Below are positions 1 through 64,000 of a stretch of DNA of 64,000 bases, piece by piece. The translations under genes were made by a program, and so were the position numbers. Under the pieces are notes generated by a model, which saw only the letters and a program-made list of their open reading frames with translations, ran no database searches and had not been told where the DNA came from. This DNA comes from Bugula neritina (taxonomy: Eukaryota > Animalia > Bryozoa), in assembly GCA_964035545.1 (NCBI GenBank), contig OZ037767.1, positions 19,050,628 through 19,114,627 on the forward strand, read 5' to 3'. Every line of letters begins with the position of its first letter. Position 1 is the first letter of the stretch.

Positions 1-201
1 AAAAAGTCAGTTCATCAGCACAAAACAAACCTATTCCCATTGTTTTTTCTCTTGAGTAGGCCTATAATAAAACTCATGTCAAGTCTATTTAGGTTTCAAG
101 AGATAAAATTAAATATTTGTGAGCTTCCATTAAGGTTTTATATATGTGTTGATTTTCTGATAGTAAAGCATTGCAGCTGCAGCAGCTGCTTTTTAACTGA
201 C

Positions 202-3200
202 CTTGAAAATTATCAACTGATGTAACTTTGACCTTCTGATGATCAGAATTTTTTAAATCTTGCATTTTCCGTTTGATTTTTATTTCTTGACCTCTGTACA
301 TTGTTATGATGGTGATTTGAGAGCAATTATAGTCTTGTTTCAGTAAATAGCTTAATGTAAGGTACACAAAATAGATCTTATTTCATACACATCTTTATGA
401 CTATAACACAGGATGAGCAAAGCATATTTATACAAACAACTGTCTAGACTCTAGAATTTAGATTCTGCAATAAAAGACCGACACCTTCAAAGCATCTGCA
501 TAATTCTACAAGGGGAAAAGGGTGGGGGATTATGAAGCAATCGTAAATTAGTAGCGAAAGTATAGCACGTGGTGTGCTGTAATAGCAAATCATACCACAA
601 TAAAATTATTTGTAATGCCAAAACAGTATGGGATTGATGTCACTGTTATTTTACATCAAGCGCTCTGTTTCATGTTAGTAACAAGTTTTGAAACAAAACT
701 CATTGCCTACATATTATACCTTCATCATTCTCACAGAAATAAAAATCATAAACAAATATAAGTTTATTGTCTATAAGATGTGGAAACATTTCACTACCAG
801 ATCAAACCAAAAAATGAAATGTAAATGAGTTATCAGACATCTTGACATTAATAGGTATACTAGGTGAGATAGTGCATTTGACATGTATGGTATTTGATTA
901 CATTTTAGAAGATAGGACATAGCATATAGCGCTACCTAGATAAAGTTACAACCATATGTATTATATGACAAGCCAGTAGAAAGTCACTTAGTTAAAGCTA
1001 AAGATATATTATATGACATGGTATTAACATATGGTTACCTGGCTAAAGCTACCACCATATCTGCTTCAAAAGTGTTAGATTTGCTCATTAATCCCTGTTC
1101 TTCTTCTTCTGGATTTTGATGATTGAAGAAAAACACAGACTTGGCCATTCCTATAATTAATGTGCACACAAATATATTTGTCAATTTACCTACAAGATCA
1201 TTGAGGATTTCCAATAAATTACTGCATTACAATACTTCTATTAAATGATTATGATAGATTAAGATTACAATAAACTATGAGAACAGATATAAAAATAACT
1301 CATGTGCCACATATCTCATTTGGGTTAAAACTTTCTGTGTTCAATAAAATCAACTAGACCCATCATTATAACTTGTACTATTTGCTCCTTATCAATTTGA
1401 TTTGTTACCCTTATAATATATTTGTTCCGTAGTGAAATGGTTTACATTTATAATTATTTATTATTGATTATATCAACTGATCAATGAAGAATGTTCACCT
1501 TTGACAAACTGTCTGTTCTCTACAGAATGGTGGTCATCCAGCCTGTCGTAGATGTGTCTCATATACTTAGACACTTCTGGTCTCATCCTATGCTGTATGT
1601 TGAGAGTTTTAACAGGGAGTCCGTTATTAACCATTCTTTCAAAGAGAGAGAGGTCAAGGTGATACTGCTTAGCAAGGTCATAGACTGTGGGGCTCGGTTT
1701 CAGCTGCTTGTGGTCTCCTGGTATAAAAGAGAACCGCAACAGATTAACTATAACAGTAAAGCTTCTGACATAAAAAATTCTGATAGCCTACTTTTTTTTA
1801 CTCAGATTAGTTTATCAGTATTTTTGATAGATTAGCCAATGGAAACTTTCAAAATAGTTATCTGGTAATTAATATTTGCTATATTTTTTAGCTGGGTACA
1901 ATCTTAGTTTTCTAAAACAAATAGGCGGTTCTGATTTTCTAATATCTTGAACTTTAAATAATTTCCATAGCTATAGATACAAAACTTAATTGCTCAGCAT
2001 ACAACATATATAACTAATTATTACATATACCTTACAAATTATGAATTCAAGGTATGAATGCTGTTCTAGTGAATATAATATACTCAAGTAACAGTTCAGT
2101 CAATCTGTTTAAACATCGACGATATTTAGAAATTCAAAATTTTAGAATACGAAAGTATGAAAACCAAAATCTTCAAAACAGTTGAAGTCGAAAGTAATGT
2201 GTCTGTGTGCAACAGCTGTATATTAGGGTAATTTGTTATTATAGGCAGTATTTTATTATTGCATTTTGGAGTTGTCTTCTTGCGGAGCTAGCATTAATAA
2301 GTAGATAAACCAGCAACATGCAGTTAATAAATGCAGGTAATCAATAATGTTACAACTTTATATTTTTTTTAATGGACTCAGAAAAATTTTAAAATATGAA
2401 AACGTTTCCAACAAAATAACCAGCAAAAATTAGGTATTACAATAAATTAACTGATGAGAATCATAGCTGTTGCAACAAAATAACGAATAATAATGGAATG
2501 TTATAACAGACTAACCAATGAAAATGAGGTGCTACAGCAAACTAACCAATAAGAAGGAGGTGTTAAAACAAACTAACCAATGAGGTGTTGCAATAAATTG
2601 ACCCATGGTAATGAGGTGTTACAATAAACTAGTCAATGAGAATGAGGTGTTACAATAAACTAACCAATGAGAATGAGGTGTTTACAGTGTTTACTCAGAG
2701 CTGTTATTATGTGAGCTTCAAGAACTTCTGCTGCTTCCTCCACCACCACAATCTCTGGTCCAACTTGTTGTAGAACTGACTGCATTCTAGCAGCTCCAGT
2801 AGTTGTCATTCCAATCACTTTGGCTTTCTTTAAAACGTCAACATCCTGCCGATTTCTGCAAAATAATCAGACCATCAAGAGATTATGCATATTTATATAA
2901 TTGTAATACTTCTTTATGTTAGAGTTCAATAAAAAATATGTTTGACCAAAGTCTAATTCATTTGACAAAATTTGAAGCCTTTTCATAACAGCTATTACTT
3001 ATTTGTTTTACCTAAATTTAGTAATTTTGATTTGGCTAAGTGATGAAAAATTAAAACATAGTAATTTATATTAAAAACTATTTAATCCACACACAAAGCG
3101 GTGGTTAAGATAAATCCAATCTGTTATATAGGAATAACTGTAAAAAATGAACATAACTTAATGTGTACAGAGATCATTATATAGAAAGTAGAAAGACATC

Positions 3201-6200
3201 CAGCCTAGCTGTAATAATAATTAACATTTAATCTTTAATTGGCATTTCAGCATTTCCTTAAAACATTTTTTATCAAGCAGTTTTTTTATACATAATAGAG
3301 CAGTGATGGTGGCACATTTTCTTGTTTGTTGCCTGTTTAATGCAATTTCAAACTTTTGGAAGTGGTTTAAAAATTCACCTCGCCAAACAATGTTTAATAA
3401 TTGCAAACCCGCATCAGTCTTGTGTAAAAATTAAATTATAATGCTGTAAAAACAATTTCTATGGCATAAAATAATGAAGCAGAATTATAATATGCTCAAG
3501 TCCAATCAGTTACAAGAACAGTACACAATGTATACTTTATAGAAACATGAGCTCAGCTACCACCATAACTGAGATAGGCTAGGGGCCTTGGCCATTTATC
3601 TACTAATTAAGAAAAACAAGAATTTGGTAAGAAGAGTGCTTTATTCATTAATTTTAAAATTAATTATGCATTTCTTACTTTGTGTTTCGTTCCTGCTCCA
3701 ACAGCTCTTGAAATTCCTGCAAACAGTTTTTCATTTTCCTGTGGGTTTCTTCATAGTAGTACTTATACCAGTACAGGTACAGCCGCCACCTGTAATATTA
3801 GCACATGTATCTATTAGTGTCTCTACAATCACCAACTGTAATAGTAGCACTTTCATTAATACTGCTATAGTCACTGACTGTATTAGTGGCACAGGTACTG
3901 TAGTGCCATTATAGCTTATTGTGCCATCTGCATATTGTGCAACATTTTACATTGCAAAACTCAATTTGATAAAAAGGACAGCAGGTTGCATAATTGTTGC
4001 ACGCTATTGTAGTTTAAGCTTTATTCCAGCAACCTAACACAGCAAGCCATTCTTATGTTTTTTTACTATCACTATACTTAGTTTCTTGTTACAATAAAGC
4101 AAACACAAGTGTTCCCTTCATACTAACAAACTGCAACTGAAATCTTTACATCTATGTGTTTACAGAACTCTAAAAACAACTTACATATATCAACACTTCA
4201 ACAATAGCTACTTTGGTTTAAAGTCTGCTAACTGAGACAAATAGACATACATAACTTGTACCAGAAGCTAGAAATTTGAGTTTATTTGCGGTTTAATCAA
4301 TTTATATTCTCATACAAACATTAAATGACTTCTAATATGACCGTTAAATGTATCATCTTTCAAGTAACTTTTCGAAGTGCTTTTATCTATCAAAGAATGT
4401 ATGTCAACTGCATCTTTGCAAGGTTTAAATTAATGCTCTACACTTTTAGATTGAGAGGTTGCCTTCTATTATCTACATAAATGTTTTATATCTTTCTAGG
4501 CTGTTTTAAATGTTAAAATTGTTTGCATATATTGTAATGAAACTAATAATATATGTTGCAGTTTGTTATTAAAAAAAATTAGTAAGTCTATATAGTCATT
4601 ATCCCTGTAGAAAACCCCTGATAGAAAAGGTTTTTTAAATCTGGCTAAGGAATTATTTATATGTGGTTCTGGAGAAATTATTGCTGGATGTTCTTGCTAA
4701 CATTAACATAATTACCGAGCCAGTGCTCTAACCTCTAACCTCTAACCTCTAACCTCTAACTTTTAGACCATAGCTGCTACTTGTTGCAGTTTAATGATGA
4801 AAGTTAGGAAATATTTTTATTAAAACAATGTGAAAATTATTCATACTATGATAAATTACGCAGTCACATGACCTACCTCTCTTCTACTGACAAGTCATGG
4901 GCAATATCAACAATATTAGAATTACAATCTTCCTCTAGTAATATTACTTTATCTTCGGTCATAGCCTCTTTGTTCAGTATATGCATTATTGAGCTTTCAG
5001 TTTCGAGCAAAACAGTGGTGTCTGTAACATTTGTTTATATCATTTATGAAAAAACGATTTTAAGAACATATAAGAAACTAAAATGAATTATAAAAAATGA
5101 ACAGTCAGTTGAAAGCTGAATGCGTCTTTAACAACACATTGCCTAATGTCTTGTGTAATAATATATAAACTTTTATACCATTCTATTTAGCTGCACAAGT
5201 AAAATAAAAAAAAAAGAAACGAAGGCTAAACTGGAGCAAGAAATGGACAAAGCACTGAGAGACCTTAACAACTTTGAAGAGCTATATGTGGAAACACAGT
5301 GGAAAAGTCTCAAAAAGTTAGTTTACAAAACAGCAGAAAAAGTATGTGAAAAGCAGCTAATCGTAAACATCAAGACTGGTTTGATGAAACAGATGAACAG
5401 CTAGCGATTCTACTAGAACAACGGAACAGTGCACAAAATAATATGCTAAAAACAAACACACGATCAAACAAAAACAAATATACAGCAGCAAAGAACGAGG
5501 TGCAGAAATACACGAGGAAGTTGAAATCAGACTGGTGGGAGGCAAAGGCTGAAAGTTTACAACAGGCAGCAGATATCAATGATATGAAATCATTTTATGG
5601 AGGACTACGGGAAGTATACGGACTAGATAGAAATACAGTACTGCAGGAGAAGTCAGAAATCCTCAACAGATTTGCTGACCATTCTGCTCAACTCCTGAAT
5701 ATACCTGGTACTCTGGATGTAAGGGCTGCAATGGATATTGAAACAAGACCGGAGGTACACTGTCTCTCTGAGCCCCCAGAAGTAAGGGAAGTGATAGATG
5801 CAATTGACTATATAAGATAAGGTAAAGCACCTGAGAAGTGTGGAATTCCATCAGAAATATGGAAACATGGAGGAACAGAAATTTTGTCTAAACTGCACCA
5901 GCTGATCTTTTTCTGTTTGGAAGGAGGAAAAGGTACCTCAAGACTGGAAAGATGCTAGCATCATCCCGATATTCAAGAAAGGCAGCTGAAGAGATTATGG
6001 AAACTACAGAGGAATATCCTTGCTCTCTATTGCTGGAAAGATACTCTCACAAATTCTGCTGAACAGGATCAACATGCATGTTGCTCCAGTTGTGCTACCA
6101 GAATCTCAATGTGGCTTCAGGAGTGGTAGAGGTACCATGGACATGATCTTCTGTTTGAGACAAACACAGGAAAAATGTATAAAGCAAAACATGCCAATTT

Positions 6201-9200
6201 ATGCTGTTTTCATTGACTTCATTAAGGCCTTTGACACTGTATCAAGAGATGGCCTCTGGCAAGTTCTCATTAAGTGTGGATGCCCTGCCAAATTTGTGAA
6301 CATTGTCAAATCTCTACCTAGTGGTATGCAAGCTCTTCTGTGGCATATGGAAATGATCATTCTAAAGAGTTTGCAGTGACAAACGGTGTTAAACAAGGGT
6401 GTGTTCTTGCACCTACCCTCTTTTCTCTCTATCTGTCAGTCATGCTAGAGGTTGCGTTTAAGGACTGCTCAAATGGAGTATCTATCCAAACAAGACAAAA
6501 TGCAGACCTCTTTAATATAGCTCATTTTAAAGCAAACACAAAAACATCTCAGAAGATCGTAAAAGAAATGCTATTTGCTGACGACAGTGCTCTGGTAGCT
6601 CATGATGCGCAGAGTATACAGCGGCTAGTAGATAGATTCTCTTTGGCTGCTAAACAGTTCAGCTTAAAGATAAATATAAAAAAGACAGAGTGCCTATACC
6701 AACCAGTTAAAAACCAACATGTAGTGCAGCCTCCTGGTGATATTATAATATATAATGAAGCTCTAGTGCAAACAAAAAAATTTCATATATATCTTGGCAG
6801 CACAATATCTGATGATGCCAGGCTGGACGGCGAACTGATCTCCAGGACGGGAAAAGCTATAGTGCAGCCTATGGGAAGCTGAGAGAGAGACTGTGGGACA
6901 ACCACCATGTGTCCCTTCAAGTAAAATGCCAAGCATACAAAGCGATAGTTTTATCCACCTTGCTGTATGGGGCCGAAACATGAACAGTTTATAGAACACA
7001 GGTCAAGAAGCTAAATTTATATATGACGAGGCATTTGAGAGAAATTATGAAGCTAACTTGGAAAGATAAAGTTTCAAATCACGAAATATATAAAAGAAGT
7101 GGTTTAGCTCCAATGGCAGATATGCTCATTGAGCCTAATCTGAGATGGACTGGTCACATTCACAGAATGGATAAAGAGAGACTAACCTAGGCAGCTGTTC
7201 TACTCACAACTGAGTTCAGGGAAAAGGAATTAGGGCCGTCCTCGTCTCAGATTTAAAGATGTAGTGAAAAGAAACTTAAACTGGAGAGGAATTAGACAAG
7301 ATACTTGGCAGGCTGCAGCTAACCGTGGACCTATATCTGGAAAGCTATGATTTATAGACCTAAACCTAGAACAGTCATCGTCGACTCGACGCTAGCTGCA
7401 TGTTTTAAATAAAGGTACACTTTGTCTTTCTAGTAAAAACATGATGAAAAAAGTTGGCAATCTTGAAATAACATTGTTTCCCTTTTTTACAGTACTGTAT
7501 ATTCATTTGCTATAGTCTTCAAAGAAAAGATAAAACTTTACAATCAAAATTTTAAAATCAAAGTTTACACTGCAGCTTTAAGCAGAATAAAATAGCTATA
7601 CATTAAGGTTATGTGATTCATCACTATAGAACAGAAATAATTTTTATGATATAGACCAACATAATATATAGACTACGTTTTACAGGACAGAAAAATATTT
7701 TTTATAGCAGTTTCTTATACTTAAGTTCTAAAATCCTTAAAATTGTGAAGTTAAGGCATCAGCATAGAATGATGATGCCTTAACTTATGATAATATGATA
7801 ATTAAAAACATTCCATGCACATTTTTTCAGGTATAAAGTGTACAAAGACTGTTGACAATAATTGACATCAAAAGGAAGAAATTGTTACACATGTGCATGA
7901 GATGAAAATAGAAAATGTGGGAATGCATCCAATACCTTTGTCAAAGTCCTCATCATTCAACCCATCAATGAGTCTACTCTCTTCTTCCTCACCAATATCA
8001 TCATCTTCAAATAATGAGTCTAAAAGATTTTGAGCAAACAGTAACAATGAAAAGATTAATATAGTAATAATATAACAGCGGTGCTGATCAATGAGTAAAT
8101 CATATTAATAAATATAATACACGTCAACGATTGTTCACATAAATATAAAAATAAAATAAAATAGTTAAAAGGGATTAACAGAAAGTAATTTCTTAAGGCA
8201 AAAATCAATTTATTTTTAGCACTCTATGACAAGCATTCAAATAAAATTTACAATTATAACATGTCTTGCAAAATTTTCAATTAAGTTTAGTAATTTATTT
8301 TTTCTCTATCTGACTTCACTTGTAGTTTTCCAAACCAACTTTTCTTGCTTCTACGTAAAATTGTAGTAATAATTTTACTTTGCTCTGTAAAATATTACAA
8401 ATTCAACTTAATTTATTTTGTTTTACCAGCAGCAGAATTGGATTGGGAAAAGTTAAAAAGAGTATGCTTATTCTGAAAATTTCTTAGTCTGCTCTTTCCC
8501 TCTTCTTTATCTAAAATCATAATTTTGTCTTTCAATCTAAGTAAAATACTTCCTACTGCAATAAAATGCAATTAATATTTTTTTTTAAATTTTCGCTTTT
8601 TAGAGCTTTGCTTTGCTTTAAATTTAAGTTTACTTTTACATAAACTTTGAACTAGTTATTTTGTTAAAAAAATATTGTAAATTGTCAGCTAGTATCAACA
8701 TTTGTAAACTAGCAGCTTATATGGTTAAATTTAAATTGAATTAAATTGTTTAATGTTATGTAGCCAAACCATTCTATTTTTATATTTGCCTGCCTGTTTG
8801 TAACCAATTCTGAATTTTTTGTTCTTCAAAAAGATTCATGTTATCTTTAAACAGATCTCTTAGCTGACGAGCAAATACAAACTGTTCTGGGGGAATCAGA
8901 ACAGCCACTTCAGTCATTAACTCATGTTTTTGCATCTTTTCACATCTTACAGCCAGCTCTTCATATCTTGCCTAGAATTACAGGGTTTTATGACAAATTT
9001 GATTTAATGCCAATGTGTGAGCTTGTTGCAGATTTAAAATTTGAAAAGTAACTGTCAATCAACAGAAATAAACAGCTTGCTCAGTAAATTACCATTATGT
9101 TGCAACAAAATATTGGGTTTAGCATTAAAATATATTATTATATGTAGATGAAGTGCTTATATAATTTATTGTTGAAGTTATCTGCTCTTTGTTTATATAC

Positions 9201-9336
9201 CCTTATGCAAACTACTGCCCGCTAATAAATGAAATTCAATTTTATTCTTTATTTGACTTTGTTGTTTTTTATTTATCTAACTTTTTACCTGGCAGCAGAA
9301 AAGTTCTAGAAATTAGACAGCCCACCTAATAAAACA

Positions 9337-9430
<94 letters not shown>

Positions 9431-12400
9431 GCAGTCTAAGTAGTTTAATGCCATTAAGTTTTTTTTTACATGATAAAAGCTGTCATACCTGAATGCTTTT
9501 TTTCTGCGAGTAAATTCTGCCAATTTCAGACTTCCAAAACTCTTTGCCAGTCAAGTGTGGCCTTTTTGAGGGAAGATTACATTTCTTTAGCTTTTCACTT
9601 TTACTTCTCGAGCCAACTCGCACAACATCTAAACACATATTAACTCTTTTTACGGTTAAAGACATTCATTTAAGTTCTCTAAATATGCAAATGTCCAGAT
9701 TTTACTGTAAAAAGTAATCGGATACTGAAGACATGCGTTAATTTACTTTTTGATCAAAATCGCTGCTAAATTAACATACCGGATGATTCACAAAACACAA
9801 GAATTCCTTCCAAGAACTGATCCAATGCATGGTTGGTGTAGCATACAATTAATAATGGCCTGTTCATTCTGTTAGGCAGTTCGTTGACAAAGTAGTGAAA
9901 TGGGTCGTCCGATTTAGTAGCAGTCATACTGCGTCTGAGTGAGAGTTTGAATGATGAACTAAATAAGTTTTCAATAAGCGTCTCCACAATCCGCAAACCA
10001 ACATAAGTCTTACCAGTGCCTGGAGGACCTGCAAATAAAATATTTATTAAAACAAGCTTTTTTCAATGCATTACCATCAACCACATACAAAATTGACGGA
10101 AATCGCTAAATGCAGCCCAAAGTTTAGAGTCACTGAGTGCAGTATTTGTAGTCACATCACTGTTCAAACTCCAAATCTAAACTCGATATAGTAGATGCAC
10201 CCATTCACACAAACCACTCTGCTCAATGACCCCATACAGGGTGCTGCATCAGCGATTTTCAAAATTTGCAAGCTTGATAAATCATCTGAGACCAATTTAT
10301 TGTGATAATTATATTGATAAGTATGTGAAGGTTTAGGTGTCAATATTAAGAATCTCAATATTATATTATATAGTTATGAAAATAATATAAATAAAAAAAG
10401 GTTATATTTAATTTTACTGTGAAAGTGTTGGCCTAGTATATTACTCTAATTATACTGCATATAATATTAAAATTACCTGAATACTTTTTAGAATGTACTA
10501 AAACTAAGGAATAATGTGTCAGATGTGAACTAAACACCGCGTGACAACATGCTGTATAATGAAAAGTACTAATTTATGCCCAAGAATTTTTTGAACAACC
10601 ATTTATTTTTATCAATTACTTTCTGTCAGGCTTAAAACATTTTGATAGTTAAAACTATGGAAAGTGGAATTTTAAAAGAGTAGGTACTTTGCAGAAATTT
10701 TTCTTGCCTAAAATTATCAGCAGCAGCTAGTCAACACAGCAATATTACGTGTGAGCACAAAGTAGTGTTATGTGCAGATCACACAAATAATTTTCAATAT
10801 ATGAAATAAAATAATATGATATCAATTAAGCTACGAAATCCAAGTTGCATTGCTGTCACTATTGCCTCATTACTAACACAATAAAATTAAACTGACAAAT
10901 AATTTCACTGACATAATTATATTCAAACAAATCTAGCAATAAAATATGATTAAATTTGTTAACATGAAAATTCAGATTAATTAATATAATAATTAAAGTT
11001 CTAATTGATATTCTCTTATTTTGTAATATTAAATAATATTTGTCCCAGTAGTTTTTCTGAAAAATTATATCCAATATATTGATAGATAAAGTTTCTTATG
11101 GTACAAATCTTTCTAAACTATAGCTGTGTTTGATCTGAGGAAACACCGTATACCTTGTATCACAACAAACTCTTTGGTGAGAGCAGTTTTGTACGCCTCA
11201 TACTTTGAATGGTTAAATTCCATTTCCTCTGCTGGTGGCCAATCCTCAAAGTCTTGTAGAGGTACCGGAGATGTGAGACTATTTCCTGTGGGAAGTTCAT
11301 AAGTAACTCCTGGCTCCAAATACATTGGTGAAACTATGTCTGTAGAACATCTAGAAAATCATGCTTTCCTTTAGAAATAGAACTCAACTAAAAGTTTTTT
11401 ACGAAATTTTTTTTCAAAAGTTGTTCAATATGCTTCAATACATTTAGAGCAAAATATTTTGTGCTAATCATGTGAAATCAATGGAGACATTGTATTAGTA
11501 TGCTTAACAGTTGCAGTTGGGTTCAGCAGAATGTAAAACATATGAAATTATTGGGCGAAAATTCAAAATCTAAAATATAAAATAAAAATCTTCAAATTAG
11601 ATGTTTTGGAATTTTGACTAATAATCCTTATACTCTGCGGCTTTAAAATCTATTTAGACCTAAATAATTTCAGTAAAAATGCTCCACAATAATGTAAATA
11701 CAAGTAAGTATAAAATCAGACCTGACAAAATATTTTTGGAATGGTAGTGGGTTGAATGAAGTGAACTGTTGTAACCCTCTAAGGACATGCTGGTAGGCTT
11801 CGTAATAGCTTGCACTTTCTATTACTGTGAAGGGACCTCGTTTGTTCTGTGAGGAATCATAGTGAATTTGGGACTTGGGGAGAAACTTTATTTTTATTGT
11901 TCTACCATTATACCATGGTGTGTTTTTATCTTCTCTTTGGGACACTGTGGCAAATAGGGTGGATTCTGGTAAAAATCTGTCAGTTGAGAGGCAAATCAAG
12001 GAGCCATAGATCAGTTTTTTTGACTTTACCCATATCGAGTTTCTGAAAGCTGGCTGGTGGACAGGCAACCTTGTGAGAAAAAGTAACATTCATTAGTAGT
12101 CATTTTTCCGGTTGAAATAATTTTAGAAAGGAAACTTTAATTATACCAAGGACTGCCTTCATTTTAGATTTTTATACTTAGACTCAACCAAGTTAAAACT
12201 TATGTAACTTAAAAACATTTTCGCAAATATTACAAGAATTAGCCAACTCAACTAGCTAACATGTTTTGTGCACAATTAAGCTTGGTCATTGTAATTCTAC
12301 AAAATGTATATATGTAAAACAACAAAAAAGTTTTGATTTAGTTTAACTTGAATAATGAAATGAAAACCTTAACTGCAGGTTAGTGAGCTTGTTTTACAGA

Positions 12401-15342
12401 ATCTATAACCATGCAAGGCTGGCAAGAATATTACTATCTCATTGCAAATTAGCTAAAATAAAAAGCTACCATTTAAATTATAGACTAGAATTAATTATAA
12501 TTTCAACCCATGTTAAAAATATAGAGACCTCACAATGCAGAGTTTCCCCTTTCTAGTAAGCTCCTCGTGAGTGATTTCAAACTCAGTGTACACTTTGCAG
12601 TTGTCATGGTGGAGCTTTCTTCTACCACCAATATGGGAATTCTTTCTCAAATTGCGAACTCCTTCTCGAATAGTGGAAATGAAATCTTCACGAAGAAGTC
12701 GGAATTGAGTGTCGAGGTAGTCATCTGCATCCTCATATCCTGTTTAATTATTATATGGCAAAAACATCTGATTTGGTAACTATATATGTATACATTATAG
12801 CATGTAACACTCAATTTACCTCTTATAATATATGTATAGTGCTTTAATTGTGGACTTATGTTAGTTGAATATTTCAAAATTTTTCACAATTGAATATTTT
12901 TTTTTGAACTATTAAGCTACCTTGAAAATAAAATTTAAAAAAGAGACTTATCTACATAGAAAAAGGCGCTTAATTCTCCTACTTCTGGCAGGCTTTAGTA
13001 AAGATACTGAAATTATAAAGTGTGCATATAATTTATTCACTCCCTCACATACCTCCAGAAACTTTGTTTCTCCTTAGGCTGACTTTAAATGCGGGGTCTA
13101 TGTCTTTAAGCATAGGTTCAACTGACATACTTCTGAAGTCATCCAAGGGTCGCTTCTCTACACAAACTCTTCCCTTCCTGGCCACATACTCATAGTTCTT
13201 TGCTCTGTATAGAAGCAATAATTATTATTGCGTTCCAGTATCAATGTTGCAATATATATAAAATACATAATTTTTTTTAATTTTGGTTTATTCTTTAAAC
13301 TTAACAGCAAACATGGTAATTATTTTAGAATTTAATTTTACTACTTTTAATTGAAAGCAATCTAAGCAATTAGGTTTAATTTTTTAGCAAGTTGATTTGC
13401 ACGCCAGTATTGTCAATACTATAATAAGCTCTGTGTGACGTTGTTTACATTAGTCATTGCCAGTAAGTCACAACAAATCACAACATGTTTCAGCATGTCA
13501 CAACATGTTACATCATGTCACAGCATGTCACAGTAAGTCACACTGAGTCAAAACATGTCACAGTATATCACAATATGTCACACCAAGTCAAAACATGTCA
13601 CAGTATGTCACAACAAGTCACACTGAGTCACACTGAGTCATAGTGTCACAGACACTTCTAACACAGAGCACCTATCTAATTATATATATGCCTATGTCGT
13701 TAACAAAGTTATTATGCATGTGCCACATGCACTTGTTAGCAGCTTATATCTTAGCACACACTTTAACCGCTGCGAGGTAGTCAAAAAAATTTTCATGCTA
13801 TAAACCTCTTTATACTCACTGCCCACTTTCCTCAAGCTCCTGTTTATAGCATTGATCAGCTAGCTGAATGACGCTGTCATACTCAGCCAGAATACTGGCA
13901 TAGGAGTCAAAGTTTGAAGGAAACGTTCCTTTAAGTATTTTTAAACAAGGCGCTAAGACTTTTCGACTTAAAGGATCAATTCGCAGCAAACTGTTGTAAA
14001 CTTGAAGAAACAAGTGTAGCGATTTTATCAACTTTTTTGGAGGCTCTGCTTGAGACACTAAAATTTCATTCTCCAGTCTTTGCTTACAAATCTGCATTTA
14101 AAAAAATAGTAATATTTTAATAATGAAAACCAAAAACATACCGTTCATAAACACTTTTCTGCTGCAAAAAGAACATTGCAGAATATTTTAATATTGTCCT
14201 ACAGTGTGTTCTGTAGCTGCAACTAACAGCAATGCAAGAAATGCTGAGCTCACTAAAACTGTTATTAGGCGGGTCCAAATGAAACTTGCATTTAGAAAAG
14301 AGAAAGCTAATTGACAGCTATTATACTCAAGACCCTACAATCCAATCAATCTTACCTTTATGGGGGGGGGGGGGCTTGAGCAGTTTTGATGTTACATACA
14401 GTACAGTATGAAAATCTCTTGCAATAACTTTATGACAAGGCAGAAAAGACCCTATATTTAATATTGGTGTTTCAATTTGCATTTATATAGACTGCTTCAA
14501 GTTGGGTTTCTTAATACTCTAAAACCAGCAAATAAGACAATTCCTCATATTTAAAAGTTTTAACTTTTTTCGTTATATGTCATTTTAGCAGAACCTTAAG
14601 TTAATAAAATGTGTATTATATGTTTTTAGCTGTAATAACATCAGCAACTATACCCACCTCTGTGAGAAATTGAGGTTTGTTAAACAGTAGCTCAGTCTTC
14701 AGATTATTTTTATAAGATATCATTATGTCATCAACCTCTAGTGATGTTGCAATTGCCTGTAGTTCAAGGTCGATCCAGTCATGACCCTTCTCACTGTCAG
14801 TGAGCAAATCTAGGAAAGGTTCCTCGCAGCATTTTATGATCGCCTTTACTGGATCTGCTGCGGCAATTTCTTTCAGTCTGAAAAATTGAACGACTTCTGT
14901 TTAATGTGAATCAAACTAGAAGCTTTCTCATAGAAGTAAGCATAAAAATTTATTTTATGATTATATTGAAAATGTTTTGATTGGTTTAGAGACTAAGGTA
15001 ATCAGCCATGAGTTATAAACTATATTAGGGTTAGCAGCTAATAGAAAATAAAACCAATCAATGTATATATATAATGGGGAGAACTACCATTGGCTAGCCA
15101 TAAAAGTAGTAATAATTTCTAATGATGTTTAAAAATAAACATCAGTGAGTTATTGAAGTTTTAATTTTATTTGTACCAAAGAATTGAAAGATGAAAATAT
15201 ATTGATACTGCAGTTTAGCTAGATTAAATTAAACCCAACACATAAATTTCATACTAACTCATTAAACTCAATTGGCCTGCTTCTGTAATATTTTCTGCAA
15301 GATTCTGAACTGCCGGGCTCTTCATTGTCTTCATCAGACTCC
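202..15342 (-). CDS. ZNFX1: ZNFX1-like SF1 (Upf1-like) RNA helicase, paralog A; multi-exon, 3' end beyond left edge, extreme 5' end unresolved
   Basis: Phase-consistent exons in minus-strand order: 15259-15342, 14658-14877, 13820-14091, 13053-13204, 12529-12739, 11722-12069, 11154-11350, 9780-10028, 9489-9628, 8794-8971, 8427-8510, 7936-8019, 4877-5021, 3679-3789, 2665-2855, 1499-1717, 1039-1150, 202-350. Motifs: [44 protein letters not shown] (Walker A), [69 protein letters not shown]. No stop or frameshift found. Confidence 0.93.
2410..2687. repeat. ~31-bp minisatellite derived from a ZNFX1 exon/intron junction
   Basis: Repeated unit ACTAACCAATGAGAATGAGGTGTTACAATAA. The last copy is the real exon end (HLILIG) plus its GTTAGT donor. 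Confidence 0.8.
5196..7392 (+). mobile_element. Degenerate 5'-truncated RTE-clade LINE inside a ZNFX1 intron (antisense to host)
   Basis: RT fragments [62 protein letters not shown], with several frameshifts and stops. Flanking direct repeat TAGCTGCA at 5188-5195 and 7393-7400 (probable TSD). Confidence 0.9.
9341..9429. repeat. (AT)n microsatellite
   Basis: Pure AT dinucleotide run. Confidence 0.98.
13466..13650. repeat. 10-bp tandem repeat (GTCACAACAT-like) in a ZNFX1 intron
   Basis: GTCACA core recurs every 10 bp. Confidence 0.9.
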
Positions 15343-17273
15343 CTATGGTGCAGGAAACAATAGAGCATTACTGTGAAAATACCTGTTAGTGTGTTTAGTC
15401 AGTGTAGCAATATTTTTATTATTAAAATAGACGATTCCACACCATTGCATACTCGCTTAGTAGCAATGTTTGTATTAGAGCAAAAAGGCTAGCAATTAAT
15501 TTTAATTGATAATAGAACCAATTAACTTTTTCCAAATAAAAATCACACATTCTACTTGATTTGCTTGTAAAAAAAAATCAAAGAGATTTTATAACATCTT
15601 TCATGTCTGAAACTGCATCTAACTATTTAGTGAATTTATATTATGTACGTTTCACTTCATAACTAAAAAAATTGCAATAGCTGGTAAAATGTTATTAGAA
15701 GTATCTTTATGTAAACATAGTAAGTGAGAATTTACTTTGGATATATTGAAGATTGCTCCATGTAATAGTCAAGTTAAAGAGTTTAAATTTAAAGTTGAAA
15801 TCATATAAAACAGACAAATTCTGTACATAGTAAATATTATATCAACAAAGCAAGCTGTGAAAAATAAGAACATAAACAACAATATATTAAGAATGTTCAT
15901 CTGCCTTTATTTTTATAGTCTTATTCTACACCACTCTTGAAAATACAAAACAAAGCTCAAAGGCTTCTCTAAAACCTCTGGTGGTATATTATATGTTTCA
16001 GATTTGCAATGAACATTGATCAGAAAAACCTATTGCAGCTAGACACATTTTAGTGATTGTGCAGTTCTATAACTGCGCTCCTGGATGAGTCATTGAGAGT
16101 TATCTGTTCTTTTATTGAAAGTCAAAACAACTGTTTAACTGTCAGAAAAAATTAGAATTTTTATGCATGCATCACTGAAACTTTTCCACTCAGAATAAAA
16201 CCTACAGACAACAGTATTTTATTTAAGTGATGATCAAATGCATTGCAAGGCTTTCCTGCAAAGATTTAGATACACAAATGGTGTATGGGGGGAGAGGGAG
16301 CATGTATCTTTTCAATTCTGCCATCTTATTACTCTTCATGCAATTGAAAAATTTGTTCTGCCTTTACTTTTTAAAAGTTATATTCTATGTAATAGGGGTG
16401 ATGCATAATACTGGCTATATAAGTTCAACATCATCATTCTAATAAAAATTTTCATTTAAGCCAACTTTTAAATGAACAGTTTTTATATAAACAATATTAG
16501 CTAGTGTAGCTCACCCACTATACTTTCTCTTTATAACATCTTTATTCCGGATTTTCCATTTAAGCCAACTCCTCTGCTAGGTGAGTGCTTGTCTTGAAAA
16601 CGCTCTCATTGCAATCAGTGCTAGCACTTGCTATAAAACCTGTGACAAGCAATAATATTGTTTGAACTGGTGCCCCAGTACCTCTTTGTTGTTGAACACT
16701 ATTGATTTTACTTGCTGATTGATGTATTGATGTAATGATGCTGTTTAATCAAAGATATGGTTGAATTCACTAGCACTATTGTATTTTTTTCACCATTTTA
16801 TTACATAAGTATGCTAATGTTTCTTTGAAAAAGTTGTATGCATGATGCATAATTTTCTAATTTGATAGTATACAATCCTTGTAATCAAATATAGTTTTGA
16901 ACTATGCAGTTCAAAAAGTAAATATTATGTTAGTTATATAATCAATTGATATAATTTCACAGATTTTAAATGTAATATTACCTGATATATTGTCAAACCT
17001 GTATGATTTCATCAAAGGTAAAATTATATGTAGCCAGTTGAGATGGTAGCACTGTTGAATTGACTGATCTCGAAAATATGAATTTTATTAGTACATATAA
17101 TTAAAACAAAATGGACCAACAAAAACCTCTTTTTTAAGTTTGTGTCTGATTATTGATATTTCTTAAATCTGACATCAAATTCTGGTACAGGACGCCATAA
17201 TAAGCTGCATGTTTTGTTAAAGATCCATAATACTCAAACTTTGTCTTGTACGTGTTACAATCTTTTGTCTGCT

Positions 17274-17284
17274 GGGGAAGTCCC
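17274..17284 (-). promoter_or_regulatory. kappaB-like site (GGGACTTCCCC) in the 5' region of ZNFX1-like A
   Basis: Matches the GGGRNWYYCC consensus. Function untested. Confidence 0.35.
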
Positions 17285-17727
17285 TGACTTGGAAATTTGT
17301 AAGCAGCAAATATAACACCACACAAAGCACCTGCTCACACAATATCAGCGAATAAATCAATAAAGAAAGAAATGAATTGGAACGCATGAACATTCCAAGA
17401 GCTAGATGTGTCTTCATTATTGTTCAGTGATTTAAACAAAACAAGCTCTATGACACAAGTATAATAAACTAGAGTTAATGTATCTTCCTAACTAACATGC
17501 AGTGCAGCTTTATAGGTGACAACTAGCCACTAACTTCTCGAGTTCATATTGAAATTATTAAAGGGAGTTGTCCCTCCTGGGCAAATAGCTTCACTCAAGC
17601 ACAGTTTGCCTGTGTGTATTGTTGACTTATAACTAACTTATGAACTTTCACTCAGCAACAATTCCATTAAACACTGTTCAAAATTGCTTTATATAGACCA
17701 AAAAATGATAACTGGTTCTATAACACC

Positions 17728-17817
17728 GCGCACGCACGCACGCACACACACGCACACACACACGCACATGCATGCACGCACGCACGCACGCACACACACG
17801 CACACACGCACACACAC
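17728..17817. repeat. (CA)/(CACG) microsatellite
   Basis: Visible directly. Confidence 0.95.
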
Positions 17818-18403
17818 TGCAGATATTTTTTTCTTTTTTTTATTTTTTCGAGAGAACAATAAAAAATTTCACGTTTGTATGAATGGTTGAAGCAGTATTT
17901 CCTCTAACCATTTGATCAAAATGAGCTATCAGCTAATAAAAACAAGTTAAACTTCATTTTATACTAGAATAGTGTCAACCCAATTGATACAAAGCATTAA
18001 TATTAGGTAAGAAAAGCAAATTTCTAAAACAGGGGAGATAATTCCGGCTTTGACTATTGGAGTTTAAGGCTTTAAAAAAGATTATGTTGGTCAGAATGAA
18101 CTAGGAAATGGTGTGACTTATAAGGGCACTATAATAGTGTCTACATACTAGAAATTAACATTCTAGATGCTATACAATTACAAAAGATGGCTGATTCTAG
18201 GTATAGGTACATCTGAAAAAACAATGCATCCTGCTATAGGCTCTGCCTACCTATTAATTTCTAAATAGCATTTTTTATCAGAGAAAGTTTCATAGGTTTA
18301 TAAAATTTCTACTAAATATTTTGAATATTGAATTTAAGTTACTCAAATATACATATTTAGGATTTCATGATGCCACCTTGAAAATTGCCTAACTCCTGCT
18401 TAC

Positions 18404-18478
18404 CCACCCCTTGCAAGCGAGAACCCTCCTCCAGATGCAAAAATGTTACTCGCAGATTTGGAATCAGTAGAATGTTGC
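18404..18478 (-). CDS. Candidate upstream exon of ZNFX1-like A (QHSTDSKSASNIFASGGGFSLARGG)
   Basis: AG acceptor, GTAAGC donor, 75 nt, phase 2 to 2, compatible with exon 15259-15342. No homology support. Confidence 0.4.
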
Positions 18479-20544
18479 CTTAGCAGTGATTTATAGTAAA
18501 AATAGATTAGTTTTGAGGTGCTCCACCAGCCCATTTTTGCATATTAATGTTTTACAATAAATTTAGTGCATTATACATGCCTTGAATCAATTCCAGATGA
18601 TATGGCATATTATTGGACTCAGTGTCAGCAGTATTTTAGAGCTGATACTAATAATTGTTAACTTTGAAATAGATTCACATATTTATAGCAGGGTAGTTTT
18701 AATTGTTTTATCACTTAGCAGCATGTATAGCTCGTGTTCTAAAGAATTCAGGCAAAGTTTGTGGCTATTCTAAAAGCTGCAGCTGCAAAGTCTAGCATAC
18801 ATAAAGTCAGCAACTTAAATATGATATCCTGTCAACTATTGAGACAGTAATATCATATTTCATAACTGCTGGCAAAGAAAAGTTGACAACTCCTGATTAT
18901 GTTGTGACTAGTAGGAGTTCTAAACGAAGATTTAGTTAACGGTCACTTTTTTATCAAAAAATGTTTCTGCTTTAAAGCTAATTCTAAACTGTTTTGTTTG
19001 CTACAAGTTTGCCTAAAACCAGCTCAGTTCTAAATAAGAGCAAAATCAAAATTTTTGTAGTGTAAAACTACAGGGAAAAACATCTCAAGTATACTAGTAA
19101 TAATGTTGGAACAAAATGAAGTTTAAAGTTGCCAAAGATTGAATTTCTTAGTTCAAACTGACACTAAATAGCATTTAGTGTAATAATATAGTCATGCGCT
19201 TAATTAAAGGATTGCTCAATCTTAGTTTATTACAATCACATTATAATTATGAACTATAATCTAATATGTATGCAAACAATTGTGGCTTTGCAAAGGGATA
19301 TGTGCCTAGAAAACAGCTTTTCAAAATTCCAATTTTGAGGGAGGTAAAATTTTCAGCCATGAAAAAGAATAGCCTAATACGTGACGTGTGAACGCCGGTA
19401 ACTATGCTGCACGTGCTAACTATAACGCTAGTATTCAAGGTTGCTGGGCGCAACATCAACCAATAACGCTCAAGCAGTTACAGTGCGCTATATAGGTCAG
19501 CTTTGGTGTGCCCGTAATATTGCACAATCTGACCTAGTTTAGATCGATCGCAGGCATTCATCCTAAAGAACGCATGTTTTTGCAAGGCTTTTTCTAATGT
19601 TTACAAGCAAAATATAGCCTAATGTTATTACATACATGTTATTTAAAATGTCAAAAAACTATAGATTAAGAGAATTCACATTTGCACTTCTATAAATATA
19701 CAAATTACGAGCTGAAAGATCACATCTCACAGTCATATTTCTATAGTTATTCATTTGTATAGTCACGTGACCAGCAGGAATGCTGGCGCTGTTACGTCAC
19801 AGTTCCCAGCTCATTTCAAAATCGGCGTTTTGGCTGTTACCAATCTACACCCTCAACTTCAACTAACTTTTTCTACCTTCGGTCAAATGCTTTTTGTCAA
19901 TGCATGCTTAGAAAAACACAATATTATGTGTGTTTGACCTAAATGGCCATTTATTAGACAAGATAGAGCAATCCTTTAAAGCCTAAACTTGTAAACAAAT
20001 GTATAGCATAATAACTTAGTATAAATAAATGTATAGTACTTATTTGCTGTTTATTGTATGTTGCTGAATTTTCAAAAGGTTAAAAATATTAAACCCTTTT
20101 AGAGCCTAGTTGCATCAAGAGCTACCACTTCACACTTTTTCAGTTTTTAGTCATATAAAAATTATTGGAAAAAATGTTTACAATAATATTTAGTAAAAAG
20201 CTTTTTTCTTGCAAAATACGTCTAAATTTATTTGTTAGATATCTTTCAATGAAACCTTTGCAGCATGCATTTCATGTTCAAGAAAACCATGCTGACTAAA
20301 CTTAATCTAAAAATTAACTATTGGGTTACTGGCTTAAAATTTTATCAAAATAGTTATGTAAAATTAGCAAACAAGATAATATACAATGAATTAAACAATT
20401 GAGAAAATGGTTTGAAACATTTAATTTTTTGAATATTAATTTACTAACAACATACATAGAACGACTATATTGCATATACTTTTGGCAAAGCATCTGTTAA
20501 GTAATAGACAAAACAAAAAAACAGTTGGTTCAGCATTAACAGAT

Positions 20545-22057
20545 CTACACGGAAAGAGAATCTCTTTCACTTCTGTCTTCGTGGTTGGCTGTAGAAGCAA
20601 CATTATCTTTGTGACTGTCCGGAAAGAATTTGTAGAGCTTTCCTTTGCAAACGGCAATGGAAGACGCTATGCCAGGTCGCAGTATGTCTAGCTAAAAAAT
20701 ATTGTCTGTATAGATGTATAAGCAATGCCATGCCATGCAAGTTATTTATTAAACTACGGGTAAATTAAAGTTTGTAATACATAAACTATATTTTATAAAA
20801 CTCCAAAAAAATTTTTATGCAATTTTTGAACTTACATAAATTTTTGATTTAGTAGTTTGATACGCCAGCAAATATACATAATCCAAATATTTATAGACAC
20901 TTTTCTAACTTGCTAGAAAAATATTTCACTGTTGGGTACTATTTCACTACATAGATTAGCTCAGTGTAATATCTCTCTTAAGGTGTTGCATGCCTGACAC
21001 TATATTATATCCTTTTAAATCACTGCTGTAATTGTTTCAGCAACATAAAATTCTAACCTGAATTCTGCTCAGAACAGATTTAGACTTACCCAGCCTGGAT
21101 AGGTTTTCAGACGAGGCTGTAAATTTAGAACTCTTAGAAGAACTTTCTTCAGCTCTGTGATCCTGCTTAGATCACCATATAGTGCACTTTCTATCAGTAC
21201 TTCTTTGAAGAAGGACATTATCTAAAATATGATATAGTGCTAATCTATAAGATCCTTTACTTTGCAAATGAGCATAATATATCTATGACATTCAAATGCT
21301 GATGGAAAAGCATGCTTATGATATTATTACAGTTTTTATGAGATTATTACAGTGAATGATTGAAATCAATCTCTTTACGAGGTTAATACAGTAGACGACT
21401 TAAATCAATCTACAGCTAATCACATTTACAACAGAGCTACACTTACGCAGACTGTATACACAATTCCTATGTTAGGCACGCCTTTTACATCCCTCAATGC
21501 ACGCCAAACGTAAGGATTGTATAACATGTACATTTGCAAGCTTATTTCCGACATATTGTAACTGTCATGCTCAGCTTTGTCACCTTGAAGCTCTAGTTTG
21601 TAATGTGCAAAGTTGACTAAAATAACAAAGATGTAAAAATCTAATGCAAGCAAGTCTACTATAATTATGTGAACATATCATAGCATTAAAGTTGTCTGCC
21701 CTTGTATACTTCATGCTCGGAAAGTGAATTTGCAAAGTTTACACATATTGCATTATTTCTTGTAGAAAAATAGATTAAATAAGTTCATTTGCACCTTTGT
21801 TCTTTATTGAATTTACAATCTTCATCAATGTATAAATCAATCTTTTAGTGGAAAAAATATTGAAATAATGCAAAATTACTACTTCTTTTAAAAGCATTCA
21901 AATCCGAAAAGTTAATTATTACAATTTTGAAATGTTGAACAATTTTCCTTTTAACACAGCCAATATTCATCAATAATAATACAAAGTGTCTGGAAGGAAG
22001 GCAAAGTTTGCCAACCAGTACAGTACCCTCTTGAGCCAAGTGTAATGAACTGAGGCT

Positions 22058-22090
<33 letters not shown>

Positions 22091-22867
22091 CATCTGTCAA
22101 AATTGCCAGAAAATATAATTAGCTACCTATATTATCAATTGCAGTGGCATAAACCTCAAAAGCTTCATTAGTATTTTTTCCAAGAAGTTCTAAAACTTGT
22201 TTTGTTCTCTCAGGCTGTACATTAGCATTTGCCAGTTCCTCTTCTATACTGAATTGAATATTTAGAAATTTAAGAACTATTTATGCAATAGTATAAGTAT
22301 CATATAGGTGGGACTAGGCAATGGTCTAAAAAGTTTAGCTATTTGCAGCATCAATAAAAAACTTATCTGGGTTTTGTTCTAATCCGCATAAAAACTTGCA
22401 GCTAGATTACATATTCTGCCTACTTTTCAGAAAGTTATCTATATGTACCACACTGAAATGATGACACATCCACATTTAAGCAGCCAATTATTAAATCTAG
22501 GCATATTTTGAGCTACTTGGTATTAAATTAATAAGATATATAGCAATGAATCTATAATATATTATAATAAATGTTTATTTAAAGCATGTAACATGTTTCA
22601 AGTTGCTTTAACCTTAATTTCTACTTACACAAACATATACAAGTTACCATCACCATGGTCAAAAGTAAAAATAGTGATATATAATGTTGAAAAAAAATCA
22701 GACTACTGCAATATGATGCTATTACCAATGTGTGACTCAAAAGTATGTTATTAAAATATGACTATCTTGTGGTGTAAATGTGACTCATACAATTCAACTC
22801 AGACTTACCGGTGACGAAAATATACTCCAATAATCTCTTCGTTGGTAGGAATCGAGATAGTCGGCAT
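20545..22867 (-). CDS. Divergent Bcl-2-family protein A (209 aa, 5 coding exons)
   Basis: Exons 22809-22867, 22127-22248, 21447-21616, 21090-21221, 20545-20691, all GT-AG, 630 nt in frame. Protein: MPTISIPTNEEIIGVYFRHRIEEELANANVQPERTKQVLELLGKNTNEAFEVYATAIDNIVNFAHYKLELQGDKAEHDSYNMSEISLQMYMLYNPYVWRALRDVKGVPNIGIVYTVCIMSFFKEVLIESALYGDLSRITELKKVLLRVLNLQPRLKTYPGW|LDILRPGIASSIAVCKGKLYKFFPDSHKDNVASTANHEDRSERDSLSV. Correspondences: BH4-like NEEIIGVYFRHRI (Bcl-2 NREIVMKYIHYKL); BH3-like KQVLELLG (Bcl-xL KQALREAG); MSFFKEVLIES (FSFGGALCVES); BH2-like LNLQPRLKTYPGW (LNDHLEPWIQENGGW) with a phase-0 intron right after the Trp. Confidence 0.78.
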
Positions 22868-23112
22868 CTCTACTAATCAAAAATTTTCGATCAACGAAAC
22901 AACAAATTAAAGCTTTGCTCTTAAAAAAATTCAATGCTGTAAAATTATTCAAATATTTACAAAATACTTTGATTGTAACATTAACTAACAATAGGGAACT
23001 TCAGTCAACTGAAAGATAATTTGTAGCTTAAAAAATCAAAAGTTTACAGCTATGATACAAACTAATAAATGGCTGTTATAGCTATAGATTCTTTTTATCA
23101 CTGTGATATATC

Positions 23113-23251
23113 TGTAATATTAACCTACCAGGCTAAGCTCTAGCTCCAGAGTATTTTGTGTTGGCTTTCGTTCGGCTATCACTTATCAGTAGCTTTAGTA
23201 CCTGCTAGCTTGTAGCTTGTCAGTAGCTTGTCAACATCGGATCATCTTACA
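23113..23251 (-). mobile_element. Solo LTR of the family at 54049-56711
   Basis: TG...CA ends and close match to the 128-bp LTRs. Absent from the paralogous site (CTGTGAT-GTAAC-CTTAG at ~36422). Confidence 0.9.
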
Positions 23252-23690
23252 GTAACCTCAGTCTTTTGTAAAAAACAAAGATAAGTGATTGCTGACATAA
23301 ATTTGTAATGAACATTAAATTAGATGCTAGTACAATGCAGTTATTTTTGAATTGAGCCTAAGCTATCATTGAACATGTTATCATGGCTCTGCTTATTATT
23401 ATTTTTCCCTACGTAAGTTTCTGCAAAGTTATATTAATAACATCTATTTTTGTGCAGAACTTAAATGTTGCTGGTAAGAAATGAAATGTAACTGATATCA
23501 GGTGCATGCTTCAGGAGTTATCTCCCATATGAACAAATACATCCATTGAGTTTTATTTACCTTGACATATATAAAGTGTGGTGTGAGTAATTTATAAACC
23601 AGCATTTTATATCAAGTCATCAGAAGAAATATTGATATCTCAACCAAGCGTTGTTTTGAGTTAAGAGTCTACACTTTATCAAATAGAAAA

Positions 23691-26600
23691 ATGGATGGTT
23701 TAAAATCGTTTGCTGGTGAAGCCTCTGCCCTAGTGGACCGCGCCGTACAGGTGAGACAATAAAGCTTCTGTCTTTAACAGGAATTTTGCTTTCTGAAAAT
23801 CAATATAATTAAAACTAAGTTCACTGTCAGTGTAAGTAACGTTAACACATTGGGCCATTAAAAATGAATGCTAAAAGTAGGAGTTTAGCTTGGGGTGAAA
23901 ATTAAATTTTAACTTTAAGAGAATACAGTTTTTAGTAGGCCTACTTGCTATAGCTATTACTATATTACCACTGCTATTGCTATTACTATAATATTACAAT
24001 GGCTTTTACTAGTACTATATTACCATTGCTATTGCTATTACTATATCATTTTACCATTGCTATATTGCTGTTAGTATTACTAGATTACTAGAATACTACC
24101 ATTGCTATTGCTATTACTATTACTATAAAATTATTTCTATTGCTATTTTTATTGCTATTACTATTAATATATTACCATTGCTATTGTTATATTATTATTA
24201 TTATTACATTTATATTACCATTGCTATTGCCATTACTATTGAAAGCTGCAATTTAATTTTTTGGTGCATAAGTTATATTGTTGCTTCATGTTAGCGTATT
24301 GCTTAAGCAGTTATAACCTTTGTCATATCAACCAATTGGTCTGTAAACTAAGCTTTATATTATTACTATAGCAATCCTATAGACCAATATATAATTTAGG
24401 ATTTTTATCTCGAATTAATAGTCCAAGTCCACAATAGCTAAATTGCCAATGGTTATGGTGTGGCTGAAGTGTAATGTAACAACTCTAACATTTGATTTGT
24501 ATTCTGTAGTATACTGGGGAGAAGCTAGGCAGAGCAGAGCACACAGATTTAGATGATCACATTAAAGAGCTTTTGCAAAGAGCTGACAAAACTAAAGCTC
24601 AAACTGAACATTTACTTAAATGTACAGCCTCTGTCCTTCATCCAGATCCGAGTAAGTGTAGCAACTGTTCCAGCTAGCTGCAACTACTAATCTTTACATG
24701 ACTAGTACTACTAATAGTTACAATTAGTAATAGTGACTATTGGTAGCAATCATGAGTATAGTGACTAGTGATAGTGTGAGTTGGTACATCTAGTATAATT
24801 TGTACCTGAGTCAGTAATTGTTGTATGATGTAGTAGTGGTTCTATTACCAATAGGAGAGGTCTCAATATAGAAGGCTGTTGTATAAACCGCTACTATTGT
24901 CTCTAATCACTAATTTCTGATGCATTAAAATATTTGGATACAACACTGGAAACATTGATTTTTGTTAACCTAATTTTTTAAGGTTTTTTTTAACAATTTT
25001 GGTTTGAGGTGTAATTTGCAACTATTTCGATAATCTAAATTTTTGCTACATTTCTAATATGGAGCATATAACATAATATTAATTTTTAAATTTATCCATC
25101 ACTGCACCTTCCCTTAAAGACTGTAGTGATAATATCAGCATCAGTGGCAGGAACAGTACTGTTAGTAGCAGCAGCAGCAGCAGCTGCAGCTGCAGTTGCA
25201 GTTGCAGTTACAGTTGCAGTAGCAGTGACATCATTGGCAGTGCTATAGTGCTGCTACAACTAAATACTACTATAACTATTACCACTATTAGTAACACTAG
25301 TTGCAGTGAAAGTAGTGGCATGGGTATAGTATGTGATAGCAAGCACAATTAAAAACAGCAGCGAATAGAATGTTTTAATTTTTTAAGCTAAAGTCAGTTT
25401 TGATTTGAAAATAAAATTTGGTTGATTGGTCGAGTGCTGTGTTCACTGGGAAATTTTGTGACACCTACATTTCATCAAGCGTGTCTATTGACAAACATTA
25501 GTGTTGAAAGTCAAATAGCTCTCATGAATGCATAATATTGAAAATCATATGATTTCAAAATTACATAGCTTGATGAACATATTTCCATGATCTCTTCCCA
25601 TCAATTGTGATATAGAATATTATGCTAAGCTAATTGGTGGCCATTTTACTCATACTAACATCTTTTTGCAGCTGACAGAGCCGAAAATTTTGTACTCAAC
25701 AAACTGGAGAAAATAGGACTAGAGAAAAAGAATCAGAAACTGTCTAATCTGGCTCAATTGGGAGGAGCGATGCTGGAAGCTGGTGCTGTGTTTGACCCAA
25801 GTTCTTCTTACGGTATGTGTTGTAGTGTTGAAGACAGTGGCATAGACCACCGAAGCCTCATGTTGATTTTACATTCATTCACTCAGACTGAAATGTTTTC
25901 TGTTGTCAGCTTGATTTGACTACTGGTGTTTTCAGTTATGTTTTGACCAGTTGTTTAGTACTTCATGCTTCGATATGTTGGCTTTCAATGTGTTGTAAGT
26001 TATGTTCTAGAATTAGTTACAAATTGCCTTACATTTTTGTTGAGATTGGTTTCAAGTTGGAAATACTTCCTAAAGTTTAGTGCTAAAAATCACTCATGAA
26101 ATGTTGCTTCGTTTCCCCAAAAACTGAGTTGAGTCATCAATAGGGAGTGTCTGACAATTGCAAATAAGCACGGTATGGCACCATCAACAGTATTTCTTAT
26201 TGCAATTCATTATGGCATTCTTTAGCCTCAGTTTGTTGAATAACTGGTTTTGATCAGCTTTCATATTATTCTCAGGCAATTCTTTGCTCAAAGTTGGTGA
26301 GACTGAGCAGAAACTTGGAGATTGTGAGAAGACTTTTGTTTCGACAGCCACGAGTGAGTACCTGCAGCCCCTGAAAGCCTTCCTTGACACTGACATGAAG
26401 AACGTTACGGTTAGTAAGTCACTTCCTGTCAGCTAGTCAATCCTATTAAGTATTTGCACACTATGCAAACCCTACAGGCAGTTGATTAATTTCATTTTTT
26501 AACATTTTGCCAGCTGGTGGAAGAAAATCAACTGCGAAAAGCACCAAGTTGCATCTTACTTTTAGCTAATGGCAATTTTTTTCAATTGATTAAACAGACT

Positions 26601-29600
26601 TTTGTTCTAAACAGGAGGCTTGTGTTGGAACTTTTTTAAAGTGTGTTCATCAAAAGTCTGTTTTAACAGCTGTTGTGTTTACCTACTAGCCGCTGTGGTG
26701 TAATCGCTAGCTTGCCTGCTTGCAATCCTGAATCCCAATGGGTGCAAAATCATTTTACACCTATTAATGTGGAAAGTTTTTCAACGTTAAATGGCAATAC
26801 AAACAATGGCTATAGACTATATAAACTACTTGCTGCTGAAGTAACGTGAAGCCAAGACGGTTTGGTAAATATTTACTTTTCATTGGTATGGCATATATAG
26901 AAATACATATTTAGTCAGAGTCAGCTCTCATTTTTATAAGTCTTGGTTCTGAAAACAGGAAACCACGCACATCTAACCAGATTGGGTTTCTAAATGAGTT
27001 AAGTTATGCTGTTTAGAAATAATAGTGAGAATAAAGTTTTGCATTTTTGAAGATTGGTCTTTGAACTAGTGAAAGTGGAAAATATTTTTACAGTAGAGAA
27101 ATGTGGTGAATAAATTGGTTTTTATATGCAGTGAGCTCAGAATGCATATCTACTGGGTATTCTCGTACTCTCTGTTCTATATGTTTGTGCAGTCTTTTGT
27201 CTGATAACAACCACATTAGCATGCTTGTTGCCTGATTCACAGAATCACAATGTACCTGTACAACTATTTGCTGGTAGAGAAAGCAATAGCCAGCATGAAT
27301 CCATGCTTCGTTGTAAATATAGAACATTTGATCAGACATTATAATAACTAATAATCTACTGGTAGTATACAGTAAAAACATTAGAGCTTGTGACATAGAT
27401 ATAGTATAATTAATAATACGCATAATATATAATTAGTAATATAATCACATAAAACAGCTAATGATATATTCAAAATACAACAAATAACATATAGTACCAG
27501 AATATAATATAAAATACCAGAACAATAATACAGCATCAGTATAACTAATAATATAAAGACAAAGTACTGTACAATAATATACTTCCAGTATAACAAATAA
27601 AACACAGACAGTTTAAAACTAAAATTATACAAATAGCGTTATCAACAATTTAAAAGAATAACATTTTACCAAAACATTTTACTAAAATACTACATATTAT
27701 TACGATTTTTTGGCCTACAGAAAGGAAAGCGAGATCTGGAAGCTAAGAGGTTAGATTTGGATGCTGCCAAGAATAAATTGAAAAAAGCAAAGTCTAAGAA
27801 AGGCAATTCGGACGTGAGTTTATTTGTAAATATATAGCACATAATATTGTCATATCATACACCAGGAATTACATTACTATGTGTACCACAAACTATACAC
27901 TATATTTTCTTGAGTATGATATAAATCTAGGTAATGCAGTGTGACCAGTAGAATGGCACGTAGCAATTCGTGTGTGATATGATGGGATAAAAAGCATTAC
28001 ATCAACTTTATTTCTTGATTAAAATTTTTGTAGATTTGATATAAAATAAATTCAATGATGATTAATGAAAGTCTAAGAAAATTGAGAGTTTCAGATTTAG
28101 TGGTGATGCCAATGACTCCCCCTTGCTGTGACCAAATCTCACGAAGGTCACCTCAATGGTCATGTTCGAGCAGATGCATTGTGTGGTTACCAGCCGCGAA
28201 TTCAATACTTACATCTTGGGGCATGACCTCCATGCTGTGCAGATAGTGCATTTCCTCTTCCATTGCTAGGTGTAAGGCCCAGTCTCCTTCTCTAACAGCT
28301 ATGATGTGGGTGTTGATGATAAAAATTGGTCCAATAAAGCACATGACCCACAGTTTTGCTGTTATTGATCTCTCTGCAATCTTAATCAACATCTTTTCAA
28401 GGTCTTTCATGCTAGGGATTACACTTTCATCATGACTAGCTTTAACAGTTCTCCCACCAATATTCTCAAACCTCGTACATTCTAGGGAAACTTTTTTTAT
28501 TTAGCATTTTGGAGAAACCACCAAAAGTAGAATTAACTATTTCTACCAAATCACTTTTAGCTATTAGTGTTCCAGTGCACCCAACATATGTCATTAAAAG
28601 GAGAGAAATTAATAGTAAACGTTAATGAAAGGGGATTGGTATGAAAAAGGTAGGAAACCACTGTTCTAATAGATGTATTACTTCCCCCAGCATGAAATAC
28701 ATTTTCATTCATCAAAAAACTGTTTACAAATGCTTTTGGAGGAAAAGTCGAATGTGCTGATTGTAGAAATAGTTTTCGAAAGCAAAAATGTCAGATAAAT
28801 GATGCGTCAATAATAAAGCAATTAAATTATGTTAAGAAGCCATGGTGCTGTGTTATTAAGGTTGTTAACCCCTTTTTATAACTTTAAAAAACATAGCTAA
28901 AGTTTTAAAACTGAAAATAACCATTAAGTTGGCAGCTCAACAAACCTTTTTGATAGGCATGCTAGTTTGAAATAAATAGCTATTTAGCTCATATGGCAAT
29001 GACGTTGCAATTTAAGTTTGCAGAACCCTTTTCAGCTTTATTTGGTAGACATATTTGTAATCAGCATATAAAATCACACCATATAGTAAACTTTCATGAA
29101 GTTAGAACAAACTGATGCAGAGATGCAAGGAATTAATAAACGCGGCAAGGCTAAAATGAATAATTAAGGCTTAGCTTAGTTACCCTAGGGTATCATTTGT
29201 CTATTACTCAATAATGCACATGATAAAGGTACATGCATCTTTATTATATTAATTTCTAAAGATTTCAAAGCATTGGAACCTTAAATTTAGCCCCAATGGG
29301 TAGGTACGTTTGAATAAAAAAAATCCTTTGGTGCCTGGCGGCCATCTTGAATTTCTCAAAATGCTCTAGGGTAAGAAGTCCACACCCACCTGGAAACATT
29401 TACCTAGACCCTATATTTGAATAATCAGGAGAGAAAAAAACTTTATCCGGGGTTGCGAACCTAAGTCAAAAATTGGCATTTTTCTGCCAGACTAATGTGC
29501 CATGCTGCGTTTAGATTACTGTAAGGAATTAAAGGGTTAATCTCTATAACTTTTGTATTATTCTCAGTGTGATGATATTTATCTGAAAAATAGTAATTTA

Positions 29601-32245
29601 ATTTTACAGTATAGAGTCTAATCTGATTAATAAAGCCTTCCACATCTAATTAATTCCAAGTGCAGACAACTAACAGTTTCAACCTTTGATATTGTATTAT
29701 TTCTGTAATTGTTTGTAGGAGATGATTGCAAAGGTTTGTTGAGATATTTTCAAGTCTTCCATTGTACTTACAGGTTGTGTTTAACTTATATGTAGCTCAA
29801 AAATGATTTGCTTGCTAAAACTTTCCTTCATGTTGTTGATGTAGCCTTCTGCTACAGTTACTATAGACAAATTGCTATACAGATTAGATATCCTAAACAA
29901 AAGATATCTAATCTGTAAAGCAAGAATTGTCACCAGCATGTGAAAGTGTAGTAAAAAGTGTGTTTGTGTACTGGAGAGGGTGTTGATGTTATAAAAGCAG
30001 TGTTAGTGTGGTGGAAGGGGTATTGATGCATTGAAAAGCAGGGCTATGTTCGGAGAGTGTTGCATTTGCCAACTAAAATGAATGTAACTTTTTTTGGCTA
30101 AATTGAAGGACTTTACTCTTAAACTGTTGTATATCTCTAATTTTTTTTTACAAAGGAAAATTGTTTTAAACATACTTCCTAGCCTCCAATTAAATTTTTT
30201 TTAAAATGAAATTACAAAAACCATATTTTAATTGTAAAAATTGAGATAAGCAGACTTTTATTCATATAATTAAAGCAGTAGATTGTCAAGAGTAGTTACT
30301 AGAACTGAGCAAAGGTAAAGGTGAATGTAGCTAGATAAGTATTTCGCTCTGTCATGCACAAGATCAAAACCGAATGTAAAAATTTTTCACCACCAGCCAA
30401 TTTTTTATTGAATTTATTAATTGTTTAGGGAAATTTTCTGATGTCAAAATTAATCTTAAACTCCATGCTTTCACAAAGCTGATTTTATGATGTCAGCTCA
30501 GTAAACTTTGCTGAGGTGACCATGCAGTCGCACTTTTTTTGCTAGTTTATAGGTTAATTTATAACTTTAGGTGGAGTCTGAAGTGAAACACGCCCAATCA
30601 GAGTTTGATAAACAGGCTGAGACTACTATACAGCTTTTAGAAGGTAATTATAGTATGTCATCAGCTTTTTGATGGGTTTATACTACAAGCATGTAGAAAT
30701 GCAACTTGTTATTACTTTTCTAATTTTCTTCTAGTTAAATTTATGGAGGTAAAATTTATTGGATATCATAAAAATCCTTTTTAACGGAAAAGTGACTTTT
30801 ACAATAAAATAATGCTTTTACTAATTGAATCAGATAACTTGAAAGAAGATATTGTTTATGTTAGAACAGCATAGAGTTAGGTTTGTTTTTGGTTAAAAAA
30901 TGTTGCAGGCCATTGCTTCAATTATACTAATAAATAAGTAGAGGTTTCTTTGAAAACTATTTTAATTGCTATTATTTTCTACCAAAACATGTTTGTCAGT
31001 CATTAGACTGTAGTTTTAGCTTTACAAAACCATTCTCATTTTAGAAGTGAACCAGTTTTATGAGAGCCAAACAAAAAGCCTGAAGAAGTTTGTGGAGGCG
31101 CAGGCTAGTTACTACGCCAGCTGCCATCAGTATATGCAGGACTTGCAGCATCAACTGGACAGGTGTGGCGGCAGACTGTTTCCATAACTACATACTCTTC
31201 TAATAACCTAGCTTGGCATTTGTGGCACTAGATATGTGATATGTGGTATGATTATCTGTACGTTACCTATCCATGCTATCTTGAGAACTGCTGTAGTGTT
31301 GAGTTTACCCAGCAGCCCCTGTGGTGTGATGATTTAGCTCGCCTGCTTGTAAGTGGGGGGGGGAGAGATTATTTTACAACTGCCATTTTAAACTGCTTGT
31401 GATTTTTTCTGCCAAAATTGTCAGGACATGGTAAAACCTCTAATTTACATTCTGCTGATTGCTAGTATAATCAAACTACTCTTAGAACTTATCTGCTAAC
31501 CGTTGTATGCTTTCTTCTTGTGATTATCTAACTTATTGAATTACAATGTCGCTTATAAGATTATTTCCAGTATTTCTTAGCTGTAGCAGTTGATTGTGCT
31601 CATGATCATTGAGCAAAGGTTGGATTTTGCAAAGATGTTTATATGACTGACCCTGATCCTTATAAACTTGTAAATTTTCAAATCGCCTTATTTTGTTGGC
31701 AACTTCATAGCTCAATTCATTAGCATTTGCAAAGGGAATTAAAACTGATAGTGTGAAAGAGACAAAATGCTACTCTTTGTTTCTCCATCAGTATAGTCTT
31801 TGTGTCTAGTTAAAATTAATATAAACAGAGGTGCTCCAGGTTTCAGCTCTGCAGCAGTGGTAGCGTCAGAAGCAGCAGTAGCAGTAATAGCAAAATTTTT
31901 AGTGGTAGATGCAGCAGGAAATGTTAGAATATTTGAAAAGTTTCACTCTTTGCTGAGTTCCCTATTTAACTGTTGGTACATTGAGTGTGTGAAAGTATCA
32001 CAAAAAGTTTAAAATTTATTATACTCATTGGTTTATTATATTCTGCTATGTAACTGCAGTAACTGAAAAATTTCGAGTATATTTATTAATTTATGCACCT
32101 ACATCTAACCAAAACGTCTAACCAAACCGTCTAACCAAAGCTTGGTGAAACAAGGAAATATTGCAGCTTTGTTGATTGAGTAAAACCATGGTGGAATATT
32201 TATATTTTGCATCAAGATGTGTTTTGGTTTTTTTGTAGTTTATAA
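23691..32245 (+). CDS. Endophilin-B (SH3GLB1/Bif-1-like) N-BAR protein, copy 1, 260 aa, no SH3 domain
   Basis: Exons 23691-23750, 24510-24651, 25672-25812, 26276-26409, 27721-27813, 29719-29733, 30571-30643, 31045-31162, 32239-32245 (783 nt in frame). Motifs RAVQ|YTGEKLGRAEHTDLD, YGNSLLKVGETEQKLG, KRLDLDAAKNKLKKAK, AQSEFDKQAE, FVEAQASYYASCHQYMQDLQ resemble human endophilin B1, and several intron positions coincide. Confidence 0.9.
26689..26762 (+). mobile_element. Degenerate tRNA-derived SINE-like repeat (other copies near 31316, 39775, 42714, 59850, 61091)
   Basis: Shared GCC(N)3GTGG(T/C)G start with A-box-like TGGTGTAAT. Copies at 59850 and 61091 retain B-box-like GGTCTCGAGTCC / GGTTTTGAATT. 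Confidence 0.5.
28089..29494. mobile_element. DNA transposon remnant (Academ-like) in endophilin copy 1 intron 5
   Basis: Absent from copy 2. Minus-strand fragment AKLW...AVREGDWALHL...EFAAGNH resembles my recollection of Academ-type transposases. Right end reads TAGTCTGGCAGAAAAA on the minus strand. Superfamily assignment tentative. Confidence 0.5.
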
Positions 32246-32537
32246 CTGCCCGCTGGAAAAAGAACTCAAGTAATTGGATGATGGCAGAAAGAACTGGTTA
32301 ATAGAGTTGATTGTCACTGTCACATATAAAAACTATTGCTATTGCTGTGTATCTGAATAAAATAATAAATACTACCATTATCTTCAAATTAATGTGCAAA
32401 ACTGTGTAAACTCTGCACTGTAGTCTTGTGTGCTTCATGTTATTTTTAAACGTAACTAAGTGGGTTTTAGTTCTACAGTTTTACAAAAACTCATGACTTT
32501 ACTATCACCATCTTGTGTAGCTTATATTAATATTGTG

Positions 32538-35443
32538 CCTTTTACATCCCTCAATGCACGCCAAACGTAAGGATTGTATAACATGTACATTTGCAAGTTT
32601 ATCTCCGACATATTGTAACTGTCATGCTCAGCTGTGTCACCTTGAAGCTCTAGTTTGTAATGGGCAAAATTTACTAAAATAACAAAGATGTATAAATGTA
32701 ATGCAAGCAAGTTTATAACTATGTGAATATATCATAGCGTTAGAGTCATCCATCCTTGCATAATTTGTGCTTGGAATGAAATTTGCAAAATTTACAGATA
32801 TTGCATTATTTCTTATAGAAAAATAAAATAAATAAGTTTCCTTGTACTTTTCTTCTTTATTGAATTCAAGTAAAACTCAGGTAAACAAATAATTTTGTGA
32901 GGAACAAAAATAGATCGATGTAAAGTAAAATTGCAGAAATCAATGATTACAATTCTGAAAAAATTGTCTGTTATAACTCAGTCAATGTTCATCAACCATA
33001 ATGCAAAGTGTCTAGAAGGAAGGCAAAATTTGCCAAACCAGTACAGTACCCTCTTGAGCTAAAAGTAATAAACTGAGGCTTAACATACATCAGTCTGTCA
33101 GAGTTCCCGGAACATATTATATTACCTATATTATTAATTGCAGTTGTGTAAATATCAAAAGCTTCATCCATATTTCCCCAAGGAAGTTCTAAAACCTCTT
33201 TCTTACTCTCAAGCTGTAGATTGACATTGACCATTTTCTCTTCCATACTAAAAGAAACATTCAGAAAATTATTTATAAATTGATTCATTGCATCTCACAA
33301 ACATGACAACACCTTGCAAAATTCAGTGTAAATACCGGCTATAACATAAGTAGGTATGAATAAAAATGAGAGAAAAAGTCAAAACTCTGTTGGCTTATTT
33401 AAAATAAAAACTCATTTAAGGTATTTGCAAGATGTCACGAAAAGCTATTTCTGCCCCATGCCCCTCTATATTTGATGGTTTGATTTCTTGCAGAAGAACA
33501 TTGACTCAGAAAGTTATTGATGAAATAGTCATTGTCTGCTATACATTTGATGGCAAGTTCTTTGTTAAGTTTCTGAATGTGCAAATTAATGTTTAGATAC
33601 TCAATACCAAGTTTTAAGCAATCTTTGAAAATCTTTCGGATAGCCTTTTTATCACTGACATAGATACAAATAAACATAATTGGTAGACAATAGGCAATGC
33701 GGGACATGATGAAATTTTTGAATTACATATTTGCTAGAGGTTAAGAGCTAAGATACACAAAATTCTTCACAATATACATTCTTCTTGATACTTTTGTAAC
33801 TACTGATTGTACATATTTATGAAATCTCAAACTCTGATCCACTAACACACCAAGGTATCTCACTTTTTCAGACAGTACAATGTTGGTTCCATTCAATACG
33901 GGAGTAGGGGTATGAGGTTTAGCACGTTGGGTTGAGAACATCATTTCTTGAGTCTTGCTAGGGTCTAATAATAGATTTAAATCATCACATTGCTTAGAAA
34001 TTATTTTAATATTGTCAAGGTAAATATTTAGATCAGACTGTTTGCCATTAATGCAGCCAACAATGCAAGCGTCATTTGCAGATTTAATTACAGTTATGTT
34101 GCTCTGGCTTGAGTTAATCCTACTAATGTAGATAGAAAACAATAGTGGAGATGAGCAGCACACTTGGAGAGTTACTGTGTTAGTTATGACTGAATTTGAT
34201 GTTATACCATCCACTATTGTGCACTGTACTCTGTAAGAAAGCTGTAAATCCACTCAGTAACATTGTAGTCAAGATGAGTTAGTTGTGTAATGAGGTCTGG
34301 AATAGATATAGTGTTGAAAGCAGAAGAGAAGTCTATAAAGAGGTACCTTGCATAATTGGATGTTTTCTTGTCAATAAAACTTGTCACAGTAGTAGTTAGA
34401 CATAACAGCGCATCTTGTGTAGAGCGATTTGTATGATCTGTGAACTGATATTTATCTATAGGTGTATGAGTTGTAATGTAGTGTTTGATAAGCCTTTCCA
34501 ACATTTTGCATATGCAGCTTGTGAGAGCAATTGGGCAATATTGTTTAAGTAGTTCAGGATTTTTGACTTTAGGAAGTGGCTTGATCATTGCAGATTTCCA
34601 TGAATTTGGAGTTGTCTTAGATTTGATAGAGAAAGTAAACAGTTTTGTAAAAACATGTGCTAGAACTTGATAGCAGCAGATTTTCAAAACTATTGGAATG
34701 AGACCATCAGGACCTGCACTTTTTCAAAAGTTTAGTCCCTTTAGATGTTTGAGAACAGCATCTTTTGATATTTCCAATTGAAGTGCACTGTTAATGTTTT
34801 TATCGGAAACAGGCTGATGAGAACAATTTATGAGATATAGTATAGGTAGTATAAGTTGGACTTATAGGCAATGGCTTAAAAGCTTAGCTATTTACAGTAT
34901 CAATTTTATTAAAAACTTATATGGGTCTTGCTCTATAATCCACCTAAAAACCTGCAGCTGGATTACATTTTATCTACTTTTCAGAAAGTTAACTATATAA
35001 TGTACCATGCACTAAATTGATGACACACCCACATTTAAATTATAGTCAATTAAATCTAGGTATATTTTGAGCTACTTGTTATCAAATTAAAACGATGGCA
35101 ATGAATCTATAGCTTATAAAAGCTTTTAATTAAAGCATTTAACATGTTTCAATAAATTGCTTTAGCCTTAATTTCAAATAACTAAAAGTTACCATCACCA
35201 TGGCCAAAAGTAGAAATAGCGATATATACTATGTTGAAAAAAGCAGACTAGGTACCGCAAAATACGCAAAATACGATGCTGTATGGCTATGACTAATGCA
35301 TGACTCAACAGTGTGTTATTAGAATATGACTAATATATTATTATTACTCACATGTGACTCATACAATTCAACTCAGACTCCCTGGTGACAAAAATATACT
35401 CTGATAATCTTTTCGTTGATAGGAATTGGGATATAATTGCCAC
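32538..35443 (-). pseudogene. Truncated duplicate of Bcl-2-like gene A
   Basis: Exon 1 remnant (~35384-35443) has ATG>GTG, a 1-nt insertion and a dead donor (GTAAGT>GGGAGT). Exon 2 (33126-33247) is open. Exon 3 (32538-32673) is cut by the duplication breakpoint. Exons 4-5 absent. LINE in intron 1. Confidence 0.88.
33270..34818 (-). mobile_element. Degenerate non-LTR retrotransposon (Rex1/Babar-L2-like RT)
   Basis: WKSAMIKPLPK, PIALTSCICKMLE, RSTQDAL, FIDFSSAFNTI, SKTQEM, VRYLGVLVD; frameshifted; absent from unit 1. Boundaries approximate. Confidence 0.85.
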
Positions 35444-35562
35444 CTCTGCTTATCAAAAATGTTTGATCGTTGAAACAAAAATTTATAACTATTCTATTAA
35501 AAAGTTTTTAATTAGGTATGTAAAATTATTCAAATATTTATTAAATGTTTTGATTGTAACAC

Positions 35563-36301
35563 TGTTGTATACTTGTTCTATATTTATCAAGTTTAACTCA
35601 TATGATTGTGCCTATGGACTCGGAATTATGTAGGTTGTAGCTTTGAATATCTGACTTACTAACTACGCTTTAACATTACTGCTAGCTTTTCTGTTGAATC
35701 AGTACTTATCATTGCATTAGACTTAGCAACCCTAACATTATTATTAAAAGACTCAGGGGAATCCATAACTCACATGAAATGAATTATATGCTATCCTCAG
35801 ACTAATAATATGGAGATTGGTACCTCTATAACTCTGAGGACACTAACTTTGATGTACATACCAACTTATGCAAGCACATGATTTAAGTATCGGCTACGAG
35901 CTATGAACAGGCAACAGTACCTATCATGTGTATGGTGCCTACCTCGCAGTGCATGAACTGGTTATATATTATTGGCTCTCAGTGTTGCAGCTCCCACATA
36001 ACCGTATATGGAGATCTAGGAGCAGCTTTCGTGACTAAACACTAGATACGCTGGTTGGCAGGAGGCGGAGCTACTAAAACTTTCAGGGCACTTCTAAATA
36101 CCACTGGGACCGGAGCAGACGTGTTTAGAGCCAAAAGGTCACTAAAATAAGCAAGGACAATAATCAAGGTAATTATATTTAAGATACAGTAGGTTCATAC
36201 ATACATATAATACTATACAGTTAATACTATAACCCCATCAATCATAATTGTACAAATAAGTTGCGAGAAATACGTATTCTTAATTCTTTCATACTATAAC
36301 A
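35563..36301. mobile_element. Probable solo LTR (739 bp), second family
   Basis: TGTTGTA...TATAACA termini, ACAC on both sides, absent from the paralogous site at ~22980. Confidence 0.7.
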
Positions 36302-36902
36302 ACACTAACAATAGGCAACTCCTGCAGTCAACTGAAAGATAATTTGTAGCTTAGGAAAATCAAAAGTTTACAGATATTATACAGAATAATAATTGACTAC
36401 AGCTATAGATTCTTTTTATCACTGTGATGTAACCTTAGTTTGAACAGTCTCTTGTAAGAAAAAACTCTTATGAATTATTGCTGACATAATTTTACAATGA
36501 ACATTGAATAAGAGGTGGCTACCAATTTTGTTTAATTTGAGCCCAAAATATCACCTCACATGTGATCATGGCTCTGTCTATTAATAATGCTGATGATCAT
36601 TTTTCTTTCATATATAAATTTCTGCAAAAGAATATTAATCATATTTTTGTTGCTGCGGTAAGAAATCAATTGTAACTGATATCAGATGCATGCCTCATGA
36701 GCTATCTCCTATATGTAAAAATACAGCCAAATTGAGTTTTATTTACCCCAAAAATATATGAAGTGTGGTGTGGCTAATCTATATAAATCAGCATTTTATA
36801 TCAAGTCATCAGAAAAAATATTATTATGATAACTCAACAAAGCGTTGTTTTGAGTTAAGAGTCTACACTTCATCAAATAACGTGGGTTGTGTTTTAGGAA
36901 GA

Positions 36903-39900
36903 ATGGATAATTTAAAATCGTTTGCTGGCGAAGCCTCTGCCCTAGTGGACCGCGCCAAACAGGTGGGAGAATAAAGTTTCTGTCTTTAACAGAATTTTTG
37001 CTTTCTGAAAATCAATATAATTAATATTAAGTTCACTGTCAATGTAAGTACCACTAACATATTGGGTCATTAAAAATAAATGCTAAGAGTAAGAGTTTAG
37101 CTTTGGGTGAAAACTAACTTTTAACTTTAAGAGAATACAGTTTTTAGTACTTGCTATCGTTATTGCTTTTACTATATTATCATTACTATTGGTAATAATA
37201 CATTACCATTGCTACTGCTATTACTATATTACTATTGCTATTACTATATAGTACCATTGCTATTGCCATTATTATTACTATTGAAAACTTTCATTTTGCT
37301 TTTTTGTGCCCAAGTTTTATTGTTACTTGCAATTCAGAGTACGGCTAAAGCAATTGTAACCTTTGCCATATCAACCAAATGGTTTGTAAACTAAGCCTTA
37401 TATTACTGCAACAATCCTACATACCAAAAATTATTATTCAGGATTTTTACCTAGAATTGATGGTCAAGTTGACAATAGTTAAATTGCCAATGGTTATGGT
37501 GTGGCTGAAGTGTAATGTAACAACTCTAACATTTGATTTGTATTCTGCAGTATACTGGGGAGAAGCTAGGCAGAGCAGAGCACACAGATTTAGATGATCA
37601 CATTAAAGAGCTTTTGCAAAAAGCTGACAAAGTTAAAGCTAAAACTGAACATTTACTTAAATGTACAGCCTCTGTCCTTCATCCAGATCCTAGTAGGTGT
37701 AGCAACTGTTCTAAAAAGAGTCACAATTTCGGCTAGGTGCAACTACTAATCTTTACATGACTAGTACTACTAATATTTACAAGTATTATTATAGTTACTA
37801 TTAGTATAGCAACCATTAGTATAGTGACTAGTGATAGTGTGAGTTGGTACATCTAGTAAGTTGTACCTGAGTAATTAATTTTGGTATGATGTAGTGGTGG
37901 TTTTATTATCAATAGGAGAGGTCTCAATATATAGAAGGTTGTATAAACCTCTAAACCTCTTATAATCACTAACTTATGATGCATTCGAACATTTAGATAC
38001 AACACTGGAAGTTTTTATTTTAAGTTTCCTAACAAATTTTGCTTCAAGGTGTAAGTTGCAACTATATCGATAGTCCATTCTTTGCTACATTTCTAATACG
38101 GATCGCATAGCATATTTCTAAATTTAAATATCACTGGACCTTCCTTTAGAGACTGTAGTGATTGTATTAACAGTAGTAGTATTAGCATCCGTAGGCTAAC
38201 AGTACTGTTAGCAGCAGCAGCAGTGGGCAGTGCTAGTGCTGCTACCACTAACTACTACTGCTATTTTTACCATTATTAATAATAGTAGTAGCGAGAGTAG
38301 TGGCATCGCTATTATATTTGATATTTAGTGACCACAACTAAAACAACAGCAGTGAATATAATGTTTTAATTTTTTAAGCTAAAGTCAGTTTTAATTTTTA
38401 AAAAATTAAATTTGGTTGATCAGTTGTTTGGTTGATTAGTAAAGTGCTGTTTTCACTAGGAAATGATAAAACACCTACTTTCCATCAATAATTTCTATTG
38501 ACAAACATTAGTATTGAAAGTCAAATAGCTCTTATGAATGCATTATTGAGAATTACATGATTTTGAAAATCATAATATTATTTCAAAATTACGTAGCTTA
38601 ACGAACATATTCCCATGATCTCTTCACATTAATTGTATTATAGAATATGTCCAGCTACTTGGTGGCAATTTGACTCATATATTAAAATCTTTATGCAGCC
38701 GACAGAGCCGAGGGGGTTGTACTCAATAAACTGGAAAAATTAGGATTTGAGAAGAAGAACCAGAAATCAACTAATCTGGCTCAATTGGGAGGAGCAATGC
38801 TGGAAGCTGGTGCTGTGTTTGAATCAAGTTCTTCTTACGGTGTGTGTTGTAGTGTTAAAGACAGTGGCATAAGCCCCCTCAGTCTCATGTACATTTTAGA
38901 TTTATTCACTCAGACTGAAATATTTATTATGTCAGCTTGACATGACTACTGGTGTTTTCAAATATACGTCGAGCCAACTGCTTAGTATTTCATGCTTTGC
39001 TATGTTGGCTCTCAATGTGTTGTATATTATGTTGTAAAATTGGTTACAAATTGCCTTAAAAATTTTTGTTGAGATTGGTTTTAAGTTGAAAATACTTCCT
39101 AAAGTTTAGTGCTAAAAATACTCATAAAATGTTGCTTATAAGTTTCCCCAACAAATGAATCAAGTCATCAATAGTGAATGTCAGACAATTGCAAAAAAGC
39201 ACGGTCTGGCACCATCAACAGTATTTCTTATTGCAATTCATTATGGCATTCTTTAGCCTCAGTTTGTTGAATAACTGGTTTTGATCAGCTTTCATACTAT
39301 TCTCAGGCAATTCTTTGCTCAAAGTTGGTGAGACTGAGCAGAAACTTGGAGATTGTGAGAAGACTTTTGTTTCGACAGCCACGAGTGAGTACCTGCAGCC
39401 CCTGAAAGCCTTCCTTGACACTGACATGAAGAACGTTATGGTTAGTAGGTCATCTCCTGTCAGCTAGTCAATCCTATTTAGTATTTACACACTATGCAAA
39501 CCCTACAGGCAGTTGATTAATTTCATTATCTCCAACATTTTGCTAGCTGTGTTTAAACTTATGGTGGAAGAAAATCAACTGCGAAAAGCACCAAGAAGCA
39601 TTTTATTTTTAGCTAATGGCAATTTTTTTCAATTGAATACACAGACTTTTGTCTTAAACAGGAGGCCTGTGTTGAAACTTTTAAAGTTTCAATGTATGTT
39701 CATCAAAAGTCTGTTTTAACAGCTTCGCCATGTGCTTCAGACAAACATCTTGTAGTGTTGAGTTTACCCATGAGCCGCTGTGGTGTAATCGCTAGCTTAC
39801 TTGCTTGCATTCCCAAATCCCAGTGAGTGCAAAATTTATATTTTACACGTATCATAATGTGAAATTTGGTCTTCAACTATAAATGTCGATAAAAACTATA

Positions 39901-42900
39901 GCCTATATAAAAGTTGCTGCTGTAGTAAAGCCAAGACAGCTTGGTAAATATTAGGTTTTTGTTTGTAGCACATAGAAATACATTTTAGTTAGGTCAGTGC
40001 CCATTCTCATGATTCTAGTTTTTGAGAACAAGAAATTACGCACAATCTAACCAGATTGAGTTTCCAAGTGAGTCAAGTTAAACTGTTTAGAAAATAGTAT
40101 AGTGAGAACATAGCTTTGCATTTTTAAAGATTAGCTTTTCAACTAGTGAAAATGAAAAAGATATTTACAGTAGAGAAATGGGGTGAATAAATGTATCTTA
40201 TATGCAATGAGCTTGCAGAATGCATATCTATTGGGTATTGTCTTACTCTCTGATCTGTATGTTTGTGCAGTCTTGTGCCTAATAGCATCCACATCAGCAC
40301 ATCATCAACCTACTCTGTTGACTCTGATATGTTTGTCATCTGATTCACAGAGTCAAAATGTAGCTGTACAACTATTTGCTGGTAGAGAAAGCAATAGCAA
40401 TCATGACTTGCGTAGAATAAAACCCATGCTTCATTTTAAATATAGAACATTGTAACATTATAACTAATAATCTACTGGTAGCACAGTAAAAACATTAGGG
40501 CTTGAGACATAGATATAGTATAACTTCTAATATGCAGAATTTATCACAGAACAGCTAAAGGTATATTTGTGATACAACCAATAACATATAGTACTAGAAT
40601 ATAATATATAATATACCAGAATAATAATATATTGGTAGTATAACTAATAATATAAAGACAAAGTATTGTACAATTATAATATACTTCCAGTATATAAAAA
40701 ACAAAAACAGTTTAACATTAAAAAAATTAAAACTAATCAAATAGTGTAATCAACAATTTAAAGATGATGTTTTATCAAAAAAATTTCTTAAAATACTACA
40801 TATTATTATTACAATGTTTTGGCCTATACAGAAAGGAAAGAAAGATCTGGAAGCTAAGAGGTTAGATTTGGATGCTGCCAAGAATAAATTGAAAAAAGCA
40901 AAGTCAAAGAAAGGGAACTCAGACGTGAGTTTATTTGTAAATATAAAACACATCATGATATCGTCGTATCATACGTTAGGAATTACATTACTATGTGTAC
41001 CATAAACTACACATTATTTTGTTAGGTATGATATAAATCTACGTAATATAACAGTGTGACCAGTACAATGTCATGTAGCAATTCATTTGTGATATGATTG
41101 CGTAAAAAGAATTACATCGAATTTTTGTCTTAACTTAAAATTTTGTTCAATTGATATGAAATAAATTCAATGATGATTATTTATCGAAGTCTAAGAAAGT
41201 TGAAAAAATAATATGAATTGCTAATTGACTGTTCGTTGGAGTTGTTTACACATGACTCAATCTGCCATGGTGCTTTTAGATTACTGTAAGGTATTATAGG
41301 GTTGAGTTCTAACTTTTCTATTAATTTTAATGTGATAATATTTATATGAAAAGCAGTAACTTACTTTTACAGTCTAATCTACTTAATTAGGTTTCAATAA
41401 TAATTGATTACAAGTGCAGACAACTCACAGTTTCAACCGTGTGTTGTATTATTTCTGTTATTCTTTGTAGGAGATGATTGCAAAGGTTTGTTGATATATT
41501 TTCAAGTCTTCCATTACTTACATGCTGTGTTTAGCTTATAGCTCACACATTATTTGCTAGCTAAAACTTTCCTTTATGTTGTTAGTGGAGCCTTCTGCTA
41601 CAATTATCAAACTAAAGATATCTAATCTGTAAAGCAATTTGTCACCAGCATGTGCAAGTGTAGTAAAAAGTGTGTTCGTGTACTGGAGAGAATGTTGATG
41701 TAGCAAAACTAGTGGTATTAGTGTGGTGGAAGAAGTATTGATGCATTGAAAAGCAGAGCTATGTTTGGATAGTGTTTCATTTGCTAACTAAAAGCGATGT
41801 CAATTTTTCTGGGTAAATTGAAATGGCATATTCTGGAGTTGTCTTCAGGTTCAAGTACAGTCAAATTTATTTGTTAATCTATAACCTTAGTTAGAGTCTG
41901 AGGTGAAACACGCCCAATCAGAGTTTGACAAACAGGCAGAGACCACTAAAGAACTTTTAGAAGGTAATTATAGTAAATCGCAGTCTCTTTAATGGGTCTA
42001 TACTACAAGGATAGGGGAAATGCAAATTATTATTATTCTTTTAATTTTCTTCTAATGTAGTTAAATTTATGGAGGTAAAATAATTGGATATTTTAAAAAT
42101 CCTTTTTAACGGCAAAGTGACTTTAACAATAAAATTATGCTTTTATTGATAGAATCAGATAAATTGAATAGTAATATTGTTTACGTTAGAACCGCATAGA
42201 GTTGGGTTTGTTTTTGGTTGAAAATGTTGCAGGCCATTGCTTCAATTCTACTGCTAAGTGAGTAGATGTTTTTTAAACTATTTTAATTGCAGTTATTTTC
42301 TGCTAAAACATGTTTGCCAATCATCAGACTGAAATTATAGCTTCACAAAACCATTCTGATTTTAGGAGTGAACCAGTTTTATGAGAGCCAAACAAAAAGC
42401 CTGAAGAAGTTTGTGGAGGCACAGGCTAATTATTATGCCAGCTGTCATCAGTATATGCAGGACTTGCAGCATCAACTGGACAGGTGTGGTGGCAGACTGT
42501 TTCTATAACTACATACTCTTCTAGTAACCTAGCTTGGCATTGGGGGCACTAGATATGTGATATGATCGACTGTACGTCACCTATACATGCTAATCTTGAG
42601 AACTGCTATAGTGTTGAGTTTACCCAGTGGTGAACCTTTGGGCTGAAGGAGTAGTAGAGAGGCCAGTGGAGCTCAGAAAATTATGTAGGATATAGTGTTG
42701 AGTTTACCCTACAGCTCTTGTGGCGTAATTAGCTATCGCTCCTGCCTGTAAGCCAAAATTCTGGGAGTAAATTATTTAACAACTGCCATTTTAAATTGCC
42801 TGAAAATTTTGTCATGAAATGGTAGAATTTCTGTTACACTCTGTTGATTGCTTGATAATCATGCTACTTTTAGAACCTATCATTTAACCATTATATGCTC

Positions 42901-43692
42901 CCTACCAGTGATTACCTAACTCATTCAGTAACAGTGTTGCTTATAAAATTGATTATTTCCAGTATTTTTTAGTTATAGCAGTTTGTTAAAAACATTTTTC
43001 ACAATTCGGGTGGGAGAAGTTAACTAAAATTACGTTACAGTGACATTTCTAGCACCACATAATTGCGCTCACGATCGCTAAGCAAAGATTAGATTTTGTG
43101 CAGAGGGCTATATATGATTTGTAAATTTTTAAATTGAGGGGGACTTCATAGCTCATTTCATTAGGAAAGTAAAGTTGATAGTATGAAAGTGACAAAATGC
43201 TACTCTTTGTTTCTGTATTGGCATAATCTAATTGCTTGTGTCTAGCTAAAATATATTAAACAGAGGTGCTTCAGGTTTCAGCTCTGCAGTAGTGGTAGCG
43301 TCAGAAGCAGCAGTACTGGTAATAGCAACAGTTTTAGTGGTAGTTGCCTTATAGGAATTGTTAGAATCTTTAGAAAGCTCTGCTCTTTGCTGCAGTTCCA
43401 TATTTAACTGTTGGTACATTGAGTGTGTGAAAGTATTACAAACACTCTAAAATTTATGAAACTCATTGGTTTATTATATTCTGCTATGTAACTGCAGTAA
43501 CTGTAAAGATTCTAGTATATTTCTTAATATTATATGCACCTACTTCTTTAACCAAAACTTCCAACCAAAACCCAGTGAGACAATGAAATTTGTTGATTGA
43601 GTAAATAGCAGACTATTCTTTCATATAAATCAATGGCAAAATATTTATATTTTGCATCACAATGTGTTTCGGTTTTATACTGTAGTTTATAA
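36903..43692 (+). CDS. Endophilin-B-like N-BAR protein, copy 2, 260 aa, no SH3 domain
   Basis: Exons 36903-36962, 37551-37692, 38699-38839, 39307-39440, 40832-40924, 41471-41485, 41891-41963, 42366-42483, 43686-43692. Exon lengths identical to copy 1 and reading frame intact. Confidence 0.9.
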
Positions 43693-45031
43693 CTGCCTGG
43701 AAAAACAACTGAACTAATTGGATGATGTCAGAAGAAACCGGTCAACAGAATTTGCTTCCACTGTCACATATAAAAAATATTGCTAAGTATATGAATAATT
43801 AATACCAAAATCTTCGAATTAATGCTCAATACTTTGTAAATTCTGCACTATGCTCTTGTGTGCTTTATACTGTTTTTAAACTTAACTAAGTGGGATTTAG
43901 CTCTACAGTTTTACAAACATACATGACTTTACTTTTACCAACTTGTGTAGCTTAGATTATTATTGTGTTTAGGTTTTGGTTTCTTTATTTATAGAACTTT
44001 GTATTGTAGCTCTAACTTCTAGTCTTTTTGCTAATGTCAATTATTCACGCATAATTTCGTTTTGTTTTCATAAACTTCATTTTATTATTTCTAACTTTGT
44101 TATGACAAATATCTTTCAATTTTACCTACAAACACAAATAAAAGCAAACCACCAAATAATGGTGTAGAGTAACTTTATTTATAATGATGATTTCATAAAT
44201 TTACCAAAAATATTTTGTCTTAAGCATTATTTAGTTATATGTTTAGACAAACAATAAATAGTGCAACACAGTAAATTTACAATTATGCCAAAAACTTTAT
44301 TTAGTAAACAAATACAACATATTCTAGCAAGCACAATATTTCAACTGTATCTGAAACTTATAAATGAAACAATTTTAACCAAGTTCTTTGCTGACTAAAG
44401 ATTCAACTCTTCTGATTTAATGTATTTATCACATTTGTGGAACAGACTATTATAGTGTTGGTTAGCTTCAGTGACAAAGCCATACTACAAAAGTATTGTC
44501 ATACGGAACAATTTTTGTTATTTTTCATCAAACTTGCATGCAATATTTTGCAAACGCTTCAATAATTTTACATATGGTATACCAGCTAGTATCAGCATAC
44601 CTGTTATTCAGTTAACATTAGTGCAGAGTAGTTTGAATGTATTTGCACTGAAAAACTTATTACACATTTCTATTTGAGTTACAGAATACTTTTGCATTTA
44701 TGCCAATGGGGTTTATAATTGTCGATCCTTCAAAAAAGCTACTTTTTATGCAAGCTGAGGAAGTATGATTTTTGTTCTATACATTGGGTCAATAGAAGAT
44801 TATGGCTGACCCTCTTCCTAACATTTCCAATCTTACGGAAGATCAAACCATGGACTATATATAATATGTGTTTACTAAGCCAAACCCCTTTAAACCATGG
44901 ATGCTTTATATAACAGTTCACGTATTATTTAACTTCATGAGGTTTTTGCTTAGATTGATATGTTTTGTCTTACTACTGGTCATATGCATAAAGTACTAGC
45001 TTGAGACAATGAATAGTTACAATTTACTCAC

Positions 45032-46875
45032 CCAACTCAAAGCCTCTGAGACTTTCTTTTGCAAACTAAGATATTCAATTAGCCAATTGCATAAGAGAAT
45101 TACGTCAGCACGTTTCGGCCGGTCCATAAAATCTATCACCAACTCCTTGACGTCTCTCATAACCTTACAATGTAGAAGCAGCTGTAGAGTAGTTCAATTA
45201 CACAATATCTATGTGAATTAGGTGGTAGTAAGATTTTAGTATTATAATATCATAATGATATACTCATAATTTTAGTTAAATCTCAAATTGATAGCACAAA
45301 CTCAAAAATAATTTAAGTTCTAACCAAAGATGAATTGTAATATTTTTTTCTGTTAATAAAAGAGCATGTCAACATTTTTTGTTATATAACAATTTATTTC
45401 CATATGCGACTAACTTTGACAATGTCTAAAAATGAATCATCAACACTCTCTTTGAGTTCCACTGCAGCATGAGAACAGGTTAGAGTTTTGACTGCTTTTC
45501 TTGCAGAAGTTGTGTCCACTGCAATAACCGGCTGGCTCCTTACGTAAGATGTTTGTTCTACAATATATGTTACATAATCAGATAATTCCAAAGTCGACCA
45601 CAATATAGCCTGAGGACATATGAAGTCACATGCTGGTCATGTGACCTCGTCAACAATAGTAAACAGAAAGGTTATGCTGGTTTGGCTGTAGGACTGCGTG
45701 TAAATGAAGTTAAGAAATAGCAGGTAGTTCTGGGCGAAACATGTTCTACCCTCTCTACTGTTTGATGCACATATAATTTGTGTATCTATGGGTTGCTTTA
45801 GGCTCAACTTCCAAACCGTTACAAGTAGCATGATAATTATTTACAATTTTCTGTTTAATGTTGGAAGATAATATTATTCTAACAGGCAACAAACGAATAA
45901 TTTGAAATATTAAAATGACATAATTTTTGCTTTAGTCTCATTCGAACTTAAAATTAAAAATATATAATATACAGTAAGTAGGCCTAAGTGTAGGTTCACC
46001 GTGATGTATATGAAGCATATTTAAACCTGGGTTCTAGCTTGCAATGAAAAGGGAAAGTGTTGTATGGTAATAAAGATAGCACTATGCCTACACCTTAGCC
46101 TATTTATTATTATGCATGTATTATAAAGATTTACCTGCACATATATAGACTGATAGAATAATATTATTCTATACCTACGCCAGACTTACCCAAAGCGTTT
46201 ATGGCACACACAATGGTGTCTAGCAGCATCTGATCTTCCATTTTGCAGTTGCTTATCTCTGCAAATCCAGCTTCCCATTGTTCCACTGATGTGCACGAAC
46301 TCTCCACTTTCTTCAACCTAGTAGACAATAATTTATAAAGTATATTATAATATATTATATCAAGTTTATTAGAGGCAATATTGCTTAATGTTTTATTTCT
46401 ATAACTATGGCAGTTTGTGACGAAGTAAAAAAGCAGAGGTTATGCAAAACAATATGCATCTCTTTGAAATCAGACTATGCAAATTTTTATAGTATTGGGC
46501 AATTGTTCTACAATTTTCTGTCATTTCTTATTAATTTTTCTTAATTATTTTCTTTTGATTTTTCTACATAAATTTTAATATAAACAAAGCTGAGTGTAGC
46601 TGGTTGTTTTACATGCAAAATAAAAAAATCTCTATTATCAACTATCATTATTACAGCCACTGCAATGTTTATTACAATGGCTGCTTGGTTGATTATATTT
46701 TTAAATTTTCTTTAAACTAGAGAATCAAACTCGGATCTATTACTCATCACGGCCATATTTACTTTCATCTTTATATTTATAGCTCTTCACTCATATTTAA
46801 ATGTATTCCTTACCCATCTAATATATATGCTACTATAACATTTCTAGTCTGAGGGAGGGAAACCTGTAGTGCCAT
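45032..46875 (-). CDS. Divergent Bcl-2-family protein B (terminal exon unresolved)
   Basis: Exons 46814-46875 (MALQVSLPQTRNVIVAYILDG), 46190-46317 (LKKVESSCTSVEQWEAGFAEISNCKMEDQMLLDTIVCAINAL), 45415-45518 (VDTTSARKAVKTLTCSHAAVELKESVDDSFLDIVK; least certain), 45032-45163 (VMRDVKELVIDFMDRPKRADVILLCNWLIEYLSLQKKVSEALSW). Intron phases 2,1,0,0 and the 132-nt exon ending in Trp are the same as gene A. WLIEYL resembles Bcl-2 WMTEYL. Confidence 0.7.
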
Positions 46876-49104
46876 GTTGTTAGATGTGTACCTTTTTCCC
46901 AGCCAGCCAAGAAAGCTAAAATAACATAAAAATTCTTTGAATATTTTGCATAATTTTATTTAAAAAATATATTAAGATCACATATAATATTTGTAAGCTT
47001 TTCACTTTTTCTGTTATACATGCATGCATGCATTTTTTCACTTTTGGACAAATATAACAAAACAAAGCTATATGAATATAACAGTTAAGCACACAGTGAA
47101 GCAGTCTAGCTACTTAGCCGGTTTAAAACACTGCTTTTTATAACTTGTTTAAAGAAAAGAAGTGATTCAAAAGTTTATCTTGCAAACAAAGTAGCCAGAG
47201 CTTTTTTAGCTTTCATGGTTATTCACTATAATATTACTGATCTAAGCTTGTAGTACAGCTTATCTATCTACAGTTGAATGCTGGGTTTTTATTTGTTAAA
47301 CAGTAAACATAACTACATTAGTGAAATATTATATTAAAATTAAATGTTAAAGTACACTCCATATTTATACTAGTGTATTTTAATTATAATACAGTTGTGT
47401 GAGTTAAAACTTAGAATTATTTATAGAAATTACTTTTTCTGTAAGAAATCCAATTTGTTATAGCTGAAACCATTTTTATAAAATTCACAAATTGAGTATT
47501 TACATGGCCTAAAAGTTGCATTTGAAAGTATTTGTGTAGAGAAATAATTTCATCAGATGCTATGCTAATATAATATGTAGATTGAGTGGTTATTTGGTAT
47601 TGAATTGTGCCTTCTTTAAAGTTAAAAAGCTGTGCATTTTATATATGTTGGAAGATAACAATTGATATATTTTTAAATACCTGCTAAAATATATATCATA
47701 ATTACATTAGATCATAACTATAAAACTGTGAGAATATATCAAGTTATTTAAAAAAAATGAAGAAAGGAAATTTTCTTTATGTTTTTTACTAATATTAATA
47801 AAAAAATTGAATTAATTAAACTGTGCAATTGATAGATTATGTTATAATTATACTCGGCTGTGTACTCCTGCATCAGTTGTTAAAAGTTTAACAATCATAG
47901 CTATTTAGCATTTCATAGTACAGTGCTCCTTCTATATCTCTCAGATCCATTTCTTACAAAAACTTAGAGGTCACTAGAAGGGCTTGGACCCGTTTTGTGG
48001 CTTATGTATATGTGTATAGAGACAAAATAGCCACATGTAATTGATCTGTGAGTTGAATATGATATTCTACTGCATCATGAATCGCAGCTTGCAGCTTAGT
48101 GAGTTACAAAGTACATTCAGTAGTCCATACACTATAGTCAGTGAGGAATCTTTTATTAAAATTATTGCTATAATTTGATTTTGGAGTTGTGATTCCAAAA
48201 TTCTTGTTCACAGATATTTGTTCAACAATCACCGCAGAACTCTGCCATTCTATTCAAAACGTAATTTATTTTATGTTTTTTTTTCAAAAATTCTTAATTA
48301 TACAAAAACGAGCAGTTTTATAGAAAATATCACTCTTTTGGAAACACCGTAGGCATTAGAAGGTAAAGTACTTATGAGAAAGCACATCAGTTTATAAAGA
48401 GACAAGATAAGTTACCCTCATTTTATATGTATAATATATAATTGTTCTGCTGAAACTATCTGTGGTATAAGGTTGAGTAAAGCTCAACAACTAGAGAACT
48501 ACATGTATAGCTGTCTTACCAGTTATATGTATATACAACGTACTGCTATTGTATATTACTTGCAGTATAATTATATAATTAAATAGTGTGATGGACGTCA
48601 AAAAAATGTAACATCAGCCACCTGGCACTAATGCAAGTAAATAAGTTTTTATAAGCAACTTGAATACACAAAGCTAACAACAACGTTTTCTTCTACATAA
48701 ATAATATTTATCCTCTGTGCAGTAGCCAGAATCGGTGTTCTATACAAACACAGCGTACAGCACATTGGAACATTTGATGTGCTGGTTTTTAAGTCTATGT
48801 ACTATACATAAATATATATGTGTAAATAGAAATATGAAAATAATGGTAACTAAATGAATATGTTCCTTTAGAGTCACTTATTTAGCACCAGCTATGATTG
48901 TAAATTTTATCAGTATGGGATGCAGCAAAATTTTAGTTTTTCTAAAAATAATTGATCTTCATTCAACTTGACCAGCCTTGATTCTAACTTCAAAGCAAAA
49001 TTATGCTCGTGTGCTTATTGCGAAACATGTAACTGGACTTGTTGCTAAACTGTGACAACTGCTATATATATAATAGTATATTGCGATTGCTTGATTTAAA
49101 ACTT

Positions 49105-49314
49105 GCGTGTGACGTGTGTGTGACGTGTGTGTGACGTGTGTGTGACGTGTGTGTGACGTGTGTGTGACGTGTGTGTGTGTGCGTGTGTGTGTGACGTGTG
49201 TGTGACGTGTGTGTGACGTGTGTGTGTGACGTGTGTGTGACGTGTGTGTGTGTGTGTGTGCGTGTGTGTGACGTGTGTGTGACGTGTGTGTGACGCGCGT
49301 GTGTGATGTGTGTG

Positions 49315-49347
<33 letters not shown>

Positions 49348-49439
49348 ACGTGTGTGTGTGACGTGTGTGTGACGTGTGTGTGTGACGTGTGTGCGTGTGT
49401 GTGCGTGTGTGTGCGCGTGTGTGCGCGTGTGTGCGCGTG

Positions 49440-49532
<93 letters not shown>

Positions 49533-49579
49533 TGGGTGTGTGTGTGTGTGTGTGGAGTGTGACGTGTGTGTGTGGAGTG

Positions 49580-49633
<54 letters not shown>

Positions 49634-49697
49634 TGTGTGATGTGTGTGTGTGTGTGTGGCGTGTGTGTATGGTGTGTGTGTGTGACATGTGTGTGTG
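49105..49697. repeat. Compound (GT)n / GTGAC microsatellite
   Basis: Visible directly; source of several spurious ORFs. Confidence 0.98.
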
Positions 49698-52600
49698 TCT
49701 TTACTGCTGGGTGTACTGTAACACTGTTGACCCACACATACTTCTACAATAATCTGGGTGTTCAACAGCTACAACTAAATATAGTACTAGCACTCCTGAT
49801 GCTGTAATTTTTGTATTTTTGTCGTATTATTTTAAAATATGACTATGTATATGTATAATACTTCATTTATTGGTCATTTCATGTATTTAGCTACGCACTT
49901 TGTTTGGCCTTGAATTAAAAAGTTGCTATCGATATTACATGGTTTTTTGTTTGTCAGGTAATCAATAATTATTGCTGCAGAGTCCTAAGTTTTGTAATGA
50001 AATTCAAAGCCTTCTATCAAAACGCACATTACAATGCAAATGCGTCAGGGTGATTTGTTTATTCTGGCAGTTGATAACATTTTACATTATTCGTGCAATC
50101 ATATTTATTTGTTTTAAAATTGATTACACTGGAACCATTTGTCCACCTAATTTATGGGAATATGTCATAATTTGCATATTTCATGATTTAGTTTGCATTG
50201 CTGTATGCACCACTAGACAACATTGTAGATATACTGCAATCACACACCATGATGTAACAAACACAGTAACTCACAATTACATCAAACAGTTACGGCAAGC
50301 AGTCACCCTACTAAAAGTCTACAAAAATTTAAAACGAGTTTCAGCACTCGCAAAGATACACCTCCATGAGCTGGCAAAGCTTCACTTTAGTGCAGCATAG
50401 CTTGCAAAATACAGAAGTAAGATTTAATTTATAGAGGGTTCGCTTGTGGAACTTTGACTAAACTTTTCTGCAACATATAACATAATATACAACACATAAT
50501 ATTACTTTGATAGCACCTATATTTATATATTTATTGTTAGTAATTCGATCACCAAATTATTGCTACCTGCTTGAGTTTAGCTATCACAATTTCAAAACCA
50601 AAAATACTGGTTTTGTCTTTTTTACTGGTGGTGACATTTGATCTGGACATCAAAAGACAGTAGTTTAATTAGGAAAGCAAACTTTAATCGTAGGGGTTAT
50701 TTAAAAGCTTTATTTACACATTGAATATATTTCAAGTCCTATAAATTCTCACCTATTCTCACCTGTTTCCTATTTGCCTTGTTAGGGTAAACAAGTGAAG
50801 TTAAAGAGATGAAAGTCTTCATTAAAAAGTGAAGAGTTCTATTGGTAGAGATGGATTAGATGATGGAGTATGTGTGTTTGAGAAAGTGATAGACTATAAG
50901 ATAATATTGGAAGATATTAGAGAAGAAGATGATGAAGTTGTCTCCCCAATTAGTAACAAAATACAACTTGCAAATCTACATTATGCAATTTACTTCTAAG
51001 CATTAAAAATAAAATTAGGAGTAGGAGTGACAGTGACACTAACGTTATATCCTGTAGACAAACAGAATATTTTTTATTTTATTACCCCACATTATGTATG
51101 TGACACTGAATTAAGGACTACAGCTAGTAGTAACTTGAATATGTATGCATGTCCAAACCCCAAATTTTTTATAATTGCACTGCGTGTCTAGCAAAAGTTA
51201 TTTAATCATAATAAACTTTTATCCACAATATACATTAAATAAAAAATTGCTTATTTAAATAATGCGATATAATTTTAAAACATTTAGTATAACATTGATT
51301 GTATAATAGTAGAATTTTCCGATTTGCATGAAAATTTGGATGATAATTTTAAATATTTGCCTTAATTCTTTATTTTGTCATCAGCCCATAACTAATTTGT
51401 AACTATGGTATAACAAACAGTGATGTGTAATTATAGTAGGTACACAAAACGTTCATTTTAACTGCCAAAGATTATTAGAATAAAGAATCATTATAATGGG
51501 TCACAGTAATATTAAATAAGATCATATAATCTAAGCGTTGATAACCAAAATACTAAGTCTAGTTAACACATCACCCCAAAAATTACTATGATGCCAAAGT
51601 TGCAGGAACTCCATCAAAAATAATAGTCATCATTGTTTCAATGTTGAAAATACAATTCAAATAAATGCAAGAATAAAATTGTTGCTATGATAATTTATAG
51701 ACAATACCGCCTACATTCTAACATTGATAGTTTAGTATTTCTCTTCAAGACATTGCTGACAGTTGACATTTTATGCATTATATATAAAAGGCATTGTTGT
51801 AACATATATTTACTATATACTTTGCATATTACGCCATTAAGTGGTGGTCTTCAAGAGTGCGTCTAGTCTAATTCTCTTCAACACATTGGTAACAGGAGTA
51901 AGTAGACATTTTATGCATAAAAGCCATTGCAATGACAAATATTTACTATATTATACTTTGCATAATTAACACATTATGTGGATTATTCAGTACGTAATCA
52001 TAATACTTTATTTTATGGTTAGCACTTCTGCACATCAAACTTGTTATTCGAAGTTGTTGTTCCTTTTTATGACAGATTGTTAAGGAGTGCTGTGTTATGC
52101 ATATCTTGTCAAGCATTTGTATTTGAAGCATTCAAGTTGGTCAGATAGTGTCACATCTGACACATTATAAAGAACCTTCAAACAAAAATTGAAGTTTTCT
52201 GTAGTTGTTAGTATTCTGCTTTTGTATTTACTACTGCAAACACATAGACTTACAGTAAAGCATTTAGAATGGAACAGACGATTTAAATGATTGCAAAATA
52301 AAATAAAATAATTGCATTTTACAAGGTTAATGAAATATTATGTTCATTTTGTTAGTTCAAAAAGCAATAGCATTAAATGAATATCGCTATTCACAAAGCA
52401 AAATAAAAAAAACTTTTATAAGCATACTGCAACCAAAAGCAGTTTTGCAAAAGAAGAAATACATGGTTCATACAAATCACTTCAATCCATTCTTCTTGAA
52501 TTTGACTACAATAGAAACAAAATTTGAATAATTTGTTAATTGTAAATATTATAGAAATATCTTTCGCAGGGAAATGATATAAAATGGAAAGTTCCCTTAA

Positions 52601-52989
52601 AAACCTACCTTAAACCATTTTAAGGCACTAGTACGAATTTCCAGTGCATCATGTTTGCGATAAACACATTGGTTATCTAAAGATATAAAAAATTACATAG
52701 ATCATTCAAACGCTGCTTACTATGCATTACTTAAAAATAGATTAATATGTAATTGAGAAATAGTTAATTAATGCTTTTCATCTTACGAAAATTACACAAC
52801 ATTATGTTCTCTTCTCTCACCTTTAAACTTCCATGGTATCAAACTTTTAGCTCTTTGGCCACCAACAAGGCTTGTGTTTGTCAACACCCCAGCATGCAAC
52901 TAGACATAATATTAGCTCTTCAATATTTTTATTCAAAGTTCATTTTCTTCTACAAAAGACGATGTCTAATTCTGAAATATAATGTTTAG

Positions 52990-53720
52990 ACTACTACAAC
53001 TACTACCACAACCACTACTACAACAACTACTACAACTGCTACTACTACAGCTACTACTACAACAACAACTACTACTATTGCAACTGCTACTATTACAACT
53101 GCTACTACAACTGCTACTGTAACAGCTACTACAAGTGCTACTGCAACAGCTAGTGCAACAGCTACAGCAACAACAACCACATCATAAACAACAACGGCAA
53201 CTACAACAACAACCACAACCACAATAACAACTACTACACCAACAACCACAACAATAACAACCACACCAACAGCAACCACAACAACAAAAATATTAAATAA
53301 ATTAAATAGACATCAAAAATATGTGTATGAAGTTACTGGCACCCCACTAGTAGTACTACTACTAGTACTATTAGTATCAGTACCTCTACTAGAAGTACTA
53401 GTATTATAAATGTAAGTGTAGTACTACTACCACCACTACTACTACCACCACTACTACTACCACTACTACTACTACCATTACTACTACTACCACTACCACT
53501 ACTACCGCTACTACCGCTACCACTGCTACCGCTACCACTGCTACAACTACCACTACTACAGCTACCACTACAACACTACAGTCGCTACTGCTACTACTAC
53601 TGCTACTACTACTACTACTACTACTACTACTGCTACTACTACTGCTACTACTACTACTGCTACTACTACTACCACTATTACTACTACTAGTACTACTACT
53701 ACTACCACTACTACTACTAG

Positions 53721-53763
<43 letters not shown>

Positions 53764-53870
53764 GCTACTACTACTACCACTATTACTACTACTAGTACTA
53801 CAACCACTACCACTACTACCAGTACTACTACTTCTACTTCTAGTCGTTTACTAGTGCTACTACTAGTAGT
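52990..53870. repeat. Degenerate (ACT/ACA/ACC)n trinucleotide tracts
   Basis: Visible directly. Confidence 0.95.
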
Positions 53871-54048
53871 AGTAGCACTAGTAAACGACTAGAACAGTAG
53901 AAGTAGAAGTAGACTCAAACTGAAAGTTAGGCTTCGCTCACAACTGTTAATGCTTGCATTTAACCAAGGAGAGCGAGTGGCAAAATAATAATTATGGTAT
54001 AGTAGTAGCTTAAAGTTAGTATAATTATATCAAATTAATAGTCAAGTC

Positions 54049-56711
54049 TGTAGTGTTAACCTACCAGGCTAAGCTCTAGCTCCAGAGTGTTCCTTGTTGG
54101 CTTTCCTTCGGCTATCACTTGTCAGTAGCTTTAGTACTTGCTAGCTTGTAGCTTGTCAACATCAGATCATCTTACATGCTCCCTCCTTACAAAAGAGAAG
54201 CAGGGCACAAGAGCGCATTTTCAGAATACCAGAACACATATCTATATTATCATCATCATGATGCTAATAATTCCACATGCCCTTTTCTTTTAAAAGAGAA
54301 GTGCAATCAATTCAAACAAAACTAGCTTTCAACTAATGCCCTTGAATACTTAAACTTATTATGAAGTGGTTCAAAGTGGCTCAGTCCTAGATGTCGAATC
54401 CCACCTCCTCTCATTGCTAGCACTGTTGGGAAGAACAATGCCAAATTTGACATTTATCATATTATCTGCAAGTGAAGTAGCAGCAAGGGTCAAGGCTGAC
54501 TTCTCTTGCTAGCTTGCAGAGTCTTCTATGAGTTAAACTAAGGAACTCACAGGAGCAGACAACATTAGTGGCAATGTTGATGATGTCATGTCAGTACTGA
54601 GGTCAAACCTCACATTTATCATATTATCTGAAAGTGAGATGTCGAGGGTCTGCATATAGACTACACTCGGCTCACACCCCGTGAAGCAACAGCGAGGGTC
54701 ACAACTGACTTCTCTCGTCGGCTTACAGAGTCTTCCATGAGTTAAACTCACGGGAGCAGACAACATTGTTGGTAACTGCTTCTGCCTGTCATTCCATAGT
54801 ATTCCACTGCGATAATGTGTTTATATCATTACAGTGAACATCAATACACTTTTCCATATCTACAACACACATGTATCATTTTATATCAACATTGCAGATC
54901 CAGCAATTTTAACCTAGTAATATCAGCTATACCAAGCAAATTTTCAGTAGAGTTTGCCAATACATAAATCTTGGTATCCACAAATCTGTTGAAGTCGCCA
55001 ATGCAAACCTTAGCTCTGCCTAGCACATTCACCAAAGACTTATCAACACCTGTAATATGCTTATCTGGTTCCTTTAATTTAATGTTCAACTTTTCTGCAG
55101 TCGCCTCAGTAAGTGTAGAAACCTCAGACCCAGTATCTAGCAAGAATTCTACAAGCCTACCACTAACTAGTAAAGTCCTTGTTATTTTAGGACTGACATT
55201 GTGATTATAAGTCACATCACTCTTTTTAGAAAACTTCACTGATTTTAAGGAGTCCATTACTCCGATCCTGTTTTCTCTTTGTTCCACATATCTCTTTTTG
55301 TGATGGTATCTTTCGTTATCAGAACAATCTTGAGCAATGTGGCCAAATTCCTTGCACATGTAGCAACGGGTTTTAGGGCAGTTTCTCACATAATGTCCTG
55401 TACGGTCACATCTAAAGCATCTACCATGACTTTTGTAAGCATTTTGCGATTCATAACTACAATGTTGATATGAATTACATGCCTCCTTTTTCTTTGAAAA
55501 AGAGTTGTCTCCATTGATAGAAGTTATCTTATCATAATTAGATCTATGTAGGACTTTATCTCTTTTCTTACAATGTTCTGAGTTACCATTAGCTTGGTAA
55601 GAATATGTGAGTCTACCAATTGACTGTTCATCTATGCATTCATTGTTTATTGCATTTAAAGCATCCTCAGAAAGTTTACTTAAATGTGCAGCACGACTTT
55701 TTCTTTTCAGCTGTTCCCAGCTTAGGTTAGCATGCTGCAACAAATGTCTACGTAATCCTGTATTTCTTAGACCATTAACTGCTAGTGCAACTGCAAATCC
55801 CATTCTAACATCATCATTATTGCCAAAGTTTATTGCTCTACTTAGCTTCTCAACTCTTAGCAAATAATCAATTTCGTTTTCTCCACAAGCTTGGGTCACA
55901 GTGACAAACTTCATGGTTTTCACATAAAATGTATCATCTCTATCATAGTGAGATTGCAGTAAGTCTAAGGCTAACTCATATCCATCATCAGAGTTATTAT
56001 TCAAATCAAAACCTAATGACTGTAAAGTATCAAGACCTTCTGACCCTACAGCTCCTAACAAAGCTAAAAGCTTTCTCCTACCTCTAAATCTGCTAACCTG
56101 TTCATCCCCTATTACTTCAAACCCTGCATTAAGGGAAGTAACTTCTATACTCAATTTAAATTGAATGAGCCATGAGTTCCAAGATTTGGTTATGTTGCTT
56201 TCATCCAACTTTAATTTGGGAAAAGCATTAAGGTCTAATTTGATGTCTTCATGAGCCATACTACACTTGAGCAGTTTTAATAGAGTAAATAAAACAATTT
56301 AATTTTAAGCAGCTATCTTGTGATTATGCACTGTACTCTCAGTTTCAATCTCTGGGCATCCGTGTCTTTTTAAGTTTAATTCTCAGTTCCTTTCGCAGTC
56401 ACTCTTATTCTGAATCTATTAGTATTCTTTATAAATTGCTCAAAAGTCAACACTCACCACCTTTCTCAACAAGCCTCTCAACTCTTTTTTCCAAATATAA
56501 ACCTCTGAAGTCTAGTGAACTCCTAACAACACACTTCTCTCTTTTGTAACTCTTGTCTCCTCAATATCCTGCTGACTGCGCCATGTAGTGTTAACCTACC
56601 AGGCTAAGCTCTAGCTCCAGAGTGTTCCTTGTTGGCTTTCCTTCGGCTATCACTTGTCAGTAGCTTTAGTACTTGCTAGCTTGTAGCTTGTCAACATCAG
56701 ATCATCTTACA
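54049..56711 (-). mobile_element. Young non-autonomous Ty3/gypsy-like LTR retroelement (2663 bp)
   Basis: Identical 128-bp TG...CA LTRs at 54049-54176 and 56584-56711; 5-bp TSD AAGTC; PBS TGGCGCAGTCAGCAGGAT (tRNA-Ser-like) after the 5' LTR; purine-rich tract before the 3' LTR. Confidence 0.95.
54886..56259 (-). CDS. Gag-protease polyprotein (457 aa)
   Basis: Two CCHC knuckles (CFRCDRTGHYVRNC, CYMCKEFGHIAQDC) and aspartic protease motifs FLLDTGS and NLLG. No RT, RNase H or integrase follows. Confidence 0.92.
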   Translation of the reverse strand: MAHEDIKLDLNAFPKLKLDESNITKSWNSWLIQFKLSIEVTSLNAGFEVIGDEQVSRFRGRRKLLALLGAVGSEGLDTLQSLGFDLNNNSDDGYELALDLLQSHYDRDDTFYVKTMKFVTVTQACGENEIDYLLRVEKLSRAINFGNNDDVRMGFAVALAVNGLRNTGLRRHLLQHANLSWEQLKRKSRAAHLSKLSEDALNAINNECIDEQSIGRLTYSYQANGNSEHCKKRDKVLHRSNYDKITSINGDNSFSKKKEACNSYQHCSYESQNAYKSHGRCFRCDRTGHYVRNCPKTRCYMCKEFGHIAQDCSDNERYHHKKRYVEQRENRIGVMDSLKSVKFSKKSDVTYNHNVSPKITRTLLVSGRLVEFLLDTGSEVSTLTEATAEKLNIKLKEPDKHITGVDKSLVNVLGRAKVCIGDFNRFVDTKIYVLANSTENLLGIADITRLKLLDLQC

Positions 56712-56958
56712 AAGTCAACAATCGAAGTTAAAAAGTCTGTAGAGCTATTTGAATGTAAGCCTTTTAAAATTAATGCGGCTTCTTCGAGAGGCTTTTTCAT
56801 TCTGTTGATGTCAAGGTTGAATGTCATAGCGGAATTCCAACAACTTCCTAGTAGAATTCCTTTAGGCCGTGCCTTGCAGCCGAAGCTTTTACTTTTTTAT
56901 GCGCGCTAAGGCACTGTGCGTCTACGTCATTTTCTGGCGTAAGTAATATGTACAAAAA

Positions 56959-57285
56959 GGGGAATTCCCTTATCATTAAATAGCAATTTGTATATGGGAA
57001 TGCAGGCGAGTGCTGCGCGGATCACTCGATGAAGCAACTAGTCTAATGTACGAGTAGTAATATCTATACATGAACTTATGTAAGAATGTCTGATGAAGGT
57101 TTTTTTGGCAAGCTGAGAACTATATAGCTGACTACACTGAAGATATGGTTCACAAAGGAGCAAGTATAACCACATGTCTTCAATGATATCACCACAGGTA
57201 CTGTTAGAACTTAGACCCCTGACCCATTACCTATAGATCTTGGGGCCTGGCCACAATGCGTGTCGTACACTCAGGGAAATTTCCC
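56959..57285. promoter_or_regulatory. Two palindromic kappaB-like sites upstream of ZNFX1-like B
   Basis: GGGGAATTCCC at 56959-56969 and GGGAAATTTCCC at 57274-57285, near a locally CpG-rich patch with a TACGTCA CRE-like half site at ~56923. Confidence 0.4.
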
Positions 57286-57642
57286 TTAGCCTGCCATACA
57301 ATCCCAATCTACACAATACACTGGTACTATATTGTCAGGCATGATTAAACTTGTAACAAAAGCTAGACTAGTATCTTTTATAATAAAATCAATAAATCCA
57401 TTTTATTGTTCAATCAGGTTTCACTATAGGTGCTAAATCACTTTGACTATGGAGCTCACATTTACTAGCAGCGATTTCATATGAAGTCTGTCTGTTAAGA
57501 AGAAATTAATCTTGCTGCATATATTATGAAACAGTTCTGGAAATAAAGAATGTCAAAGAGAAAACTTAACAGGTAAGTTTGATGGCAATGAAAAAAGATA
57601 TGATTGTAGCCTAGTAGTAATAAGGTTAATCAATTTAATAGG

Positions 57643-57645
<3 letters not shown>

Positions 57646-57731
<86 letters not shown>
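57646..57731. repeat. (AT)n microsatellite
   Basis: Pure AT run. Confidence 0.98.
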
Positions 57732-57739
<8 letters not shown>

Positions 57740-58782
57740 AATTTTGCATTTGCTTCTATAATAATGTTGTGTATATAATAATATTCTACATATAGCAACA
57801 AATAATTCACTCCTAAGGTTAATAAAGCGGCTCATTTAAAGAGATATGGCGGCATTTTAGAAGGAATCTGTTAGCTAATTTTGTCTCTGGTTTGTGAAAT
57901 ATTTTTATCAATAATTGTTAAATCAGAATCAAATATAGACAGCAATTTTATCACAGATGAGACAGTTCTTAATACAATCATTGCGATTTAATTTGTCTGT
58001 GATATCTCATATTGATTAAAGTTGAAATAATTTGTAATAAAAACTAAGCACACCTCTATGCTTTATGTGAAACATTCAGTTATTCAGCAGTTGTAATTAT
58101 CTACTTTATTATCCAAGGTAAACAGCTCAATCATCATGTTTTATTCAGTTGCTTCAATGGTAGGACAACTTCTATATATGTTTACAAGAAACAAAGAGAA
58201 GTATAACTACCATATTTACACAGTTTACATTACATTTGTTCTGTGTTAGCAACGGCTTGCCTAATTGTTGTAATACTTGGCAAGAAAATCTGAGTTAATG
58301 TGAATATAGAATTGGATTGACTGCAAACTTGTTAATAAAGCATTATTGTTATCTGCAAGCTGTCATGCTGTATAACCAAGGATGTGCTGATGTCGCAACC
58401 TAAACAGTTTCCTTGCTGCATTCAATATGATAAAAATGTGGGTTAGATTGAAGCTGATTGCATTGGACTGACTTGTGTTTGTAGCCGAAAGTATTGGCCA
58501 AGTTAGGATTGTAGACTCGGTTCTTATATGGGTGTAAACTTGCTTATCATATTCTTCACAAACCAAGTGGCTATTTGATTTACTAGTCAATTTGTTTAAT
58601 AGAGTAGAGTTGTGATGCCTATATAGAATCATTGCAGCACAATAAGCCACATTAACAATTTTAAGTACGCAAGCTTCAGGTATTTGTTAACAAATTATTC
58701 CTGCAATAACCTTTTTGTAGTATAGCTTCTTGCTTCATTGCATCAGTCTCATGATTTATTTGCAGAGATTCTTTTTTTACAG

Positions 58783-61700
58783 TGCATTGAATGAGGGTGG
58801 CAGATGTGGCTCTCCTAACCCACCAAAGAAGAAATACCGAAAACAGCCTATTGGATTTCATAAGTATATGTTTCTTTACTTCTTTGATTATAAGATATAA
58901 TGTTATATTTTACTTCCTTTACAAAAGTCAAGCATAAATCAAAGTATGTGCATGGGTGTTTGGCTAAATTTATTGCAGATATTAGTCCGTCATAGTGCAT
59001 AAAACAAAAGATAATAAAACTATGAAAATTCAAACTGATCAGTAATTTGCACTAAAAAATATATACAGACCGTTTTGTTCAATTAGTGTTTCATGCTCGC
59101 ATTATGTTATTGTTATAATGTTATTGTTATGTCATTAACATATATAAGCAAGCATAATAAAATGAGTGTTGAAGCATTCAAATGTTTCAATTTGTTGCTC
59201 AAGTATAGCTCTTAGCTAGTTATAGTCAACAACCTTTGTAATATTTAGATATACAACTTCATTACCTGCTCTCACATACCAACTTAACTCTACATGCAAG
59301 AAGTCAAAACACGAAAGTATCTGACAGTTATTTATAGCCCCAGTGAACTAATAAAACTCATTGCATTTAAACACCAAATGTTGTATGTAAAATACAAGAA
59401 AGAGAAGAGCTTACAGTCAACAAAGAATTACATTATTACAATACAACCCTAAAAGCATTGTCTGGTAGGCTTTTAAGTTTGCCATTAACTTTATATGGCA
59501 ATTATTTTTACAGTGTCTCTACTTTAATTTTTATAATAGCTATTACGTGGGCTATAATAATATTTCAGACTAAAAGGAATAGCCAATCAAAGCCCAGAAG
59601 AAGCGGTAATAAAGTGCTGTGATGAAATGTTCTTTGAACTGCTGGCTGATGCTGACAAAGGTCAAGACTGGATTGACCTTGAACTTAAATCGATCGCCAC
59701 AGCACTAACTGTCAATGACACAATGAAGTCTTACAGGAATAAGCTGAGCACTGAACTGTTGTATAATAAACCTGAATTCTTGAAAGAGGTGAGTATACAC
59801 ATGTAGAAAGTTTTTATGGTCTGATTTTGTGATCTTGGATTTCCCAGTAGCCCTTGTGGTGTGTTAACACACTAACAAGCAAGCTAGCTTTCATACGGAA
59901 GGTCTGTGGTCTCGAGTCCGAGTAGAGGCAACAATTTTACAGATATCTTCTATAACAACATAGTGCTATAATAATATAGTGCTAATGTGTTGTTGCTTTT
60001 AAACATTTCTACAATTAATGATATTATGATGGAATGATCTGGTAGTATTGTGAGAATTAATAAAGTGTGAATTTAAACAAGATAAATCAATGAAACCATA
60101 CGAAGGTTCTATTTGCCTCCATTATAAGCAACTTTGGATCTCATAGCATTAACCAATTAATAGTAGTTTATGCAAATTGATGTGTTTGGTTCTTAATCAA
60201 TTCATAATATAATAAGAAAAAAGTTTATTGCATAAATGCTAAAAATGTAACGGAGAGAAATAATTAATTTTAAGCGCTATTGGCTCCAAAATGACATGAT
60301 CTTGTGTATGAAACTAGCTATGTAGTTATAGAAACTATTATTACACTTTTTTGATTTAATACTTCATATAATGTTATATAGTTACTAATAATTTTAAATA
60401 GAGCAAAAGGTTTGGTTACCTTTGTCTGTATAGCTCATACTTGAAACCTTTGGTGCTTGCAATATTTCCTGGAACGTCAAGGACAGTAGACATACCTTAA
60501 ATAAACAACAATACTTATAATAATGTCATTAAAATAATTTAATAATTGTTCAAAATATTTTCTAAGGTGCTATTTTTAAATTTTATTCATAAATTATCAA
60601 ACAGCAGTCAATGGCTCTATAGCTATAGCCAATCAATCATCTATATAAGATGGCTTTAAGTGATTTATATTTTCTAGTTGTCTATAAATTTTCTAGATTT
60701 TTCTTGCCGTATAGTTGGTAACTGCTGTCTAAATTTTTTAGATTTGTGTTAAAAGACTAGAGAAGGAACTGCTGACAGGCCAAGCAAAGCCACGACAGGA
60801 GCTGCTCGGCTCACTAAACCAGTTTCTAGAGATATACAACATCCTGCAACGACTTGACCCGTCAACCAGAAAAATCTTATCTTCTTCGCTAAAAGTGGTA
60901 AAAGGCACATTTCCATCAAACTCTGATCATTATGCTGATGTCCAAAGTAAATACGATCGGGTGATCAGGGATGCTCATCAATGCCAGAAGTTGGAGCTCC
61001 AGCAGAGTGGACAGTAAGTGATGAGATTCTGTAACAAAGTTGTATAACAGTTTTCGGTTGTATATTTTGGTAGAGTTGAGATTTTACTGTAGCCTTTGTG
61101 GTGCAATAGTTAGCGTGCCAGTTTGCAAGCTGGAAGTCATGGTTTTGAATTACATTGGGGGCAAAAGTTTTATAACTTTATAGTCAGTTGCAAAAAGTAT
61201 GCATTTATATGTTACAGCAAAATGGGGCTGCCTTTGTTATTTTGATGCTTCAATAGCAACATTTTGTAACATCAATTTGGCTGTCCTGAAGCATGATTAA
61301 CTGTGATAGAAATAGTTGCCACAGGTTGTGAGAATAAATTTTGGCAAATGAAGTTTCTAAACGGTGACTTGGGTGAATTTTCCATGTCACAAGCAAAGCA
61401 ATTTAAGAGTTGCACTTTTTGATGGCAGTTATGATAAAAGTAGATTATTTAGCTGTTCTGTTTGATACTTCTGTAGAGAGGTACAAGTTGTTGCAAGGCA
61501 GGGAAGAGTTTGTGTAGAGGAGCGACCATCGGACGACTTCAGAAGTATTTCAGTCCCACCTACCCTCAAAGACATTGACTCTGCATTCAAAGTCAGTCTG
61601 AGAAAAAACAAGGCCAATGGAGGTTTGCATCATGTGGTCTGTTTGTAATGTGTGGACTGATTAAATTTTGGAGTGAAGACTTATTGGAACAATATTATTT

Positions 61701-63243
61701 TAGCAAAGAAAACTAAAATGCTATAACTATATAATACAAGAGTAAATGTGCAAAAATCAATTAATTGATTTTATATTGTTAAAACTAAACTTACAAAACT
61801 TGATTACAGTTCCTTTAAAAAAGTTATTTACATAATTTTGTTATAAAAGTTTTTTAACTAATTTTTTGTTGATTATTAGTTTAATACCTGCTTTGTAAAA
61901 TGTGTTTCTGTGAAACTAAGGTTCAGTGTAGACTATTTTCCTTGCGCAGTTCTATTGTTGCTTTTAAAATTTGAAACATCTTTGGCGACAGGGATATTGC
62001 TGAGAAACTGTTCATTCACTAATTGTTTGAGTATTTAAAGTAATGCAACACTGCCAAGTTAAAGAGATTATTATGCGTTTATTTAATACAATATATACGC
62101 AAGTAAAACTATATAAGACTTAGAAAACAAGTTACATAATTCCAGACTGAGCATTCACAACTTATTACTAGCTAATTCACTGCCTGACTGCCGGCTATCG
62201 AAGCGCGATAGCTATCAGCTGGATTAGTTCTAATTACTGAGCTCCTCCCATAGTCCATAGCATATTGTAGTGAATTTCCCAATTTACTATATTATGTGGT
62301 TCGACTTATACAAAGCTACTTCACCAGATTGATCACGTTATACAGAGTTTTTTATTTACAAAGATACAATAAATGAACTACTACTAAATGAATTACACGA
62401 TTACATAATACTGAGCACTTTGTACACAACTGCTCTATGCCAAGTCCCAAGCTGCTCTGCCCGGCTAGCTACTTAGTGTGCTTCCACTACGCGTAGCTAG
62501 CTCCACCTGATATCAATTAACAGTCCTTCCTGATTGGCTAGTATTAGTGGTGCCACTGTCGACCATAATATGCATGTCGGCTGGGAGTCGATGTAGTCGA
62601 CCTCCACAAAAAGATAACATAGAGTCAACCCTTTCGATATATAAACTAGATTACTAATTGCATTACTAAAATCCATTACAATATGTTAGTAGCGTAGTAA
62701 GCAATTACTAGCAGGCTGCTACGCATTACTGTAGTAGAAACGTAGTAGGAGAGTTGTCCTTTCAACAATAAAATAACTCCTACACAAAATCCTTACAATA
62801 ATATCACAACTAAAACATTGGCAAACCTCAGCATAGTTAAATATTCTAAAAAAAAATTTCGTAACTAAACATTTCAAAAAATAGTATTTACTCATAATTT
62901 TTTCGGTTTTATACTAATTGCAGTATTTTTTTAAATAATTTCTTTAAAGTTGTTGTGTTTTGATATAGGATCCAGAGGTAATTAAAAATATGTAACTGGT
63001 AATTTATAGCTTGTTTGAAATATTTTCCGTAGGATATAAAGATCAGGACGATTACTTGGACACCCAGTTTCGACTTCTCCGCGAGGATTTCATCTCAACT
63101 GTTCGAGAAGGAGTTCGAGATGTGAAAAAAAATTTGCATAAAGCCAAATCCGGAAAGCTCAGATGTGACAACTGTAGGGTTTACACAGAGTTTGAAATAA
63201 AGTGTGAAGAATTGACATGGGATGGTAGACTCTGCGTGGTTAG
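58783..63243 (+). CDS. ZNFX1: ZNFX1-like helicase paralog B, N-terminal exons (continues beyond right edge)
   Basis: Exons 58783-58863, 59569-59788, 60742-61013, 61477-61622, 63033-63243 mirror paralog A exons (220, 272 and 211 nt lengths identical). Motifs PSDDFRSISVPPT and [13 protein letters not shown]. Start codon not located. Confidence 0.9.
62266..62680. mobile_element. Probable solo LTR (415 bp) in a ZNFX1-B intron, possibly nested in another repeat
   Basis: TGTAGTG...CATTACA termini flanked by ATAT on both sides. Confidence 0.55.
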
Positions 63244-64000
63244 GTATCAGTTTAATCATACCAAATAATATTTAGATTATATCTTGTTTTATTTATAATA
63301 TATTTTGTGCACTTTCACAGTTAGTAGTTTAAAAAAACTATTCACAAAAGTGAAAAGTTATAGAAAATAAGAATTAGCCTCTGATTTTATGTATATATAA
63401 TTACCTTTGACAAAATCAGGGTTAGTTAATGAAATTAAAGTATACTAATTACTTTCTCAGTTGATATATTTTAATTTTTATTTTTGAAGGAAACTTGTCA
63501 TTTATTGAATTTAGTCAACATACTGTTATAATTTTCAGATTTAGGGTCGATGTGCCACCAAGAGAGTCTATTTATCACTAGAGAAACTTCACCAGTTAAG
63601 TCGAGTAGATATCGTTATATTTAATACAAGAATACATAATAAAAGTCCAATGTACAACAGTAATGATACGCACGTCTATTTAGTTTTACAGCACTATCCT
63701 CAACTGAGCTAGTAGCGCGAAGCGGCTACTATTACTTATAAACAGCTTAGCTAATTGGCTAATACATTGTTCCGGGTCAATACGCAACCTTGCGTATTGT
63801 GTTGCTGGTAGCTCCACGAGCCACCACACTGCCCCCTCCAGCAGAAAGCCCACTTTCTGATAAAATAAGATTCACATAAAAAACGTATACTTCGTTGGGG
63901 GATAAGAGAACAGCATAAAAGTATATATAAAAAAAAACAACAACTGGTAAAAAATATACAGGTATATATATCGTGCACTAAGTATAAGCAAGAGAAGGTC

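Follow-up and report, generated by a model that had tools for sequence, protein, structure and literature searches.

Does a group of genes in Bugula neritina form a selected antiviral and cell-death module, or did the group arise by local duplication? We examined this question in a stretch of 64,000 nucleotides (the window; GC content about 32%), for which an earlier note had proposed a linked, co-regulated immune locus because every gene family recognized there seemed to be duplicated. The gene models were built from splice signals, open frames, copy-to-copy conservation and homology, and genomic contigs (DNA run X1) yielded information on depth and joints only. The genes are multi-exon, and only three host families were found in the 64 kb: ZNFX1, endophilin-B, and a pair of genes designated A and B. 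No unrelated host gene was detected between ZNFX1-A and ZNFX1-B, as 0 of 143 ORFs matched any family at E 0.005. Mobile DNA (LINE and LTR pieces) is abundant in the same interval, and for the LTR element at 54047-56711 a form without the insertion is present in DNA run X1. The gene inventory given in the earlier note was largely real (Table 1); its observation was mostly right, but its interpretation was overstated.

Table 1. Features identified in the window
Feature	Coordinates	Strand	Description
ZNFX1-A	202..15342	-	17 modelled exons, start exon tentative; leaves the window at the left edge
LINE reverse-transcriptase fragment, broken	5350..6882	+	Inside a ZNFX1-A intron; PF00078, E 1e-16 and 1e-10
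Gene B	20545..23298	-	219 aa, 6 modelled exons, first tentative; likely divergent Bcl-2/Bok-like
Tandem-duplication unit 1	21480..32537		5' part of gene B and endophilin-B1; self-blastn
Solo LTR	23111..23251		85% identity to both LTRs of the element at 54047-56711
Endophilin-B copy 1	23691..31925	+	N-BAR, 7 exons (23691-31162); then stop or short tail
Tandem-duplication unit 2	32537..43967		Self-blastn; single-copy-like depth in DNA run X1, as for unit 1
Truncated gene-B copy	32546..36487	-	Retains 5' exons only; lacks one donor and one acceptor; interrupted by LINE pieces
LINE reverse-transcriptase fragments	33270..34820	-	Unit 2 only; PF00078, E 2e-11; gap in the self-alignment
Endophilin-B copy 2	36903..43410	+	N-BAR, 7 exons (36903-42483); then stop or short tail
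Gene A	45032..46915	-	147 aa, 4 modelled internal exons; gene-B paralogue
LTR element, young	54047..56711	-	gag-protease ORF only; two identical 128-bp LTRs
ZNFX1-B	57550..63243	+	First 6 exons, 317 aa, the 5' third; rest outside the window

ZNFX1 and endophilin-B genes

Two outward-facing ZNFX1 genes had been predicted, and a Pfam PF25396 match, high identity with Bugula proteins and open exons confirmed them, copy B being seen as its 5' third. The ZNFX1-A model encodes 974 aa in 16 exons with no stop, one of them using a GC donor; a 17th exon is open with an acceptor at 350, and the gene passes the left edge ahead of the part that would encode the zinc fingers and E3 module. The exon at 11673-12089 matches PF25396 (E 3e-11), and the gene carries this domain together with AAA_11 and AAA_12, the combination of PF25396 with a UPF1-like SF1 helicase core. 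Its P-loop Lys-Thr-Tyr and Glu-Glu catalytic pair are residues named for the human ZNFX1 structure (PMC13710534).

The exon at 1500-1718 showed 93% identity with Bugula neritina ZNFX1. A core exon is 90-93% identical to its counterparts in three proteins of Bugula neritina and 81-86% identical to those in three of Watersipora subatra; these six were the best 6 of 118 matches (relatives include KAF6024122 and KAF6028545 from B. neritina and XP_067947233 from Watersipora), and they place the host among the cheilostome bryozoans, near Bugula. The three Watersipora proteins are each on a 64.0 Mb contig, two with accessions 8 apart, and judging from these proteins ZNFX1 is multi-copy in both Bugula and Watersipora. 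Three ZNFX1 genes have been described in Aplysia (PMC9334734), and a literature search, with most subscription papers outside its reach, found no paper on ZNFX1 in bryozoans. ZNFX1-A shares PF25396, AAA_11 and AAA_12 with its Bugula and Watersipora relatives, but the window's genes differ from those of Watersipora in a fast-evolving N-terminal third (32-38% identity), and, compared with known ZNFX1, the zinc fingers, the E3 module and the core of copy B fall beyond the window edges. The 317 aa of ZNFX1-B are open with no stop and match ZNFX1 proteins at E 2e-37. Because ZNFX1-B is 61% identical to ZNFX1-A and only 32.5% identical to the nearest Watersipora protein, the two copies likely split within the bryozoan lineage of the host. 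The four exons common to both copies gave per-exon dS values of 0.65-2.4 and dN/dS values of 0.14-0.24, and they are under purifying selection.

The predicted pair of endophilin-B genes was likewise recovered, each copy being intact with seven GT-AG exons and 253 aa. The copies are 92% identical (dS 0.18, dN/dS 0.25, Fisher p 5e-6), and both are under purifying selection. In a PDB sequence search, exon 2 was nearest to endophilin-B1 (E 1e-7) rather than to endophilin A (E 5e-3), placing the N-BAR domain closest to endophilin B; a word-based protein search with one endophilin exon returned no match. A metagenome match to endophilin exon 1 (L001) was dismissed as chance, being fungal-like, 13 residues long and 57% GC, with no blastn match to the window.

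The absence of the SH3 domain, also claimed previously, was supported within the limits of our scans. After the last BAR exon, conserved acceptors lead either to a stop codon directly downstream, which both copies retain, or to a tail of 24-61 aa. None of 145 plus-strand ORFs of at least 20 aa (31163-33300 and 42484-48900) matched SH3 at E 0.05. The 143 further ORFs mentioned above, 39 of them plus-strand and downstream, gave no match to any family, SH3 included, at E 0.005; they were drawn from 168 listed ORFs, of which 25 were left out as simple repeats, a high-copy repeat or overlaps with modelled genes. Plus-strand coverage by the two scans excluded the LTR element, 33300-36900 and simple repeats at ~49000-49900 and ~53000-53900. 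No C-terminal SH3 was thus found for either copy by ORF scans that detected 5 of 8 true BAR exons, and it is because of this sensitivity that we rate a split, divergent SH3 as unlikely rather than excluded.

Like endophilin B1 (Bif-1, SH3GLB1; PDB 6up6), the bryozoan genes encode an N-BAR domain with an N-terminal H0-type exon, but they end after the BAR domain or in the short tail, with no linker-SH3 found, and they occur as two tandem copies. Endophilin B1 is a Bax partner, the Bax contact being ascribed to H0, and removal of its linker-SH3 raises tubulation (PMC11799418); both H0 and BAR are required to promote Bax pores (10.64898/2026.06.25.733981). By analogy with the mammalian work, a BAR-only protein, reduced to H0 and BAR, would escape autoinhibition by SH3; it would continue to bind mitochondrial-type membranes, bend them and exert the Bax-side function, while losing its SH3 partners.

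Genes A and B

Genes A and B have a 132-base exon in common, in phase 0 at both ends and ending in Trp, and their best exon is 23% identical. The ungapped score of this exon (29) was reached in 0 of 10,000 shuffles and in 1 and 0 of 137,163 ZNFX1-protein windows. Since that score is hardly ever reached in either background, A and B are paralogues on the evidence of one exon; a local alignment of the whole models was not significant (431 of 1000 shuffles reached its score). The gene-B exon at 21221-21090 is matched by JGI fragments P0119 and P0123 and the gene-A exon by P0120 and P0124. These fragments are short and come from a near-identical animal, and their recurrence supports the exons as real.

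An HMMER search with the A/B exon alignment found no full-length relative in 1.84 billion representatives. Of its four matches, two were short JGI fragments carrying these A/B exons; the other two were repetitive proteins, which we rejected as relatives. A word-based protein search with one gene-B exon was likewise blank. Bugula and Watersipora ZNFX1 proteins are present in the source collection of the HMMER search. The blank result may reflect absence, divergence or poor annotation; a conserved cassette accounts for it less well than a locus that is young or evolving fast, or than missing annotation.

The same note had listed two Bcl-2-like genes and a pseudogene. The locus does contain two multi-exon genes that are paralogues, plus one truncated copy, but no tool assigned them to the Bcl-2 family. 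The label derives from a published exon-boundary rule (PMC8998228) and from Bok-like patterns. No exon of either gene matched Bcl-2 in Pfam (PF00452) at E up to 10 with single exons of 20-51 aa as queries, five single-exon sequence searches of the PDB, again with short queries, gave no Bcl-2 match, a profile of A and B retrieved only designed proteins from the PDB, and the atlas returned no usable match. One exon was predicted to fold as a helix hairpin (pLDDT 78), for which Foldseek gave no match at E 0.001 and only generic hairpins. The BH1 motif NWGR is absent from both models, although natural variants of it exist (PMC8998228); the Leu...Gly-Asp core of BH3 is absent from the preferred models, an outcome that depends on acceptor choice; and no C-terminal transmembrane helix was found in the best last exon of gene B (maximum 19-residue hydropathy 0.81).

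These blanks, together with the missing motifs and hydrophobic tail, argue that A and B belong to another small all-helical family, which would leave the cell-death reading without its regulator. We regard this alternative as unlikely, though it carries real weight. Against it, both genes keep a two-helix exon that ends in Trp at a phase-0 intron, the conserved BH2 boundary, and gene B has Gly-Trp there, the full GGW being lost in both. Single exons of 42-50 aa also have little search power as queries. The residue pattern of the common exon and of the start of gene B's next exon presumably resembles that of Bok. An exon ending at the BH2 Trp occurs across the Bcl-2 family, the genes for Bax, Bak and Bok consist of 4-6 exons, and the BH3 of Bok is divided between two exons (PMC8998228). 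Genes A and B share with this group the Trp-ended phase-0 exon, the multi-exon layout with corresponding exon counts and, with Bok, a putative BH3 helix split by an intron; they differ from the Bcl-2 family in having no NWGR, no Gly-Asp BH3 core, no modelled membrane tail and no profile or structure match. We therefore consider it quite probable that A and B have a Bcl-2 fold. A glycolipid-transfer-protein fold for gene B was also considered and set aside, with no Pfam match and a poorer fit to gene A.

Tandem duplication and the gene-B/endophilin pair

The two tandem units, of ~11 kb each, are 83.6% identical over 8602 aligned columns, and their content is the 5' part of gene B and the whole endophilin gene, arranged head to head. 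The junction lies exactly 9 bases past a gene-B donor, which explains why copy 2 lacks the last two gene-B exons. The second endophilin and the gene-B "pseudogene" are thus the product of one event, not two. Each unit is covered by its own contigs in DNA run X1 at a depth of ~113-145, like unique sequence, and no contig spanning the junction was found among the contigs listed. A haplotype or assembly artefact was considered and rejected, as the units are 84% alike and each has its own near-identical contigs at similar depth.

The truncated copy may be a pseudogene or an alternative 5' half of gene B. In the gene-B exon beside the junction, 6 of 128 bases differ between the copies (p 4e-5 against the 16% background), with three synonymous and two replacement codon changes, as opposed to 34 of 142 bases in the preceding exon. 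The two copy-2 exons (33288-33126 and 32673-32546) form an open frame beginning with an ATG at 33288, and an in-frame splice into the remaining gene-B exons, from the one at 21221 onward, would give 189 aa. It is because these exons are open and in frame with gene B that the supposed pseudogene may serve as an alternative 5' half of that gene. The low divergence of the junction exon would be explained equally well by gene conversion at the breakpoint.

The head-to-head arrangement could also mean that only gene B and endophilin, perhaps with gene A, form a functional, co-transcribed unit of a Bcl-2-fold protein and a membrane-remodelling partner, with ZNFX1 as a bystander. The starts of the two genes are 393 bases apart when counted from the tentative first exon and 822 bases from the next, and in the 300 bases surrounding endophilin exon 1 the two copies show 85-92% identity, compared with 84% overall. 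That endophilin B1 is a known Bax partner (PMC11799418) points the same way. On the other hand, the tandem event copied endophilin whole and gene B only in part. Head-to-head gene pairs are common in compact genomes, which also weakens the case. We judge it distinctly unlikely that this pair by itself is the functional unit.

Local duplication versus an inherited module

The three pairs have three ages: the endophilins are youngest by dS (0.18), ZNFX1 follows (0.65-2.4), and A/B are far older (23% identity in the best exon). Moreover, A and B both lie on the minus strand and the ZNFX1 pair is inverted. Given these differences in age and orientation, the A, B and ZNFX1 pairs were not duplicated together, and three distinct local duplications probably account for the doubling of the three families. 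The statement that each family is duplicated therefore holds, but as three events of different age, one of which made two extra copies.

These results lead us to favor, with moderate confidence, a local, lineage-specific patch of duplication containing a head-to-head gene-B/endophilin pair over a single inherited module; the lineage-specific status of the three-family grouping is something we infer. Before the tandem event the order would have been ZNFX1-A, gene B, one endophilin, gene A and ZNFX1-B. Gene B and endophilin would start ~0.4-0.8 kb apart, likely with a common promoter, and gene B would encode a soluble, motif-degenerate regulator or decoy with a Bcl-2 fold, co-expressed with endophilin. 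The ZNFX1 genes would belong to an antiviral family undergoing expansion and would flank the pair by chance. Given several ZNFX1 copies in both relatives and the many mobile elements of the interval, the simplest account is a turnover-prone neighborhood with one tight unit, in which gene B faces away from endophilin. As in invertebrate innate-immune tandem arrays, we see local duplication, fast divergence and many transposon insertions; unlike in those arrays, three families are interleaved here instead of one being repeated.

Two observations sit less easily with a purely local neighborhood. No unrelated host gene was detected among 143 ORFs, and all three families act at mitochondria in mammals, more coherence than is usual for a random neighborhood. 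Genes A, B and endophilin also lie within 25 kb of each other despite the deep divergence of A and B.

In the module reading, ZNFX1 would sense viral RNA at mitochondria, A and B would gate the outer membrane, BAR-only endophilin would remodel it, and shared promoters would keep the genes linked under selection and co-regulated. In its favor, the 64 kb yielded no other host family, gene B is arranged head to head with endophilin, and gene A is oriented away from ZNFX1-B. In mammals, ZNFX1 uses MAVS to signal from mitochondria (PMC13710534), and each of the three families is connected with this organelle (PMC13710534, PMC11799418). A literature search that could not reach most subscription papers found no paper joining ZNFX1, endophilin and Bcl-2, which we also count on this side. 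Against it stand the different ages of the three duplications and the distance of gene A from ZNFX1-B, which is at least 4.6 kb plus a young LTR element with the most generous 5' exon and ~10 kb as modelled. The HMMER search found no A/B relative from an annotated genome, and the models of A and B show neither the BH1 motif NWGR nor a membrane anchor. Of the module as first proposed, ZNFX1, endophilin-B, the missing SH3 and the mitochondrial links hold, but the triple doubling is not independent support, since one tandem event accounts for two extra copies and the pairs differ in age. We consider the selected module very improbable; it keeps a slim chance because the ORF scan of the interval revealed no further host gene. 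Equally slim is the prospect, taken as one joint claim, of a linked cheilostome antiviral death switch built from sensors of the ZNFX1 type, Bok-like proteins devoid of NWGR and de-inhibited, BAR-only endophilin-B, in which the tandem duplication supplied gene B with a second promoter and with an alternative 5' half that is spliced across the first endophilin gene to the shared BH2 exon.

The main text of a lophotrochozoan apoptosis survey contains 0 mentions of Bugula or bryozoa (PMC11463336). If the module were true, it would connect the detection of viral RNA with permeabilisation of the mitochondrial membrane, in a phylum for which very little has been described of the genes for cell death. 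If their fold is as proposed, genes A and B would rank with the most divergent animal genes of the Bcl-2 type. The two selected, apparently SH3-less endophilin-B genes would represent a natural counterpart of the laboratory truncation that relieves autoinhibition.

The LTR element and its insertion site

The LTR element listed in the table contains gag-protease as its only coding content, and neither RT nor integrase was found within it. In run X1, the single DNA run of genomic contigs from which depths and joints were taken, depth over the element was ~1700-4300, compared with ~140 for unique DNA. The same run included an element-less contig (joint 54045-56714, depth 106) with substitutions close by. 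The identical LTRs, the gag-protease-only content, the depth and the element-less contig together indicate that the element likely belongs to a young non-autonomous family and that, likely, either it is polymorphic at its insertion site or the empty site is paralogous.

Inserted and repetitive features in the window
Feature	Position	Remarks
High-copy insertion	28088-29415	Within endophilin intron; unit 1 of the tandem duplication only
Simple repeats, long, CA-type and trinucleotide	49060-49700; 52990-53890	
LTR element	54047-56711	Identical LTRs, 128 bp each

Other repeats and the surroundings of gene A

The high-copy insertion carries a 115-aa ORF for which Pfam gave no match, and the simple repeats produce spurious long ORFs. 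A very high-copy repeat was observed at ~19250-19950, between the helicase gene ZNFX1-A and the likely Bcl-2-like gene B, with a summed contig depth in run X1 of 42,000-78,000 vs ~130.

Near gene A, the paralogue of gene B, positions 45311 and 52931 were joined in one run X1 contig (depth 121); this joint may be false, made through a repeat, or may represent a deletion form without most of gene A. Upstream of gene A, two good-looking open exons of ~26 and ~23 aa were seen at 52899-52609 (-); no connection to gene A was established and no family name was found for them.

The truncated gene-B copy and a ZNFX1-A donor

Within the truncated gene-B copy of unit 2, two exons at 32546-33288 are still open with intact donors, and the ATG upstream of them sits on the border of a LINE insertion. 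This copy could provide an alternative 5′ half. ZNFX1-A, for its part, appears to use a GC-AG intron with its donor at 8794.

What the first reader, a model, noticed from the sequence alone, without database searches (positions are those of the whole stretch)
20545..22867. Hidden, highly divergent Bcl-2-family gene lacking NWGR, the BH3 Asp and an obvious TM anchor
Seen: a clean 5-exon, 209-aa ORF with BH4-, BH3-, BH1/alpha5- and BH2-like segments in the correct order. Established: a phase-0 intron immediately after the BH2 Trp (GGW|) is a conserved feature of Bcl-2 family genes; here it falls at PGW|. NWGR is replaced by NIGI, LxxxGD by LELLGK, and the C-terminus is a polar tail. Inference: a soluble Bcl-2 fold probably not binding BH3 peptides canonically, conceptually like the poxviral Bcl-2-fold immune modulators (A46, A52, B14, K7), but here an intron-containing host gene.
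Basis: partly seen in the sequence, partly recalled or inferred. Interest (0 to 1): 0.8.

Follow-up and report, generated by a model that had tools for sequence, protein, structure and literature searches.

The report
Divergent Bcl-2-like gene in a bryozoan
A real, conserved five-exon gene in what looks like a bugulid bryozoan genome encodes a small helical protein with the intron hallmark and motif order of the Bcl-2 cell-death family. Membership is likely but unproven, because the spliced protein could not be searched or folded here.

Summary
The 209-aa, five-exon model on the minus strand (22867 to 20545) is exactly as described. All four introns are GT..AG, and exons are 33-45% G+C against 28-29% in introns. 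Exons 3-5, their splice sites and the stop codon are conserved in Bugula neritina contigs, with dN/dS 0.18 (p = 2e-8). So it is a real gene under selection, in an AT-rich bryozoan-type genome, not human.

The Bcl-2 reading is plausible but unproven. A phase-0 intron directly after the TGG of PGW matches the family's near-universal BH2-splitting intron. Exon-by-exon Pfam and PDB searches found no Bcl-2 match. A search of 1.84 billion proteins with exon 3, word searches with exons 3 and 4, and metagenome and viral scans found only the B. neritina fragments. The joined protein has no reference, so it was neither searched nor folded.

One correction: a canonical LxxxGD (LELQGD) lies in exon 3, 41 residues before NIGI, so the BH3 Asp is probably not missing. 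Host proteins Bfk/BCL2L15 and Bid are closer analogues than poxviral proteins. Verdict: probably a new, very divergent Bcl-2-family member.

The parts
22809..22867 (-). Exon 1. ATG at 22867-22865, 19 codons plus 2 bases, donor GT at 22808-22807. It encodes MPTISIPTNEEIIGVYFRH; the BH4-like amphipathic stretch NEEIIGVYFRH starts at 22843.
   Evidence: an in-frame TGA four codons upstream of the ATG closes the frame
22127..22248 (-). Exon 2 (phase 2 in, phase 1 out), 40 full codons.
   Evidence: the pseudogene copy keeps this exon at 52% aa identity
21447..21616 (-). Exon 3, 56 full codons. It carries LELQGD and the degenerate BH1-like LRDVKGVPNIGIVYTVC.
   Evidence: 93% aa identity to Bugula neritina contigs
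21579..21596 (-). LELQGD, a canonical L-x-x-x-G-D (model residues 68-73), 41 residues before the N of NIGI. This is my candidate for the true BH3 core.
   Evidence: invariant in the window gene, the B. neritina copy and the pseudogene copy
21462..21473 (-). NIGI in the place of NWGR (NIGL in B. neritina). Asn and Gly are kept; Trp and the ligand-binding Arg are lost.
   Evidence: role of the Arg and Asn from PMC12396273
21090..21221 (-). Exon 4, 44 codons. It ends in LQPRLKTYPGW (21090-21122). Folded alone it is predicted as helix 2-15, a turn at YGD, then helix 18-39.
   Evidence: 91% aa identity to B. neritina
20692..21089 (-). Intron 4 (398 nt), phase 0, starting directly after the TGG of PGW. 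This is the position of the family's BH2-splitting intron.
   Evidence: conserved in L001 (GGCTGG|GT); literature
20545..20691 (-). Exon 5, 48 codons plus TAG. A weakly hydrophobic stretch GIASSIAVCKGKLYKFF (20623-20673) is followed by a 25-residue polar tail. There is no membrane anchor.
   Evidence: a B. neritina allele (L002) has a 32-bp deletion in the tail
20420..20425 (-). ATTAAA polyadenylation-like hexamer, 119 nt after the stop.
   Evidence: consensus match only
32537..35561 (-). Truncated pseudogene copy of the 5' half of the gene, about 75% DNA identity, with homology of the upstream flank continuing to at least 37000. The ATG is lost, the exon-1 donor is lost, a transposon with reverse-transcriptase ORFs (33741-34687) sits in intron 1, and homology ends inside exon 3.

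Best explanation
[quoted passage not shown] The Trp and the ligand-binding Arg of NWGR are gone, and the C-terminus is polar rather than a tail anchor. I therefore infer a soluble protein that does not receive BH3 ligands through the canonical Asp-Arg contact. It would work more like Bfk/BCL2L15 or Bid: a latent, globular carrier of its own BH3 helix, or a non-apoptotic Bcl-2-fold adaptor.

Shown: the gene model, purifying selection, the motif strings, the intron position, and the absence of an anchor. Inferred: homology to Bcl-2, the fold, and the mode of action.
For: Gene reality: canonical splice sites, and an exon/intron G+C contrast of 33-45% against 28-29%. Exons 3-5, their splice sites and the stop are conserved in Bugula neritina contigs, with dN/dS 0.18 and p = 1.7e-8.

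Family hallmark: the phase-0 intron lies directly after the TGG of ...YPGW. [quoted passage not shown] Multi-exon Bax/Bak/Bok-type genes keep that boundary (PMC8998228).

Motifs in the family order, all invariant between the two species: LELQGD, then N-x-G 41 residues later, then G-W exactly 52 residues after that N. A composition-based estimate for this ordered combination plus the intron position is about 2e-8 per protein. It is post hoc, so treat it as an order of magnitude only.

Exon 4 alone is predicted as helix-turn-helix at pLDDT 76. Bcl-xL chains (4cin_B, 3r85_C, 2yq6_A) are the one recognisable family among the listed matches that aligns over the whole model: 45 columns, 22% identity, TMq 0.64. 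The E-value is only about 5.

From memory, as a lead and not a test: the N-to-W distance of 52 equals that of Bcl-xL, Bcl-2 and Bax. The positions L68/N109/W161 are nearly collinear with Bax L63/N106/W158.
Against: No exon gives any Bcl-2 hit in Pfam at E <= 10. No exon or exon profile hits any of the many Bcl-2-family chains in PDB sequences at E <= 10. The Foldseek matches are not significant, and the exon-3 model is unreliable (pLDDT 61, with strands predicted). Two defining residues of BH1 (W, R) and the tail anchor are absent. The spliced protein was never scored against the family profile nor folded. The motif argument was built after seeing the sequence. Only two closely related species carry the gene, so conservation cannot single out the motif residues.
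Confidence: 0.6

Rival explanations
1. A lineage-restricted orphan gene for a small helical protein unrelated to Bcl-2. The BH-like strings and the intron after Trp are coincidence.
For: A scan of 1.84 billion representative proteins with exon 3 found only the B. neritina fragment. Its other hits are repeat artefacts. Word searches with exons 3 and 4 found only B. neritina fragments. Metagenome and viral scans found nothing. No Pfam or PDB sequence signal per exon. W and R of NWGR are absent.
Against: The ordered combination of LxxxGD, NxG, GW at the family's spacing and a phase-0 intron right after that Trp is improbable by composition, about 2e-8. The central segment is the most hydrophobic part, as in the Bcl-2 fold. 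Exon-wise searches with 40-56 residues have little power for a family whose divergent members routinely escape sequence searches.
Confidence: 0.27
2. One reading: a Bcl-2 fold without a functional BH3 (Asp missing) that acts like the poxviral Bcl-2-fold immune modulators (A46, A52, B14, K7).
For: LELLGK in exon 2 does lack the Asp. There is no anchor, and the groove Arg is lost. The gene lies 5.6 kb upstream of a ZNFX1-like gene on the same strand.
Against: A canonical LELQGD exists in exon 3, at a more plausible distance from BH1. No similarity to any viral protein or viral contig was found. Cellular analogues (Bfk, Bid) explain the same features without invoking immune modulation. Adjacency to ZNFX1 is not evidence of linkage.
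Confidence: 0.07
3. Not an independent functional gene: a decaying pseudogene, a chance ORF chain, or 5' exons of the downstream ZNFX1-like gene.
For: A truncated pseudogene copy exists 10 kb away. No spliced protein or transcript-derived sequence was found in any collection.
Against: dN/dS is 0.18 with p = 1.7e-8. Splice sites and the stop codon are conserved between species. The first recognisable ZNFX1-like exon lies at 14885-14649, 5.6 kb beyond the conserved stop.
Confidence: 0.05

Closest known systems
Bfk / BCL2L15 (and Bid)
   Same: A cellular, intron-containing gene for a soluble protein of about 160-200 aa. It has a BH3 and a BH2 but no NWGR and no C-terminal membrane helix, and a mainly aliphatic central helix alpha5. 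Bfk has the Bcl-2 fold yet does not bind a BH3 peptide (PMC8814693).
   Different: The bryozoan protein keeps the Asn and Gly of BH1 and a BH4-like first helix. No sequence similarity to Bfk or Bid was detected per exon against PDB sequences, which I expect to include the deposited Bfk and Bid structures. Caspase activation of the Bfk/Bid kind is not indicated by anything tested.
Bax / Bak / Bok-type multi-exon Bcl-2 genes
   Same: Four to six exons with the boundary after the BH2 Trp retained (PMC8998228). From memory, the positions of the BH3 Leu, BH1 Asn and BH2 Trp (68/109/161) are nearly collinear with Bax (63/106/158), and the overall length is similar.
   Different: No tail anchor, and W and R of NWGR are lost. 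By my recollection the other intron positions do not match those of BAX. No profile match.
Trichoplax Bcl-2L4 and other members with a crippled BH1
   Same: Accepted family members can lack conserved BH1 residues. Bcl-2L4 has SWRR instead of NWGR and is thought unlikely to have a functional groove (PMC8998228).
   Different: Those proteins are still recognised by family profiles and keep a membrane anchor.
Poxviral Bcl-2-fold proteins (A46, A52, B14, K7, N1)
   Different: They are viral, intronless and without BH strings. Here the BH-like strings and the BH2 intron are the main evidence, and no viral relative was found.

Membership tests
Bcl-2 family (multi-motif, Bcl-2 fold) | BH2-splitting phase-0 intron directly after the TGG (Trp) codon of G-G-W | tested here: met
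   TGG|GTAAGT at 21092-21090 then 21089, phase 0, in the context YPGW. Conserved in B. neritina L001. The feature is defined in PMC7527217 and PMC8998228. Caveat: calling this Trp 'the BH2 Trp' is itself part of the hypothesis.
Bcl-2 family (multi-motif, Bcl-2 fold) | Significant match to the family profile (Pfam Bcl-2, PF00452) | tested here: inconclusive
   Exons 2-5 were scanned separately at E <= 10 with no Bcl-2 hit. Pieces of 40-56 aa have low power. The joined protein has no reference and was not scanned.
Bcl-2 family (multi-motif, Bcl-2 fold) | Sequence similarity to a solved Bcl-2-family chain | tested here: not met
   phmmer or hmmsearch of exons 2, 3, 4 and 5, with profiles for exons 3-5, against 177,635 PDB sequences at E <= 10 found no Bcl-2-family chain.
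Bcl-2 family (multi-motif, Bcl-2 fold) | Helical bundle with two central hydrophobic helices (the Bcl-2 fold) | not testable with these tools
   This needs the spliced protein, which has no reference. Partial only: exon 4 alone folds as helix-turn-helix at pLDDT 76. Foldseek lists Bcl-xL chains over the full length but at E about 5. The exon-3 model is unreliable.
Bcl-2 family (multi-motif, Bcl-2 fold) | BH1 signature NWGR | tested here: not met
   NIGI in the window gene and NIGL in B. neritina. N and G are kept; W and the ligand-binding R are lost.
Bcl-2 family (multi-motif, Bcl-2 fold) | BH3 core L-x-x-x-G-D upstream of BH1, in the order BH4-BH3-BH1-BH2 | tested here: met
   LELQGD at 21579-21596, 41 residues before NIGI and invariant in all copies. 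The order follows PMC8998228. The string is short: about a 5% chance somewhere in such a protein.
Bcl-2 family (multi-motif, Bcl-2 fold) | C-terminal hydrophobic tail anchor (common, not universal) | tested here: not met
   The best 19-residue hydropathy in exon 5 is 0.81. A 25-residue polar tail follows, and it is variable within B. neritina.
Bfk/BCL2L15-Bid type (soluble Bcl-2 fold, BH3 without NWGR) | BH3 and BH2 present, NWGR absent, no membrane helix | tested here: met
   Direct reading, against the description in PMC8814693. This is a resemblance in architecture only.
Bfk/BCL2L15-Bid type (soluble Bcl-2 fold, BH3 without NWGR) | Sequence or orthology relationship to Bfk or Bid | tested here: not met
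   No PDB sequence hit per exon. Full length was not tested.
Poxviral Bcl-2-like immune modulators (A46/A52/B14/K7) | Viral gene or detectable relation to viral proteins | tested here: not met
   The gene has four spliceosomal-type introns. BFVD Foldseek and two IMG/VR scans found nothing.

The most novel reading that the evidence does not exclude
A bryozoan-specific, soluble, Bax-collinear Bcl-2-fold protein that keeps an intact BH3 but has lost the groove Arg/Trp and the tail anchor. That would be an invertebrate counterpart of the Bid/Bfk 'latent BH3 carrier' solution that arose independently from a multi-motif ancestor. It sits next to an expanded ZNFX1 antiviral-helicase locus, which might link it to infection-triggered cell death.
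Probability: 0.12. Interest if true: 0.6.

Novelty: new member of a known kind. Interest (0 to 1): 0.38.

Why it matters
The Bcl-2 repertoire of Bryozoa does not appear to have been described, judging from the few papers I read. Family surveys rely on profile hits and annotated proteins, so a member this divergent and apparently unannotated would be missed. If the fold is confirmed, it adds a lophotrochozoan example of a soluble Bcl-2-fold protein with a disabled groove and a retained BH3. That bears on how Bid/Bfk-like proteins arise from multi-motif ancestors. It would also show that the BH2-splitting intron can flag family members when sequence searches fail. If the fold is not confirmed, it is an ordinary lineage-restricted orphan gene.

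Tried and rejected
1. Exon-by-exon Pfam scans and PDB sequence searches, with single exons and with two- or three-sequence profiles. Only chance hits came back: phosphatase, transaminase, prenyl synthase.

2. Word search with exon 3, then the full HMMER scan of 1.84 billion representatives with exon 3. The only true relative is P0001. P0002-P0008 looked significant (down to E = 4e-11) but are collagen-repeat, tail-fibre-like proteins in which a short LWRxxRxVxGxPxxG motif is repeated several times, so I rejected them as summed short matches.

3. Word search with exon 4. It found only P0037, on two JGI contigs of the same species as L001.

4. Metagenome scans with exons 3 and 4 (one search was a size slip) and viral-contig scans. 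Nothing found.

5. AlphaFold of single exons and Foldseek against PDB and BFVD. No significant match, and the exon-3 model is unreliable.

6. Species identification through the gag-protease ORF. The best hit is only 49% identical. Rfam and tRNA scans of the window were empty.

8. The joined spliced protein was never searched, aligned or folded.

Full report
WHAT IS THERE. The window is AT-rich (28-38% G+C in 2-kb bins) and eukaryotic, with short GT..AG introns, retrotransposon ORFs and microsatellites. There are five exons: 22867-22809, 22248-22127, 21616-21447, 21221-21090, and 20691-20548 followed by TAG. Intron phases are 2, 1, 0 and 0, and the product is 209 aa. An in-frame TGA four codons upstream closes the frame before the ATG. 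All donors are GT (three of them GTAAGT), and all acceptors are AG behind T-rich tracts. Exons are 33-45% G+C and introns 28-29%. An ATTAAA lies 119 nt after the stop.

IS IT HUMAN? I do not take this contig for human. Its composition does not fit, and its transposon gag-protease ORF has no relative above 49% identity among 5.8 billion protein clusters. The only relatives of the gene come from bryozoan samples.

IS IT A REAL GENE? A word search with exon 3 found one protein fragment, P0001, on Logan contig L001 from run SRR4020080. A word search with exon 4 found P0037 on two JGI metagenome contigs, L002 and L003. The three contigs are 97.5-100% identical to one another. The JGI contig names carry the prefix AY690838, which is the GenBank accession of the Bugula neritina mitochondrial genome. 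B. neritina Illumina reads from a 2016 symbiont project are mentioned in the draft-genome paper. So the relatives are host DNA in B. neritina holobiont data. I infer that the window comes from a related bryozoan; the species is not determined.

L001 carries exons 3, 4 and 5 with the same acceptors, donors and stop codon. Amino-acid identity is 93%, 91% and 81% respectively. Across the three exons pN is 0.062 and pS 0.293, giving dN/dS 0.18, with Fisher p = 1.7e-8. The gene is therefore under purifying selection. The extreme polar tail is the least constrained part, and one B. neritina allele (L002) has a 32-bp deletion there.

NEIGHBOURHOOD. A ZNFX1-like helicase gene (Pfam ZNFX1 and AAA_12) runs on the same strand from about 14885 down to the start of the window. 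A second ZNFX1-like gene starts near 59561 on the plus strand. The first recognisable ZNFX1-like exon is 5.6 kb beyond the conserved stop codon, so the candidate is a separate unit.

At 32537-35561 there is a copy of the promoter region and exons 1-3 at about 75% DNA identity. Its ATG and its exon-1 donor are lost. A transposon with reverse-transcriptase ORFs sits in its intron 1, and homology ends inside exon 3. It is a pseudogene.

TESTS OF THE BCL-2 READING. The joined 209-aa protein has no reference, so I did not search, align or fold it. This is the main limit of the report.

- Pfam at E <= 10 gave no Bcl-2 hit for exons 2-5.
- PDB sequence searches at E <= 10 gave no Bcl-2-family chain, using single exons or small profiles of the window and B. 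neritina sequences.
- The HMMER scan of 1.84 billion representatives with exon 3 returned P0001 and seven long repeat proteins. Those seven carry collagen repeats and a short motif, LWRxxRxVxGxPxxG, repeated several times. Their scores are sums of short matches, so I reject them.
- Metagenome scans and viral-contig scans found nothing.
- AlphaFold on exon 4 alone gives helix 2-15, a turn at YGD and helix 18-39, at pLDDT 76.
- Foldseek of that fragment against the PDB has no significant match. Among the helical-hairpin noise, three Bcl-xL chains align over all 45 columns (22% identity, TMq 0.64) at E about 5. This is a hint, not evidence.
- BFVD gave nothing. The exon-3 fragment folded poorly (pLDDT 61, with strands) and its matches are meaningless.

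WHAT STILL SPEAKS FOR BCL-2. The literature states that almost all bcl-2 homologues of animals share one intron, located directly after the TGG codon of the BH2 tryptophan (PMC7527217). It also states that multi-exon Bax/Bak/Bok-type genes keep that boundary (PMC8998228). Here intron 4 is phase 0 and starts directly after the TGG of ...LQPRLKTYPGW, and this is conserved in B. neritina.

Upstream in the same protein, 52 residues before that Trp, lies N-I-G-I at the start of the most hydrophobic segment (VPNIGIVYTVC, then IMSFFKEVLIE across the exon junction). Another 41 residues upstream lies LELQGD. From composition alone, this ordered set plus the intron position has a probability of about 2e-8 per protein. 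The estimate is post hoc and rough.

From memory, and so a lead only: the Asn-to-Trp distance of 52 is the same in Bcl-xL, Bcl-2 and Bax. L68/N109/W161 is nearly collinear with Bax L63/N106/W158. Several local strings around these anchors also resemble Bax and Bcl-xL.

Exon 3 holds a canonical L-x-x-x-G-D. It is invariant in all copies and lies at a distance from the BH1-like site that fits the family better than the exon-2 string, which lies 70 residues before it. The BH3 Asp is therefore probably present.

What is really lost is the Trp and the Arg of NWGR. That Arg makes the conserved salt bridge to the ligand's BH3 Asp and is essential for ligand binding (PMC12396273). The tail anchor is also lost: the best 19-residue hydropathy in exon 5 is 0.81, and a polar tail follows.

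The nearest known solution is not poxviral but cellular. Human Bfk/BCL2L15 has the Bcl-2 fold with BH3 and BH2, no NWGR and no membrane helix. It does not bind a BH3 peptide and resembles Bid (PMC8814693). Family members with a crippled BH1 are also known, for example Trichoplax Bcl-2L4.

MECHANISM I COMMIT TO (confidence about 0.6 for family membership, lower for the mode of action). The product is a soluble Bcl-2-fold protein whose groove cannot make the canonical Arg-Asp contact. It acts either as a latent carrier of its own BH3 helix, like Bid and Bfk, or as a non-apoptotic adaptor. The main rival, at about 0.27, is an unrelated lineage-restricted helical orphan. The pseudogene, chance-ORF and fusion readings are made unlikely by selection and by the conserved stop.

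NOVELTY. If confirmed, this is a new and very divergent member of a known family, in a phylum whose Bcl-2 repertoire does not appear to have been described. No spliced protein containing exon 3 or exon 4 was found in the collections searched. Two annotated B. neritina assemblies exist, but I cannot tell whether those annotations are in the collections, so 'hidden' is plausible and not proven.

Noticed in passing
window 32537-35561 (minus strand; upstream homology continues to at least 37000): A truncated pseudogene copy of the promoter region and exons 1-3 of the candidate, about 75% DNA identity. Exon 3 is 93% identical in protein but exon 2 only 52%. The ATG and the exon-1 donor are lost, a transposon sits in intron 1, and homology breaks inside exon 3.
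   Followed up: partly
window 89-14885 (minus strand) and 59561-64000 (plus strand): Two ZNFX1-like helicase genes (Pfam ZNFX1 and AAA_12 domains) with 54-69% identical exons. One lies 5.6 kb downstream of the candidate on the same strand.
   Followed up: partly
window 21462-21518 (exon 3) against P0002-P0008: The stretch NPYVWRALRDVKGVPNIG gives apparently significant phmmer E-values (to 4e-11) against long collagen-repeat, tail-fibre-like proteins. They repeat a similar 18-residue motif several times, so this is an artefact of summed short matches, not homology.
   Followed up: yes
L002:896-1040 against L001:1129-1275: Within Bugula neritina samples, one allele has a 32-bp deletion that replaces the last 13 residues of the polar tail. 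The extreme C-terminus therefore seems dispensable.
   Followed up: partly
window 54886-56259 (minus strand): An intact 457-aa gag-protease ORF of an LTR-type retroelement (zinc knuckles, aspartyl protease). Its best database relative is only 49% identical, which shows how poorly this lineage is sampled.
   Followed up: partly
window 5443-6882 (plus strand) and 33741-34687 (minus strand): Reverse-transcriptase ORFs of non-LTR-type elements. The second one interrupts intron 1 of the pseudogene copy.
   Followed up: no
window 17680-17890, 22040-22090, 49000-49765, 52986-53279, 57600-57700: Long microsatellites (CA/TG-rich, TATACA, GTT-type and TA-rich) that produce spurious long ORFs in the mechanical ORF list. 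One of them, (TATACA)n, sits in intron 2 of the candidate.
   Followed up: no
window 20692-21089 and 20548-20691 against L001: Divergence from B. neritina is uneven. Introns 2 and 3 and exons 3-4 are 90-95% identical in DNA, but intron 4 is 74% and exon 5 is 79% (pS 0.51). This may reflect a past conversion event or different histories of the two halves.
   Followed up: no
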